From: Psammoneis japonica
Lineage: Eukaryota
DNA: 64,000 nt
Direction: 5' to 3'
NCBI GenBank assembly: GCA_008632985.1
Contig: QPGO01000001.1
Coordinates: 364,600-428,599 of the forward strand
In this document: one piece after another, positions 1 to 64,000 of the stretch
How positions within the stretch are numbered: position 1 is the stretch's first letter
How the letters are laid out: each line of letters begins with the position of its first letter
Translations under genes and position numbers: made by a program
Notes under the pieces: model-generated
Database searches by the model: none
Told to the model about the DNA's origin: nothing
The model's input: only the letters and a program-made list of their open reading frames with translations

Positions 1-1741
1 TTTGTCCACAGCGCGAGAGGCAACAGGAAACAACGAGATGCCATTCGGTCGACTTGGGCATCAACTCATACAAACGTTATTTTCACAACTGGAACTTGCT
101 GCAACGTTCATCCTATGCTTCGAGTCGACCCACTTTCCTGTATCAGAGAACCAGAATACAACTCTACCGGCAATGCTGCGCTACTGCTGCTGCTCAGAGC
201 GTGTGGGATGATATGTGTCGTGAAGGAGACGAGGCGATAAAGGCAGAGCAAGAGCAATACAGAGACATGCTTGTGACGATGAAAGCGATGTTTATCGTCA
301 CACCGCCATCAAGTTAAAACATGAGCTAGCCTGGGGCATCAAGCATACACACGCTCAGTGGTTTCTCAAGACGGACGACGATTGTTTCGTCCGAATTAAG
401 GAACTGGAACAAGACCTTTTGAAGAATTTCGACAGCCACGAGCATCCGGTCGTGGTTGGCAAAATCTTAAAGGACACAAATGTCCCCAAATCAGGAAAGT
501 GGGCCGATCTGGACTACAATGTTTCTGCAGTCTACCCCCCTTGGCCATCTGGCATGGGTATCACTCTGAATCGCAGAGCGGCTCAATATATTACGGACAA
601 CAGAGAGGCTCTCCTTAATTACCAGGGTGACGACATTTCTGTTGGTATTTGGATGAGTAGAAATGACACAAATTCTGAGATAGTTCACTCGGATCGCTAT
701 AGCTTGCTTTATGGCAAGGAAGGAGATTGTATGAATCCCGAGAGCCTTGTCGCTGGCCATTCAATCTCGGCCGAAACATTGAACAAGTGCTGGCAAGCCC
801 TCAAGTCCGAGAGGGAAGAAAAAAAAAATGACCCTGGTGTCAACGACAGGCGCAAACCCACGCTGACCAATAACGGAGCACCAACTCAGCCTGCCGCACG
901 CGACGGGCCCAAGGATCGTTCCTGTGGAGTGTTCTGGTATTACCACGTTGGAATGACCGGCGGCAACACCTTTCGCGATTGGCAAGAAAGCGTTGCAAAA
1001 AAAAACGCCGCAATAAAGTGGGTGCCCTTTTTCGAGATTGCAACAAAACGAGACGACAGTCGGCTGAAATGGAAATCCACCCTCCGAGACATGACGTCCA
1101 CCGTGGACGACGCTATTCTTTCCTCTCCAAGAGACCCAACGCGGTGGTTATCCGTCCATCAACACCATCGTAGCCCGGGATTGCGTTACATGATGCCTAT
1201 TTTGCGACAATGGAAAAAGCGTTTGCAATTTCAAGGCTGTGAGTTGATCCTCGCCACGACGCTTGCCGAACCCATTCAGAGAGCCCTGTCGGTGGCCAAC
1301 GAACTTGATATTAAGCAATCCGACTTGGAACGTTTTTTGGACCAATCCATAGATTCGCAGGCTTATTATTTACTTCACAACTCGTGTGAACCCGTAAACA
1401 AGGACGCAAAGAATCCTCCCGCGTGGTGCGATCAGCCCGGAAACATTCCCAATCAAAATGGTCAAACAGAAGAGGAAATTGAAGAAGTGCTATCCTACCT
1501 TAAGGAATTTGATCTGGTATTTAAGTCGGAGAATGTCGATAAAGAAATTGCTCTGTCTGCTGAAAAAACAAAATGGGCAACAACGACGACGCGAGCATGG
1601 CCTCGCAAAAACAAGGCTCTAAACAAGTACACTGTATCGCCCGACCTATCACAAAGAATTGCGGACGCCACCAAGTCGGACAAGCTCTTGTACGTGCGAG
1701 CCTTTCACGGAACTACAGACACTGCAAAGTTATCACGGTAG
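1..1741 (+). CDS. GT31 galactosyltransferase-like protein with C-terminal degenerate sulfotransferase-like domain (5' partial; apparent 1-bp frameshift near 274)
   Basis: The frame of ORF 419..1741 extends upstream to DVYRHTAIKLK...WFLKTDDDCFV, then YPPWPSGMG and GDDISVGIW (GT31 motifs). EQEQYRDML lies in the adjacent frame. The C-terminal HVGMTGGNT and TTLAEPIQRALS resemble PAPS-binding motifs. Confidence 0.75.
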
Positions 1742-1994
1742 ATATATGACAAAGCGCCTATTAGTCAGAGCTCACTGCTCTTCATGCCCTTTCTCCCAAT
1801 TGTCCTCACTTCCACCGCGATTTCAAAATGTAACGACAAGAAAGAGTTTTGATTCTCTTTTTATTTAACCCGAGTATTCTATCAAACCTGTAACCATTTT
1901 GCATTGTAGATCGAGTTGAAGACACCTACTCCAGTTACTGTTCTGGGTTCTGGGGGTTTCGTTCTTGCGCTAATCTCAATCATGGTTGCTTTTT

Positions 1995-2065
1995 CAATCA
2001 CGACTCAAAATATATCAAAAGCCAAAATGTCACGACTCATTCAATGGCGTTCTCAAAAATGACGT
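1995..2065 (+). promoter_or_regulatory. Upstream motif block (TCACGACT repeats + TGACGT) also present at 13613-13702
   Basis: CAATCACGACTCAAAA and ATGTCACGACTCAnTCAAnGGCGTTCTCAAA..TGACGT occur at both sites. The regulatory role is inferred only. Confidence 0.4.
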
Positions 2066-2320
2066 GCCGCGACACGGTTGATTGCGAAGCGACGAAGGCT
2101 CGAGGGGCTTCGCATCATAAAGATGGAAAGAAGACACGAACGGTAAGAGCTGGAACCGACAACGATGGCACCTCAACCTCGTTTTGATTTCGGTTGTTGG
2201 TTCCTGAAATTGAGTGCTTACGATTCTTGCCGTCTGACACGACTCACGATGCTTATTCTTTGTGCTCTTCATCTGCACCACAGGAAGCAATAATTGCAAC
2301 AACGACAGTATTCTACAGTC

Positions 2321-4564
2321 ATGAGACTAAAGCATCGTAATAGTGCACCAAGAACCACAGTAGCCACAGGAGCCACCACGCCCTCATCAATTACCACCTC
2401 GCCCTCATCAGTTCAGCCGGGCGCTGTGGCAGTCGCAGGCTTTCATCCATCATCTACTACTAGTAGTGACGAACCCTCTCTGCTAGTGCCAGACAATGAC
2501 GAGGAACAGGCGGCGCAGCAGCAAGATGCTACCAACAACTCATTGCTAACAGACACACCCTTAGCTGCTGAAGTTGTTCAGGGTGACACACAAGAAATGG
2601 CACAAATCCGCGAGGAATTACGACGGCTTCGCGAGACCTTGAGTCCGGTCGTGGTCCCGATCGCTGTCGCCTCTTCGGACGACAATGTGACGCCAGAAAC
2701 TCAACAGCCACCGCACACTTCAGCGATGGAAACAAGCACTCCAGAAATCACTCAAGGTGATGACGGAGGAAAACCACCGGGCGAACGCACCAGTAGATTT
2801 CTGTTTGGACTCACCGGACGAAAACGCTGGTTTGCACTCGGCGCAGTGCTTGTCGTTGTTCTCGTTATTATCGCTGTCCTTGTGCCTGTCACAGTGATGT
2901 CATCATCGTCATCACCGAAGGACTCGACACTGCCTCCTACAGTGGCTCCAACGTCGTCGCCCACGCCTGCCACGGCCACCCCGCTTCCCACACCCGAACC
3001 AACGGATCCAATATTGGGAGAACTCGAATCTTTATTGTCACCATTGTCCTCTGATTCAGGTCAAGCATTGAGAACGTTAGGCACACCTCAACACTCTGCT
3101 ATCGTGTGGCTTGCAAACAACACTAATCTTTATTACTATTCACGCCCCCGCAGAATCCAACGATACGCACTCGCAACTTTATACTACAGCACGAACGGGA
3201 CTGACTGGAAAAATAGCAGCAACTGGTTGGATGACGGTGATGAATGTGATAGATGGTGGCAAAGCTGGGATGGCACGTCTCCTCCAAATACCCTTGAATG
3301 TGATTCCATAGGAAGAGTAATCGGGCTTTATCTATCCGAAAACAATCTTGCCGGGCAACTGCCACCGGAAATCGGAATGCTGTCGAGTTTGAGTAAGTAA
3401 AGATACCGCTCTTCTCTGGTGATTCACAAACGCCAGCATGCTCGCTAACACTCACGGGTTTTTTTGACATTGTGACCCCGAATCAGATGGTCTGAGTCTG
3501 GTGGACAATCAATTGAGTGGCACAATCCCATCGGAGGTCGGAACGTTGTCTAACATGAGTAAGTACAGCATCGTCCTCGTCTGCTCACACAAGTCACAGC
3601 TTGCATACCGACTCTAACAATACCGTTTGGCTTGTGGCTATGGCGCAGCTCAACTTTATCTCCCAGTTAATCGTTTGTCGGGAACGATTCCAAAGGAGCT
3701 CTGGAAATCTTCCAACAATTTAGGTATGCACAAATACTCGTGTCCTCACTTGCAGAGGAGATCATTGAAAAGCACCATCCATCTCAGTCTTTTACTGCTC
3801 TACCTTGGACGCAGAGACTCTCTGGCTTGCTGAAAACCAGATAGCAGGATCAATCCCGACCCAGATCGGGGAGCTGTCCAACAGCTTGAGTACGTGCAAC
3901 ACAAAAAGTGTGCTTCTCTGCGTTCGCTCGAGGCTACACTAAACTTTTTTTTTGTTTAATGGATCCAGAACAATTATGGATGGACTTCAATTTGCTAACT
4001 GGACCCATTCCAACACAGATTGGCAATTTGTCTCGCATGAGTAAGTTTGTTTTTACCCTCGCTGGAGATTCCGTACCGGTATTCTGCATTCTTTCCTAAT
4101 GGTTCTGTTTCATTTTCACTTTAGGTTCCATTGTCATGAAGGTCAATAAATTGACAGGCAAAATCCCAAGTGAAATCGGAATGCTGAAATGGTTAGGTAC
4201 GCATGTAATGTGTTTTTGAATTCTGAGACATTTGTAAGAAGATGGTTTGCATGCGGCCCTAACAGCTGTTTCTTGGTGTTACTCTAACCACAAACATTCA
4301 GGTCTACTCAACCTAGCCCATAACATGCTAAGTGGACCTGTTCCCACAGAATTTGGGAGGATGACCAACTTGGGTAGGTTCATATGTTGAGGCGAAATGA
4401 ATCGTCATGATGTCTGTTTAGCTCACATGCCATTCTTCTCTCCGTCAGATGTGGTATACCTCAACAACAATCTACTGACAGGCACTTTCGAATGCCCCAG
4501 CTTTATTGCAGAATGCTACATTTCCTGCTACCCTGGAAACAGTTCCTGTCGGTCTTTGCCCTAG
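2321..4564 (+). CDS. Single-pass membrane leucine-rich-repeat protein, 8 exons
   Basis: Exons 2321-3392, 3487-3558, 3649-3723, 3815-3889, 3969-4040, 4125-4196, 4302-4373, 4449-4564, all with GT-AG introns. TM helix WFALGAVLVVVLVIIAVLVPV; QRYALATLYYSTNG..W cap; LxLxxNxLxGxIPxEIG repeats. Confidence 0.9.
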
Positions 4565-7016
4565 AAGCAACGCTATTGTGTGCAAAGCAGGCGCAAACCT
4601 GTTGCTAGCAAGGCGACGACCGTTAACCGTTCAACATCAAGTTATTTCGTTGACCGTCAAGCCCGTGAGGAAAAAGAATCGATTTTACTTTCATGATTTG
4701 AATTCTATAGTAAAAGTCACCTCTCTGCAGTGTTTGGTGCGACGTATCTTTTTATTTGTAGCTCGCCATTGTGCTTCTGCTGACAGCTTCTGCAAGTTTG
4801 ACTGGAACTGCGGCATCCAGCTGTTGACCTGGGCTTCCTCGAAAATGACAAAAATCGGGAAAAGTTTACAGTCGAGCCCGTTCCCAAACAGCAAGGAGAT
4901 GATCATGCTTGTGATGCATAATTCCGTTCCACCGACAAACCGCATTGGCTGTTGCATTCCTTTCCAAGTGCTCCATGTTTCCATGATCGACAGCGATTGC
5001 TTCCTTTTCAGTGCAGTGATTGCACACAGGAACACCACACAACAGGACAGAAAGACCACTTTCCACAGCACAGCATCAATTGTCGCAAGATTGCCAAAGG
5101 CTCTGCCCACTGGAATGATCGGATGTGTGCCAGAGGTTCAGGAATCTGACGAAGTGGGGGGGGGGGGGGGGACTTTTTTGAGTGGCAAACAGAAACAAGC
5201 GCTGCTTGGTGGGCTCCCTTGTCTTGGGTGGCTCCAAAGTTCTTCTCCAAATTCAACAGTTTTGTGCAAACCTGAGAATTCAACCTCAAGAGCTCAGTGA
5301 CGACCTTTTGCAAATGACATTTTCTGGAAAATGACAAGAAGAAGATGCCCTTTGCGAACTCCAGCTCACTTGACCAAGATGATGCAGTTGGAGCAATTGT
5401 GCCAGGGCCGACTCTGCAGCGGAGTGGCGGAACAGCTCTGTCAGCAGAGCTTTCTGTTGCCAGAGATGAAAGCGCTTGTGGGGTCAAGGGTGTGACAGAG
5501 ATCTGCCCGAAGCACAATGTCTCAGCTTTCACACCCACATGTGAATTTCAGCAATTTTTGCTGTGCCTTGTGGCCAACCCATTTTTTAACTTTGAAGGGC
5601 TGTGGCAGTGGTCACAGCTCAGTCCAAAGCACATGACTCAAGACAACTTTGTTGGTTGGGGCCATGATGCCCCCCACCAAGTCTGCTGCCACATCTGCCA
5701 CAGCAGGCAATGCCAAGCCACACTCTTTCCAGCAGTGGGTGCAAGGCCAAAGGCAAGCTTCTGTTCTTGTTTGTGAGGCTTTGTGACATCCTCTGCAAAG
5801 TGAGAAAGCCCAGCTTGGCCAAGGTGTGCAAGACAAGAAAACAGCTTTTTGATCTGGGGCAGCTTTTGTGCATGTGAAAAGGTGGAGAAGTGTGGCAGGC
5901 ACACAACTTCATGGAGCTCCCTTCTGCCACCAGCGGAGTCTCGCGTGGCGGGAACATCAGAGTGCACAATGTCGCAATTTCTGCACACATGACAAAAACA
6001 TGTTGCTGTGTCATAAAATCCACTTGTCTGCACATGACGGTTTTTGTCATTTAGTTGATCATCAATCTCCTGCTGTTCTTCATGTTTGAACACAGATGTT
6101 TTTTAATTTTTGTGCTCTGCCTTTTTCACAACAACTGACGATGTTTAACGACAAGCCAAACATTGCAATTGCATGCAATGAAATTTTCATCATGCAAAGT
6201 GTGCGCCAATTGTTCAATCAATGACTGTGCTCCAATTTGCCTGGTCGTCCGCATCGTCCTCTTCATTCCATGTGTCTTGTCTGCTCTCTTGCAAGAATTT
6301 CAAATGTGCCGCTGCCGCGTTGGATGTTTCCTTGTCACTGTTCCAAAAAAGCCACACTGCATTTCTTGCATTTGGGTGAACATCATCGAGAGGAAGAGGT
6401 CCCTCAAAACACTGAATTGCATCGCTGCTCCCCTCTTGACGTCATGTCATCGGCTTCTTTTTGTCTTTCTTCATTTTGCCCGTCCTGTTTTTCTCTTCCT
6501 TCCTCGTTGTGGTGCCGCCTGTTTTCACCGTCTCCGGCGTCTTTCCATCCGAATCCTTCTTTTTCATTGACCCCACTGCCATTGCCTTCATCTCTTGTTG
6601 TTGTTGTTTTTTTTTTCTGTTGTGTCACTTTGTTTTGGATCCATGTTTCTGACTTCTCTCTGTGCTGTCTCCATTTCCGAATGTTTCTTTGTGATTGTTC
6701 GCACGTGCCACTTGAAGGCACCCACGTGTTTTTCACGTGCCTCAACGCACATGTAGAAATCCATGTTGTTTTCCAGTGCATGCACCCTTTCTCCTGATGC
6801 TGTTCCGCACAACATTTTCTTCCATCAATTCTGCACTCCGCATTGCCCTTTCCGGCATGATCTCACGTGGGTTTCCCTGGGAGAAGTCACATGTGCGTCT
6901 GGCAGGTTTTTGTGTTTAAAACTCCAAATCGCACCAGGCGCGCACGTAGCTTCTCCCACACACCACTCAGGCACATTTCTGCAGAAACCAGATTTTTTGG
7001 TGTTGGAACAGCAACC

Positions 7017-8756
7017 ATGGCGCCGCGTGACCCATCGGTCACCTCTCTGTTGCAAGACAACAATGATTCCTGCCTCAAGGAGGCCGCATTTGAATCTCTC
7101 TTTGCCAACAGTTTTGGAGTGATCAACAGCAACGAGTGGAGCCATGTCAAAGCGACAATCGAGACGGTGAAATCCAAGGTTCAGTTTTGCCACGATTCCA
7201 CTTGTGATCCCTCTCTGAATTGGATCGCGCTTGCCTGTGTGTGGCAAAAGTTGAAGGGCAGACCTCATTTTTTTGTAGAACCAATGGCTGTGAACCGCAT
7301 TGTTGCAAAGGAACTTGGGTGCAAGAGCTTGCTGCACTTTCTTTCCGCAAAAGGATGGAGTTGTTCCAGTCAAGGCGCCAAACATCCTCATGCGTTGGAG
7401 CATCGCCGTGCTCCCAAAGCAGAGGACATGGAAGTCATTGGCGACAAGGCAAAATCAACAGACATTGCAACCAACATGATGGCAAAGATTTCCATGTTGT
7501 GCAAGCTTCTCCATGATCCCGGATTGTGCGACCCAAAGGGAGAGCCGCTTGTCAAGCACATTGAGCTGAGAAGTTTTGAAGGGAAGGTTTTGAGTTGCGC
7601 GCAATGCCTTCACATTGGTTTTTTGATTCTTCATGACAAGATTCTGCCGCACACACCTGAAAGGAATGGTGACCACGATTGTTGGCTGCACTCCCTGTTC
7701 GGCGAATGTGACGAGACATCAACTTGCATCAACTTTTTGGAGAATTTCCTGGCTCTTGGTCACTGTGAGACGACCAAAGACAAATGCCCTGTGTCCTTCC
7801 CTGAATTCGTAAAGTCATTGTTCTGCCAACACAAACACTCTTGGGAAAAGCCTGTGCGACTGGCAATGCTCGATGTCGAGCGAGAACAAATGTGTGCGAC
7901 ACATGTCGATGAGACTCTTTTAAGATGTGTGAAAATTGATCGTGTGGTTTCTGCCGCTGACGATTCCAGCAAAAGCAAGGCTGCAAGGGATCGTTTTGAG
8001 GCTGTGTGGAAAGCCAGGCTTCGTGACTTTGCCGCTCAGTGCAAGAAGAAAGAAATCGGCAATGCAATTCCATCCGTTGCGAAAAATGCTCAGAAACGAA
8101 AAAATCCAAATGGCACGAATCCATCACATTGTTTGATTGATTGTTTGTGCTCCTCTTCTCATCTCCAATTCTTCCATTCTTCTTGCCACCCACTCTTTAG
8201 CCGTCTCCCTTTGCTCCTCAAGCCCCAGTCTCAAAAACCCCAAAGATGGTGAACCTTCTGATGTTTCTCAGAATGAATCGCTGACTCTCCAAGATGTGCC
8301 GACTCTCAAGGAACAATTTGAACATTCCCAAACAAAGTGGCCACAGCAGCACTTAAAGATGGAATTTTGGTTTTGTTTTGTTTTGAAGTGGGACCTGCTC
8401 ACAAGCCTGGTGCTGTCTTTGGCAGGGACAAATGGGAGAAGCTTCCAAAGGATGTGCAGGCAATGACAGCCTCAATCTTGGACGCCACGCAACTCTGCGA
8501 GGACAAAATTAATCTTGTTGCATTGAAAGAAATGCGTTCCTTCCATGACCCGTGCCATGACAGTCTTTTCGCAGCTGAGCTCCGTAAGATGGTTGGAGCC
8601 AAGCACATTAGAAGGGAAGGCGTGGAAATTCAAGTTAAGTGCATCTCGTCGTCCGGCAAAAAATCCGTCAATTCGAAAACCGAGCTGCACATTGACAAAG
8701 AGGATTGTGACATGGATGGGCACACCAAGACTGGTGCTCTTTGCTTGTCACCATGA
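7017..8756 (+). pseudogene. Decayed spliced gene of unknown function
   Basis: Protein-like ORF from ATG 7017. Intron-like segment 8113-8200 (GCACGA...CTCTTTAG) joins NPN-A-VSLCSS in phase. No Tyr residues. Confidence 0.45.
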
Positions 8757-10074
8757 GACGCTGTTGGTCACTCTTGGTTGTTGAAGGTTGTCACTGCATC
8801 CAAAGGCAATGCTGGAAACTGTGTCAGTTCGGCACATGGGTGTGCCGAGTTCCGATCGCGTGTGCATGGTCATTTCGCAAAACTTGATCTGTCATGTGCT
8901 GCAGAAATGATGAGATGCCGTGGCCCTTGTCATCCTCCGTCGGGCAAGCCAACCCACAGAAACATCAAAGATTTTTCCTTGACCCTCACTCTGTGTGGGT
9001 GGAAGAGGAAATTGGCAAGCCAAATCTTCCGTCCGACACAGTTGAGCACCCCATTGTTGTCATGCCAAGGAAACGTCTTCCGTTTGCCATCGTGAAGGAC
9101 TTTAATTTCTCGTGCGGTTGTTTGGCAATCATCGACAACCTCGATGAGGTTGGTGCACACGATTGCTTTCGTCATGCCGTTGTGGCTGGGTGTCAAACCG
9201 GATTCTCCCATTTTTGCTGCTTGTTGTGCAACACAGATGCTGTGAAGCGTCCTTTCGTGGCTGGTGATTGTGTCCTTCATTGCTTCAGAGAAGCTGCAAG
9301 GCTGTTCGGCAGCATTGCGGGGGATCGCAATGACCGACACATGCAGAGCCCGGGACTCGATTTCGAGGAGGTTCATGTGGCAGAGTGCGGGACAAAACTT
9401 GACGGTTTGATGGATTTGCTTGTTGGCGGACTGGTTGTTGTCATCGACTGGATCAATGACAATGTTGGCAAGCCAACGTTTGACCACAAGGTGATCGAGG
9501 ATGTGTTTCAAACCGTGGTCCAAACATGGGATCACACAGGTGCTGATTGTGGAGAGCTCAGATGCATGAACTCCACGCAGACGTTGATGCTGTGTGGCAT
9601 GGGGATCCATCCTCACCCTGACCTTCGTGGTCTTGTCCATCGGTGGCCAAGTTGGGAGCGGCGAAGCAAATGGAGGAAATGAAGGTCCCGGTGGAGGAGC
9701 GCGATTTACTCTTGGAACGGACAGAGGGTGATTTTGATTTGGAAGAGACTGTGGAAAGAATGACCCAGAGTCTTTGCTGTGTGACCTGAGTGCAGCTCGT
9801 GAAAAGATGGGAATCTGCGATGTCTTTTGTTGCGGACAGCATCTGTTGCTCTTGTTCTCTGATGGGCAATCAATGATCAAGCGGTTTGGAAGGTGTGAAT
9901 GGGAGCCAGTCCCACTCCTGTCGATTGATGAAGTTCGAGTCAAACTGGAGCGGCAAAGAGAGGTTGCTTTTTCATGGCAATCACATTTGTTTTTTGTCTG
10001 ATCATGCTGACATTGTCACATTGATTTCTCGTTCTAACAGGAAGAAGGCCGCCGGTGATTTGTTGTCATTCGCA

Positions 10075-11012
10075 ATGAACAAAAGTGGTGATTGCGAGGA
10101 GTCAATTGACGAGAAAACAAGCAAACTTCCAACTGCTTGCGTGGGTGAAGAGGACAAAAGCAAAGAGCCTGTTGATGATGAGCACAACCAAGTTGCACAT
10201 TGCTCCGAGGGTGAAGAGGACCATGGCGACTTGGGAGATTGTTTCGCAAGTGACGAAACTGACGGGGAAACACACAATGTGCTGTGGTTGGGGATGACCC
10301 GTCCGCTCAATGCAAGGCAACTATCTTCATCCGACCAACACAGGCGAGACGAGGCCCACGCAATGGCATTTGAGGAATGCAACAAAACAATCACAAACAT
10401 CGTTCCAACAGTTTCTCTCCAAGACGGACATCCTGATCTGCACTTGAATTGCAATGTGAAAGCAAGAGATTTCGTCAAGAGAGTCAAGCAGCAGTTTGAG
10501 AAACTTGTTGATTTCGACAACCATGGGTTCGACCAAATCATGTTGGACTGCTGCTGGATGCCAGATGGAGAGTGGTGCGACAGTCGTTTTGGGATGACTC
10601 AATTTTTCCAAATCCAATTGATCTTTGGGCCTTGCTCTCCAAAAACGAAGAAGGGGGGGACACAGTGATTCCCTTTGCTCTTGCAACCTTCTTCCAGGTT
10701 GTCAAACAATGGAAGAAATTGTCGGCTGTGTTCGACATGTGCACAATGGACAAGGATGCTGCAAAGAGCCGTGCGAGTGTGTTCTTTGCAAGCAACCTTA
10801 CAACCCAAGAACAACAAGAACGGTGGTTGGGAAAGCCTTCCGATCAGGAAGAAGCTCATCTTGGAGTTTCCAAAGAAGACATCAGAACGAAAGCAACGGA
10901 AGGTGCTCGCACCGCACTGCTTCACGTGCACCGCAATGACTTTGCCAATTCTGAAAGGATCAAATTCATCATGTTTGCAAAAAAGAGTCAGGTGATCACT
11001 GTGAGTGAATGA
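10075..11012 (+). pseudogene. Decayed gene of unknown function, frameshifted near 10610
   Basis: Overlapping protein-like ORFs 9886..10668 and 10572..11012, with an acidic N-terminus and no Tyr. Confidence 0.4.
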
Positions 11013-11736
11013 CAGATTGACACGCGTGTCCTGTTTTAGAAACAAATCTGACCAACACTTCCTTCTGTCCTGTGCAGCCCAAACAAACAGGGCCTTTTCT
11101 TGCGCTTCTGCCACTCCTGGACATTGTTCACAAACCAAAACATTGTCCCCAATTGCTTTGACAGGGACAACCCACAACTTGGGTGAGTGCTGAGTCTTCT
11201 CAGGCATTGAAAGCCAGTTGTTTCATTTGTGATCAAGCTGCCAGCGACCAACCAAGTCTGCATGCTGATGCCGTTGCCTCACAGTTCTCTGGTCAATGTT
11301 GACAGGGCCTTCATCAAGACTCATGCTCGTCGTCCTTGTCTTGTGGATGAGAAGGGAAAAGAAGAACAACGCGCAAAAAATGGCGGGAAAATGGCAAACA
11401 TTACATTGTCTTCCAGATTTGGATGATTCTCATGGGTGTGACGTGTCTGCATTTTGATTTTTTGTCTGGCATTTACAGTGAATGTTGTTCTTTTTTATTT
11501 GCTGTCAAAATGAAGGACATTGTCTCCGTTGGAACGCAATGACAGCCATGTCAAAAAGCAAGTTGGGCTGTTCATTGTTGCGACACAAATGCATTTTCAA
11601 ATTTCAATGTCACTGACAACAATTTGTGCAATGTCACAGAGAAAAACAGAGTGGCTGGCTGTCTCAACATGACCCAGACGATGGTTGCACTGTCGAACTG
11701 CAACACTGCTCTCATTGTTGCTGTGTGAAGATCAAG

Positions 11737-13056
11737 ATGTCGTCTCCAGCACCACCGGCAAAGAAGAGAAAGAAAAATGAGACCATTGAGCCAACGAGCC
11801 CGAGACTTCAGGCAGTGTTGAAGAGAACAGGCACGCAGGCAGCGCATGGTGCATTGAAATCAGAAGCAGAGAAGGTGGCTAGAAATGATCTCTTTCCACA
11901 GGTGAAGTTTCTCAGTCCGTCAGAATTGGCAAGCAATGGGAGCGTCTCAATGTTTGTCAAGAAACAGATTGCTGGTGGCAACATGGACACTTCAAATTGG
12001 TCAGGAACTTGGGAGGAATGGGCAAAAAAGGTGGCAAAAAGGCAAATTGACAATCGCAGAAACACGGTGTGTTCGGCTGTTGGGGCGGAGGCAATGGCCC
12101 GCAAGCCAAGTGACCAATGTGTGTGACTCGAGAGTTGCACACATCTCACAAGAAGATGACGGTGATGCTTTGTCCATGTGGGTGTTGTCACTGAGGAAGA
12201 GGGAAAGGAAAAAGAAAAGAAACTCAAGGCGGCAGTCAGGAGGAAAAAGCAAAACAGGAAAAAGTCAAGCCTTGACAAGAATGAAGAGAATGACATCCCG
12301 TTTGTGCCAACATGGGATCTGTTTGGCCTGGACACTGTCACCGGCGGCAAACAAAGGAACAAGCAGGCACACAAGTGGTTCTGTGATCACATCCCACCTC
12401 AAACCAAGCAAAAGCAGGCATGGAGCCGCGCCATCAAAACTGGGAACGCACAGGTCTCACAGTTGTTTGCGGCAGGTGACGAAGCTTTGGCGCTGTCAGC
12501 TGTGGAGAATTGTTGGCAGGTGTGGGCATGCAGGAACAAGGAGGAGGCGGTGGAAGAATTGGGTGAGGAAATGGAGCCCGAAGAAACAAGGCCTGCCCCT
12601 CGGCACTCGAAGCCAAAGAAACAACGAGAGTCTTGGGGAGACGACGGAATCATTCGGTTCAACGATTTGTGCGAAGAGGTGATGAAAGACAGAGACTCCA
12701 AGGAGGGCAAGGAGTTTGAAAAGTGGCACGCAGAGATCAAGAAAAGCGAGTGCGAGAAGTCCGGAGAAGCAAAGAAGAAGAAGAAGATGGCACCGACCGG
12801 TGATGCGGAGAAGGTGAAGGCAATGAGCAGCCCAATGGTGGAGAGCAGCAGGGACGATGACAGTGACGACGATGAGCAGGAGGAAGGCACAAAAGGAAAA
12901 ACGAACAATGGAGGAGACGAATCCGATGAAGACGAGTCCAATGAAGACGAGTCCGATGATGATTGTCAGCTCAGTTTGAGAGAGTTGCAGCAAGAAAATG
13001 TGCGCACAGCTGACATGGCACTCGGTCATTGCACTGCAGACGCAACAAGGAATTGA
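11737..13056 (+). pseudogene. Decayed gene with NLS-like N-terminus and acidic tail, resembling a DNA-transposon accessory ORF
   Basis: PPAKKRKK; DEALALSAVENCW...SWGDDGIIRFNDLCEEVMKDR. Two ORFs separated by an intron-sized gap. Family assignment (Plavaka/CMC-type accessory ORF) is from recollection and unverified. Confidence 0.4.
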
Positions 13057-13612
13057 CTTGACTGATGAAATGTTTTTCTCGTTTAAAACAATGTTTGTGA
13101 AAATTAACAAACCAAGGTTTGTGTGGCAATGCAACCACGCATTGGCACACGGCAACAAGGTGGAGGCAGAAATGGCGATGTGGATGTGGTGAAAAACAGC
13201 ACACACAATTCTCAACAAGTTGTTGCAATGTTGGCACACCAAACTTGTGACCAGAGGTTGGCCTGTCATCACATGACAATGACATTTTGCAATGTTTTGA
13301 CAAATTGTCATCATGTAAATCTGCACATTTTTAACGCTTCGTGCACTCTGATGAGTGCACTCAAAGAAGCTGCCAGAGGTCAAAGATGACAATGGATCAA
13401 AAGAGATCTCTTGTGCCAGTTTGAAGGGTGAGACTCTCAAGCATTGAATGGAAATTTGAAGCGGAGACTTGGGGGCACTGCGGAGCTTTACAAATCAACA
13501 GCACGGTGTGTGGCGTGTGTGGATCTTTTGTGGGCGGGAATGCTTTTGGAATGAACTGCCGGGTGCGTGCGTGCGGTTCGTGGTCCATCCGCCACCCAAG
13601 TCATAAAAGCAT

Positions 13613-13702
13613 CAATCACGACTCAAAAATAACATCGTAGTCACGACTAAAAATGTCAATACAAGATGTCACGACTCAGTCAACGGCGTTCTCAAATGAC
13701 GT
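13613..13702 (+). repeat. Second copy of the 1995-2065 motif block
   Basis: Direct similarity to 1995-2065; three TCACGACT copies and TGACGTCA. Confidence 0.6.
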
Positions 13703-14644
13703 CATGGTGTTCGCCAATCCATCGCACGCGCACAACTCGTGTCAAGTGACGTTGCACCCCAACAACAATCACGAGAGAATTCAAACCCACAACGAGAAAC
13801 CGCAACACACAAACGACGACTTGTTGTTGTTGTCGTGACATCACATTACGGGACGGAAGCAAAACACAACAAAACAGTCATATTCACATAAATTGGTACG
13901 TTCATCACAACATGATTGTAAGGAACAATCCGTGTCGTATCGGCGTTGTATCAATCGTCGCGCCATGGTTGTTGTTGTTTTTGGTGGCAAAATGTTGTCG
14001 TTGACACTACTGATAATAACCCGGAAGTCATTTGCGAATTTTGGGTTTGCCGCGCGTCACGTTGTTCCGATTGTGTAGATTTCTACGTGTGTCGTAAGAA
14101 AATGAGAATTTCCAGCTGGCGCGCTGTAAACTTGGTACACATTCTACGTATTGGCGCCAAATTTTGGGTTCTCAACTCCATGCCCAAAAAGACACTCTTC
14201 TTGTCATTGGCATATCCCATCACAACTTGTTTGTTCTGTTGTTGCTGGTCATCGCCGTTGTTGATTCTCCATTGTTGATAACAACGACGCAAGAGGTGTG
14301 TGTATATGATTGTGCAAATTACAGTGTTGCGAGGAGGAGAGGACTCGTTCCGTCGGCGTTCGTTCTGTTTGTTCTGCCGCGTAATGAAATTTGTACTGTT
14401 GTTTTGGTCATGCCGTTGCTGTTGCTTGTCTGTGGAGACAAGAGATATATGTTGTGTGTATGATTGAATACAGCAGAGTAGCAGCGAACGGACTAGAAGC
14501 TCGAGAGTGTTGCGGCACCGTCAGCAGAAGTCGTATTCGTTCTGTTGTTTATGTTGAAAGGTTTTTGTTCTTTTTGTTCTTAGCTGCGTACTCACCTCGT
14601 ATTGCTTTTCCAGTCCTTATACAGAATCTCAATACAACTACACC

Positions 14645-16469
14645 ATGACTCGAAGACGGTTTACAAGACGACGACCTCCTCTGACGGACAATAAGCGTAC
14701 TCTTGCGCTGGTTGTTGCGGCCATTTTGAGCCGTCATGCCTCCCACTCGTATTCTGCCGTAGCGTTTGTACCACATTCTACGGCCCACGCTACTACTACT
14801 ACTACTACTTCCAGCAGCAGAACGTTTTTTCAAAATTCCGACATGATCAATCTCCCCTACACAACATCCTCACAACAACCACCACAACATCATGACATGC
14901 CCATTTGGCTCAGTCAACCCCAAGGTCACTTGCTCCACGAAAAGCTTCAACTACTTTCCAATAAAATGTCTCATCTCTCTCATGACGAAACCGATGCTGT
15001 GCTCAATGCCATTCAAGAAGCGTGTCGTTTGGATGAGAATCAAATGGCCGGTGCTGCAGACTTTTTATTGATTTTGGCAGAAACCATGGAAATGGGCTAC
15101 GTGGCACTCGTGGCGGCGGCGCATCATTATGGTTCGTGTGTGACGGCACGGCAATTTGGAATTTCCGTATCCGAACTACCCCTTGAAATGTTGCCCGAGA
15201 CGATTCGAACCGTGGTGGAAAATGCAGCCACTCTCAAAAGAATGGAAATGGTGGCACAACAAGTCACGGCGGTACATGCAAGCAGTGCGACCAATCTCAA
15301 GAAATTGTTACTCAGCGAAACACAAGATTGGAGAGCATTGGCGATTCGGTGTGCGGCGAGTTTGTACAGATTGCGGGGTATCGTCACGAACAATAGTGTT
15401 CCAGGACAATTGAGTCCCGAAATTGTTCGTGCTTGTCGTGAAGCCTTGCATATCTATGCTCCATTGGCGTCGCGCATGGGCATGCACCGTCTCAAGAGTG
15501 AATTGGAAACAACGGCTTTTTCAATATTGTACAAACGACAATACGAACGAGTCACGCTGCTTGCCAAGCAATTGCAGAAACGACGGGATTATAACATTGC
15601 CGGAATGTCCTCGATTGAATCGAGTATGCGAAAAGTGTTGATTTCGACCAAGAATGAAATGACCGATATGTTGCAACGCGATGCGGTATTCCATGAGGCA
15701 ACCGAACATGTTCAAGTGACGGCTCGTGTCAAGGAACCCTATTCGTTGTGGCGTAAAATGCTCAAACAACACAAACATCATATTCTTCAAGTACCCGATG
15801 CCGTCGCCTTGCGTATCGTCCTCAAGGCCAAACCGCAGGGCGATGAGGATATCGAGGTGACGCGATCGCGGGAGGTGGCACTGTGTTATTATGCGCAAGA
15901 ACTGTGCATGCGCAAATGGCTTCCGGCGGATGATCCACGCGTCAAGGATTACATTGCCCATCCGAAACCCAATGGTTATCAGAGTTTGCATTACACCGCC
16001 AGCACGCAGTGGGGTGGACACTTGTATTCTCTAGAAATTCAATGCCGTTCGGAAGAAATGCATTCGGTTGCCGAATACGGATTGGCGTCGCATGACGATT
16101 ACAAGAGCAAGGCAGCGTTGGTACAGTACGAACGCGACGCGTATTTGGAATCGGTCCAAGAATGGCAATTGCAGCACGATGCTCCGTTGCTGGTGCAAGA
16201 GAATAACAATCCCTACTTGTCGGCTCTGTCACAAGCCAAACTCGATTTGGAACGACAGTCGGTCATTGTCTTTTTGTTGGGAAAAGTCTTGCAATTGCCG
16301 TCGGGGTCGTGTGTTTTGGATGCACTGAGGGAAGGAGAGCGATTGTATGGACTACAAGTGGATTGGAAGTGCGCCGCCGGTCAATGGGAGTTTGTCGTCC
16401 ATCACGTCGCAATTGCAAAATGGAGATGTACTGACCATGTTGCAACCACAAGTCACTGTGACAATGTAA
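14645..16469 (+). CDS. RSH: Plastid-targeted RelA/SpoT homologue (ppGpp synthetase, degenerate HD region, TGS-like tail; frameshift near 16378)
   Basis: IYAPLASRMGM, ARVKEPYSLWRKM, DAVALRIV, KDYIAHPKPNGYQSLH, EIQCRSEEMH..AEYGLASH. Leader ends SAVAFVP. The tail VNGSLSSITSQLQNGDVL is in the shifted frame with TAA at 16467-16469. Confidence 0.9.
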
Positions 16470-16599
16470 ATAATAACAACAATAGATTGTGTTGTACCCG
16501 AGTTGTTTACACACATTGTGGATACTACTCTATTGTGTTGTTCCTCTGTTATTTTATAAGAGTCTGTGCCTTTTTATTCTCTTGACAGTTGTGCTATGC

Positions 16600-19500
16600 A
16601 CTCTCGCAGTGAAGTTGTCCCAACCTCCACCAGCACATGTTGTGTTCAATCACAAAGGGAAGAGATGAATTGACATGCATTGTTGCCATTGATTGTGCAG
16701 CCTTTTGCCCACACCAATGTTGGAAGTTTTGTGATTCATTCATGGTGGTTTGCAGTTTTCACAACCAGTTTCCTTGGTCCCGCAGGCATGGAACTTTTCT
16801 CATTGTTTGAGATCTTGCTTGTTGTGTTTTCTAAATCACAGTGCACCTCAACAAAGACACCAGTTGATGGACAAACAATTTACAAACCTCTGGATGAGAC
16901 ATTTCCCAACATGTGCAGTCGACAACCATGGAACTTTGGCACCAGCAGCAGCAGTCTCCGGGAACACAACAGGGCAAGGAGTTCAAGGGCAAATTGTGTG
17001 TCAAGCTGTGGGAAAAAGCCACAGAGTGTGGGCATCATGTCATGCAAAATTGACACAGGCACACCAAGTGTTTCTTGGTTTGCGCAACTTTGAACATCTC
17101 ATTTGCTCTGAGCAGATGAGCAAAGCTGATGCCATTTCTTTTTTGCATTGCTGTGAGCTTCTCTTGGCCTTGTCTGCAGCATGCCTCTCATTTGCAGTGC
17201 AATCTTGCACCACAAACTGTCATTGAGTGGATGGCAGTTTGGACCCAGCAAAATCGCCTGATTTTGGCAAATGGAGAATCCCAAAATCTGGGTTGCTTTG
17301 AATGGGTTAGACAGCCACCACTTCCTGGTTGCTTGAGGTTCACACATCATCATCACCCCGTGCATTGCAAATGAAGCTGCGCGTGTCATGGCAATGATGT
17401 GGCATTTTTAATGGCATCCCACGCAACACTCAGAACAACAAAAAACACCACATCTCCAACCATGGAGCGCAATCGTTTGTAGATCAATGGCCGCAACAGT
17501 GCCTGCGGATCACCAACCACAATTGTGTCCCCCAAAGCCATGTTGTCACTGCGACACGTCTCGTGCTGTTCACAGTCCAAGGTCAGGAAATGCCACAATG
17601 GAAGGAGAGCAGTGATTTTGTGGAGTCACGAGAGGCCCAAATTCTGAGATGTCACAATTGCCAATGGCAGGAAATGATGAGATTGATGAGGATCCATGAA
17701 AAACCAGCCCCATCTTGGCGTTGAAGGCCACGATGATGAGCTGCAGGTGTGCAAATGGCTCATCTGTGCACTTTTCACCAAGCAACTTCATGGCATGTTT
17801 CTGCCAGCAATGCACATTTTGTGGCTTGGTCTCTTGCAACCACCACTGCAATTGAGACACCAAGCATCAAAAACAAGTGACTCTGACTCTGGCAGGAGTG
17901 TTGGGCATTGAAAAGCAATGGTCATGAATTTGCATGCACCAATGTGAGCCGACCAATCAATTGAGGCAACCTGCAACAAATGCACACTGCAAAAGGCACG
18001 CTGCAGTGTGTCTGATTCCCTGGGAATTGACTGGATGATGTTCGTGAGTTTGTTTTTCCAGGGATGTGTTGGAAGTGTCGGCAGTGTCCAGCACACATGG
18101 ACGACCTTCAGCTTGGATGTTTGGAGGAGAGAAAACTGCAAGAGGCACCCCAGAGGAACAAAAATGATCGGCTTGGTCAATTGATTTGATCGTGACACAT
18201 TTGATGGGTTCTTCAACTTGTTGAACATTTTTTGTTCATTCAAGGCAACCTTAAAAAATGAGGGCTTGGCAGAAGTTGAGACACATTTGCTCTCATTGAT
18301 GCAGAGAGGACTGCTCATGGTGTGTTTGTTGGGTTGATCAAAGGCAGGTCACCACGGCGCAGCTCAGCCCATCAAAAATGTCAGCGCACATTGATGGAGG
18401 AGCTGGTCTTCACCATGCTGAGCACAGACTCTGTCATCTTCAAAAGTGGCACACATTGATCCATCCAGACTTGACCCCCAACGCCATCTCTGTTTGAAAC
18501 AAACTCCCTGGACTCCATGGTTTCTTGTTGCTGGCAGTTTTGTGGAGTGGACTTTTCAATTGAAAACGAGCTTTCATTCACATTGAGTGGACAGTGGCAA
18601 GTCAGTCCTTGAAGAGGAAAAAACAAGTGTGAAGTGCAAGGAGACAAGTTCCCTTTGCAGTTTCTTCAAGCAAAATGCCGCCACTCCTGTCTTAAGACAT
18701 TTTGCCAGCTGCTGAAAGCTGAGTCCAGCTTGCTCCACCACCATGCTGGTCAAGTGGCCTGTTTGGACTGCAGCCCTTCTTCCTCAGGGTGAGATGCACT
18801 GGGCAATCCACAAACTCACCAACCCTCCACATTTCTTGCTTCACTCTTGTCAGCAAGTCACTTTTGTTGTGGGCCGCATCGTTGCAGTGTTTTCATGCTT
18901 GTGGAGGTGTCCAAGTCACCCCACCCAATTTCTTTGCCACTCTTTGCCAAGACAACATTCTTTCCTCCAAAGAAGCTTGCTGGCTTTGCTCCCATTTGTT
19001 CAGCACTTCACCCAATTGTGATCAGCTGGGTGTCACACTGGTGCATTTTTCTGTCACTTTGGTGGGGTTTTGCACAATTTTGCAGAGCAATTGTTGGGTG
19101 ATCCACTCTGCAGCTTCTAACATTTTTGTGCAAAGCAGCTCTTCAATGCCCTCTGAGGGTGCACTCGGCTCCCATCGCAGGTGTGATGATGTGCTGTGTT
19201 CCAGACTCTGGGCAGGATTTTGTTTTGCACAGTTTTCCAGAATTCTGTGCACAAGCTCTGCAGCTTGCACTCTGGTTGATGCACGTGCCAGTCTTTGATG
19301 TTTGAAGTTAAGTGGTGACCAAGTTTGCACCTGCCCTGCACCACTCCAGAAATGCTGGGGAATTGTGCTGCATGAAAAATGTTGAAAGTTGCAGAGTGGA
19401 TGGCCAAACAGCTTCACAGCCCCCAACAGCATGAGGCCTCACACCTTGAGCCAGGAATGTTTCGTGAACCTTCAAAATCTTTGAGCTTCAAGAAGTGTGG

Positions 19501-21340
19501 CTGCACAGCAAGCTCCTTGGCTGCAACCAGACAACAAATGAAAGTGAGGTGTTGTTTCAGCCTCTTGTGCAAGTGACGCGTTCCAGGTCTAGGTGGGACC
19601 TCACACCGCACAGCTGAACTGTGACATCGACAGTTTTTTGAATCGCGTCGCATGTCGCGCACGCACATTTCTACGTGATTTTGGCGAAATTTTGTGTCAT
19701 TTTATGATGCAATTGTCAGGCGATCCATTCAACAACTTTCAATGTTTTTTTCTCTGCGCCATTCTCGAGTGTCTCAAGGGGGACCGCCAACCTGTTTTTT
19801 CCACGTTCATCCTAAAATTGGCAATGTGTTTGAGTGCGCTTGTTTGCAATCATTGACTTTAAATGCAAGAATTGTTCGATCGCCCATGAGAACATCAGCC
19901 ACCGCGATCAAAGCACGACGATGATGGCAATTGCGCTGTCTCTCAAAATTGGCCCAGTGGCACGAGGGACGAAAGCATGCAAATCAATCTGAACTGCATG
20001 ACGACAACAAAACCAATGAGCATCCCTCGTGAGGTGACACTTTGCAACTCACCGCTCATCGCGAACATCATCATTGTCGCTCGTGCTTTTGTCATGTCAT
20101 TTTCTGTCGCGACCCGTCAAAAATGCGTAAAAACCCGGAAAAGACGTGCGAAAAAAACAAGCTGACGGCCCACCTTGTGAATGGCACAGGGCAGGCGCAT
20201 CATTCAAAACTTCGAGTGCTGACAGAGACATGTGCACTGCAAACTTGGCCGTTTGTTTTTTGTCGAAGACAAACACATCCATTAACCAGAGTGCGAACTG
20301 CAGAGCTCGCACGCAGAATTCTGCGGGGCAAATGTCACAAAAAGTCCCACCTGGGACTGGAACCCGTCAAGTTTGTTCCCAAGCTTGTGACCACTCAAAG
20401 CCAGAAGCTCAGAAATGGACAAAAAAATGACTGGTGCACCTCAGGCCTGATCTGCGATCCATTGCCTGAGACACCAGCAGAAAATTGCATTTGGTGCAAC
20501 AAACTTCTTCAATTTTGATTGCTTCAAAATTATGAAAAAATGAGTGTGCATAAAAACACAAAACTTTGTGTGCACTCACCACCCAATTTTGGAAAAAATC
20601 AAAATTGAGGGAGTTCATGGTGCCAGGTGCAAAAAGGGTCAGCAAGGAAGAAGAAGATCATGCACAGCTGTGCACAACAACACCCGGAACTGGAGCTGGC
20701 CATGACTGTGGCACACAACACAAAGAGCACATTTCATTCAATGCTCAACTCCGCAGCTCACATGACTCAATGAACTGGGTTGCTTTTGCCTTCTTGGTGT
20801 GCACCACTTTCAACAGCAGCTGCTCGGAAGTGCTTGTTTTTGTGTCTCAGGCCACAACAGGAATCTTTCGAAAATGACCCATGATGCAAAAAGCACAAAA
20901 TGGTTGTGGGCGCCTGTGGAATCGCACGTTTTTGTGCTGAAGCTGTCACAATGTTTGCACAATTTGTGCAAAAACAGACTTGACTGTCATCGGGTCAGGT
21001 GCATTTTTGCAGTGTGTGGAAGAAAAATGCACCTGATCAGAAAATGGTCAAGTCCATTTTTCGCAAAGTTAAAATTCACTGAGGACAGACAGACAGACTT
21101 TTGACAATTGTCTTGGTGCTGTTCTGCACACTTTTGCGCAAATGACTCTGCAGCGCGAAAGATTGCTGTTGGAGTGTGCTGTGCTTTTGTCTGGTTTGTC
21201 AAGCCATGGCTCCTGATGAACATGCACATTTGATCAACTTGAAGTTTTGCAACAACAACAACAACAACAACAACAAGCAGAAGAGAGGCAATCATCAACC
21301 TCGCTGGTCGCTGGCCAATTCATCAACAAAAAAAGCGTGC
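16600..21340. other. TpA-depleted decayed repeat block between the two RSH genes
   Basis: TA nearly absent; CG also scarce outside 19575-20368. No recognisable protein. Confidence 0.5.
19575..20368. mobile_element. Non-autonomous DNA transposon, 25-bp imperfect TIRs, 4-bp TSD AAGT (Sola-like TSD length)
   Basis: GACGCGTTCCAGGTCTAGGTGGGAC versus reverse complement of 20344-20368 GACGGGTTCCAGTCCCAGGTGGGAC (21/25). AAGT at 19571-19574 and 20369-20372. Confidence 0.7.
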
Positions 21341-21769
21341 GAAACTTTCTCTGATAGAATATTTTGACGTCACGATGATGAGAATTCATTGTCATTTCGA
21401 CGTAAGCAGAATTCGGGAATGACGTCGACATGAGAACCGCACTTTCATTCTGCGAATAGTGAGTGCTTGAGTTTGCAAAAACAAGATCAATGACAGTGCA
21501 AAATGACAGAACGAATTGGGGAAAAAATGCCCGAAACGAGGACACACTGACACATGCTTGACACACTCCAGTCCCGTGCTCACGCGCTTCCGCGACCGGC
21601 AAGTGATTTCTAGTTCTTTCAATACTAAGTTTATGGCGCGGGATTGGAAAAAAGCGCGGGCTAGTCGCGTGTCATACCGATTCCACGGTGAAGTAACGCG
21701 TGAAAAGAATTCTGCTGCACATAAATGTTCATAAACCAGATGGTCATTGTTCTCATAAAACAAAACAAC

Positions 21770-22733
21770 ATGACACCAACAAGAAGAAATGCCGCTTTGC
21801 TCTTTGTTGCGTCCCTTTTGGGCTTGACGCAAACCGCTGATGGCTTTGTAATATCTACAGAATCAACAGCATTCTCGAGGATACCCTTTGATTCTTCTCC
21901 AGAGACAATTCTCGCTCCTTCGTCTCCGTTTGACGTGCTTTCGACTACAAAAACAACGCCCAATGACGATGATCACACTCGCAGTAAATTGATGCAATCG
22001 CTCTACGAACTCAAGAGTGGGCAATCGTCGAGACAACAGCAACGTCAAGCACTCTACAGAGATGCACTTGTGGCGTCTCGCTTGGGTATGCCTCAAGTGA
22101 AAAAGGAATTGGAACGCACCGCCTTTAAGCTCTTGTACCGTCGTCAGTACAATAAGGTAACAAAACAACAAGATCAATCAAGAGCATCCATGGATCATGC
22201 TTTATCGACAATTACACGAGAGGTTCGTGACTTGTTGAGAAACAGTCCAGAATTACAACAGGTTGCCGATAGCGTTTCGGTTACGGCGCGCGTCAAGGAA
22301 CCCTACTCGCTATGGAGAAAAATGCTCAAAACGCGAGTCAAGAGCGTGTCGGACGTTGCCGATGCACTGCCTTGAGGATTGTTGTGGATTCTAAAAAACA
22401 ACAGTCGACGACGAGCTCTGTTATGTGGTTCAAGATTTGATGATGCGCAAATTTTCCCATATCCACTCCTTCAAGGATTATATTGCCAATCCGAAACCCA
22501 ACGGCTATCAAAGTTTGCATTATACGTTTAACACGGATGTCGATAACCGCAATTGGACTTGTGAAGTACAAGTGCGCTCGGAAGAAATGCATCGGGTTGC
22601 CGAACAAGGTTCTGCTGCACATTGGAAGTACAAGTCGCAAGACGTGCCGACGCTAGCAACGGATTCAGCAACTGTCCTTGCCAATCGCATTCGCGTACGA
22701 AATGCATTGCGAGAAATACCCGTCAAGCCATGA
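21770..22733 (+). CDS. RSH: Short synthetase-only RelA/SpoT paralogue with plastid-type leader (apparent frameshifts near 22368 and 22400)
   Basis: Signal peptide ending ADG-FV; ASRLGM, ARVKEPYSLWRKM, DALALRIV, FKDYIANPKPNGYQSLH, EVQVRSEEMH..AEQGSAAHWKYK. No HD or TGS region. Confidence 0.8.
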
Positions 22734-23169
22734 CTAGCTACAAATAAAAGTACAATAGCCATCCTTTTTTTAGGCCTCTTTTTGTTAGGACATTAGACTT
22801 CAGCTCTTCTACAAAGAACCACAGAGACCCCGTTGTTCGATCCAATTACTCTCCCTTTACAGGTGCTTTTGGAATCTCTATCAATGCCCTACCCACTCAC
22901 ACAGTCCAGTGAAGCATCATATCTTACATTTTATTTTGCCAACCCACCTACCTTCTCGCTGATGACAATGAAAGTATTGCGTTGCCATTCCCGATTTAAA
23001 GTTCAGGTTGAACTTTGGCGTTTTTGTCTCCAAAACGCAGAGTGGCTTCCAGTCGTCCGACCCATTGCGTTGGAACATGCCTTTTTTTGCTGGACCGGTT
23101 TTTGGAGAAGACCAGCGGATGTGTTGAAATGCCTACGAGGAAGCAGACACTCCCATTAAAATTGAAAAT

Positions 23170-25550
23170 GAGGTGGAAAACCACTTTGTCTTGGTGGAAA
23201 AATGTGGGTCAATGGCAAGAGAATGAAGCCACTGTGTCAACAAGAACATCTTGTTGGGAACCCCATGCCCATCCTTCCAAATGCTTCAAAGAGCAACAAA
23301 GAAAGCAAACCAGGCAGGAAGAGAAGCAAATCAAAAGACAGTTCCAGTGGCCCACATGGGGAGACTCTAAAATGACAGTGTGCATGTTTTGAGGGCAAGC
23401 CCAAAGCGCGACCCATGATTCAGCATGCCCTCATGACAGCAACTTCCAACAGCCATCGTAGTTCCGTTGCCACTTGATGACACTGAGGACCCAAAACAGT
23501 TGCCATGCTGTTGTGTCAAGAGAGTTTGCCCACGTTGATTCCATGTTGAAGTGTCCTGGTCAAGATCATAAACCGAGAGCGTCTCTGTGTCATTTCAAAA
23601 TGCACCCACGGCCATGATGATCAAACCACTGTTGTCAAGAGAAACAGAAAAACCAAACAAACCATGTGACTTGCCCTTTGGTTGGATCACCCAACGCATC
23701 CAACTTGACAATGTTGAGCTGCACTCAAAAACCAACACACAGCCATTTTCACTTTCAGGCAAATTCACACATGCTCCAATGGCAACTGTGGCTCCCGATT
23801 AACTCAAGAAGACCAAAATCCAAACTTGTCCCTTGCAGCTTGACCAATGGAAGTTCAGCTGAGCCAGTTCCAAATTGAAGTGGTGCAATTGAGTTGAAAC
23901 CAAACAGAACCAGAGTCAGGACGGAAAGAAAAGCCAAGTCTGTCATTGGGTTCTTGTCCTCCAAGGTCTCAGCCAAGTTGCAGCTGACAGCCCAGTGCCT
24001 TGTCACACTCACATGCTCAAACTTGGCTGGTGTTTGTTCTGCCAGCAACGTCACTTTCAATGTGATGATGAGCAACGGCCCAGTGCTCTGACAACACATG
24101 TGACAGTCTTGCTTGGGTTGCAGGCCATTTACGTTTTTCAACAAATTGTTCTTTTGGGCAGTTTTGGGTGTCAAAAAATGTGCCCCCAGACCAACACACA
24201 CTTTTTGCATGCCACTGCGCCTCTTGAGGCACCACAAATTTTGACACAAAGCAAGTGACATGTTCAAATGTGTGTGAGTGGCTCTCTGCACAAACAAGAC
24301 CCCTGTGTGCAAAACAAAACCAACAGATTGCTGCTTTGTGCACCCCAACACAGTGGCTTGTCATTGGCTGGAGACTTGTGATTGACTTTTTGTTGCTCTA
24401 CATTGTCACATGATGGGTGTGTGTTTTTGACTTGTGCAGTCAAAAAGTGGCAGGCAAAAATTGAACATTTCAGCTTTTTTCCGTGAAGAACCGACTTCAA
24501 AGCACAACAAACATCTTCATGATGTGACATCAACTGCGAGCTGTTGAAATGTGTCAGTGTCATGGTGAGCTTGTGGTTGTTGTTGGAGCATGTTGTGTTC
24601 ATGATGGCCAATGTTTTTTTTGTTTTGACTGTTTGCAATGGAAAACATGAAATGTCCAATGTCCCTGTTTGCAGGCATGCAATTGCATGTGAGTTCTTGC
24701 TTCATGTTTCATGGTTCGTTTCATGTTTTGTTGGGTCACTGGTCACAGCTTGTGCCCAGATGGCCTGGACCTGCAGCAAACAGCATTGTGTCTTGATGTG
24801 AGTTCTTGGACAGTGTGCCATTGTTCAGTCACAGCATCCAGCTCTGTTCTCCCAGCGGGAGGTTCTTGGAGCTGACCAGGGACAATGGGAGATTTTTTTG
24901 TGAGCCTCTCTGCGCATTTTTCACATGCACAATGTTGTGGTTGGACATGCACTTGTGCTGATTGTTGAGTGCAGTGTGGAGAATTTTTGTCTGCAAACTG
25001 AAATTGTGCTTGCCACCAGCAAAAAAAAATCAACATTTGGCAAAAAAGGTGTGCGCATGCCTCGTTTCTCTTTGAGTTGTCACCATCATCTTTTGTGCTG
25101 CCGCTCTTGCTTGCACCTTTGTTGCTTCAGTTGTCAACTTCTTTGCAGTGGCAAACACCACAAAGAGAGAGCTCATCAAGGACAGCATTGTTGTCATGCC
25201 ACCCATGCTGCCCTTTGCATTGAGAGGAGAACGCTGCGAGGGATGCTCTGCACAGCTGTTTTGCCCTTTTTTGGCTGTCTTGTCAAGAGGTGGCACTGCT
25301 TCTGGCTGATGGATGCTCTGTTGACGACTTCAATGTTTCACAGTGTGTGCATGCTGTGTGACATTTGGTGCATGGAAAAAAAATCAAAAATCCAGTGCCA
25401 ACTTTGTGGCTGTGCAAATTGAGAAAATCCTGGAGAGAGGTGCTTGTGCTTGCCGGCACTGCACTGTGAAAGTGTGGGGATCTCACATCAGTTGTTGGCA
25501 ATCAGTGTCATTTGGCAACTGTGGCAAGATGGGACACCCCAAGCAGCAAT
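23170..25550. other. TpA- and CpG-poor decayed repeat block
   Basis: Composition only; no identifiable protein. Confidence 0.45.
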
Positions 25551-25898
25551 GAAAGCCACAGTAAGAAAATAGAGAAGAGCTCTGCATGCAACTGCTGTCA
25601 ACGCTGTTAGTGCGTGCTTTCGAGTCCCGGCCGTTTGTCCTTTGCCAGAGTCACGCGCATGCACGCCGCTGCGCTCTGAGCGGGTTGTGACGTGTTTTGG
25701 CGGTGACATCATCATCGGTGGGTTTGTCTTCAATTCGATCAAACATTCGACAGAATTCTTGAGCTGAAACGTGCATCATTCATCGTTCGCCCTATCCTCT
25801 TTTTATTGCTATTGCTTGCTGCATTGAACGTTGAACGTATTCCGCTTCCACCTCGGTAACTTACAAACAACTCCCCCATCTAGAGTGATGTTTCATGA

Positions 25899-27428
25899 AT
25901 GAAGGAAACGTCCCCCTCAATCGCGCTTACAACGTACAACGCCATGGACAGCCGAAAAAGCAAAGCTGGCTTCAAACAACAGAGCACCGTCGAGACTGCT
26001 TCTGAGGAAGGCAGCGAAAGCGACTGGTCCTTTATGAACGAATCTCCCAATGATCATAATTATCATGCGGGTGGTCGTGAACTGCTGCAACTCGTCATGG
26101 TGGCTGCCGCGACGGCGGCAACACTGGGCTGTGATGTGGGCATCATGGCGGCTGCCATTCAGCCGTTAGAACGCGAAATGAATCTCACGGGGTTTCAAAA
26201 AGAACTTGCCATGGGATCGCTGAATTTTGTCGCTGCCGCAGGAGCACTTTGGGGTGGAGCCGTGGCGGATCGAAAAGGGCGGAAAGCGACGATAAAGTTG
26301 TGCGCCTGGGTCTTTATCGTCGGGACGCTGTGTATGGCGTGTGCTCCCAACTATGGCTTGCTACTGCTCGGCAGAATTGTCACTGGACTTGGTGTGGGAG
26401 TCAGTTTCATTGCAGCACCCGTGTTTATATCAGAAGTGGCTCCCACTGAACGAAGGGGACAGCTCAACACCATCTTTGATGTCGCCATAAATGGAGGAAT
26501 CCTGTTTGGCTACGTCGTCGGGTTTCTGGTGCAAGTCACGCCCTTTATTCCGGATTATTACAAGTGGAGAATCATGTTGGGGTTGGGATTAATTCTGCCA
26601 GCGATTGTTTTGTTGTGTCTTGCGATGCTGCCAGAATCTCCTCGGTGGCTCATGATGGTACATCAGAAGCCTGCAGCTATCCAAGTCATGAAAAGACTAG
26701 GGAATTCAGAAGACGAAATCAACGAAACCATAAACGCGATTGAGAATGAAATGCAGGCGCAACAGCAAGTCCAACAACAACGGCGAGAACACCATGAACC
26801 ATGGTGGCGGTTATCCTTTGGAGGATGGCTCGCGATCAAGCTTGGTTTCTGGCAGCAAGTTACTGGTGCAGAAGCTGTGCTATGTTACAGTGCCGACTTT
26901 TTGGCCCAAGCAGGCTTGGTGTCTCCGGCCAAGCGTTTGCTAGGCAATGTCTTTGTTGGCGTCTGTAAACTTGTACCTGAGCTGATTGCAATGAAAGTAG
27001 TGGATGGGATTGGGCGAAAACCGCTCATCTTTGGATCCGCAGTCGCGCTCACGACTACCACGGGTGCTTTGGCGTCCGCTTTTTGGTTGAATCTGTCACC
27101 GTACGTAGTTGTTGCACTCTTGTGCTCTGTAATGGCGTCATTTTCGGCGGGTTTGGGACCATTTACCTTTTTGGTGGTTTCGGAAAACCTGGATACCCAA
27201 GAACGAGCGTGGGGCATGACACTTGGTGCAGCTGCGAACCGATGCACATCGGGCACGGTTGCGTTGACTGCCGTGTCACTTTCAGGTCTCTTGGGGGTCG
27301 GTGGCTTCTTTGCCTTTTATGCCTTTATAGGCCTCGTCTCGCTGCCTTTCTACTATTGGCTCCCTGAAACGGCTGGAGTAAGCCTTGAGGAGCTTTCAGC
27401 AGCTAGATCACGCGGTCAGGGTCATTGA
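25899..27428 (+). CDS. MFS sugar porter family transporter
   Basis: DRKGRK, GRIVTGLGVG, PVFISEVAPTERRG, PESPRWL, WQQVTG, DGIGRK, LPETAG. The C-terminus may extend to ~27495 via a frameshift. Confidence 0.92.
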   Translation: MKETSPSIALTTYNAMDSRKSKAGFKQQSTVETASEEGSESDWSFMNESPNDHNYHAGGRELLQLVMVAAATAATLGCDVGIMAAAIQPLEREMNLTGFQKELAMGSLNFVAAAGALWGGAVADRKGRKATIKLCAWVFIVGTLCMACAPNYGLLLLGRIVTGLGVGVSFIAAPVFISEVAPTERRGQLNTIFDVAINGGILFGYVVGFLVQVTPFIPDYYKWRIMLGLGLILPAIVLLCLAMLPESPRWLMMVHQKPAAIQVMKRLGNSEDEINETINAIENEMQAQQQVQQQRREHHEPWWRLSFGGWLAIKLGFWQQVTGAEAVLCYSADFLAQAGLVSPAKRLLGNVFVGVCKLVPELIAMKVVDGIGRKPLIFGSAVALTTTTGALASAFWLNLSPYVVVALLCSVMASFSAGLGPFTFLVVSENLDTQERAWGMTLGAAANRCTSGTVALTAVSLSGLLGVGGFFAFYAFIGLVSLPFYYWLPETAGVSLEELSAARSRGQGH

Positions 27429-27879
27429 GGCGCAGTCATCCTCACAAATGGTCGAACTCATGGACGATGAAATGCCCGAGTGGCAAACTAGCTAGAATTG
27501 ATGTCGAAGCTGCTGTAACAATGCACATGTATGAACCAAGGCAGTTGATCGACCTGCCAGGAGCAATGTATTTTGCCAGCGCACTTTGCATCTTCCATTC
27601 CGGATTCACCATTAGAGGTGGCATCTACGCATTCTTCTCGTCACCTCGCGCATCGAGTCTCTCGTCGACGATCCAAGGCAGAGAGAACCACTCAAAAAGG
27701 TACCAGACGGTCGTTGGTTTTGTACATTCTTGATCATCATCAGCAACATCAAATGAATTGCAGAGGCTTGACCATTGTCCTACGGCCATTGCTGTTGACG
27801 AGCTTGTACGGTGCCGCAATCCTGAAGTTCTCGATGGGGCTAACAAATGCAAGGTTTTTGCCAAGTACAGGAGGAGAAC

Positions 27880-30800
27880 AATGGCACCAATGACAGCATT
27901 TCTGCTTGACCTCTCTCTTGCGTGATTTGCTTCATGTCCATTTTTGAATGCTCTAAAATTGCAAATGTGCAGAGTGGCATGTGCATCATGCATCCAAAGA
28001 ATCTCAACTCTCTGCAGCTTAGAGATTGCACATGGCATGAGCCATCTTCATCCCAGTCCATTTGGTTCCCTTTTGGCATGCACCAGAAGACTCAAGTGTC
28101 CCCATCGTTGTGACAGGCAGTCTGCTGCCATGTGCTGACAAAGCCAGGAGCAGCACCAGAGCTGCAAGGTCTTGCCCAGAGATGAGCTGGAGCGCATCAC
28201 CCTTCACGGCACAGAGGCAGCACCGGAGGCTCCATCTGCCACAATGGACAATTTGTGGGCAAAATCTAGACCCAAAGAAGTGGCCACTTTTCATTGCTGG
28301 CTGTGCCACTTGGTCTGCAGTTCCAGCTGCAAGCACAGCCACTTGGGTGCAGAGTTCTCACAACCATGATAGAGTCTTTCTTGTCATTTGTGTGAGTCTT
28401 CCTTTTCAAGGCAATCAAGCATTCATTTGCTCCATCAAAGCAAGCACAGAGCAGCGCAGTTTTTGACCAAGAAAAAATTCTGGCAATCAACACAATGATG
28501 ACAGCCTGCTGCCACACACAACAGCACAGATTGCCCACTTGCTTGCTCAAGCAATGCCAGCTGGTGCTTTGCTGAGAACTGTCAGGAATGGTGGTGCCAG
28601 CAAAGTTTGGCTGTGGTTTTTCTTGCCTGTCTTGCTGCTCTGCTGCTGTTCTCTTTTTTCCACAGGGGGGCGGCTCTGGCCAGCAAGCTCATGTCCCATG
28701 TGGTCTGCCCAGCTGAGCAAGCAATCAGCATCCTTTGCTTGGACCTCACTTCCCACTGAGTGGCTGCTGCCCACTGCCATCAGCACCATTGCTGATGCTG
28801 TTGTGACCTTGCATTGCCACACAAGCAGCCCTGCTCTCAAACCTGATGTGAGTGTGAGTGCCACAGCTGGCAGCTGGCAGCTGCACAGTTGACCTCTCTG
28901 ACAGATGGTTGGCTGCTCATTTTCTTGCATTTGTCTTGGCATGTCCTTTGTCCCATTGCTGTGTGTCATTTTTGCACAACTTGCAGCACCTTGCACTGCT
29001 CAGGTTCAAGCAAAAAAAAAGGCTCAAGCAGAGTGCATGTAGTGGCTCTAGACTTGCTCATTGTTTTCAAATCAGCAGGAACAAACAATTTTTCATGTTG
29101 TGCAAATGACTCAGCTCTGCTTCCTCGGGATGGCCTGGCTGCAACTCAAAGATTGTTGCTGAAAGCTGCTCCCACTGTGCTTTTTCATGCATCTGCATGG
29201 ACAAAAATGCATGTGATGGCTTCCAAGCTGAACTGCCTGGGGCCTCTTTTTTCTGGGTGCTGAGGAGGTGTGTGTTTTGTGCTTCTGCAGCAACAGTGCT
29301 TCCCTTCCATCTGGGTGAAAGAGAGCACAACTTCTTGACATTCATCTTTTGCTTGCTGCTGCTCTCATGGCCATTTTGCTGAGGATTTTCTCAGTTGTTG
29401 TTGTTTGCTGTTTTTGATCTGAGCAAAGTTGTCAAACTTGTGGCAGCTCAAAAATCATTGGCACCCATTGCCAATGGTGTTGGTTGTTTCTGAGTGGGGT
29501 GTTGGTTGTTTCTGAGTGCCTCTTTTGGATGCACAGCCCCGTTTGCTGACCTGCACTCTCTAAATGGGGGCAAGCTGTCAACTTGATGAACAATTCCTTG
29601 TTTTGGCACTTTCTCAAAGAATGTCAACCAAAACTGCTGCAACCTGATGTTCCTTCAATCACCACTCTTGGCAAGAACAGTTGGTCCTCCATCATGTGAG
29701 GCTGCAATGTGTCTCTTGTGACCCGCTGAGAGCCAACTGGTGCAGCCTTGGAGGCTCTCATTGTCCCTCTGCTTGGCTCCAAGCACAGCACTGGTGGGGT
29801 TGGCAACAACCATTGTCATCTTGCAATGACCTTCTTTGAAAAAAACTCAAAGTGTGCTCCTTGGTTGCCTGCCTGCCTGCCTTGGGGAGAGTGCAGTGGG
29901 CTCATTTTTGACTTTGCTCTCAAAGCCCAACATTGGTTGAGTTTTGTTCTTCATCAACTTGGGGAGCACCTCTTCCAGAGCAAGGAACAAGCCTTGATGA
30001 GGCTGTTTTTGCAGGTCCAGGTTCTGCACCACACTCCATCTTGAACTCAACCTCAAGTTGCTTGTTGACAGGAGCATCAGTCTTCTTGTTGCAAGCCTGG
30101 CTCTGATCTTGGCCTGGAATGCCTGTGGCTCCCCCACCTCTGAACATCAAGATGACCTCAGAGAGCCATGGGCTTGCTCCCTGGTGAGACTGAGAGTGGA
30201 TCCTCCAAGGAAGGGGGCACCACTCAATGCTGTGGATCCAAAATCCCTGTTGAAAGGGTTTGGCTGCCCCTGAAAGCTGGCGCGTGTGGATTGTTGGCAT
30301 GTTCGCTGGCTGTGGCAACCCTGAAAACATGCACAGAACATGACAACCAACAGTGATGGACGTGCTCATGAAAAAAATGGTGAATTCAAAAATCTCATGG
30401 AAAATGAACTCTGCTGTGGATCATGTTGCAAATCACAGAGCCAGGGGCTTTGGCAACACACTGTCAACCCACATTGGGCACGGGGAGGCAGAGCAAGCAG
30501 GAGCTGCTTCAACAATGTCAGCCATGGGGAGAGGCCACAATGGTGCCATCAACAGCAGTCACATGCTGCAGGTGGTGCAAAAGCACAGCATTGTGCCTGC
30601 CAGCCAGGCAGGCTGACATTGCATTGTTTGTGATGCAGCCCTGCAGCACAAAAAAGGTGTGTCCATGACACAAGGAAATCAGATGTTGCGACAGGGATCT
30701 TCATCAACAAAGGAAAACACAAGTTTCAAAAAAGCATTTTATAAAGGCTGGACATCTGCACTGTTCAAAATGACCACATCAAACAAATCTGCAGCTGGAT

Positions 30801-33090
30801 GTCATCATTGTTCAAATTCAAAATTAAAAACTTCAGCAACAAACATTTCCAGCACCTGCAAACAGCAACCATGAAAGATTTGAAAACTGCCAAGGACACA
30901 TCTCCAATGGAGCTGCAACCAACAGACAAATCAACTTTTTGATCGAACATTGGACATGAAGCATGAACAACCAGAGTGCTGTGCCGGGGGCAGACTTGGT
31001 CATCCTTCAGGACCCCCAAACCATCATGGCCAGAATGACACAGACAATGAATCGGCTGGATGCCACAGACAAGAGAAACAATCAAAATTGATGCTGCAAG
31101 GTTTGCTTTAAGATGCAGAATGGCAAACTGAGCAGGCTAAGGAGGACAAAGACATTGAAGAGGCAAGTGCTGTGTGCCACATGTGTGTCTTGCATTGTCG
31201 TTTCCTTTGACAACAAGAGCGGCACATGGCTCTCTCATTGTTGCAAATGTCATTCACAGGCAACCAAGAAAGCAGGGGCAACATTGATGCAGATGGCACA
31301 GGAAAAGAAAAGATTTGCACTGGGCAAGGCTTTGACAGGAATGAAGGAAGAATGAGCGGTGGATGTTTGTTCAGCAATCAAAGATGAGTGCCAGCACAGA
31401 CAGCAGCATGGAGGATTGCTCAACGTTGTTCACCAAGAACTCTTCAAAGTGTGCCCTGCAGAGTCTGAGTGTGAGGATCAATGTGATTGTGTGAAGAGCA
31501 ACAAGAAATGGCACAGTCAAAGGCATGTGGTGTCAGCTGAAAAGAGTGGTTGTGACGGCAGTGCAATGGTGTGTGTGGTGTTGCAAAAAACAAAATGGTG
31601 AGGCTGACAATCTCTCATTTGAGCCAGGTGGTTCTTGGGGAAAACAGCAGGGGGCTGCAAATCTGACACATTTGCGACATGATGTCATGCTGTCATGCAC
31701 AAGAAAACTGACATTGCAGAATGATGTCATGGGATGGCATTGCATGGTCATGCAAAAAGAAAATCTGACATTGCAGAATGATGCCACAGAAACACAGGTC
31801 AAGTGACATGCCTCAACATGGAGACACTTGAGATGGTGCAAATGGGGTGGGAAACCCTCAAGTTGCGGCATGACCACTCGACATGTGGCAGTGGAGGGGT
31901 GCAAGGGCAGGACATGTTGAGGGTAAAAAGGGTCCACCAAGATGGGCCCAACTTGGGGGGATGCATTTTCTGTGGAGTCAGCTCCTTGGTGCCTCCACAG
32001 GGAAAGCCAGAGTCTTCAAGGCTTCTGCGTGGCACTTTGCAGTGGCTTCACAATCAAAAGCTTGCTTGGAAGAGAGCAGGCATGACAACAGTGGTGGTTG
32101 ATGCCCCCTCATTTGCAGCACCAGGCTTGTGGCCACTGCCCCCCTTGTTCCTTCTTCCTGAGGAACCTCTCCCCTGGCCTCAGCTGGAACTTCTGCCCAG
32201 TTCTCTTCCACTCATGTTGGGCAGGAGGCAAAGTGACAAGAAGGTCTCACCCTTTGTGAGGTGGCTCTCTCTTTTTTTTTGTGACTTTGCAACTCTCAGC
32301 CAGCAGGCTGAGCCTCTCTTTTAGATCTGTTGAAGCCATTTCCTCCTTTCAGCAGCTGGTTCTTCTTGTGAGCTGCTTCAGCCCTCTGTAAGTGGGTCGG
32401 ATGCTTGGCAGGAAATGAACAATGGATTGCATGTGACTTGTCCCCATGAGTTAAAAGAGATTGATGGCTGCTTCCAGGCAGCTTGCACATGCTTCGCATG
32501 GAGTGCATCAGTGTCAACACATGCACTCTGATCTTGGACAAGTCACTGTCAGATGTTGATGTCTGAGCTTTTCGGTCACTGAAAAAGATTGATTTGCCAA
32601 ATGAAAATGTCTGCAAACAATGTCAGCATGATAAGATGGAAAAAAATTGTGTGGCAGAATGGCTGAATTGAACACACCACCTTCAGATTTTGGTTTAGAT
32701 GGGTGTGGGTTGGAGCACAGCACATTGCCTCCATTGTGAGGAAGCACCACAAAGCTTTGCAACAATGTGGCAGCCAACACAGAAGATGTGTGGTTGATGA
32801 AGAGGTCTGGCAGTCAACCCCAAGGAGCCCAAAGACAAGCTGCAGGTGTGTCAGTGCAGCACCTCATCAGTCATGCGCTTTCCCCATTTTGGCTTGGTTT
32901 GAGCCCTTGTGCAAAGAAGGCACTGCAAATTGCAAGGTTGGCAAAATGTGTGCCTTGCCCACCAATGAAGCCATGCCAAGCACCAAATTTTGTTTTCTCT
33001 TGATGCTGTGGAAGCTTTGCACCTGTCAAAGAAAGATGAGATGCAGCTGCACTGCTCAGTTGATGGAAGAAGAAAAGGAAGAGCTCAAAA
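27880..33090. other. Heavily decayed repeat block lacking TpA and CpG
   Basis: Extreme TG/CA excess; no identifiable protein. Confidence 0.5.
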
Positions 33091-33227
33091 AACCGTAAAA
33101 TCATTCACAAGTCCAAGGCAGTCTAGAGCATAGGACCTCCCCAGAGAGGTTCCTTCAGCGCAATCTAAACGAACTTGTCAGATTTCTAATGGTCTTTATC
33201 ACCTTCTAGTTCCTCTCCTGTCAGCTG

Positions 33228-34516
33228 TCAGTCAGTTGATCGAGCGGTAAGAATGCAAGCCAGCACAATCAAAACTCCACCGAGCATTCCTTCCCAGCTG
33301 AGAACTTCTCCCAATGTCAAATAGGCAAAGAGAGACCCAAACACACCGATCGATGTCATGATCAGTGTGAGTTCGGTGGCTGTTACGGCTGTCAATGCCA
33401 CAGTTTCCATGTACAGTGCCAGTGCGGTCGATATCAGCCCTGTCCAGAGTAAATCTGTCACCAACAAACTGTTTGAGAGCCACTGTTGTAGCAATGCAAT
33501 GCTTGAACTGTCGAATAGTAGCCAATAAAATATCGATCCTGCAGCAATGCCCCAGAGTTGAAAGACCGTTACTACATCACTCTTGTCTGGAAAACGAGCA
33601 GAGATGCTCTCCAGTCGCCAATACCCAATACCAAACATTAAGGCTTGTCCGAGACAAAACAAGAGTCCCACCGGCGAATCCGAGGAGACTGCGACCGCTG
33701 AAGTTTCGGTGGTGCCGAGGATTAAGGAAGTTGCGGTATGTCCCCATTCCAACAACGCCATACCACCAACTGCCATTCCAATAGAGGTAACAGTAGAAGG
33801 CTTGAGATCTTTCTTCTTGAACAAACAATCCAGAACGGGAACCACAACAACAGCCAAAGCGTTGAGAAATGCACTCTTTCCCGCATCCACTGACTGCAAA
33901 CCGTACGCCTGGCAAAGGTACCCTGCCCAGTACCATGCGCCGGTCTCGGCTCCTCCTATTGCAGCTGAAATATCATTTTGTAGCCAATTCTCCACCATAT
34001 TCGTGCCAACACTCTCGGATTGTTTTCCCTTGTTGTTGTTCTGGCGCACCGCTAGAGTCCCTGCAGTGCACGCAATGGCAGCAATCGTAAACCGCACTGC
34101 GGCGCTCGCGGACAAGGACATGTCTTGCTGCTCCATCAACTTGACCACCGCAAAATTTGTTCCATAGATAGCAGCAGCTATCCAAACCAGTAATCTACCC
34201 TGCCAAACAGAAATCTGATTTGGGGGGTTACGGACAAAATCATCAATCGTACCTTCGCTTGCTACTAGGAAAGATACGTCATTAGTGCTGTTCTGCGTCA
34301 GAGGTATAGTGGCTGTCTTCAAAGGAGCAACAGCCGATCTTCGCTGTTCTTCATGAATAGACAAGAGCCATGATGGCGACACAGCACTCGACTGTTTTCA
34401 TCAAGATGTTGTCGGCCATTTCGGGGGATGAACAACCTGGGCGCAAATGAGTGAACCTTGTAAAACCACGACAAGAACGCCCAAACTGCCAGTGTTTTCT
34501 CAAAAGAGACGCGCAT
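33228..34516 (-). CDS. EamA/DMT family transporter, probably plastid-targeted (frameshift near 34385)
   Basis: IYGTNFAVVK, RFTIAA, QAYGLQSVDAGKSAFL, LFAYLTLGE. Leader MRVSFEKTLAVWAFLSWFYKVHSFAP lies in the adjacent frame. Confidence 0.85.
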
Positions 34517-34959
34517 CTTTTAGTGTTGAGCTGAAGACGAGAAAATGGAGACAGAGGGATCGATTTCTGTTTTATTCTGCAGCTTTCTCACATGCGTTGA
34601 CGATCGAAAGAAAAGCTTTGTTGGCTCGTGAGAATTTGGAAATTTGGATATTTCAGAGTAGGCCTTGGATAGCGGGGTGCGGGGGAGGGGCGCTTTTTCC
34701 CTGTGATCGTGCCACGTAGACTCTACGTAGCATGTGAAGTATGTACACCTGTGGCCCAAGCAAGTAATCGTTCAAAGTGCACATGCGCGCGCGGAGTGCG
34801 GAGCCCCGCTGCAGGGGGGCGTATTCTTTCAAAAATCGCCCCGACATGTCCAAAGGCCTGTTGAGAGTGAGCGCGCTGGCACCCGGGAAAAGGCACCGGG
34901 GAGAAGCGCTTTGGCCCATTGTCATAACACACAATGAGCTCTGCCATTTAAGACTTGAC

Positions 34960-40100
<5,141 letters not shown>

Positions 40101-40487
40101 GGCACTGCTGGCTAGAGTGGAGCTGGCATTAGCCACCAGAGTAGAGAGCAGCTGCACTCTCCACTAGAGAGTAGAGCAGTGGCTGTGCTGCTACAGCAGC
40201 TCTCTTGGCAGCTAGTAGAGCTGCTTCTCTAGCTCTGCCTAGCTAGAGTGGCCATCTAGCAGCTCCACGTTCGCCCGAGAACAGCACACATGGCCAAACG
40301 ACATAATTCCTTCTGTGATGTGTTGAGCCGCTGTGATGATGTGCGTTTTGCGGAGTTTCATTGCAGACAATACCGTGCTTTCATCTTGGTTATTGTTTTT
40401 TGTTAGGGCTACGTTCCAGTAAAACACACACAAATATTCCAGTCCCGTTGCAATAAAACAGAGATTCCAAAGCAAAAAAAAAAGAAC

Positions 40488-41066
40488 ATGCCCTCCAACA
40501 ACAACAACATCAAGGTTGTCTTGTTGGGTGAATCCGGAGTGGGCAAGAGCAGTTTAGCTCTGGTGTTTTGTACGAATGAATTTCGTCCGTACTCGGAATC
40601 CACCATTGGTGCAAGTTTCATGTCCAAGACGCTGGACAATGGTGTGTCGTTTAACATTTGGGATACGGCAGGACAAGAAAAGTACCATTCGTTGGCACCC
40701 ATGTATTATCGTGGTGCCGCCGCGGCCGTACTCGTCTTTGATTTGCTCTCGTTAAATTCGTTTGAATGCATCAAGAATTGGGTAAAGGAACTACAGTCCA
40801 ACGGACCGCCCGATATTGTCTTGTGCGTGTGTGGGAACAAGACGGATTTGGCAGAACATCGGCAAGTATCCGCGGAGGATGCACAAGCCTATGCCAATGA
40901 GGTTGGAGCAGCCTTTTATATAGAAACGTCCGCACGAGACCATGTCAATGTGAATGAATTGTTTGAACAAATATCAAAACATGTGCCAGTCACGTCGAGT
41001 CAACATCAAGAGGATGGATTGGATTTGAGATATCAAGAAGGAGGAACGAGAAGTGGGTGTTGCTGA
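40488..41066 (+). CDS. Rab5/Rab22-family small GTPase
   Basis: GESGVGKS, ESTIGASF, WDTAGQEKYHSLAPMYYRGA, GNKTD, ETSA, C-terminal CC. Confidence 0.95.
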   Translation: MPSNNNNIKVVLLGESGVGKSSLALVFCTNEFRPYSESTIGASFMSKTLDNGVSFNIWDTAGQEKYHSLAPMYYRGAAAAVLVFDLLSLNSFECIKNWVKELQSNGPPDIVLCVCGNKTDLAEHRQVSAEDAQAYANEVGAAFYIETSARDHVNVNELFEQISKHVPVTSSQHQEDGLDLRYQEGGTRSGCC

Positions 41067-41530
41067 AACTATAATCGTTATTGCGGCTAGTACAATCCTA
41101 ACAGTGCTGTTTTGACATGTAATGATCATTCCGAAAATACGTCCACCATCAGTTTTATGCTTGATGCTTTGCAGGCTTCTTCTTCTAGAAGCTACTCGTA
41201 AGTATCTCCACATGTGTAGCTACGATCTCCACTTCATACGATCTCCACCAAAATATCGTTCCTAAAGCTCAATTCTTAGTTCACACCGTAACACAAAAGT
41301 TGCGGAAAAGAGGTATTGCAAGAGTGATCATGCAGAATATTCATGCAGTGGTATTTCGGACTCGAGTAGCCTATCCTATTTGCCAAGAAACAAAGTGGCT
41401 GTCGATACCGGTACGTCATACTCGTACCAGTAGTCTTTCGCAAGACAAAGAAAAGTTGGTATGCAAAAACGAGTGTCTCTCTAGATTACTCGTCGCCTAT
41501 AGCTATAACAACATATTATTATGCACTCGC

Positions 41531-43304
41531 TCAATCCAATTCAAGAATGACACCACCCGACGCACTGACCGTTACCTCCTTGTCTTGGTAGTGATCCACG
41601 TTTTCTTTCGCAAAGCACGGTTGGCCTGTATCAAAGACAACGTACTCCCACAAGCTCTGGTGATCGGTATCAATGACATTGCGCTTATTGACCAAGAGAC
41701 GGATGGGTACGTAGCATTCTCGTGTATTGACGGATCCCACCACAAAGGATGTAAAGCCCGCAAAGGCACCGTGAACGGCATTGTGAGCAAGCTGTGTGCA
41801 ATAGACATTGTCCGCCGTGTTGGGAGGGACACCTCGGACCATGTAGCTTGGATCAATGTATTTAATATAAACCGAGTCGCCGTGTTTGGTTTTCCCATCC
41901 AGTTTGGCATTGAGTTGAGTCTTGAGTTTCTCAGCCAACCAGGGGCCAATGTCATTCAAGAGGACATTGCCCGAAAGATCTTTTTCTTCATTCTTCATCA
42001 TGTCTTGCTCCATTAGTTTTTGTCCGGCACCTTCGGCGACCACCACAACAGCCTTGTCGTTTTGTAGCAAGCGTTCGGCAAGATGATCTACAATACCGCC
42101 CTTTCCGTCTAAATAGAAATCCACTTCTGGGACCAAACACAAATCCACGATGCGGCTGCCCAGGGTGGAATGCATGGCGATAAACCCAGAGTTGCGCCCC
42201 ATGACCTTGACTATTCCTAGACCAAGCGGAAACCCTTCGGCTTCTACATGAGCTACATTGATGGCACTTCGTGCGGCTTCTACTGCCGTTTCAAAACCAA
42301 AGGTTCGATCAACTGTGCGTAACGAATGGCAAATACAAAGTGAGTGTCACGCACAAAGGTGAAGTTGAGAGCAATACGCAAAACACAACACGTACTCAAT
42401 GGGATATCATTGTCAATCGTCTTGGGAATGACAGCAACGGCTAGGTTGACACCACGGTTCTTGACTTCTTCTGCAATTTTTGCGGCACCTCGTAGGGTTC
42501 CATTCCACCGACGACAAACAAGAGATTGATATTTTGCTCCACCAACGAATCCACAATGGCCTTGGTATCGTGTCCTCCACGAGACGATCCCAATATGGAC
42601 CCGCCCAAGTTGTGAAAATTCGCAACGGTATTTTCATCCAGAGAAATCCACAAGGATGGATCGAGAAATCCCCGATACCCTTCTTGAATCCCATAGACTT
42701 GATCGACGCCGTATTGACGCAAAAGGCACATGGCAACTTCTCGTACAACCGTGTTGAGACCGGGACATAAACCACCACACGTGACAATGGCGGCTCGACT
42801 CGTGTCGGGACAAAAGGCAATTTCGTTTCGAGGACCCGCCAAACGAAAAGCGGGAGCGGCGGCTTGTTCATCAATAATACAAGTCTGGTGTACATCGACA
42901 TTGACACGAGCCGCAACGGCGGCATCCTCCTCGACAAACCATGACTCGGGAATGTTGTCCTTGAGTGAAAGAGGATTCGGAAACAACATGATGTTGTGTG
43001 GTGCTGTACCAGATGGATCGTAAATCCTATCCACGTCTTCAATCTTCCACAGTGGTACGTCGTAGTCTTCGTCTATGGCTTCAGCATTATCGTGTTCTTC
43101 GGGGACCAACTTATTGGAGGTAAATATCTGCAAGTGACGGTGGATTTTGACTGTTCGGATAGATGGTGGTGTAAGGGTAAATGCAGTTGTTACAAAGGTA
43201 CGTTGGTTCATGGATAACGCAAGTGCCAATGTGGTAATGAACACCTGCGGCGACGCCCACTGTGCTTTCTTATTGGTGCGTAGTATTAGTGTCGGTGAAA
43301 ACAT
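41531..43304 (-). CDS. PFK: 6-phosphofructokinase (GGDG + PKTIDND type, likely ATP-dependent) with plastid-type leader; one intron; frameshift near 42505
   Basis: IVTCGGLCPGLN, GGSILGSSRGG, PKTIDNDIPL/IDRTFGF across intron 42313-42395, MGRNSGFIA, KYIDPSYMVR. GGDGT is restored by adding one base. Confidence 0.92.
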
Positions 43305-43494
43305 GATTGCGCAGAATAACTTTGATGAGAGCCGACAACTAAAATAGATTCGGATCCCTGTTCAATGGTGTCTTCTTCTCTCTCCGACAGCAGTCGCCAA
43401 AATATTCACTTGCATCTGACGAATTAATCGGAAGGAAGAAAAGCGAAAGATGTGATGTCGTTTCATTGACACTCAGTGGTTGGTGATTGCAGAC

Positions 43495-46100
43495 TAGAGA
43501 TGGTTAGCAGCGCTCTGCAGAAATTCCTTTTGTTGAAATTTTCCGCAGCCGGCCGGCGCGCGATGATGCGAAAATTTATGTTGCAGCCACGTGTTAGCAA
43601 GCGTGGCAGCGTCAACGCCGCTGCAATTTTCCAGCTGAAAAAGACAAATCTCCAGTACGACGACCACGTACAAAAATCGTGTAGATCGCTCCTCCGACCT
43701 TCGATGCGGGATGCGGCATGAAGCACAACAAACAACACGGACGTGTTGCTGCACGTGTCGTGCCAATACAGTTTTGGATATACTCCATTGCATAAGGTAC
43801 AAACCTGCAATATGATGTATTCTTGTATGCTTGATTGAATGCTGTGAAAGTGTTGTTGTGTCCTGCCATGTTCTTGTCATTCTCATCCCTTTTGCTTGGG
43901 TGTTATTTTGCAGCAAATAGCGTGATGCCGAATGAATTCGTTTTTGCGTTTGTTGGTGATATTTGCAGTGTAGATTCATTAAGCGGAATTAGGGCTTTCT
44001 AGTGACATTACTTTTGTTTTCATACCTTGAGTAGATCCAGATCCGCGGCTACCTGCAACCCCCCACTTGCGACCTTGCGCCCAAATCCCAATGGGTTTTG
44101 CTCAAACAGGCGTTGCTTTAGAACAACTTGGAATTATGACACAATCAATGGCAATAACATCCTCTAGAGATCAAGAGCTTTCTAATGGTGTTAGTTTTGT
44201 TTTCATGCCTTGAGTAGATCCAGATCTGAGGATGCCCGTAACCCCCCACTTGCGACTGTGCGCCCAAATCCCAATGGGTTTTGCTCAAACAGGCGTTGCT
44301 TTAGAACAACTTGGAATTATGACACAATCAATGGCAATAACATCATCTACAGAACAAGAGCTTTTTAATGGTGTTAGTTTTGTTTTCATGCCTTGAATAG
44401 ATCCAGATCTGCGGCTGCCCGTAACCCCGCACATGCCCTTGCACGCCCAAATCCCACAATGCGTTTTGCTCAAGTAGGCGTTGCTTTAGAACAACTCAGA
44501 ATTATGACACAATCAACGGCAATAACATCATCTACAGAACGAAAGCTTTCTAATGGTGTTGTTTTTGTTTTCATACCTTGAGTAGATCCAGATCTGTGGC
44601 TACCCGCAACTGCTAGCTAGCTGGTTTCCGCGCCCAAATCACATGAGTGCATTTTGCTCAGGCAGGCGTTGCTTTAGTATAACTCGGATTTATGACACAA
44701 TCAATAGCAATAACATCATCTACAGATTGAGAGCTTTCTAATGGTGTTAGTTTTGTTTTCATACCTTGAGTAGATCCAGATCTGCGGCTACCCGTAACCC
44801 CGCACATGCCCTTGCGCGCCAAAATCCCAATGCGTTTTGCTCAAGTAGGCGTTGCTTTAGTGTGACTCGGATTTATGACACAATCAATAGCAATAACATC
44901 ATCTACAGAACGAAAGCTTTCTAATGGTGTTATTTTTGTTTTCATACCTTGAGTAGATCCAGATCTGTGGCTACCCGCAACTGCTAGCTAGCTGGTTTCC
45001 GCGCCCAAATCACATGAGTGCATTTTGCTCAGGCAGGCGTTGCTTTAGTATAACTCGGATTTATGACACAATCAATGGCAATAACATCATCTACAGATTG
45101 AGAGCTTTCTAATGGTGTTAGTTTTGTTTTCATACCTTGAGTAGATCCAGATCTGCGGCTACCCGCAACTGCTGTGGCTAGCTGGTTTCCGCGCCAAAAT
45201 CGTAGTGCGTTTTGCTCAGGTGGGCGTTGCTTTAGAATAACTCGGATTTATGACACAATCAATGGCAATAACATCATCTACAGAATGAAAGCTTTCTAAT
45301 GATGATACTTTTATTTCCATACATCTAGCAGATCCGTGTTGTCATCCAGACATCATGCCAACCCCGCATTTGCGCGCCCAAATCCCAGTGCGTTTTGCTC
45401 TAGTGTGCATTGCTTTAGAACTACTTGGAATTATGACACAATCAATAGCAATAAAATCATCTACAGAACGAGAGGTTTCTAATGATGTTAGTTTTGTTTT
45501 CATACATTGAGTAGATCTAGAACTGCGGCTCCTCGCAACTACTCTCTAGCCAGCTGGTTTCCGCACCAAAATCATGGTGCGTTTGCTCAAGTAGCCGTTG
45601 CTTTACAATGACTCGGAATTATGACACAATCAATGGCAATAACAACATCTACAGAATGAGAGCATTCTAAGGAGGTAACTTTTGTTTTCACACCTTGAGC
45701 ATGTCTGAATCAGCGTCGATGCATCCAGTCGTCGGCTGGATCTTGCGCCAAATTCTCCCAGGTATTCAATGAATTGGGCATAACTTCAGAAGCAACAGAA
45801 GTGGAAGTGGAGTTTGATGTATGAGCCATATGATGAGGTTCTGGAGCTTTGTTATCAGCAGTCAACGACTGCGGCGCAGGGAGATAGGATCGATGCGACT
45901 CCAAATTTTTTTTTGCATCGATGCGCTGCTGAAATTTCTGGTTGAAAAAAGCTGAGGCCGAATTTTTTGCAAAAGACCGATGAAATGCGATTATTTTAGC
46001 TTACAATAACAAACTGTCTTCAGAAAAATTTTTGCACCCGGCCGGCGATGCAAATTCTCATTTCTGCAGAGATTTTTACATCGCTTGCTAACCATCCCTG
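43495..46100. mobile_element. hAT-like non-autonomous element enclosing a tandem array
   Basis: Ends TAGAGATGGTTAGCA and (reverse complement) CAGGGATGGTTAGCA resemble Ac termini. Subterminal CTCTGCAGAAAT and GCCGGCCGG are inverted at both ends. No 8-bp TSD visible. Confidence 0.5.
43995..45700. repeat. Tandem array of ~9 units of 183-188 bp
   Basis: Anchor CATACCTTGAG (or variant) at 44021, 44204, 44387, 44572, 44760, 44943, 45131, 45318, 45501, 45689. Confidence 0.95.
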
Positions 46101-46359
46101 CTTTGTGTCGGGTCGGTTGTCGGTCGGTGGGTCGCTACATTTTTCAGATTACTTGTCCGTCTATTTTTTTAATTATTATCCAGCCAAACCAACTCCCGGA
46201 CAAGACATTTTTTTTTTGGCCGATGCGAATTTGGATGTCACCCAACGAGAATTCTGAAGAACAGAACGATGATTTTTGCGAGTTTCAGTGATCGACAGCG
46301 ATTTCTTCACGTAGACTCTAGCATGATTTGCACATAAAAAAACACACAAGTGATTCAAC

Positions 46360-47955
46360 ATGAGCGACAACATCTCGAGCGAGGTTGAGGGAGACTCAAA
46401 GGCTTCAGATGACTCTTCTTTGATCGATTCAGCTTCATTCAAGTCAGAAGAAGCTGACGAAGCGTCCTGGGAGGAAACGGACAGCAATCCTGTAGTCAAC
46501 GGCGACATTTCTGCTGTCGAAGAATCTTCTGGCGATGATGAAAACGTCATGCCTTTGCCGAGGATGATTCCAAGGCCCCCCAAGAGGCCTGCTGATGGTC
46601 AAGACGACCGCAGTCCACCCAACAAGCGTTCGAAGCAATCAGGGGGATCGAAACCTCGCAACCCCCTTGCGGAAAGGAGCTTCAACAAGATCCAGCGGAA
46701 GCTCGAGCGCGCTGAAGCGGCGCTCGTCACTCAGCAGGAAGAAGCTGATGCCAACGACCATGCCGCTGCCAAGGCCGCCAGAGCCAGCGAACAAAAGCTC
46801 TCCAAGGTTGTGGAGCAGCTGGAAGGAAAGAAGGAGATCATTGCAGATGCCAAGAAAGAAGTTGCACAGCTGAAGAAGGAGGTGGCAGCTTCGAAGAGGA
46901 AAGCCACCGCTCTGGAGCGGAGCTCAGCTACTTCTGAGCTTAAAGCAGCAAGCGTGGATGCCAAGTTTCAGGCTTTGAAGTCTGTCAAGACAGATGCACA
47001 GCGGAGTTTGAGCCAGCTCAGGAAGGATCTGTTGTCAGAAGAGAAGAAGAGTGCCAAGCTGACTGAAAAAGGAGAGGAATGCCGCCGCGCCATCGCTCAG
47101 AGAGATGCGGAGACATCTGAGTGTAAAGCCAAGGTGAGGTCGCTTCAAGCTTTGGAGCATGAGAACAGTCGCATGAAGCTACAGTTGGTGGCAGACAGAA
47201 CCGAGAAAAGGGAACATGAGCGAGCAATGGCTCAATTTAAGTTGGAAGAGATGAAGCATGCGTCCATCAAGCGGCAGGAGGAAATGAAGATGAAGCTGGA
47301 GAAAGAAGCCGTCGTGCTTGAAGGAAAAAATTTTCTCCTGGCAAACAAGTCGAGACTCAAGCAAGAGGACAAAGAAAGAGAGAGCAAAAGGAAGGACAAG
47401 GAGCGCAAGGACAGGCTAGAATCTGCAAACGCTAGAATCGCCGTTGCCAGTGGAGTGAGTGGTCTGGGTTTTGCCAACCAAGGCATTTTGCAGTCGGCAA
47501 GTGCACGCAAGTGTCCTGAAACATCTCATCTGTTTGCATTGATCTGATGCTTTTATTGTTGGTCATGCCAGGCACTCCTTGATCGCCAGCGGCAACAGCT
47601 GAACGAGGTTCCGCCGGGAGCGTCTTTCGGCGCTCCGACTTTTCAGAATGCAGCGGCGCCTGCTCAGGCTGCTGCTGGACCTCCTGCGCCTGCTCAGGCT
47701 GCTGCCGGACCTCCTGCGCCTGCTCAGGCTGCTGCTGGACCTCCTTTGCTTCTTCCTTGTGGCTGGAAGGAAGCCAAGGATCCAGCAACAGGGAAAAGCC
47801 ATTGCTTCAACCAGTTGTTGGGGAAGACAACGTGGGATCGTCCGTTGCCGCCGCCGCCGCCTCTTCCGCCGCCGCCGTCGCCTCCGCAGGTTCCTCCTCC
47901 CCCACCCCCTCCAGATCCTTCTCTTAACTCAAAGACAACCTCCAAAAAAGGGTGA
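46360..47955 (+). CDS. Transposon cargo gene: acidic N-terminus, long coiled coil, APAQAAAGPP x3, WW domain, polyproline
   Basis: ORF 46360 splices in phase 0 over 47497-47571 (GCAAGT...CCAG) into LPCGWKEAKDPATGKSHCFNQLLGKTTWDRP. Confidence 0.7.
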
Positions 47956-48283
47956 TTCACTTTCAACAGCGATTTAGCATGAAATGCGTTCTGTCATCGG
48001 CCGCGTTGCTTCTAGGAATGCCATCAGCAATGTGCAATTTTAGGAATCCATTGTGCATGACTGCTTTGTTATGCTGTAATGTTGTCATTGCGACATGTCC
48101 AGACAGTGCTGCAGGATTTGCATTTGCTCTATCTCTAGTGCTGTTGCAATGACTCTAGCGTGTGTTCACCGAAAATTGTCGTTCGAAGCATTAGATCCAT
48201 CGTCGTTTCCTTGTTCACGACACGTTCTTGACAACACAATTGCAACATGCCCAGACAGCAGTGCCACTGTAATTGCATTTGCT

Positions 48284-49567
48284 CTAGTGGCTAGCGCCAT
48301 TATAATTACTGTCTACCTGGCATCCACAGAAAATCATCGTTTGAAGCATGAGATCCACCGTCATTTCATCAAGAATCTGCCGAACGAAGCACATGATGGC
48401 ATCCTGATGAGGACGTGGCAAAACAAGGCTAAAGCCTTTCAAACGCTGGACCAATGTTTGGAACATAAGCTCAATGGGGTTTAACTCTGGTGAGCATCTT
48501 GGAAGATACACCACCAACACATTCATGGGATTTCCGTCGGGACCCATCGTGTTCCACAGCAAATCTTGAAGCATGTCGGCATCCCCGGCCTTGTGGATGG
48601 TGCAATTGTCCAAGATTAACACATCAAAGCGATTGAACCATCCAGATGCCAACACGTGCTCCATAAATGCAACAAACGCTGCGCTTGTCCCATTGTCCTC
48701 CCCGACTGTGTGCGTGATGGGAGCTTTTGTTGCGTCAACCCCCATGCACGCGAGAAGATTATAACGCTTCCGAAAGTCCCCGTCAACCACGACATTGTCA
48801 CATGTTCCACTAACAGGGTTAACACGGGCCTTCCTTGAGAAAAAATCTCCCCCTTCAAGATGCTTTTCGTCGGCAAACTTGAATCGCAAGGGATTGAGTT
48901 GCGACACGAACTGCACGAAGTCACAGCAGTGCGCAATGTTTTCTGGTCTGAATTTGTCAAGTGGAACATTGCTGGTTGCTTTGAATTTTCCTTTGAAGGC
49001 AAACCTTGAAGCAAACCATTCTGAGATGAATGATGCAGACACAATGGTGCCTGTGGCTGCGAACAGCTCTTGTACATGGCTCTCGTCAGTTCTTGTTGGA
49101 TCTACGAAACGAAGCCAAAGAAGAAAGCTTTCCTCCTCTGGTGTCAAACAAACACTTCCAACACCTTGACACCACTGTTGTCGACTTCTCAATTCATTAG
49201 GGTGCATCACCATGCCCTCGATGTCCACTTCATTCTTTATTTTGTCGGCGAAATCCCAGCCAACCTTGCAAGCTCTTGCAAGCGCAGCGGTGTCGGGGAC
49301 TTCTCCAAGCACAGTTTTTAGCTCTTCATGCACCCTTGCAACCTCTGACTTCTCCAGGCATGGGCATGACTTTCCGGGAGCATAGATTCCACCATTGGAA
49401 TTGATTTCAAACCTTTCAGTCATGCTGACAATCCTGGGAAAACTCGGTTTCAGCACCGCTCTTGAAAACCACCTCCCGCTTTTCACACGCTCCACCTTGT
49501 CGAGCAGGATTTCAAAATCAAACAGCATGTTAAAAGAAGCACTCTTTAGAGCACATGTCTTGGCCAA
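48284..49567 (-). CDS. IS630/Tc1-like DDE transposase (likely start ATG at 49423), partly mutated
   Basis: FADEKH...LILDNCTIH...YLPRCSPELNPIELMF, the DDE_3 signature. Confidence 0.9.
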   Translation of the reverse strand: MAKTCALKSASFNMLFDFEILLDKVERVKSGRWFSRAVLKPSFPRIVSMTERFEINSNGGIYAPGKSCPCLEKSEVARVHEELKTVLGEVPDTAALARACKVGWDFADKIKNEVDIEGMVMHPNELRSRQQWCQGVGSVCLTPEEESFLLWLRFVDPTRTDESHVQELFAATGTIVSASFISEWFASRFAFKGKFKATSNVPLDKFRPENIAHCCDFVQFVSQLNPLRFKFADEKHLEGGDFFSRKARVNPVSGTCDNVVVDGDFRKRYNLLACMGVDATKAPITHTVGEDNGTSAAFVAFMEHVLASGWFNRFDVLILDNCTIHKAGDADMLQDLLWNTMGPDGNPMNVLVVYLPRCSPELNPIELMFQTLVQRLKGFSLVLPRPHQDAIMCFVRQILDEMTVDLMLQTMIFCGCQVDSNYNGASH

Positions 49568-49859
49568 AACATCGGTGGGATGGTTGTTGTCTCACCGCAC
49601 GCTTGCCGGCCATGGTGCAAAGAAAACTTTGACAGGCGAGGAGTTCAAGCACAGGATGCATGCCGAAACCCTACGTGCATGATTTGCTCCTCTGACGCTT
49701 CTTCGAAAAAAAGCAGCGCGTGCATCCAACGAGAAGCCGTGACTCGCATCCAAGATTGTTTGACCCCACGCAGAATTGCACGCATCCGGGAGTTGGTTTG
49801 GCTGGACAATGGGGGACCTCCCCGAAAAATTGAAATGTTTCAATCCGATCCACGTGCTG

Positions 49860-50596
49860 CAAGTAAAAAACCGGTCTGTCCTCCACTTTTTGGTGTCTGT
49901 GTAAAAGTCGATTTTGTTTCCAAAATCGATCGGTTTTTCACTGTGCAATGCTTCTCATGTCTTCTGGCATTGTCAATTGACATGCTCTCATGCCTGCATT
50001 TGCCAGGTTCACGGTTCTGAACGCCATTGCTGCTGTCGCAAGAAGGGCCTTTTTTCGCTCCAAGAGGACAGACCGGTCGGCAGTGGAATTCTGCGTGGCG
50101 ATGTACCGAGAAATTTACACAGTTTTTTTTTTGCATCCGACGTCAATCGCTTGGCCATTGTTTCTCGCAACGGCAGCATGGCAAGTCCACAATGTAGACT
50201 CTTGTCGAATGACATGGGCCCACAAGCTGTCCTTCATTGTTGTTTTGCCTTGTTACTCGCATTTAGTGTGCCGGCATTTGTCACGCATTAGAATTGGACA
50301 ATTTAAAAAACACACATCAACGAGGATAATTAATGATGTAAAATCTGTGTAAATTCTCAAACCGTGGATTTTTTTTAGAAAATGGCGATGTGCCGTCTTT
50401 GGCCCCCAATTGTGCCATGATGCAACCTTCTGTCATCCCGCTGTTGTTGCAAGGATCTCCATTGACCTTCTGGCCGATGCCAGCAGATGGGGTTTGCGTG
50501 TCGAACAACGGGAAGCCACTCTTAGAGTGGTTTTACACAGTTTGCTGTTGCAAGAGGACAGACCGGTCGGAAGAGGACAGACCGGTTTTTTACTTG
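49860..50596. mobile_element. Tc1/mariner-type MITE, perfect 24-bp TIRs
   Basis: CAAGTAAAAAACCGGTCTGTCCTC and its reverse complement at 50573-50596. Flanks TG (49858-9) and TA (50597-8). Confidence 0.85.
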
Positions 50597-50598
50597 TA

Positions 50599-51799
50599 CA
50601 AATTGCTGAACACTTGTCACTCTTTGCACGCAAAGCGCGTTCGATCGCTCTGAAGAGGAAATTTTCCATTCGTTGTTCGTTTGTACCAGGCTGCGTAGAA
50701 TTCTACAGAAACTCCGACGTTTCAGCCGCGCTTCTCGCAAAACAACACGCGACAATGCGGGGAACACCGTCGGCAGTTTGCGACAACTTTCCCTCTCTAA
50801 CAAAAGAATGGAAATGACAGTGTTTGTTCATGGGAATTATTGACACCTTTAGCACAATGTTGATCGCAAGGAGTTGCAGGATGCAGGATGCCACTGTGTG
50901 AGAACAGCACTGCAAAACAAGACGACAATGTTTGGCGTGGCAAACACAACTGTGCCGAAACTCAAACGCCTGTCAATGACAAGCATTCTATTCAATCATT
51001 CAACAATGCTGCCTTCATTCCTAGATCTGTCACCTGCAAAGCTAAATTGAAATTTCTGCTGTCTTCTTCGCGTTGTGCCATTGAGAGCCGACAGCGAGTC
51101 ACTTGCTCTGCCAATGCAGAGAATGTTTTTGATGTTTGCACTGCATGCAATGCATTCAATGTCTCCATCAGTGACATGCAACTCTTCCTTCCAGCATGTC
51201 TGTCACGCACACTTTTGCTCAATGGACTGCGTTGCCCGGTTCAAGATCCCACTCATGAGAGAGACGAGATGAGCGCTCCATTTCTCTCTTGCACGAGCCA
51301 TTTGTGGCCCTCTCATCACCTCGAATGTCCACACTGCAACACCAAATGTTCAACATTCGAATGACATTCACCAGCTTCGGTTGATGAAAGATCAGTTGAG
51401 CCTCAATGCCACTGAACAAAAGCAAACACCACGCGACATGCCAGCTGGGATGTCAAAATGGCGCAGACAGAGAACAAATGTGAGTGAAAGCACCAATGGA
51501 AACAATGCAAGCAACAAAGCTCTCTTTCATTGCCATTGAGAGCGTGCTGAAACACGGGAGAGTTGTGAAAATCGGCAGAATCGATGGCAATGGGCACTGC
51601 CATTGTCGGATGCCATGCATCCTCGTGCTTCACCGCGTGTTGTTGGTGGTGGTCGGAGGGAGGAGTCGGAAAGCAGCAAGACTTTGCGCTGTGCTTTTCT
51701 ACGTGGCCTGGTGCAAGCAAGCCAACGAAAGGAAATTTTCCTCTTCAGGGCGATCGAAGGCGCTTTACGCGCGAAAAGTGACAAGTGTTCAGCAATTTG
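50599..51799. mobile_element. Tc1/mariner-type non-autonomous element, ~69-bp TIRs
   Basis: CAAATTGCTGAACACTTGTCACT...GAAGAGGAAA inverted at 51731-51799. Flanks TA (50597-8) and CA (51800-1). Confidence 0.85.
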
Positions 51800-52355
51800 C
51801 AGTGGATTCACACACGGAAAAACACACCATGACCAACCATCAGCCATCAGATGGAGTGAAGTAACCTCTTGAGTGTTGGTGTGGCATGTCACAGTGGCGC
51901 ACAAGATGGTGTGCAATGCTGCTGCAAAGAATGATGAATGGAAAAACAAAGAAAATGCGAAAACACGTTCCCCCCTAAAAAGACCGCACACCGACACGGG
52001 ACAATTGTGAGAAGCCGAGGGCTCCGCACTCGAGAGACTTGAGAATGATTCGTTTGCAACGTTTTCTTGCTGGAAACAAAGATTGTTTGGCAAGAGAACA
52101 GCACAGACTGAATCTTCATCCAGTCGAGCGAATGCTCAGTCGATGGAGGAACTGCGCGCGGAATCGAAAATGCTTGTTGCGAGTGTTGGCACACCGCAGC
52201 ATCAAAAGAGCCCATGTGTTGCGAGGACAGGAGCTCATCCCATTGGCTCTTTATGCAGATTTTACAGAACATTGTTCACAAGCTGCAAATGTTCTTTAGC
52301 CTGGGCCTTGTTGGCTTTGCATGGCTGCTGACAGATTGTCTCGATTTGTCAGGAA

Positions 52356-53548
52356 CTTAGTTTGGTTTCACCCATTTGGGGATTCCCCAAAATGGCAAGG
52401 GCAAGGGGGAATTGCCTTGCCCTTTTGGGCAATTCCCGGGAAATGAGGGCAATTTGGCGGGAAGGAACGACTGAAAGGGGTCAGGGGAAGGAACGACTGA
52501 AAGGGGTCAGGGGAAGGAACAAAAAATGAGTGTGGCGCGGCAATTCCCGGTGGATGTTGGTTGGGCGGGTGTGCTTTTTGTCCCATTGTGCCACTTGCTG
52601 CGCAGCGCTGGGCGACAACCATGATGGATGCATCGGCACATCAACACAAAGTGGCCCCTTGTGGTAGAGTGAGGGAGCAGCACACTTCACCATTGGATCA
52701 TGCACATCGACATTGCTCACATGCGGCTCCAATTTTGCCTCTGACTTTGCTCTAGAGCCCTTGTGGTTTGCATTTGTGACCACACGACACAAGACGGAAA
52801 AAATGACACACTGTGTTCTGCACACAAGATGGGTCAAAGGGAAGAATGAACATTGTCAATCAATCCTCCATGTTTTTTGTAGTCGTGTGTGGTTCTAATT
52901 TTGCCCCAGTCTTCACTCTAGATGCCTCATGGCTTGCATTTGTGACTTCACGACAAAAGAGTGTTTTTGACAGTTCGCTTCATTCACACATGAGACACGT
53001 CAATTGGAAGAACTGGGGTGACTGTTCAATCCACCACAACATTGTCACTGGCTGTGCATGGTTCCACTTTTGCCTTGGCCATTGCTGTGCACCTCATGGC
53101 TTGCATTTGTGACTGCACGACAAAAGAACAAATGACGACTGACGATCAATTGCACCAGCATTCTGCACATGAGCCAAAATGTTTCATCTTGTGTTTTGTG
53201 CTGTAGATCCCATTCAGTCCACATTGTTGAATGCATTGAACGGTGCCATGATTGATCGACAAAAGCCATCACAAATGGGACGCGAACGCGCCATGGTGTG
53301 TTGCACATCATTTTTGTTTCGCTCGGTTGGTCGACTTGTCATCCCTGCACGTAGAAGGCACAGAAATGTACGAGAGGGGAAGCACGGGGAATTCCCAATG
53401 TATGATTTTTTATCAATGTATGAAGATTGCATGCAGCGAGCATCATTCGTCGCGATTCCCCGGGAAATCATGCTTCCCGTGGAAAATCACGGTGAAAGGT
53501 GGCAATCCCGGGGAATTTTGGGGAATCCCGCGGCAAAACCAAACTGAG
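52356..53548. mobile_element. Non-autonomous DNA transposon with 8-bp TSD (hAT-like by TSD length)
   Basis: GTCAGGAA at 52348-52355 and 53549-53556. Ends CTTAGTTTGGTTT and (reverse complement) CTCAGTTTGGTTT, with subterminal GGGATTCCCCAAAAT. Confidence 0.8.
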
Positions 53549-54904
53549 GTCAGGAAATGTGCTGCAGATTCTACTGAGACATTCAGTTTAACAGAAGTTG
53601 CCATTGATCTCTTCTTGTCTCCTGTGTCCTCTTTTCCACTGTGAGCCAGCCCATCCAGCCATCTACAACGGGGTTCCTGGTCTTTTCAGACAACTCAAGA
53701 TGCTCAGGAAGACTCTTTGCTTAGACTTGCAACCAATCCCTTCATCTCCAGCTGGTTGATGGCGGCTTCCTCATCTTGGCAATCGCAATCAATGCAATGT
53801 CATGCGGCGCCTTTCTTGCTTTGCATGTTGCAATTTGATGCTCACATCCAGAGAGCGGAGGTGGCCAATCTGGATCAGGAACAACACCAAACTTGCCGAA
53901 CTCCCACGAGGAACATGCAGCAGACGCTGACGTGCCGTTTTATGTGACCAAAGCAACAAAGCCAACCGACTCATCCGCTGGCACTCGATTGATTGTTTGG
54001 CCAGTTTTTCAAGTTTGGAAGAAAGTGACTTTTGAAGATTCACAACAGTGCACTCTGAAACATGTTTGCCAAGTGCACCATGTCCGTCAAAAACTCAAAG
54101 CAGGCGATTGTCAGGCACGTCACTGACCACCCACCTCCGAAGCAGGGTCGTCATCATCTTCCGTGTGCCCACGAGTGCGAAAGGGTGATGCAACAAAAGC
54201 TTGATGTCCTGATTAATTTGAGATGATGTCCTTCCACCGTTTCACCCAATCAGCACTGATGTTCCATAAAATGAACATTTTTCTTCAAATCCTGGGCTCT
54301 GTCATGGGCAAAGGCTGCGTTGACACTTGGCGCAGTTGTTGCTCCCACAACATGAACGAAATCTGCTTTGGACACATTGTGACGCGGCCGACAAATCAAG
54401 AAATTTGAGCAAACAACCACAAACAACCACCAGGTCTTTTCTTGAGCACCACAAAGTTGCAAGTGACGGACATCAGCCGACCCTGGGGCAACCTGAACGC
54501 ATCAAACACATGAGTTGCCTCGAGCTCGATGCAGCGCGGCATTTGAGAAGCTTTTTCTTTTTTGTTGTCGTGAACAATCCCATTTGATTTCTTGAGGCTC
54601 ACAAACACCCAACCAACGCGGTTGAGGAAGTCGGAAGGCCCGAGGGTTGCTGCAACGCCGGTGTTCATCTTTGTCATGCCATGGTGTTTTTCGCCCGTTG
54701 CTCTCCACGCGGTCCACTCGGAAATTCGCTGGCTTGGATTGAAACATTTCAATTTTTCAGAGAGGTCCCCTAATTAAAAAAATCGACGGACAAGTGATCT
54801 GAAAAATGTAGCGATGCGCATTCTCGCTCGCTCACTCGCTCGCTCGCTCCTCGCTCGGCGACCGGCGACTTCCGCAGATACTGTTTTTCTTTACATGTAC
54901 CACC

Positions 54905-57357
54905 ATGATGTCGCCGCCGCCGCCGCCGCCGCCGCCATCGCCATCGCCATCGCCGTCGCCACCGACGCCGCTACTAGGCGCGGACTCGTCGACTGATGAC
55001 GAGGGAGAGAAGAAACAGATCGCCCGCATTCTCGACGATCAAGCATCATTGGATAATACAGTTACTCGTACGAAGCGCAGCCGTGATCTCGTGGAGTTTG
55101 CACAGAACCTGGATATGCGCAATCTACAATCCATGGTTTGCCCCAACAAATACTGTTGCCAAGACCCAAAGTGCACGGAAAGAATTTGTGGTCTTTTCCG
55201 AGAGATTGAGCAAACGAGTAGTGAAATTGAGCAAACGAGTAGTGAAATTGAGACCTCTCGCCATGAAGTCATAATTGCGCAGCGAGAACTTGATGCCTGT
55301 GGAGCACGTGTGGAACAGGAAAAGCAACACTCCACACGGGAAAAAACGACTTTGCTCGAACAGTTATTGCAAGGGAAAAAAGAATCATTGCGACGGACAA
55401 AAGAATTATTGCGATGGAAAAAAGAATCATTGCGACGGATAAAAGAATTATTGATTGAAAAGGGGAAGGTTATTGCGGGTAAGCACGAAAATGTAAGGAG
55501 TACTTTATCCTGCATGGGCCGCGGTGGTAACGAAAGCAGGTTCACTTTCAATGGCACCAGGACAGAAGAAGGAGAAAAACTGATATCGAATCAGCAGCTC
55601 GATTCAAGAATCGGCAGTCAACAAGACTCTCCAGATACCGTTTCTACTGTCCTGGGTAATGCCGCATCTTTAATTCCTTTGGAAACCCTTAGCGAAGATC
55701 TGAGAGAGTTTCTCCGCTTCCTGCAAGGTCTCTTTCAGCGTTGCGAGGATTCGGACGCTCATTACACCACAGGAAAAGAGCAATATGTGAAGGATATTGC
55801 AATTACTGTCAAGGCAATTCTAGATTGGAAAAAAGGTTTCAAGCTGGAGGAGTCTGTCACTTACTACAAGCCGCACTGGCAAGGTCATGAAACAAGAGGA
55901 GCTCACCCGATCCTCTTTGCCATCATGTTCAAGATCACGAACATGCTGGAGGTGAATCAGAATGCGCTTCACGAGCAGCATATACCCAAGCTTGATAGTC
56001 ATGCTCCAGGACGCTTCGTGGATGCAGTGATCCACCCTGTTTCGGAGATGATCTTGAGGACGATTCCCGGTCTGTTCGGCAAGCCTGTGGAAATCAAGCC
56101 TTGTGCTCGCGCAAACTCGGGCTTGAAGAAGATGCAGGAACAAGGTGAAAACCAAGTGATTGGCATCTTACGAAAATCTTGAAGGATAGGTACTTTGACT
56201 TCGGTGCAGGTCTAGGTAGAGATGGCAAGGTTCGTGGTGTCACTATGACCATGGTGTCTGTAGATGCTATGGAACTCAGCCTTTCAGGCGTTGGTACAGA
56301 AGGCGTTGTGGTTAAATGTGCCAAATCGGGCCACTTGCCATTGTTTGACGAGAGCACGACTAAAGCATTACTAAATGGCATGCCAAATCTGGACGAGGTA
56401 GTGAATGACCTTTTTCATGGATGTAAAGCCCACGATGGCTTTCGGATACTGGTGGATGAGATCAAGACACCGGATAACCATACATACAATGACGTCAAAG
56501 CTACAGTCACGAACGAGAAGCTAGAACTTGGAAAATATCTGGGTTCCGGGGCATTCTCCTCTGTTTACAGCGTGCGTGGATGCAGAGAGGACAAAGAAAT
56601 GTTTATCAAGTTCCCAAAGACCAATCGTGCCGTCGGGGCATTGGAGAAAGAGCTCAAGATGATCAGCAGGCTCAATCATCAAGGAATACCTAAAGCTGAG
56701 AAGCTCGTTAACATGACTCTTGAAGCACGTTGTGAAAAGAAGGATGTCAAGGTCTTGATACTCAAGGGTATAATTGGGATGACAGCCTTGGCAGCCTTGA
56801 ACGTCAATAAGTCTCTGATAAGTGCGATTGTATCACAAGTCCTGGATGTGGTGCAATATGCTCAACGGGAAGGCATCGCGCATATGGATTTGAGACCTTC
56901 AAATATCATTGTGGCAGGGCTTGAAGGCCGTGTGATTGTTCAGGTGATCGATTGGGGATGCTCCGTCGACATTGGGACAGAGTTGAAGAATTTTCGTGGC
57001 TGTCCGCCCTTTGCTCACGATGAACTTCTGAAGAAGGAAACCTACCACGCTCGGAGCAAGAGTTTCAAGAAGGCTTTGCAGGTTGGTGCTCAGCACGACA
57101 ATGCATCGTTAGCGTTCACGGTTGCAGCTCTCGTGGCAGAGGCTTCAGTACCTTGGTCGGGATTTAGCGAGATTGCAGTTGACCAAAGCGTGCTTGACGC
57201 GAGGCGAACCAAGGCTATTCAGTTGCTACAGAGTGAATCTTTCCTTCAGGAAGAGGCTCGAAGCAAACTAGTTGGCTTTCTCGGAGTGAAGCAAGAGGCC
57301 AAGGACGGAGTACAGGTCAACAAAGGAACAAAGCGAAAGATCGAGACTTCAGCGTGA
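54905..57357 (+). CDS. Coiled-coil / REase-like / protein kinase fusion (frameshift near 56164)
   Basis: Kinase motifs LGSGAFSSVY, FIK, HMDLRPSNII, IDWG. Upstream FVD..VEIKP..NQ. One added base gives QVIGHLTKILKDRYF and joins the two ORFs. Confidence 0.75.
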
Positions 57358-58189
57358 TACGGTATAGTGAGAGTCCAAACAATTCTCCAAAGCGTCATAT
57401 GTTCTAGTGAGCTGCCCAGTCTTCTTTTCCGTTGGGACCAAACTTTTGCACAGTGGTAGACCTGTACCTATGATGTACCATGCATTTTAGTAAAGATGTA
57501 TCAAATCATAGAATACTGTAGTTTATTCCTCTCACTCTGACGAAAATCATTACATTAAGTCCGCGCATGCAGGCTAAAAAAGACGGTCTGCTCTCCTGTC
57601 CTACAGTAAAACTTTTTTCGAATGAAAATAAAACTTGAAAAGATTACCCTACAGTCGGGTAAACAAGTGTAATAAGAGTGAAAAATACATTGTAACAGCG
57701 CACTACAGGTTAGGAAGTGAGCATCTCGGAACTCCCTCCGAGACGCCTCATGTAACGTTCCATCGCTAATCCCACAGTTCATCAACCTAACAACAGGCAA
57801 ATGAGAGGGCAACGAGGACACACTTTGATTGCTCATTTATGATGCAGGTGCACACTTAAGGTCCCACACACAATGAATCACTTGCCTGTTGCTGATGCTG
57901 CAAATGGAGTTGAGCCAGCTCCTCAGGTCAACCTGCCTCATGGTCTTGAGTGGGGGGCAATCAGAACATGACCTGAGGTCAGAAGCCATTGGTGGAATGG
58001 TGCTCCAGGTTTGGACACTTGAACATGGGTCATCATGTCCAAGGCCTCCTTTGTGTCAAGCCATTTCTCTGACCAAAGCTCAAGCATGTGGCAAAATGCA
58101 ACCACCCAAGGTGCAAAGCATGCAAGTGTGCCAAAGGATGTTGATGTTCTGTCCTTTGCACTGCCAAACACAACATGGTCCCAGAGCAT

Positions 58190-58430
58190 GGTGGAGATCT
58201 GAAAGCTGATCACTTGCATCTTGGTCGGGCCATGAGCATGGACCACATCAAGTCCATCCCATCTCCCAGGTTGCACCTGCAACTCATGTTGCAAGGCCTC
58301 ATCCAAACAATTCAAGGGAAGCTGTGTCTTTGTTGATCATGCTTCTGGAAATGTCCACGTTGAACAACAACTTGGTTTTTCTGCTGTGAAGATGGTGCAA
58401 GCAAAGCAAGTGTTTGAAAAGCATGCAATG
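58190..58430 (+). mobile_element. Copia (CoDi-like) integrase fragment
   Basis: KQFKGSCVFVDHASGNVHVEQQLGFSAVKMVQAKQVFEKHA resembles the Copia integrase core. Confidence 0.7.
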
Positions 58431-58479
58431 CCCTTCTTTTGAACGTGTGTTCTCATGAGAAGGCGGCAAAATGTCCTTG

Positions 58480-58736
58480 TGTCTTGTGCCAGTCTCACCA
58501 GTTGATGATGCACATGCACTCACATTCATGGATGAGGTCATTGTTTTTGTTCCAACCATTCTTGACAGCTTGATCTTTGAGGGTCTGGAGGAGCTCAAAA
58601 ACAGTTTCTCCTGTGTGCATGAGAATCCATTTTCCAAGATTGTCTCCACTGCTTTGTTGCAAATGGACCGGTGTGCCTTTTGCACAAAGTTAAGAGTGCT
58701 TTTGATGACCTGAGCAGGTGTCAGAGAAAATGCCAT
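58480..58736 (-). mobile_element. Copia (CoDi-like) gag N-terminal fragment
   Basis: FSLTPAQVIKSTLNFVQKAHRSICNKA resembles the start of diatom Copia gag (from recollection). Confidence 0.45.
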
Positions 58737-60224
58737 GATGGCTGGTCATCTTTTCTGTCTCACTTGACATCGTTGATTTTGCAGCAATGACCACAATGAA
58801 TCATTGCAGCAAGGCCTTGAATGTGTCAGAGAAGAGGTTTGGCCTTAGCAGCAAGGGTGGAACAGAAGAAGAAGAAGAAGAAGTGCAAGAGGACTTGGAA
58901 CAAGTCCAACATGAACAAGCACATGATCGAATGTTGCTTTTGCCGCCACCAATGCTTCTCATGCAGATGAAGAGAATCACGAAGATGCTGATGAAATCAA
59001 CAAGGGATGGTCTGTCGTGGTTGTGTGCTGGCAAGCAGCGACAACACTGGCGTTGGCATTGTGTCTGACATGGGGACAGCACAATTGGATCCCATGCCTC
59101 CTCCACCACCTGCGCAGGACCATGTCACACTTCTTGCAGATGCCCATGCAGCCGAAAGGAATGACAGCATGGACGATGTGTGAGAACAAATGGCTGCACT
59201 CGAGCAAGAGAGCATGCATCTTCGAAATGAAGTTCCCCTGGCACAATCTGAGCTTGCTCAAGCAAGTGCAAGAAATGAGGGCTGCCGTTGCAAATGCCTT
59301 TTTGTTCTTGGGGTTGCAGCAGGGAGTCACCTCAACATTTGAACAATGCGTTGACGGCCCGTAAATGGATTGTTAAATGCATTGCATGATGCACAATTTA
59401 AATTTATGCCCAAATTTAAATTTGTGAGTTTTTGCACAAATTTGATTTCACGCACAATTCCACATGAACATGCCAGTGTAGAATCACACAAAATTTGCAT
59501 GGTGCACAAAGCTCAATGAATCTTGAAATCAACATTCCCTCAAATGGCATTGAGTTCCTTGTTGACAAAGGAATCTTGGCTCATGCACAAATTTGAGTGC
59601 TTCGAGAAACAAGAATCATGTGATTGGGAGAAGCAAATTTACGCACAAATTTGGATGCACAAATTTGCTGAAATTTGTGTGCAAATTTGGAAATTCAGGA
59701 AACGCCAATGTGTTGAAAATCACAAATGATTTCAACGGATTTCCGTTGAAAGTTAAAACATTGAAAGTTAATCTGTTGAAAGTCATGACTTTCAAAGGAT
59801 TTCTGTTGAAAGTTAAAAATGTCAAAGCTGGTGCAACCTGGAAATCTGTTGAAAGATGTGGAAACACTGACGTCATCCACACGTCCCAAAGCGGCAAATG
59901 CTGACTGCTTCAGACACCCACCACAATCAGGTGTCAAAGAGGGCAACAGTTTCAGCAAATTTTTTGTTTTTTAGCTTTGAGTCACGAGTGCAAAAAAAGT
60001 GCTCAGCACCGCTCATTTTTCATCAATGACATCGACGAACATGTTGTTGTTTGTTTTTTACACTGCAGCACCCACCTCCTCCACCTCCTCAACACCATCC
60101 AAATCGTCTTCACTCTCATCATTGTGTGTGTCAGTGTCCATGACAGCACAATTTACAGCAAGTGGCACAGACGAATCATCTGCATTTTCCAGAATTGATG
60201 TGCTCAACAAGATGTTGTGCAACC

Positions 60225-62600
60225 TCATTTTTGCAGCAAGTGTCTTCCACTTGTCCGGGTCCTGTGGCTTTGGATTGAGAAAGCTGGCTCCTTGATGAAG
60301 TTTCTGGGTGTCCTTGACTCGGGTTCCTTGAGGTGCGTTTTCACGGTCGGTGAACACAATGTTCCTGAATTCATTTCGCAACTGCTCAAACTGTTCCTTC
60401 TTTTCAGTTGCACAACCAAAAAATGTCTGGATGCCATGAATGTTTTCTTTCCAAGGACATCAGGATGCTTGGATGCTTCAAGGGTGTTCCAGTTGGTCGT
60501 GGGTTTGTAGTTCCCCATCTCTTGATGCATTGCCTTGAAGCAATCAAATGCTGTGGGCAATCTCACTCCGTGAAGCTGTCCATGCATCACATGCAATGCT
60601 TCACTGCCTTCCCTGCTGCATCCCAAATGCCTTTGAAATGAAATTTCTGGGCAAACTGGTGAGTTGCTGCAGCCACGTCTACTGTGCTTGCGAATCTTGC
60701 AATTCTCAAAAAGTTTTGGTTGCACTTGCATTGGTCCATGCCACTGTTCTCATCAAATTGACTCCGTTGTGTTTGAATTGATGCTTGCAGCATTGGACGA
60801 TCTAAAGAAGGCATGCATTGTGGAAGCCTGGGTGGTTTCTCCAAAAAAGTGCCAGACATCGCATTCGTAGATTCGCCACTTCTTGTTGACTCCATCATGC
60901 TTGACTGTGATTGTCCTTGGAGAATGTAAAACAACAAACATGCACAGGATGGCTTGGGCATCCACAGAGCAATTGTCGGTCACACAGGCTCAAAGATTGC
61001 ACATCGCAGAGAAGTCAGTGAAGATCAGCAACTCTTCGCGGGTGAAGGCATGTGTGTCAATGCGTCACATGAGATTGATCAATTCTGTCTCACAATGGTG
61101 TTTCCTGCATTTCTCCAGCTGCATCAGCAGTCGCTCTACGACCGTTTTCACTGGGAGCTCTACATCCATCAGTTCTGTCTGTGTGTTCTGCTCCCCTTTT
61201 GCATTGGTCCCAGCTCTCGGTGCCAGCAGCCATTCCTTTACAGGGACTTTAACGTCGCATTTGGTGAGTGCTTTACATTTTTGCAGCTTCATCTTTTTTG
61301 ACTCCACAACTCCGACAGTTCCCATGTGTGCATTTCCAAGGGATTTGTTTTGGTGGACAGCCTCCAACCTTGGTGCAGAGCATTGGTTCCTCCTTTGACG
61401 GGCAGCATGATGCTTTGACGAGTTGTCTGTAGTTTGTTTTTAGCAATGAAGATGTCATCAGCACCAGACCCATCATCTTCATCTGCTCTCATTTGAACGT
61501 GTAAGTCGCAAGTGCAATTTTCCATTCTCTTTTCAACATGTTTGCTGATCAACGATTTGTTCAATGATTTCATGCTCTCCTCCAGTCCAATCTTTATCAA
61601 ATCAATGCAAGAATGTTCAGACGGGTCCTGCACACAAGGGCAAGCACAGCCACGGAATCGCTCTTTGCCTGTTGAGCTGTCATGGGTGTCTTGAAACGTC
61701 TGATGCACCTCCAATTTTTGGAATGCATCAAATCGGCTCTCAAGAGTCGCGTCATTCCATGCTTGAGCTGGGTGAGTGATGACTTTTCTCGTTGTTGGAT
61801 CCCCCAGTTTGTGAACCCTGCCAGCACTCTGCATGAACATGAGATCCTTCTTCTGAATGGCAAAATTCAATTGTGCAAAGATGAGCTTAATCACAAACAC
61901 AGTCACTCGTTTCTTCCTTGGTCGAATTTTGAAAACATCCTCACTCTCATCTTTCAAGCTGTGGCAAGCAGCAGTCATGACTGCATCAACCGCATTGCGC
62001 ACTTCAGTGGGAACTGCATTTGGCTCTTGTGCTTCTCTACAAAGTCATGCACATCGTCCACAATTTCTTTGTCCATCATGTCTGCATCCTGGGTGGCAGT
62101 CACACAAGCCAATTTACTTGCACACTCCATGCGAGATTTAAGCAAGCCCAGCAGTTAACTCGCCAAGGCTTTGTTCTTGTTTGCCAGCACTGTCAGCAGC
62201 TGTTCCAGCTCATTCACGGGCTTTCTCAAAGTGTTGCCGGCAATGCTGTCTGCTCTGGCGACTTGCTCATCACTCAACTTTTCCCATTCAACACGCTTCT
62301 TCCGTTGACTGTCACGAGAGTGCTGAAATTTGTAAAGGCATTTCTTCTTAATGCCTTGCGACATGGGTGAGAGCAGATCCTCATCTCCATCACCACTGGA
62401 AGCATTTCTCTTTAGCAGGATGTGCAGATGGATTGGTTTGTTGCTCTTTTCCTCCTTTGCCCTTCTTTTTCTTCTCCCTTTCTTTCCTTTTTTTCATTGC
62501 TTTGTCGAGTGCATTCTTGAGCTTTTTCTTGTCCTTCTCACTCACACTGCAATGGACTGCAGGAGAGACTGCTTCACTGAGTCGAAAAATCTGAGAAGAA
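60225..62600 (-). mobile_element. Decayed Sola2-like DDD transposase
   Basis: Cys cluster, then IFTDFSAM..., GMDQCKCNQNF..., HQFAQKFHFKGIWDAAGKAVK (compare DF...D..QYK...HGKG..D..G..VK). Stops and frameshifts present. Confidence 0.5.
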
Positions 62601-62749
62601 TTGACTTCTTCATTGCTTTTTCGGTCGAAAGAGCATGACAACAACATTGGCGCACGAGTGTTTTGATGGTGTTTTTGCTCGGGTTCATCCTCTTGCTCTT
62701 CCTTGTCTTGATTGAAGACCAGTTCCACATCTTCTTCTTCTTCATCATC

Positions 62750-64000
62750 AGCATGTTCATGCCGAGACAGTCGTCTAGAGTGCCTTGAGCATCAATGTCA
62801 AAATTCGCGTCTCCAATGTCTTGCATTGCTTTGTCAACAGCAGACTTGTCAAGGGATGCAAAGATGCCATCGTCCACATGATGAACATAAAATGATGTTG
62901 TCGCGAAAATGCAGACACTCATCAACCGCTGAATGAATGAAGCCAATTTGCAACAATCCATCACGCAAGTGCTCCTGCCATGCTCTCCCTGCCTGCTTCT
63001 GACCACATGAATTCTTTGGCAATTTCAGAACATGAGTCTTGCCATTGCCACATTTTGTTTCAATTCCAGCAGGTGACTCCACATGCACATCACATTCGAC
63101 ATCAGCGTGCGGGTGTGCCAGAACGAAGTGAACCTGTCGGGTGTGCCATTTGTTGAGCATGGACATGATCAGCAGAAGCCGGACAGCAAACCAGAAGACA
63201 ACCGAGGAGCAAGTCTGAAAGCAGTTGACCGCATGCTCTTGTTTTCCACCGTGCACGTTGAGTCTGGACTTCCACTCATGGACCATTTGTGTTTTGACAT
63301 CTCTTTTCCTTTTCACAGACCACACAGAAGGGAGAATGTCAGCATCAGCAGGTGCATCCTCTCTTGGAATAAGTGCCCAATGTCTCTTTTCAATGTGGTC
63401 ATTTGCTTCCTTGACACAAGCTTTGATGAACTCGTCTCAGTCCGGTTCACGCATGACCTGGTCAAAATGCCATTGCATCGGGGTCCGAGCTTGCAAAAAA
63501 AGAGACAGGTGAGTCCATGTGTCCTGCAACTTGTAATCATCTTCATGCATGGCGTCACAACAAGCCTCTGCCTCAGCATCATAGGATGCAACACCTTGAG
63601 CCCGTTGTGGTTGGCTCTCGCGCATCGTCCTTTTGGTCGGGCGTCATTGTCGTCGGACCTGCTGGTGCTGGGCTGACCCATGGCATGCTGTGGCTCAGGT
63701 GCAGCATCGGGATCATTGGAGGCGTGTGCAGGACCTCATCATCCGGCTGAGCATTGTCAAATGAGTCATCAGCAGTCAATGTGTCACCAGGATGCAGCAG
63801 CTGAGGCGGAATTTCAGGACCCGGTTCAGTTGGTTCCGTTGCGGCAGGAGCAGGGTCCCTCACATCATCTGACCTCAAAAAGATGTTGAGTGTCCTTCCT
63901 GACTTCAGTTGTTTGAAACCCGTTGTGCCTTGCCATTGTGAGAATGTTGAAGGATTTCCAGCAGATGGATGAACGGTCTCAAAGAAGTTGTCAAATTGTG
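62750..64000 (-). mobile_element. Copia reverse transcriptase remnant
   Basis: WSVKRKR..WKSRLNVHGGKQ..QVHFVLAHP..KNSCGQKQAGRAW..HVDDGIF..DCLG. Confidence 0.9.

Follow-up and report, generated by a model that had tools for sequence, protein, structure and literature searches.

The window (the whole stretch of DNA analysed, 64 kb in length) comes from the nuclear genome of a raphid pennate diatom, and all figures given for it derive from this single window. It comprises genes with ordinary use of the dinucleotide TA, separated by blocks of several kilobases in which TA is nearly absent. The blocks were delimited by two-state segmentation (HMM) on pyrimidine-purine steps. The features are listed below; TA and CG values are observed/expected ratios.

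4925..13602: TA-erased block 1, 8.7 kb; TA 0.055, CG 0.60
6861..8249, + strand: 463-aa ORF of an unnamed family, in block 1; one relative, P0369, 58% identity
8037-8045, + strand: QCK motif
16597..21352: TA-erased block 2; TA 0.057, CG 0.41
23163..25788: TA-erased block 3; TA 0.048, CG 0.32
27868..33094: TA-erased block 4; TA 0.052, CG 0.10
34956..40109: TA-erased block 5; TA 0.029, CG 0.17
43986..45700: 185-bp tandem array, 1.7 kb, serving as a control; TA kept, 60 per kb
46132..54814: 8.7-kb element with 44-bp inverted ends; 11.9 TA per kb inside
46132-46175 and 54771-54814: inverted ends of the 8.7-kb element, 42 of 44 positions alike
46343-47912, 47925-51043 and 51048-54758: HMM split of the 8.7-kb element; TA 0.115, 0.285 and 0.107
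47548..47952, + strand: WW-domain ORF within the 8.7-kb element; Pfam E = 3e-6, barely past the cut-off
48287..49591, - strand: DDE_3 (Tc1/mariner-type) transposase ORF, 435 aa, partly mutated; Pfam E = 3e-12
48470-48496, - strand: CSPELNPIE motif
57865..63999: TA-erased block 7, reaching the window end; TA 0.096, CG 0.42
58251..58436, + strand: short second Copia remnant, an integrase-side polyprotein match (tblastn, 16 of 93 queries)
62761..63998, - strand: Copia (RVT_2) reverse transcriptase fragment, ending before RNase H
62761-62772, - strand: DCLG motif
62869-62880, - strand: HVDD motif
63002-63010, - strand: KNSCGQKQAG motif
63110-63121, - strand: LAHP motif

Block 2 starts 12 bp past the stop of a RelA/SpoT ORF, and block 4 is flanked by a sugar transporter gene and an EamA gene. 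The coding capacity of the blocks was scanned with Pfam over 213 ORFs, each of at least 90 aa; no recognisable transposon protein was found among such ORFs in five blocks, and those of block 1 yielded no Pfam domain. An OTT_1508 deaminase match in the ORF at 18723-19295 (E = 0.0084) lies below the cut-off and is taken as chance, and a DUF2828 lead for P0369 was too weak (0.88, low recognition) to be used.

Extent of TA depletion

Only 165 TA are present in the eight depleted segments, which together span 37,857 bp (4.4 per kb, observed/expected 0.06), as against 921 in 22,950 bp of normal DNA (40.1 per kb, observed/expected 0.57). At the density of normal DNA approximately 1,519 would be predicted for the segments, and the Poisson probability is printed as 0. 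By segmentation the ratio is 0.03-0.12 in each segment versus 0.50-0.64 in the intervening genes; sliding 1-kb windows give 0.00-0.2 in the blocks and 0.45-0.8 in the genes. The longest run entirely free of TA is 1,339 bp (36581-37920), followed by runs of 1,204 bp, 1,179 bp and 1,163 bp. The preliminary description of multi-kilobase blocks almost lacking TA, with normal usage in the genes between, is thereby upheld. Its count of seven blocks holds in that the depleted regions are real, but the sixth consists of two strongly depleted parts flanking a milder stretch of intermediate value (47925-51043), which makes eight segments in total.

Block edges are sharp, falling at gene ends and within the inverted ends of the transposon, and the genes alongside retain normal TA use. 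Non-coding portions are depleted to the same degree. CG is likewise low in the blocks (0.10-0.72), while TG and CA are elevated (1.14-1.86). Pyrimidine-purine steps make up 0.207-0.250 of all steps in the blocks and 0.235-0.271 in normal DNA; because their total is constant, the loss of TA represents transitions among pyrimidine-purine steps. In 500-bp bins the imbalance between TG and CA shows no greater over-dispersion in blocks than it does in genes, so no strand-coordinated clusters are claimed.

Direction of change

The conserved tyrosines of the encoded proteins indicate which way the sequence has moved. The Copia reverse transcriptase retains none of seven (three are His, three Cys and one Phe), compared with 74 of 95 other conserved residues (Fisher p = 6e-5). 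Among its 28 changes, 15 are explained by TA to TG/CA and one by CpG decay, with the other 12 lying outside the TA rule as ordinary divergence. The DDE_3 transposase keeps two of five conserved tyrosines (one Cys and two His replacing the rest) versus 83 of 91 other residues, and 4 of its 11 changes are one-step TA to TG/CA events. Where the block 1 relative P0369 has 19 tyrosines, the block 1 ORF has 12 Cys, three His, three Phe, one Ile and no Tyr; 26 of the 150 mismatches are one-step TA to TG/CA, and 124 fall outside the TA rule (ordinary divergence). Tyr to Cys or His replacements thus occupy 6 of 7, 3 of 5 and 15 of 19 positions in the three proteins, ancestral states being read from relatives 38-66% identical rather than from a same-genome family consensus. 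The altered motifs on which the preliminary description drew are all present, at the positions listed above, and the direction it proposed, from TA to TG or CA, is supported by these comparisons.

Either strand may be hit, as had also been suggested: the reverse transcriptase carries 8 TG-type and 7 CA-type events, and the block 1 ORF 20 and 7. Because both strands are affected, as is a DNA transposon with inverted ends, the process acts at the level of DNA and is not RNA editing. The whole case is read from end states, not from mutation watched in real time.

The Tyr to Cys/His signature is also seen in the database relatives P0121, P0130 and P0316. Across 79 Copia loci from metagenomes the TA observed/expected ratio is 0.30-0.79 (median 0.57), although the scan that collected them used peptide patterns containing Tyr, so that hypermutated copies are under-sampled. 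By this median, poverty in TA is not intrinsic to the Copia family. As a separate observation, metagenome loci L010 and L022 have an order of TA loss with TAT and TAC first, while L066 and L069 do not; the samples are small and these are hints only.

Dependence on flanking sequence

The loss of TA is ordered by the flanking base, TAT >= TAC > TAG >> TAA, and survival by tetranucleotide ranges from 0 of 59 for ATAT up to 0.92 for TTAA, which is spared. A model with four rates improves on a model with one (twice the log-likelihood gain, 186; p = 4e-40). The half-mutated stretch displays the identical order. The strands behave independently, one flanking base per strand setting the rate; the tyrosine codons place this base 3' of the A weakly (9:2 versus 7:6, p = 0.065). 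In the 8.7-kb element the depletion sits between the 44-bp inverted ends, and these ends keep TA even in sensitive contexts.

Confinement to transposon-derived DNA

The depletion does not extend beyond transposon-derived DNA, a transposon identity being supported for only three of the eight segments, and the genes between are spared; the sharp edges at gene ends and inverted ends bear out this part of the preliminary description. [quoted passage not shown] TA persists in the tandem array, depletion is absent from a RelA/SpoT paralogue fragment, and no copies common to the blocks were found within the window by blastn self-comparison, repeat search or purine/pyrimidine (R/Y) coding. The sole repeat pair apart from the inverted ends is an inverted pair of 69 bp with 71% identity (96% in R/Y coding).

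Comparison with known systems

RIP of ascomycete fungi is similar in that its transition hypermutation is irreversible, inactivates transposons and produces a sharp-edged dinucleotide signature. It differs in converting C to T, in creating TpA, which is here destroyed, and in being triggered by duplication. Decay of methylated CpG acts in the same blocks and likewise yields TG and CA, but it cannot remove TA, and it is slower, as the two ratios of block 1 illustrate; it has a slight flank dependence of its own (survival 0.35-0.63) and accounts for the CG loss only. As previously argued, then, neither RIP nor CpG decay explains the loss of TA. Diatom transposons are methylated through DNMT5a (PMC9998398).

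The preliminary description knew of no comparable system. However, an identical TpA to TpG/CpA spectrum is reported in a 2026 preprint on Bigelowiella natans, in which integrated giant-virus and virophage DNA undergoes TpA-specific hypermutation (Mettrop et al., bioRxiv 10.64898/2026.01.13.699255). There, the changes arise de novo; they occur exclusively at TpA, on both strands, where A becomes G and T becomes C, and they affect only foreign or selfish DNA, adjoining genes mutating normally; domains of DDE endonucleases and reverse transcriptases are over-represented in TpA-poor coding sequences. The process was measured in mutation-accumulation lines, in some lines only, at approximately 1000-fold above background; TpA in the viral regions stands at 3.3% of dinucleotides, far from saturation, and ADAT2 is the enzyme proposed. 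The diatom resembles B. natans in the spectrum at TpA, the involvement of both strands, the selfish nature of the DNA and the normal genes beside it, and differs in presenting a saturated end state in transposons as opposed to de novo mutation of viral DNA. The flank rule (TAT > TAC > TAG >> TAA, TTAA spared) is new here, no such rule being given in the preprint's main text, and diatoms receive no mention there. A literature search on TpA-directed hypermutation found no report for diatoms, and so far such a TA-editing footprint has been reported once only, in this unrelated alga.

Deaminases of the TadA/ADAT2 and ADAR kinds both convert A to I, which is read as G. In the tRNA substrate of TadA/ADAT2, A34 follows a conserved U33; TAT, the best context here, is not known as an ADAT anticodon context, and the 'YAC' preference ascribed to early adenine base editors is left out of account. 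TadA/ADAT2 is listed with the substrate 'RNA, DNA?' and the motif 5'-ACG, and ADAR with 5'-UAG (PMC10661471), yet TAG, the ADAR optimum, ranks only third here.

Alternative explanations

A motif-specific and region-specific signal is what would be expected if modified TA in transposons were miscalled as G by a long-read caller or during polishing, since base modifications cause systematic miscalls; the preliminary description had itself named this artefact as grounds for refutation. It was addressed with X1, a public run from which contigs were built of words seen at depth 31-57, and whose reads, judging by that depth, are probably accurate and short (the platform is not on record). X1 contigs over 35644-37551 and 37539-38881 in block 5 have no substitutions relative to the window across 3.2 kb, in which 7 TA occur where approximately 130 would be expected. 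Over 28631-30512 in block 4 (1.9 kb), where the window has 3 TA and approximately 75 would be expected, the X1 contig has 15 differences. X1 may be the window's own sample, and 86 of its 176 contigs aligned to the window are 90-95% alike. Among the differences listed (40 of 291), those in block 3 number 14, of which two are TG/TA and four CpG, the others including G>A outside TG; this mixture gives no support to ongoing activity. Another run, X3, gave no aligned contig. As the X1 contigs repeat the window's TA-free sequence, Tyr to Cys/His copies also occur in independent database records, and the mutation-accumulation lines of B. natans, sequenced by Illumina, carry identical changes (Mettrop et al.), an artefact is very unlikely.

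ADAR-like editing of transposon transcripts, fixed through reverse transcription, would fit the preference of ADARs for a U before the edited A (PMC10661471), but it is hardly credible given that the depletion extends to a DDE transposon bounded by inverted ends, that the sense strand of the Copia reverse transcriptase has T to C and A to G in a ratio of 7:8, that non-coding parts are depleted equally, and that the favoured 3' base here is T or C, versus the 5'-UAG of ADAR1/2 (PMC10661471). Just as improbable is an intrinsic composition, whether selected or acquired with DNA from a TA-poor source. Most genomes do have fewer TA than expected, as do the genes here, but conserved catalytic residues have been lost (YVDD to HVDD), the depletion extends to unrelated superfamilies and to non-coding DNA, the ratio grades from 0.29 down to 0.03 both inside elements and from one element to another, and the relatives have the median given above. 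A greater, though still small, probability attaches to a lesion on thymine, in which an oxidised or hypermodified T (of the 5-hydroxymethyluracil, 5-formyluracil or base-J kind) at 5'-(R)TA-3' mispairs with G and changes to C. In some protists 5-hydroxymethyluracil replaces thymine, preferentially at TpA. The two changes of TA, to CA and to TG, mirror each other, so a T preceded by a purine fits as well as an A followed by a pyrimidine, and A and T as the damaged base are not separable by sequence alone; nevertheless, nothing in the window speaks for modified T, and the B. natans authors favour adenine deamination (Mettrop et al.).

Proposed mechanism and implications

These blocks are very probably dead transposon DNA edited, nearly to saturation, by a targeted DNA-level process changing TA to TG/CA. 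What lies between the genes would be the dead remnants of a Copia element, of unclassified elements and of a DNA transposon of the Tc1 type, bounded by inverted ends. A process aimed at silenced selfish DNA, and sparing genes, would convert T:A pairs at 5'-TA-3' steps to C:G pairs, the strand struck deciding whether TG or CA results, and would have run almost to completion, with methylated CpG decaying separately and more slowly in the same DNA. The likeliest chemistry, at somewhat less than an even chance, is adenine deamination, for which a TadA/ADAT2-like zinc deaminase would be recruited to silent chromatin and turn adenine into hypoxanthine. We infer both a targeting signal and a role in defence; the elements would be permanently inactivated, because catalytic tyrosines and other residues are destroyed.

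It is also conceivable, if improbable, that the missing TA is the mutational trace left by a heritable base modification, carried in silenced DNA by the A or the T of 5'-TAY-3'. This would constitute a second, non-CpG epigenetic mark common to diatoms and chlorarachniophytes, whose spontaneous or enzymatic decay would appear in the sequence as G or C, in the way that 5mC turns into T; the survival of TTAA and the intact transposon ends would on this view follow from the sequence and chromatin rules of the writer.

If the targeted editing proposed here is one mechanism shared by diatom and chlorarachniophyte, a DNA-editing defence against transposons and viruses would extend across distant algal lineages, and the enzyme could be sought among genes co-occurring with the signature. 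The flank rule, with TAY preferred and TTAA spared, offers a fingerprint for candidate deaminases, one that can be looked for among the de novo mutations already published. Annotation, too, is affected. The five blocks lacking a domain match illustrate how transposon families become harder to recognise, and the erasure of TAA and TAG (3.2 versus 18.1 per 1000 trinucleotides) leaves long false ORFs, as a result of which hypermutated copies come to be annotated as genes; P0121, P0130 and P0316 have the appearance of such false calls.

Extent of TA depletion and layout of the window

The loss of TA from blocks lying between genes of normal composition, as proposed in the preliminary description, is borne out by counting: pooled blocks contain 165 TA in 37,857 bp (4.4 per kb) where approximately 1,519 would be expected at the density of the pooled normal DNA (921 in 22,950 bp, 40.1 per kb). 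Analysed in 1-kb windows, the observed/expected ratio of TA (TA o/e) ranges from 0.00 to 0.2 inside the named blocks and from 0.45 to 0.8 in the DNA separating them, and the longest TA-free run is 1,339 bp. The two-state segmentation on pyrimidine-purine steps by which blocks were called returned eight segments depleted to TA o/e 0.029-0.115 and, at 0.285, an intermediate stretch (47925-51043). In the pooled blocks TG and CA stand at 1.67 and 1.70, against 1.25 and 1.24 in normal DNA, and CG at 0.42 against 0.97, while the share of pyrimidine-purine steps is unchanged (0.207-0.250 in blocks, 0.235-0.271 in normal DNA). Such a constant total is the pattern expected from transitions among TA, CG, TG and CA. 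The trinucleotides TAA and TAG occur at 3.2 per 1000 in the blocks against 18.1 per 1000, and it is because of their erasure that long ORFs stay open on both strands (e.g. 8888-10015).

Genes of the window (Pfam assignments; strand where recorded)
224-1741, galactosyltransferase
14558-16585, RelA/SpoT
22395-22730, plus strand, RelA_SpoT paralogue fragment (E = 1e-20)
25899-27428, sugar transporter
33228-34397, minus strand, EamA transporter
40407-41066, Rab GTPase
42441-43361, minus strand, phosphofructokinase
56149-57357, protein kinase

Block edges lie tens to a few hundred bases from gene ends, block 2 starting 12 bp 3' of the RelA/SpoT stop codon. The top match of all to the sugar transporter is a metagenome protein (83%), and its nearest named relatives are from raphid pennate diatoms (Fistulifera solaris, 65%; Amphora, 62%); together with the ordinary eukaryotic character of the genes, this identifies the window as pennate diatom nuclear DNA. 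The RelA_SpoT fragment (with 21725-22375, plus strand) lies 6 kb from the full gene, with which it shares short pieces of 73-84% DNA identity, and 22001-22640 is matched by a contig of the public sequencing run X2 at a word depth of 430 with 45 differences. A dense simple repeat (39521-39640) lies at one edge of block 5, and the ORFs there give low-complexity Pfam noise.

Transposon content of the blocks

Recognisable transposon proteins are found in only three segments.

Transposon-related features
46132-46175 and 54771-54814, 44-bp inverted ends of an 8.7-kb element, 42 of 44 bases alike
48287-49591, minus strand, DDE_3 transposase ORF of 435 aa inside that element (Pfam)
58251-58436, second, short Copia remnant
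62761-63998, minus strand, Copia RVT_2 fragment (Pfam and relatives)

TA loss in the 8.7-kb element stays within the inverted ends without spreading outside; the ends themselves retain 6 and 3 TA, partly in contexts that are otherwise sensitive, and one of their two mismatches is TA against CA. A 463-aa ORF in block 1 has a single relative, P0369, a metagenome protein of 58% identity that belongs to no known family. No Pfam domain was detected among ORFs of at least 90 aa in blocks 2-5; a weak OTT_1508-like deaminase match in block 2 (18723-19295, plus strand; E = 0.0084, 16.5 bits against a cut-off of 27, 20 residues) is probably a chance hit among approximately 260 scanned ORFs. Nor were copies shared between blocks found within the window, even after purine/pyrimidine recoding, which hides transitions. 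Two short inverted pairs were seen, 50597-50675/51723-51801 and 19232-19300/20261-20329. The latter is 71% identical but 96% so in purine/pyrimidine coding, implying divergence almost only by transitions, and includes a CA-versus-TG site and a TTAA retained in one arm.

The TA-free text in contigs of a public sequencing run

A base-calling artefact, in which case accurate reads should restore TA, is ruled out by contigs of the public run X1 (2019; sample common to X2 and X3; platform not on record) that carry the same TA-free text. This run contains 73% of words sampled from a 9.9-kb stretch, and its contigs on the blocks have word depths of 31-57; as words seen 30-57 times are incompatible with noisy long reads, we infer that the text is present in accurate ones. 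Over 35644-37551 and 37539-38881, where the window has 7 TA against approximately 130 expected, there are no substitutions in 3.2 kb; over 28631-30512, with 3 TA against approximately 75 expected, there are 15 differences. Because X1 could derive from the same sample as the window, it excludes a caller artefact rather than providing an independent isolate. Only 90-95% similarity is seen for 86 of the 176 X1 contigs placed on the window, hence related copies probably exist elsewhere in the genome.

Direction and strand of the changes

The Copia reverse transcriptase (RT) was compared with 93 relatives over 102 columns having at least 30 aligned sequences and at least 70% agreement. None of seven conserved Tyr is retained (three His, three Cys, one Phe), against 74 of 95 other conserved residues (Fisher p = 6 × 10⁻⁵). 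With the codon as it actually stands and the bases beside it taken into account, turning a single TG or CA back into TA restores 15 of the 28 changed columns; one is restored by reversing C>T decay at CpG, and 12 match neither rule. The changes under the TA rule comprise Tyr to Cys or His, Val (GTA) to Ala (GCA), Leu (TTA) to Ser (TCA) and, after a T, Met, Ile or Lys to Val or Glu. For the transposase (150 relatives; 96 columns with at least 60% agreement), two of five Tyr (the others are one Cys and two His) but 83 of the 91 other residues are retained; four of 11 changes fit the TA rule and one the CpG rule. The block-1 ORF has no Tyr in 362 positions aligned to P0369, whose 19 Tyr correspond to 12 Cys, 3 His, 3 Phe and 1 Ile; 26 of the 150 mismatches are of the TA type and 14 of the CpG type. 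All the motifs first cited as having Tyr read as Cys or His were found, and the direction then proposed, TA to TG/CA, holds in all three comparisons. The Copia family is not itself TA-poor: at 79 metagenome loci of its relatives TA o/e spans 0.30-0.79 with a median of 0.57, in a scan with Tyr-containing peptide patterns that would miss mutated copies.

Both strands are affected, as had also been suggested, with 8 A>G and 7 T>C events on the RT coding strand and 20 and 7 on that of the block-1 ORF (binomial p = 0.02). This excludes RNA editing, since edited sense RNA cannot give sense-strand T>C and a cut-and-paste transposon is affected as well.

Dependence on flanking bases

The fraction of TA surviving in blocks, scaled to normal DNA, varies strongly with the adjoining bases.

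Survival of TA by flanking context
ATAT, 0 (59 in normal DNA, 0 in blocks)
GTAC, 0.009
ATAC/GTAT, 0.01
ATAG/CTAT, 0.03
ATAA/TTAT, 0.08
CTAG, 0.10
CTAC/GTAG, 0.11
GTAA/TTAC, 0.15
CTAA/TTAG, 0.21
TTAA, 0.92 (44 seen, in all eight segments)

The 16 classes are described far better by a model that assigns each strand's A a loss rate according to one flanking base (2.48 for TAT, 1.66 for TAC, 1.12 for TAG and 0.12 for TAA) than by a single rate (2dLL = 186, p = 4 × 10⁻⁴⁰); the poorest-fitted class is GTAG (16 seen, 5.9 expected). The identical order recurs in the half-mutated transposase stretch and in trinucleotide counts. Judged by composition alone, the deciding base could lie either two bases 5' of the A or on its 3' side. 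The 3' position is weakly favoured by two observations: Tyr codons became 9 Cys and 2 His after a pyrimidine and 7 Cys and 6 His after a purine (p = 0.065), and the gain of YTGY (15.95 per kb) exceeds that of RTGR (9.83 per kb).

CpG loss, by contrast, is nearly independent of flanks (survival 0.35-0.63). It also lags behind TA loss, as CG is 0.60 and TA 0.055 in block 1, and 0.10 and 0.052 in block 4. Two processes thus act on the same DNA, the CpG part of the signal being explained by the cytosine methylation of diatom transposons via DNMT5a (PMC9998398). The restriction to repeats originally envisaged is not upheld: roughly nine 185-bp units repeated in tandem at 75-95% identity (43986-45700) retain 60 TA per kb, normal to high, and TA is normal in the RelA/SpoT paralogue region. 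As far as the window shows, repetition does not trigger TA loss.

Relation to known processes

The blocks record a process that acts on DNA, on either strand alike and in a trinucleotide-specific way, converting T:A to C:G within silenced selfish DNA only. Although the preliminary description knew of no such system, a full-text literature search for TpA-directed and diatom retrotransposon hypermutation found one description of the spectrum, a 2026 preprint on Bigelowiella natans (bioRxiv 10.64898/2026.01.13.699255). Of the 231 mutations which that study describes from two integrated viral regions, 230 are A>G or T>C, every one of these on TpA, at a rate of approximately 6e-7 and in some lines only; DDE and RT domains are enriched there among coding sequences poor in TpA. 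The finding is real and striking, but of a kind already described rather than categorically new. Where the preprint observes mutations in integrated viral regions, the window holds transposons at saturation. Diatoms go unmentioned in the preprint, and the search found no diatom report of a TpA signature (in one diatom paper the string 'Tpa' belongs to 'Tpase'). The flank rule is new; the main text of the preprint does not report neighbouring bases. Beyond that precedent, the window supplies a first case from a diatom, transposons mutated to saturation, sharp edges at element boundaries, the flank rule, and independence from both CpG decay and tandem repetition.

As the likeliest chemistry we tentatively suggest that a TadA/ADAT2-like enzyme deaminates adenine; the B. 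natans authors propose an ADAT2 homologue (bioRxiv 10.64898/2026.01.13.699255). A review table gives TadA/ADAT2 the substrate 'RNA, DNA?' and the motif 5'-ACG, and ADAR the motif 5'-UAG (PMC10661471); ADAR is disfavoured because TAG comes only third in the observed order. An initial lesion on thymine seems improbable, as does decay of a TA-directed base modification; these readings would look alike in sequence.

The signature in other sequences

At Tyr positions defined by six normal relatives (pooled counts), two public Copia proteins bear the Tyr to Cys/His signature: P0121 (NCBI source; Tyr retained 15%, Cys 40%, His 24%) and P0130 (ENA; 29%, 35% and 11%). Six of eight others tested (P0124, P0127, P0132, P0133, P0134 and P0139) retain 60-79% of Tyr, with Cys at 0-5% and His at 0-4%, and P0186 (32% Tyr) and P0138 (55%) are intermediate. 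Across 151 transposase sequences, the median Cys plus His share at Tyr positions is 0.05, against 0.30 in the window copy and 0.40 in the public protein P0316. P0121, P0130 and P0316 resemble gene calls on TA-erased copies. In two metagenome loci (L010 and L022), TA falls to 0.12 in 1-kb windows, CpG is normal and the order, from small samples, is TAT/TAC-first. Two environmental loci with Copia relatives (L066, 1-9981; L069, 1-2500) have uniformly low TA (0.2-0.3) and CpG of 0.1-0.3 without the TAT-first order, which may reflect a different, organism-wide bias.

What the first reader, a model, noticed from the sequence alone, without database searches (positions are those of the whole stretch)
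27880..33090. Surviving TA sites are mostly YTAR, suggesting a TAY target motif
The rare remaining TAs are mainly TTAA, CTAG, TTAG and CTAA (for example near 27953, 28019, 28265, 29047, 30824, 31108, 32320, 32696; likewise in 4.7-13.5 kb). ATAT, GTAC, ATAC and GTAT are essentially gone. YTAR is the only class with no TAY on either strand, so a mutator acting on the A of TAY would leave this residue. A trinucleotide preference points to an enzyme. A few GTAG/GTAA/ATAA exceptions exist, and the tally is by eye.
Basis: partly seen in the sequence, partly recalled or inferred. Interest (0 to 1): 0.72.

Follow-up and report, generated by a model that had tools for sequence, protein, structure and literature searches.

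The report
TA-erasing mutator prefers TAY context
In this diatom, silent repeat-rich DNA has had nearly every TA step rewritten to TG or CA, and the process hits the A about three times faster when a C or T follows it, a fingerprint like that of laboratory adenine base editors that may help to find the unknown cause.

Summary
Block 27867-33095 keeps 18 TA (3.4/kb against about 40/kb in gene islands): 11 YTAR, 0 RTAY (p=3e-5 to 6e-4). In 161 kb of other TA-poor blocks 352 of 614 TA are YTAR, 15 RTAY. Counts cannot tell TAY from RTA. Alignments of TA-rich with TA-poor transposon copies can: the TAY strand is the mutated one in 125 of 161 informative sites. Fitted rate ratio Y/R is 3.2 (95% CI 2.6-4.2). 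The motif is a preference, not a requirement: 83 of 109 ancestral YTAR sites were mutated too. Changes are transitions, on both strands, without strand runs, after insertion. A weaker second tier, A>G at non-T adenines followed by Y, is suggested, with mixed controls. Best mechanism: a chromatin-targeted DNA adenine deaminase (about 0.55); no enzyme was identified. Closest known: TpA hypermutation in Bigelowiella natans (one preprint; no flank rule in its main text). This scan already noted the TpA erasure and the TAY bias on other DNA of this genome.

The parts
27867..33095 (.). TA-erased block (the finding): 18 TA, 33 CG, GC 0.487, CA+TG 227/kb
   Evidence: HMM segmentation and counts
30110..31974 (.). 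Dispersed repeat inside the block; at least 10 other genomic copies at 72-87% identity, those aligned over 250 nt or more nearly all TA-poor; no Pfam match in the block's four longest open frames
27954..32697 (.). The 18 surviving TA: 27954, 28020, 28267, 28370, 29040, 29049, 29561, 30740, 30742, 30825, 31109, 31138, 31924, 32322, 32389, 32452, 32632, 32696
25899..27428 (+). Sugar transporter gene in the TA-normal island on the left (control DNA)
   Evidence: PF00083 E=2e-74
33228..34397 (-). EamA-like transporter gene in the TA-normal island on the right (control DNA)
   Evidence: PF00892 E=7e-22
4760..13603 (.). TA-erased block, 34 TA (18 YTAR, 0 RTAY), CpG largely kept
16596..21610 (.). TA-erased block, 23 TA (12 YTAR, 1 RTAY)
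22998..25792 (.). TA-erased block, 11 TA (4 YTAR, 0 RTAY)
34950..40112 (.). TA-erased block, 10 TA (6 YTAR, 0 RTAY)
46132..54814 (.). Nest of DNA transposons with terminal inverted repeats and a DDE_3 frame (48284-49591, -), partly TA-erased; its families supplied reference/mutated pairs
57858..64000 (.). TA-erased block, 42 TA (18 YTAR, 0 RTAY)

Best explanation
The block is old, silent, repeat-bearing DNA of a diatom. A domain-targeted mutator turned nearly every TpA into TpG (A>G on the top strand) or CpA (the same on the bottom strand) after insertion, over many rounds. Each TA offers two targets, one per strand. The rate at each depends chiefly on the base 3' of the A (C or T about 3 times A or G), so survival falls YTAR > RTAR = YTAY > RTAY. 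SHOWN: the context rule, its direction, transitions only, both strands, copy-by-copy action, and that residual TAs are mostly old survivors. INFERRED: the chemistry is hydrolytic deamination of dA to dI by a zinc deaminase of the TadA/ADAT fold, recruited to silent chromatin and reading T-A-Y as engineered TadA editors do. CpG loss is a separate, slower 5mC decay. Odds: context rule about 0.95; enzymatic adenine deamination about 0.55.
For: Survival ratios over 161 kb run from 0.006-0.011 (RTAY) through 0.024-0.119 (RTAR/YTAY) to 0.15-0.57 (YTAR). Direction: in three independent copia pairs RTAR went to CA 67 / TG 14 and YTAY to TG 58 / CA 22; all 9 reference families that gave pairs lean the same way. 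With 547 sites used once each, rates relative to A are C 3.5, T 3.9, G 1.3; Y/R 3.2, CI 2.6-4.2. The +1 base is the strongest of six flanks tested (2dLL 105 against 29 or less). An 11-copy young family gives 46 of 185 (+1 Y) against 11 of 109 (+1 R) adenines hit, p=0.002. Strictness: A>G at 400 of 888 T-preceded adenines against 39/1308, 84/1347 and 29/1196 after A, C, G; transversions at TA 11/888. TG 168 and CA 170 in the three pairs; no strand runs, 190 of 375 against 185+/-10. In a 12-copy family 60 of 108 sites with a TA show both TG and CA among copies. Residual TAs align to a TA in the reference in 35 of 41 and 83 of 104 cases. Contigs of run X1 carry the TA-poor sequence. Engineered TadA editors work best at TAY (PMC10879117, section read). 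B. natans shows de novo TpA-only A>G at 1000-fold rate.
Against: No enzyme was identified. The deaminase genes found look like housekeeping ones: dCMP deaminase, a TadA-like gene, one ADAT2-like gene, RibD, two genes of the guanine-deaminase kind (label from own knowledge), and two ADAT1/ADAR-type genes. The one animal ADAT2 reported to edit DNA prefers GAA (PMC10354150, passages) and ADAR1 prefers TAG (PMC5389660, passages); neither fits. TadA editors are far less strict about the 5' T than this process (PMC10085711, passage). No processive strand runs. An A between two pyrimidines stacks poorly and flips easily (own knowledge), so TAY may reflect DNA physics and not an enzyme family. TA-rich copies only stand in for ancestors, and for the focus block itself no long TA-rich relative was found. 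Composition ranks T>C>G>A (2.57, 1.82, 0.93, 0.25), but alignments do not separate T from C or G from A.
Confidence: 0.55

Rival explanations
1. The lesion is on the thymine. A T in R-T-A is enzymatically oxidised or otherwise modified in silent chromatin (5-hydroxymethyl- or 5-formyluracil), mispairs with G and gives T>C. R-T-A is the same site as T-A-Y read from the other strand.
For: Sequence data cannot tell T>C from A>G. Dinoflagellates mark transposons with enzymatic 5hmU made by TET/JBP proteins (PMC11572971, passages).
Against: No Tet_JBP match in G000, but no control genome rang, so absence is not shown. The passages read report no T>C hypermutation from 5hmU.
Confidence: 0.15
2. Error-prone repair synthesis: patches of methylated repeat DNA are recopied by a low-fidelity polymerase that puts G opposite T at WA motifs, as polymerase eta does in antibody genes (recalled).
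For: Confined to CpG-decaying domains; C5-methyltransferase domains are present (27 matches); patchy action within one copy (L119).
Against: AA is hit at 0.03 against 0.45 for TA, and transversions are at background, whereas polymerase eta hits AA and makes transversions (recalled). No strand runs. Young copia copies lose TA while keeping CpG.
Confidence: 0.1
3. RNA- or cDNA-stage editing during retrotransposition (ADAR-like), so that copies insert already TA-poor.
For: Two ADAT1/ADAR-type genes exist. Some copia families with long open frames are TA-poor in all sampled copies.
Against: TG and CA are equal within copies (168:170) and interleaved; DNA transposons and non-autonomous repeats are hit too; ADAR1's best site is TAG, one of the slow sites here.
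Confidence: 0.04
4. The YTAR excess is not about target choice: residual TAs are newly made from CA/TG by ordinary mutation, or inherited from YTAR-rich ancestors, or the TA loss is a base-calling artefact.
For: 3 of 7 residual TAs in 27880-30512 differ from the X1 contig allele, so some turnover exists. Gene islands under-represent TAA/TAG, which inflates YTAR survival ratios.
Against: 80-85% of residual TAs are ancestral. The young copia family has only 18 YTAR among 147 TA. The TG/CA direction test uses lost sites, not survivors. X1 contigs reproduce the TA-poor block.
Confidence: 0.03
5. An unknown or non-enzymatic chemistry, such as reactive-nitrogen deamination or a methyltransferase side reaction, confined by chromatin state, with the TAY bias set by base stacking.
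For: No dedicated deaminase found. The +1 Y bias also shows weakly at non-T adenines and even in TA-rich pairs.
Against: A 7- to 19-fold restriction to T-preceded A, near-complete conversion, sharp borders and line-specific on/off behaviour in B. natans are hard to get without a protein.
Confidence: 0.13

Closest known systems
TpA hypermutation of integrated NCLDV/virophage DNA in Bigelowiella natans (bioRxiv 10.64898/2026.01.13.699255; parts 1-4 of 5 read, supplements not seen)
   Same: A>G/T>C transitions at TpA giving TpG and CpA; local domains; TpA-poor, CpA+TpG-rich windows enriched for DDE and RT domains; an ADAT2 homologue as candidate.
   Different: There a rhizarian alga, measured de novo in two viral regions. 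Here a diatom, with 37-47% of four sampled 100-kb tiles erased and transposons as targets. The main text gives no flank rule ('context', 'trinucleotide', 'flank' 0 hits); its Table S2 may hold one.
Engineered TadA adenine base editors (ABE; PMC10879117, section 7 read)
   Same: A>G in DNA, best at TAY, worst with a 3' purine.
   Different: Laboratory enzymes aimed by Cas9; they edit A in any context (PMC10085711, passage), whereas this process is nearly restricted to T-preceded A. No homologous effector was shown here.
Repeat-induced point mutation (RIP) of ascomycetes
   Same: Repeat-confined, dinucleotide-specific transitions on both strands that degrade transposons.
   Different: RIP is C>T, mostly at CpA, and makes TpA (recalled; C>T in abstracts listed). 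This process destroys TpA. A homology trigger is not shown: a 9-copy tandem repeat at 44073-45744 keeps 7-14 TA per 185-nt unit.
Amphioxus ADAT2/3 DNA editing (PMC10354150, passages) and ADAR editing of DNA in DNA/RNA hybrids (PMC5389660, passages)
   Same: Natural enzymes able to deaminate dA.
   Different: Preferred sites GAA (hairpin loops) and TAG; here neither is favoured.

Membership tests
B. natans-type TpA hypermutation | A>G/T>C transitions concentrated at TpA | tested here: met
   400/888 T-preceded A against 0.02-0.06 otherwise; transversions 11/888; 149 of 293 differences in the L101/L127 pair
B. natans-type TpA hypermutation | Both strands hit (TpG and CpA products) | tested here: met
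   TG 168, CA 170
B. natans-type TpA hypermutation | Confined to foreign or mobile DNA domains, genes spared | tested here: met
   Pfam-matched host genes lie in TA-normal islands; erased blocks hold repeats and transposons. Parts of the focus block have no identified origin. Viral inserts not examined.
B. natans-type TpA hypermutation | About 1000-fold raised de novo rate, on in some lines only | not testable with these tools
   Needs mutation-accumulation lines
B. natans-type TpA hypermutation | Same flank preference and same enzyme | not testable with these tools
One ADAT2-like gene is present.
Fungal RIP | C>T at CpA, raising TpA | tested here: not met
   TpA O/E 0.05, CpA 1.81; C>T at CA 24/918
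Fungal RIP | Triggered by sequence homology, linked repeats hit hardest | tested here: inconclusive
   Tandem repeat keeps its TA; 98%-identical 11-copy family mostly intact; TA-rich copy L047 in erased flanks. All may simply be young.
Fungal RIP | RID/DNMT4 methyltransferase and premeiotic timing | not tested
   C5-methyltransferase domains counted but not classified
TadA/ABE-type adenine deamination | TAY best, 3' purine worst | tested here: met
   Y/R 3.2; paper section
TadA/ABE-type adenine deamination | A TadA-fold protein with DNA activity, deoxyinosine intermediate | not testable with these tools
   TadA-like L182 and ADAT2-like L184 exist; activity unknown
ADAR-type editing | 3' G preferred (TAG) and bias to the transcribed sense | tested here: not met
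   +1 G rate 1.3 against 3.5-3.9 for C/T; no strand bias
TET/JBP thymine oxidation (5hmU) | TET/JBP gene present | tested here: inconclusive
   0 matches, but no control rang

The most novel reading that the evidence does not exclude
Diatoms carry a natural adenine base editor: a chromatin-recruited DNA adenine deaminase that erases transposons, with a graded fingerprint TAY > TAR >> VAY > VAR. The last two tiers show as a slow RAY>RGY drift that deepens with block age (index 0.816 in gene islands, 0.705 in erased blocks, 0.578 in this block; rho 0.50 with CpG O/E over 68 pieces). The same system would act in the rhizarian B. natans, which would make it an old SAR genome defence of opposite polarity to RIP and APOBEC.
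Probability: 0.35. Interest if true: 0.9.

Novelty: new variant of a known kind. Interest (0 to 1): 0.66.

Why it matters
No dedicated natural genome-defence enzyme that mutates adenines in DNA is established to my knowledge; the one preprint on TpA hypermutation names only a candidate. A quantitative flank rule (Y/R about 3, strict 5' T, possible weak activity at VAY) gives a fingerprint that any candidate protein must reproduce in vitro. It also gives a direct test of whether the diatom and Bigelowiella processes are the same. A natural DNA adenine deaminase would be of interest for genome editing, and the process shapes about 40% of the sampled genome.

Tried and rejected
Uniform depletion: rejected. 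RTA (5' purine on the mutated strand) as the rule: rejected by direction; a small extra preference for A at -2 and -3 remains. Strand-processive action: not seen. T>C and G>A ranking within Y and R: seen in composition, not in alignments, so not claimed. TAAA immunity: TTTAAA survives fully in composition (44 against 42) and +2 A is slower in the weighted fit, but once-used sites give 14/67 against 46/169; weak. A long TA-rich ancestor for the focus block: none among the loci held. Pairs L032 and L033 with the window passed no filter. Pfam on four open frames of the block: nothing. TET/JBP: nothing, without a working control. A dedicated extra deaminase: none evident. No RNA holder listed for the stretch. 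Paper searches for a diatom report or a flank rule listed only the B. natans preprint as relevant; I saw listings of the top 15-20 of 148, 67, 192 and 43 papers, in a library that lacks most subscription journals. No protein fold, complex or homolog-database search was run.
Full report
SETTING. The window is G000:C2:364600-428599 of a 91-Mb assembly. Intron-poor genes and 24 silicon-transporter matches, the best at E=2e-208, mark it as a diatom. The window alternates between gene islands with about 40 TA/kb and sharply bounded blocks with 2-9 TA/kb. GC is unchanged and CA+TG is raised in the blocks. The finding is one such block, 27867-33095, between a sugar-transporter gene and an EamA gene. 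Its middle (30110-31974) is a dispersed repeat with at least ten other copies; the rest has no identified origin. CpG is at 0.10 of expectation here, so the block is among the oldest by that clock.

1. OBSERVATION. 18 TA remain: 11 YTAR, 6 RTAR, 1 YTAY, 0 RTAY. YTAR is expected at 17% or 23% depending on the baseline (p=3.4e-5 and 6.5e-4). To get beyond 18 sites I took four 100-kb tiles of other contigs. In their 161,339 TA-poor bases, 352 of 614 TA are YTAR, 247 RTAR/YTAY and 15 RTAY. Survival per class relative to gene islands: ATAC 0.006, ATAT 0.007, GTAC 0.011, ATAG 0.024, ATAA 0.058, CTAC 0.074, GTAA 0.119, CTAG 0.154, CTAA 0.298, TTAA 0.570. A model with one rate per 3' base, summed over the two strands, nearly reaches the saturated fit; a uniform model misses it by about 480 log units. 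Gene islands are an imperfect baseline because coding DNA avoids TAA and TAG.

2. WHICH STRAND. Counts are strand-symmetric, so 'no TAY on either strand' is the same class as 'no RTA on either strand'. The two readings predict opposite products: TAY predicts RTAR>RCAR and YTAY>YTGY. I aligned TA-rich copies of transposon families with TA-poor copies (filters: alignments of 250 nt or more, reference at least 30 TA/kb, copy at most 75% of that, flanks identical; 11 references tried, 9 gave pairs). One duplicate locus and outcomes other than TA, TG, CA were dropped (2189 to 1998 observations). In three independent copia pairs the TAY strand was the mutated one 125 times against 36 (p=1e-12). Using each of 547 reference sites once: RTAR CA 101, TG 28, kept 10; YTAY TG 96, CA 39, kept 10; RTAY 83/69, kept 2; YTAR 40/43, kept 26. 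Rates relative to +1 A: C 3.5 (2.5-5.6), T 3.9 (2.9-5.6), G 1.3 (0.9-1.9); Y/R 3.2 (2.6-4.2). A separate young family of 11 copies gives 46/185 against 11/109 (p=0.002). The +1 base is the strongest flank; -3, +2, -2 and -4 add smaller effects. So the target is TA with a threefold preference for TAY. YTAR is slow, not immune.

3. NATURE OF THE PROCESS. A>G affects 400 of 888 T-preceded adenines per strand, against 2-6% after other bases; transversions at TA are at background. TG and CA products are equal (168:170) and not clustered by strand (190 of 375 adjacent pairs, shuffle 185+/-10). In a 12-copy family, 60 of 108 sites that retain a TA in some copy show both TG and CA in others, so copies were hit independently after insertion. 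One young copy (L119) lost 31 of its first 43 TA sites and 3 of the next 105. That fits spreading from one side, though recombination with an older copy is not excluded. Residual TAs are mostly ancestral (35 of 41; 83 of 104). Young copies lose TA while keeping CpG, and CpG loss shows little flank bias, so I read CpG loss as slower 5mC decay; C5-methyltransferase domains are present.

4. ARTEFACT CHECK. Contigs of run X1 (library not on record; possibly the assembly's own sample, so no independent biological support) span 27196-28629, 28631-30512 and 31587-34503 with 13, 15 and 18 other letters. Of the 28 differences in the first two, 26 were listed. None inside the block restores a TA, and 3 of the 7 window TAs in 27880-30512 are TG or CA in the contig. 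The TA loss is therefore unlikely to be a base-calling error, and residual TAs still differ between alleles.

5. A POSSIBLE SECOND TIER. In TA-poor copies, A>G at adenines not preceded by T is also higher before a pyrimidine: 48/992 against 20/1489 in the copia pairs (p=3e-7), with no such bias for G>A (10/926 against 12/1186). It is directional: TA-rich A to TA-poor G 29, reverse 10 (p=0.003). An index that strict TpA and CpG transitions cannot change, (RAY/RGY)/(RAR/RGR), is 0.816 in gene islands, 0.705 in erased blocks and 0.578 in the focus block, and tracks CpG O/E (rho 0.50, n=68, p=1e-5). Against it: TA-rich pairs also show about 1.6-fold (44/533 against 32/605, p=0.056; 36/4049 against 25/4478, p=0.07), and one TA-poor family only 1.3-fold (p=0.12). 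It may partly be this genome's ordinary mutation bias. I give enzyme leak about 0.55. One word search of earlier scan notes found no note on it.

6. MECHANISM. Best: a zinc-dependent deaminase, brought to silent chromatin, turns dA in T-A into dI, which is copied as G. The TAY preference matches engineered TadA editors (PMC10879117, section 7). It does not match amphioxus ADAT2 (GAA) or ADAR1 on DNA/RNA hybrids (TAG best). The genome holds one TadA-like gene, one ADAT2-like gene and two ADAT1/ADAR-type genes with only the catalytic domain in the frames examined, besides metabolic deaminases. The ADAT2-like gene appears by motif to have Asn at the position linked to DNA activity (not aligned to the published sequences), which I recall as usual for eukaryotic ADAT2. 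None stands out. The A-versus-T question is open: a modified T in R-T-A gives the same spectrum, and the TET/JBP search was uninformative.

7. WHAT IS KNOWN. The closest system is TpA hypermutation of integrated viral DNA in Bigelowiella natans (bioRxiv 10.64898/2026.01.13.699255; parts 1-4 of 5 read). It shares substitution type, dinucleotide and two-strand action; its main text has no flank analysis, and the supplementary mutation table, which I could not see, may bear on this. It works like RIP in logic but fails RIP's defining C>T test. Four paper searches listed no diatom report. This scan has noted the TpA erasure and the YTAR/TAY bias on other pieces of the same genome, and the erasure in this window; those notes are leads, and the numbers above are my own.

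8. VERDICT. Observation confirmed; interpretation partly supported. A real, quantifiable flank rule of a barely described mutator in a new lineage: new variant of a known kind, interest 0.66.

Noticed in passing
window 43986-45744: Tandem repeat of about 185-nt units (9 copies aligned, 76-88% alike to one copy) that keeps 7-14 TA per unit, beside a TA-erased transposon nest; 4 of 7 TAY against 1 of 10 TAR adenines vary among copies.
   Followed up: partly
L047:1500-2540 (G000:C36): A TA-rich copy (72/kb) of a non-autonomous repeat sits inside fully TA-erased flanks, so new insertions into erased domains are not mutated at once.
   Followed up: partly
L119 (G000:C388): Young copia copy with TA loss confined to one 1.2-kb end of the sampled part, both strands hit.
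   Followed up: partly
L166-L180, L102-L110, L121-L130: Copia families with 92-98% identical copies, open frames up to about 1900-2200 aa and only about 10 TA/kb with CpG intact. TA>TG/CA makes no stop codons, so frames stay open; these lineages may have multiplied after earlier rounds of erasure.
   Followed up: no
L187 (G000:C40) and L188 (G000:C79): Two separate ADAT1/ADAR-type deaminase genes; only one is needed for tRNA A37 editing (own knowledge), so the second is an untested candidate.
   Followed up: partly
L183 (G000:C79): A deaminase domain in one open frame with a 2OG-Fe(II) oxygenase domain.
   Followed up: no
window 14558-16585 and 22471-22634: A RelA/SpoT gene and a second related stretch 6.5 kb downstream (71-89% in two short pieces), possibly a paralogue.
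   Followed up: no
G000 (C43, C10, C59, C78, C27, C34, C297, C301): Many C5 DNA-methyltransferase domains, five of them near full length with no stops; not classified.
   Followed up: no
G000:C38:226311-230342: Three silicon-transporter domains in one open frame of 1511 aa.
   Followed up: no

Follow-up and report, generated by a model that had tools for sequence, protein, structure and literature searches.

The window analysed here, a 64-kb stretch of Psammoneis japonica contig QPGO01000001.1, is nuclear diatom DNA in which the dinucleotide TA is very unevenly distributed. Over the whole window rho is 0.26 for TA, 1.51 for TG/CA and 1.04 for TC/GA. The 1-kb windows are bimodal, 27 of 64 lying at or below a rho TA of 0.10 and 21 above 0.43, and 33 of 64 satisfy the cut-offs of the Bigelowiella natans preprint (Mettrop et al., bioRxiv 10.64898/2026.01.13.699255). 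Rho TA is 0.45-0.75 in the genes, in the DNA flanking them and in a satellite (0.47-0.59 in six host ORFs), like that of related diatoms, whose contigs L001-L011 range from 0.52 to 0.86; about 32 kb of blocks between the genes lie at 0.03-0.10. All composition results refer to this single 64-kb window. The spared and depleted features are these:

25899..27428, plus strand: host sugar-transporter gene, a negative control (rho TA 0.50; related-diatom orthologs 0.57 and 0.54)
43994..45699: non-coding satellite of 183 bp, 9.2 copies, a negative control (rho TA 0.74)
4900..13550: TA-free block (rho TA 0.06, CG 0.59)
16600..21550: TA-free block beginning no more than about 15 bp from the stop codon of RSH (rho TA 0.07, CG 0.44)
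19569..20374: weak TIR element inside the preceding block (CTAG against CCAG)
23050..25550: TA-free block (rho TA 0.04, CG 0.25)
28000..33000: TA- and CG-free block (rho TA 0.05, CG 0.10)
35000..40050: TA- and CG-free block (rho TA 0.03, CG 0.14)
57900..64000: TA-free block with a copia-type retrotransposon remnant, continuing past the window (rho TA 0.10, CG 0.42)
62852..63436, minus strand: Ty1/copia reverse-transcriptase (RT) fragment (Pfam RVT_2, E 3.9e-18)

No recognisable TE protein was found in five of the six TA-free blocks (87 ORFs scanned, one reaching the Pfam cut-off); in block 4900..13550, none of the 28 scanned ORFs of at least 110 aa reached it. The blocks have no repeats in common within the window, so that we infer a TE origin for these five by analogy with the copia block and the outer element O described below, given how long they are and the raised depth of those that could be measured. 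In the copia block depth is up 2- to 13-fold. Within block 16600..21550, the inverted repeat 19232-19300 versus 20261-20329 is 71% identical by letters and 96% identical in purine/pyrimidine coding, and the 23-bp arms of the weak element differ at eight positions, six elsewhere, one at CG and one at TA (the TA/CA difference quoted earlier). A similar 1-kb block is found in another diatom, on the short-read metagenome contig L001.

A nest of DNA transposons shows TA depletion intermediate between normal DNA and the TA-free blocks:

46138..54808: outer TIR element O, non-autonomous and host to the nested A, B, C and D
46176..49809: element A, a Tc1/mariner-type DNA transposon in the left arm of O (TSD TA at 46174-5, TG at 49810-1)
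48284..49591, minus strand: eroded DDE_3 transposase frame of A (Pfam DDE_3, E 3.1e-12)
49860..50596: element B, short and non-autonomous (TSD TG at 49858-9, TA at 50597-8; perfect 24-bp TIRs)
50599..51799: element C, non-autonomous (TSD TA at 50597-8, common to B, and CA at 51800-1)
52356..53548: element D, hAT-like and non-autonomous (perfect 8-bp TSD GTCAGGAA at 52348-55 and 53549-56)

The TA dinucleotides flanking O (46136-7 and 54809-10) border normal DNA and are both intact. Once A is removed, the arms of O (46132-46175 plus 49812-49852 against 54730-54814) agree at 93%, with GATTAC opposite GATCAC in the TIRs; pairing continues for four bases beyond the TA, and the termini might therefore be 46132 and 54814 instead. 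The TA-depleted zone stops at the O termini: TA per kb is 29.7 to the left of O, 11.9 within it and 35.3 to its right. Three of the five TSD dinucleotides within O now read TG or CA, and B's 24-bp arms are still identical. The 25-bp TIRs of A show a single difference (TTAT against TTGT). The TIRs of C, about 105 bp long and 83-90% alike, have CGCAAA against CGTAAA among some 16 mismatches of every class, and those of D begin CTTAG and CTCAG. Both B and D occur in high copy: contig depths add up to 862-2120 in the two bins that include B, against about 55 in unique DNA, and depth is 1760-2110 in D, where 15 reads or contigs diverge directly past 53548.

The earlier note on this DNA had read such pairs as differing specifically at TA in Tc1/mariner elements, through a polarised change made in the chromosome after insertion. 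All the TSD and TIR pairs that it listed were found in place, and A, with its DDE_3 domain (Tc1/mariner/IS630 type), belongs to the family named; D does not, because its perfect 8-bp TSD marks it as hAT-like. The word "specifically" was too strong, 25 of the 32 mismatches in six TIR pairs falling outside TA (seven at TA positions, six at CG, 19 elsewhere). An excess at TA is nevertheless present (7/22 TA positions against 19/215 of the rest, Fisher p=0.0047), and among the 11 alignment sites where one or both arms have TA, four are TA/TA, six TA against TG/CA and one other. The proposed tabulation of mismatch classes, carried out on the 13 repeat pairs of the window, put 20 of 163 mismatches and 20 of 95 transitions in the TA class, close to the context-free expectation that we estimated ourselves for the window's composition. 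The raw mismatch list is thus weak alone, and the case is carried by polarised tests.

All the polarised tests that were run agree that TA became TG or CA, and did so after insertion. For A, an uninterrupted paralog of the insertion site in the right arm of O carries TA and not TG/CA. The transposase of A keeps Tyr at two of nine family-conserved Tyr columns and has Cys or His at six, the codons at the lost positions being TGC (three), CAT (two), CAC and TTC. At other conserved columns the family residue is kept in 103 of 125 (p=3e-4 against 2/9). Three control homologs keep Tyr at 5/8, 4/7 and 3/6, and none of the 23 aligned has more than one Cys or His there. After one Tyr-position codon the frame of A continues through CAG, the point at which P0121, P0122 and the majority of the remaining aligned homologs stop.

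The copia RT fragment keeps none of eight family-conserved Tyr, which are replaced by His (three), Cys (three), Phe and Ser (codons CAT, TGC, TGC, CAC, CAT, TGT, TTT, TCA), against 100 of 136 other conserved columns kept (p=4.7e-5). Among its homologs, 38 of 41 retain 5-8 Tyr with at most one Cys or His, and in three eroded RT copies Cys or His was picked independently per column. The same Tyr erosion is seen in two public copia proteins from other records. In codon terms, TAY became TGY or CAY at six of nine columns in the transposase copy and at six of eight in the RT. The footprint is thus shared by a fragment of an LTR retrotransposon, so that the mode of transposition makes no difference to the process.

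Contigs of other copies, probably from the source sample, were compared with the window at 1,734 differences, of which 40 were listed. Seventeen of the listed rows have a majority of at least three contigs against the window; by our reading of the read table, in which strictly polarised rows are few, they comprise four TA losses, four CG losses, three other transitions, six transversions and no TA gain. Among all 40 listed, the window has TG/CA against TA elsewhere in 12 and the reverse in none. Double mismatches of TG against CA, which fit the same direction, are frequent as well (about 12 in the 13 repeat pairs). The polarised tests place the change in chromosomal DNA, as the earlier note had argued against transcript editing and reverse-transcription errors; RNA editing is excluded by that argument, and a deaminase acting on DNA remains compatible. 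The observation in that note is thus confirmed in part, and its interpretation is supported.

Within the window the depletion is uniform across the 16 NTAN contexts (0.17-0.37), and TG/(TG+CA) is 0.49-0.54 in each depleted block. GC content is 0.46-0.49 in depleted and 0.46-0.50 in normal blocks. The loss follows age: rho TA is 0.32 in B with its identical arms, 0.22 in A (96%), 0.11-0.15 in C, D and O's own parts and 0.03-0.10 in the old blocks.

We consider it probable that TE-derived chromosomal DNA undergoes regionally confined, post-insertion transitions from TpA to TpG or CpA that spare host genes and the satellite. Such a process would amount to A to G on either strand, with no other flanking preference and no strand bias, and would run beside ordinary CpG to TpG/CpA decay while being separable from it. 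Host genes, their short flanks and the satellite would be spared, and the loss would progress with insertion age down to 3-10% of the expected TA, so that the mismatches in TSDs and TIRs would be early footprints in a still-young nest of DNA transposons. Adenine deamination is the leading guess for the chemistry. As proposed for B. natans, an enzyme with ADAT2/TadA-type activity might deaminate T-preceded adenine in the DNA of silenced chromatin, inosine then being read as G; we hold this tentatively, at somewhat short of an even chance. Against such an enzyme, TadA-like and fungal editing enzymes are not known to show the uniform 3' context found here. Targeting would follow silencing or TE status rather than mere lack of transcription, although a target consisting of all untranscribed DNA would suit the data nearly as well as one consisting of TEs.

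Both strands are hit to the same extent, at a target that is no more than a palindromic dinucleotide and without flanking preference. This suits a duplex-level mark, like CpG methylation, better than a single-strand deaminase. TE DNA might then carry a symmetric TpA base modification, either thymine converted to 5-hydroxymethyluracil (5hmU) by a TET/JBP enzyme or N6-methyladenine (6mA), whose miscoding or misrepair yields T to C or A to G as 5mC does in CpG decay. CpG loss does co-occur in the TE blocks, and dinoflagellate 5hmU is described as enriched in TEs and silencing them (excerpts of PMC11572971). Against such a mark, TC is not depleted (rho TC/GA 1.04), and CG loss varies between blocks (0.10-0.59) at equal TA loss, so that the TA and CG marks would need independent deposition. 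To our knowledge no TpA mark of the 5hmU or 6mA kind is known in diatoms, and we know of nothing establishing either base as mutagenic enough. On balance this explanation seems unlikely.

What is chiefly new is the extent of the effect, which is regional and not genome-wide. The earlier note seems to assume a bias from TA to TG/CA throughout the genome, with genes held back by selection, and this would account for a window rho TA far under the 0.52-0.86 of related diatoms and for depleted DNA filling nearly all intergenic space. The sugar transporter has lost four of nine conserved Tyr, two of them to Cys, and genes may therefore not be fully spared. Yet at its codon positions 2-3 and 3-1 TA observed/expected is 0.46 and 0.53, against 0.29 and 0.50 in one related ortholog and 0.82 and 0.65 in another, and host genes are there as TA-rich as their orthologs. 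Non-coding DNA is also normal in the satellite and in the 438 bp separating it from O. With ancestry taken as the majority state, satellite TA sites are scarcely more variable than others (4/17 against 10/89, p=0.23), so TA is not hypermutable everywhere, a point that tells against our favoured reading too; the satellite's CG sites are strongly variable (8/12, p=7e-5). The distribution is bimodal and its edges are sharp, two of them falling on the termini of a transposon, and a genome-wide bias is accordingly improbable.

Ordinary divergence, read selectively and with TG/CA "TSDs" that are merely misplaced element ends, is strongly disfavoured. It can draw on the mismatches outside TA, on an unpolarised TA share near the context-free estimate and on the fact that the TA-duplicating status of B, C and O rests on the very dinucleotides in question. 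Against it stand the excess at TA positions (p=0.005) and both Tyr-column tests, in which the replacements are Cys and His. The end of B at 49860 is moreover backed by a contig of another copy, which departs exactly before that position and whose own flank ends in TA, and 32 kb at rho TA 0.03-0.10 is beyond chance.

An assembly or base-calling artefact, in which modified TE bases are misread (A as G, C as T), is just as hard to credit, even though a TE-confined change of CG and TA to TG/CA resembles miscalls at methylated sites. K-mer contigs from a public run of mean depth about 55, which need accurate reads and may come from the source data themselves, agree with the assembly in depleted DNA, differing at 0-2 sites over 480-770 bases (57998-58618, 60455-60933, 53531-54017 and 53994-54765). 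Miscalls at palindromic sites would probably conflict between strands and could hardly erase 95% of TA. Copies of one family differ mutually at TA/TG/CA sites, and both the metagenome block of L001 and the Tyr erosion of the two public copia proteins are foreign to this assembly. A selective disadvantage of TA outside genes (for example through cryptic TATA boxes, polyadenylation signals or flexible DNA steps) can appeal to the mild under-representation of TA in most genomes but is scarcely credible, since depletion peaks in dead TE copies, where function is least likely, is equal in all contexts, increases with insertion age and would require action on thousands of individual sites in junk DNA.

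Among known systems, CpG decay by cytosine methylation, which affects TEs in diatoms, likewise turns a palindromic dinucleotide into TG/CA in TE DNA, equally on both strands. It also acts in the window, to judge by block values of 0.10-0.59 for CG rho and by the loss of CG in TIRs, satellite and read evidence, but it cannot remove TA, and the two losses are uncoupled (TA 0.06 with CG 0.59 in 4900-13550, TA 0.05 with CG 0.10 in 28000-33000). Enterobacterial VSP repair depletes CTAG, converting TA to CA/TG through biased handling of T:G mispairs and not through damage. The same change is seen here, but VSP repair acts on one tetranucleotide genome-wide, whereas the window is affected in all NTAN contexts equally and in certain regions only.

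RIP of ascomycete fungi requires duplicated sequence and a sexual cycle, and changes C to T mainly at CpA, creating TpA. As in the diatom, the process (excerpts of PMC2621366 and PMC3318451) is DNA-level, transition-only and dinucleotide-specific, and inactivates integrated transposons, leaving aberrant blocks beside normal genes. Its TpA direction is opposite, the diatom window losing TpA and accumulating CpA/TpG; the tandem satellite is spared here; and RIP would lower GC, which in the depleted blocks equals that of normal ones. Dinoflagellates, which are SAR algae too, mark their TEs with a base modification that silences them, and according to earlier work quoted in PMC11572971 the thymines of TA and TC are the ones preferentially replaced; the excerpts of that source describe no mutational footprint, and TC is not depleted in the diatom.

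The closest known case comes from the chlorarachniophyte B. natans, where integrated viral and transposon DNA is hypermutated at TpA only. In the excerpts of the preprint compared here, mutation-accumulation lines show TpA-only A-to-G/T-to-C changes in integrated viral DNA, DDE and RT domains are over-represented in TpA-depleted clusters, and an ADAT2/TadA-type activity is proposed (Mettrop et al., bioRxiv 10.64898/2026.01.13.699255). In both algae TpA becomes TpG or CpA according to strand, in foreign or mobile DNA only and with the remaining genome normal, and the clusters, several kb long, are TpA-depleted and enriched in CpA and TpG. DDE-endonuclease and RT domains are among the depleted sequences, and both are eroded in the diatom window. 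B. natans is a rhizarian and the diatom a stramenopile; mutations were seen de novo there, whereas the diatom case is read from footprints. The hypermutable NCLDV (giant-virus) region of B. natans still has a rho TA of 0.45, against 0.03-0.10, close to saturation, in diatom blocks covering about half of the window. The diatom targets are DNA transposons, small non-autonomous elements and an LTR element, with no viral genes seen in the window, and strong CpG loss accompanies TA loss in some blocks. No report of TpA-confined hypermutation in a diatom was found in the literature. The window thus points to a targeted DNA-editing process previously reported from one other alga only.

Over the whole window the odds ratio of the dinucleotide TA (rho TA, observed against expected) is 0.26, with 1.51 for TG/CA and 0.63 for CG. 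This average conceals two populations, since the map of TA in 1-kb steps is bimodal. Normal stretches have rho TA of 0.45-0.75, a range in line with that of relatives: 0.57 and 0.54 in the coding sequences of orthologs from two diatoms, and 0.52-0.86 in eleven contigs. In six depleted blocks of 2.5-8.7 kb each, 32 kb in total, rho TA is 0.03-0.10 and that of TG/CA 1.5-2.0. The stretches are as follows.

1-4900: normal
4900-13550: depleted
13.6-16.6 kb: normal, RelA/SpoT homolog (RSH)
16600-21550: depleted
21.6-23.0 kb: normal
23050-25550: depleted
25.6-28.0 kb: normal, sugar transporter
28000-33000: depleted
33-35 kb: normal, EamA transporter
35000-40050: depleted
40.1-46.1 kb: normal, phosphofructokinase fragment, further ORFs, a 183-bp satellite (rho TA 0.74) and 438 bp of non-coding flank
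54.8-57.9 kb: normal, an ORF and a kinase
57900-64000: depleted

The edges of the blocks are sharp at the 100-bp scale, and one block begins about 15 bp past the RSH stop codon. TA is normal in the host genes, including their synonymous positions, in the satellite and in the flanks; across codon positions 2-3 and 3-1 of the sugar transporter it is no lower than in the orthologs. A nest of transposons, filling the gap at 46.1-54.8 kb, is intermediate (rho TA 0.19), and its depleted zone stops at the termini of the outer element: TA density is 11.9 per kb inside, compared with 29.7 in the left and 35.3 in the right flank.

The analysis drew on the 64-kb window and on public collections. The window is nuclear DNA of a eukaryote, and its long, single-exon genes include those for a galactosyltransferase, the RSH, the sugar transporter, the EamA transporter, the phosphofructokinase fragment and the protein kinase. 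The nearest named relatives of the sugar transporter are those of the raphid pennate diatoms Fistulifera, Amphora, Amphiprora, Cylindrotheca and Seminavis, and its best match is a metagenome protein of 83% identity; a metagenome scan for relatives yielded 16 loci, with protein identity of at most 58%, and did not recover the contig of the 83% relative (P0001). A dinoflagellate origin, which the TA deficit had at first suggested, was rejected: a search of the window for a 15-nt spliced-leader motif gave one match with two mismatches, against 0.54 expected, and the named relatives of the sugar transporter belong to pennate diatoms. Two pieces of the RSH region (15716-16075 against 22280-22604) have copies, 73-84% identical, in the TA-normal stretch at 21.6-23.0 kb, which may represent a partial gene duplicate. 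A perfect (GA)60 microsatellite (39521-39640) borders a TA-free block. In the sugar transporter (25899-27428), tyrosine is kept at five of nine columns conserved in 15 diatom homologs and two are now cysteine, while the 83% relative keeps seven of nine, with no cysteine or histidine, which hints that genes adjoining depleted blocks may not be wholly spared. A microbial-mat metagenome contig of another diatom (L001), whose sugar transporter is 58% identical to that of the window, contains a 1-kb stretch (about 7975-8990) where rho is 0.06 for TA and 0.25 for CG, flanked by normal DNA (0.4-0.67); no clear TIRs were seen.

The transposon nest consists of an outer element, O, and four elements inserted within it.

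O, 46138-54808: outer element with arms of about 80 bp, the left one interrupted by A; flanks TA/TA
A, 46176-49809: 25-bp TIRs; DDE_3 transposase frame on the minus strand (Pfam E 3.1e-12)
B, 49860-50596: small non-autonomous element with perfect 24-bp TIRs
C, 50599-51799: small non-autonomous element with TIRs of about 105 bp
D, 52356-53548: perfect 8-bp duplication at 52348-55 and 53549-56

The earlier note spoke of Tc1/mariner elements. A carries a Tc1/mariner/IS630-type DDE/D transposase (Pfam DDE_3, 47 bits against a cut-off of 28.6), and B, C and O encode none. D is excluded by its duplication of 8 bp instead of the 2-bp TA; a perfect 8-bp duplication is typical of hAT elements, and D is therefore assigned as hAT-like. 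The A transposase has 78 diatom and metagenome homologs, with no close paralog in the protein collection searched (best match 62% identical). Inside A, on the plus strand opposite the transposase, the stretch 46354-47955 has a 397-aa coiled-coil-like frame with zero tyrosine and a second frame with a WW domain (E 3.1e-6), with a stop between both; they may stem from a captured piece of a host gene or form a second gene of the element, and a single contig differs from them mainly at CpG-type sites. Within D lie direct repeats of 166 bp that resemble each other at about 68% (52722-52960 and 52888-53127) and a 26-bp tandem repeat (52459-52520). D also ranks with the most abundant sequences in the sample, at a depth of about 1800-2100 compared with 55.

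All of the target-site duplications and TIR pairs quoted in the earlier note are present in the sequence. The duplications are TA/TG in A, TG/TA in B and TA/CA in C, the TA at 50597-8 being common to B and C. Each of these three elements thus retains TA on one side and has TG or CA on the other, the mismatched side being the very feature to be explained. The TIRs differ as TTAT/TTGT in A, GATTAC/GATCAC in O, CGCAAA/CGTAAA in C, CTTAG/CTCAG in D and CTAG/CCAG in an element at 19.6-20.4 kb. It had been proposed that such differences fall specifically at TA. The enrichment is real, since in six TIR pairs 7 of 22 TA positions carry a mismatch, compared with 19 of 215 other positions (p=0.0047); exclusivity is not, as the 32 TIR mismatches of these pairs comprise 7 at TA, 6 at CG and 19 elsewhere. 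TA is found in both arms at only 4 of the 11 places that have it in at least one. Among all 13 repeat pairs in the window, TA against TG or CA makes up 20 of 163 mismatches, an unpolarised share that by our own estimate is about that expected for context-free transitions, TG and CA being so common here, and that proves little. More telling are the approximately 12 places with TG in one copy and CA in the other, which need two hits on one ancestral dinucleotide.

Four independent polarisations agree that the change runs from TA to TG or CA. The presumed TA-duplicating elements have seven distinct flanking dinucleotides. The two of O, bordering normal DNA, are intact; of the five that lie within O, three have become TG or CA, while the arms of B are unchanged. 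The right arm of O is an uninterrupted paralog of the A insertion site and reads TA there, and a contig of another B copy, which departs from the window exactly at 49860, has a flank of its own ending in TA. In two contigs, 49848 or 49853 is linked to 51811 across 23 or 11 other letters; these are O copies lacking B and C, with a junction too diverged for reading the target dinucleotide. Within the nest, TA decreases with arm divergence, from 0.32 in B and 0.22 in A to 0.11-0.15 in C, D and the parts belonging to O itself.

The coding remnants point the same way. When the A transposase frame was aligned with 23 of its 78 homologs, tyrosine was found retained at 2 of 9 family-conserved columns, against 103 of 125 other conserved columns (p=3e-4). 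The replacements are cysteine (three), histidine (three) and phenylalanine (one), with codons TGC, TGC, TGC, CAT, CAT, CAC and TTC. Every aligned homolog has at most one cysteine or histidine at these columns, and three control homologs retain tyrosine at 5/8, 4/7 and 3/6. CAG stands right after A's Tyr-position codon, where the homologs P0121 and P0122 and most others aligned terminate. A Ty1/copia reverse-transcriptase fragment at 62852-63436 (Pfam RVT_2, E 3.9e-18), compared with 41 of its 93 homologs, retains none of eight conserved tyrosines (histidine three times, cysteine three times, phenylalanine and serine), against 100 of 136 other columns (p=4.7e-5); 38 of the 41 homologs retain 5-8 with at most one cysteine or histidine. 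TGY or CAY thus replaces the conserved tyrosine codon at 6 of 9 columns in the transposase and 6 of 8 in the reverse transcriptase.

Erosion of tyrosine to cysteine or histidine is a simple detector, which singled out two further public copia polyproteins, P0199 (919 aa, NCBI) and P0208 (1481 aa, ENA), eroded like the window copy. They retain 0/8 and 1/8 of the conserved tyrosines, with 7 and 6 cysteines or histidines in their place, and tyrosine makes up 0.8% and 1.2% of the whole proteins, where five intact relatives have 3.1-3.7%. Whether a given column holds cysteine or histidine varies among the three eroded copies, as expected of independent decay.

Read evidence came from a single public sample, from which the assembly was probably made; its contigs were aligned to 45750-64000 at 80% likeness. 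Among the 40 differences listed (of 1,734), the window has TG or CA against TA in other copies in 12, with no case of the reverse, and TG or CA against CG in 15, with one reverse; rows 47114 and 47115 are a single CA-against-TG double. Restricting the listed differences to rows with at least three contigs and the majority of depth against the window left 17, which in our own tally comprise 4 losses of TA, 4 of CG, 3 further transitions and 6 transversions, with no gain among them. The claim that the change is polarised, followed insertion and took place in DNA is supported by the four agreeing polarisations. ADAR editing of transcripts, which the earlier note had argued against, is disfavoured, as the changes lie in genomic DNA, in flanking duplications outside the elements and in DNA transposons.

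The depletion of TA is alike in all sixteen NTAN contexts (0.17-0.37) and strand-symmetric, TG/(TG+CA) being 0.49-0.54; the depleted blocks offer no strand bias as a mechanistic clue. Loss of CG in the blocks is uncoupled from it. The rho of CG is 0.10 at 28000-33000 and 0.14 at 35000-40050 but 0.59 at 4900-13550, where TA loss is equal, so that the two losses reflect separate processes or ones acting at different times. The 183-bp satellite (43994-45699; 9.2 copies with a 371-bp higher-order period) has normal TA, whereas the high-copy elements B, C and D are depleted. Polarised by majority state, 4 of 17 satellite TA sites are variable, against 10 of 89 other sites (p=0.23), and variation at CG is strong, affecting 8 of 12 consensus CG positions. 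Differences between units are mostly transitions, identity being 76-97% in letters against 88-99% in purine/pyrimidine coding.

Since TAA and TAG are nearly erased in the old blocks, long spurious reading frames abound, 113 ORFs of at least 110 aa occurring in about 41 kb of depleted blocks and O. In this genome, the presence of an open frame does not indicate a gene. A Pfam scan covered 87 of these ORFs, the 26 inside O being left out; 86 had no match above the cut-off, and the single match above it is RVT_2, so that a transposon protein was recognisable in only one of the six old blocks. Six sub-threshold matches, including one to a deaminase family, were taken as chance; this last one (OTT_1508, E 0.008) lies in a spurious ORF, and no candidate in the window qualifies as an ADAT2-like DNA adenine deaminase. 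Within the window no repeats are common to the blocks, either in letters or in purine/pyrimidine coding, and self-comparison in the latter coding for repeats masked by transitions in the TA-free blocks returned known repeats only, with no new families.

These observations probably reflect a process acting on DNA and confined to transposon-derived or at least silent DNA, in which TpA, once integrated, is turned into TpG or CpA regardless of how the element transposes. Untranscribed DNA and transposon DNA are hard to separate within 64 kb. As for the chemistry, our leading guess, a tentative one, is that adenine preceded by T would be deaminated in the DNA of silenced chromatin, the resulting inosine being read as G. 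The main rival, which we consider rather improbable, is a symmetric base mark at TpA in transposon DNA, such as 5-hydroxymethyluracil or N6-methyladenine, that miscodes and gives rise to transitions as 5-methylcytosine does at CpG. A mark at the level of the duplex is favoured by the bare palindromic target, by the equal hits on both strands and by the lack of flanking preference. In dinoflagellates, 5-hydroxymethyluracil marks and silences transposable elements and is reported to favour TA and TC (PMC11572971); TC, however, is not depleted in the window.

Misreading of modified bases is an unlikely artefact. The sequencing run used as a check may itself be the source data of the assembly, but its k-mer contigs, at a depth of about 55, agree with the depleted blocks except at 0-2 positions in every 480-770 bases. 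A palindromic site would, moreover, yield conflicting miscalls on both strands, and the short-read metagenome contig L001 has a similar 1-kb block (rho TA 0.06). A genome-wide mutation bias would also have emptied synonymous sites and the satellite of TA, and both are normal; selection against TA would not be expected to be strongest in dead transposons; and chance is excluded by block size and by the tyrosine-column tests.

A broader reading, possible though doubtful, is that diatoms have a RIP-like defence system that senses silenced or newly integrated DNA and erases palindromic TpA by adenine deamination or by a heritable base mark. If this reading is true, transposons are driven to near-total loss of TA, together with loss of tyrosine codons and of TAA and TAG stops, and a second mutable dinucleotide mark stands beside CpG methylation, shaping half of the non-genic DNA of the species. 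Should the TpA-directed process hold genome-wide, it would show that DNA-editing genome defence is not restricted to fungi and animals, and it would bear on the control of diatom transposons beyond cytosine methylation. For annotation, dead transposase frames remain open and homology searches miss eroded elements. Diatoms are transformable and the footprint is easily scored, which makes them a tractable system for enzyme discovery.

In fungal RIP, C is changed to T at CpA, so that TpA rises and CpA and TpG fall in the affected repeats, and duplication of the sequence is needed. RIP is thus a functional analogue whose defining feature fails here, as it creates TpA and the process in the window destroys it; the affected blocks have TpA at 0.03-0.10 and TG/CA at 1.5-2.0. 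A literature search, with most subscription journals outside its coverage, turned up nothing on TpA depletion or hypermutation in diatoms. The window probably records a transposon-confined, TpA-erasing process in a diatom, of a kind that has been described once before.

That case is Bigelowiella natans. According to a preprint, two integrated viral regions in a subset of mutation-accumulation lines mutate about 1000-fold faster than the remaining genome, with changes that are nearly all A to G or T to C, every one of them at TpA; clusters elsewhere in that genome that are depleted in TpA and enriched in CpA and TpG are enriched in DDE-endonuclease and reverse-transcriptase domains, and an ADAT2-like deaminase was proposed (10.64898/2026.01.13.699255). 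The window likewise has changes from A to G and T to C at TpA, although CpG and other classes occur too, and likewise has depletion confined to mobile DNA, the standard genome being unaffected. The cut-offs of the preprint are passed by 33 of 64 1-kb windows, in runs of up to six, with a rho that is strand-symmetrised here and may differ slightly from that of the preprint. The two cases differ in host lineage, in the near-saturated blocks and share of DNA affected, in the targets (transposons, with no viral genes seen) and in the accompanying loss of CpG. The diatom footprint is far stronger than in this single described case, and if it extends genome-wide, TpA-directed hypermutation of mobile DNA would be known from a second organism, P. 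japonica, and for the first time from a diatom. Should the RIP-like reading be true, TpA editing, found in both the diatom and Bigelowiella, would be a defence of SAR algae that is either ancient or recurrent.
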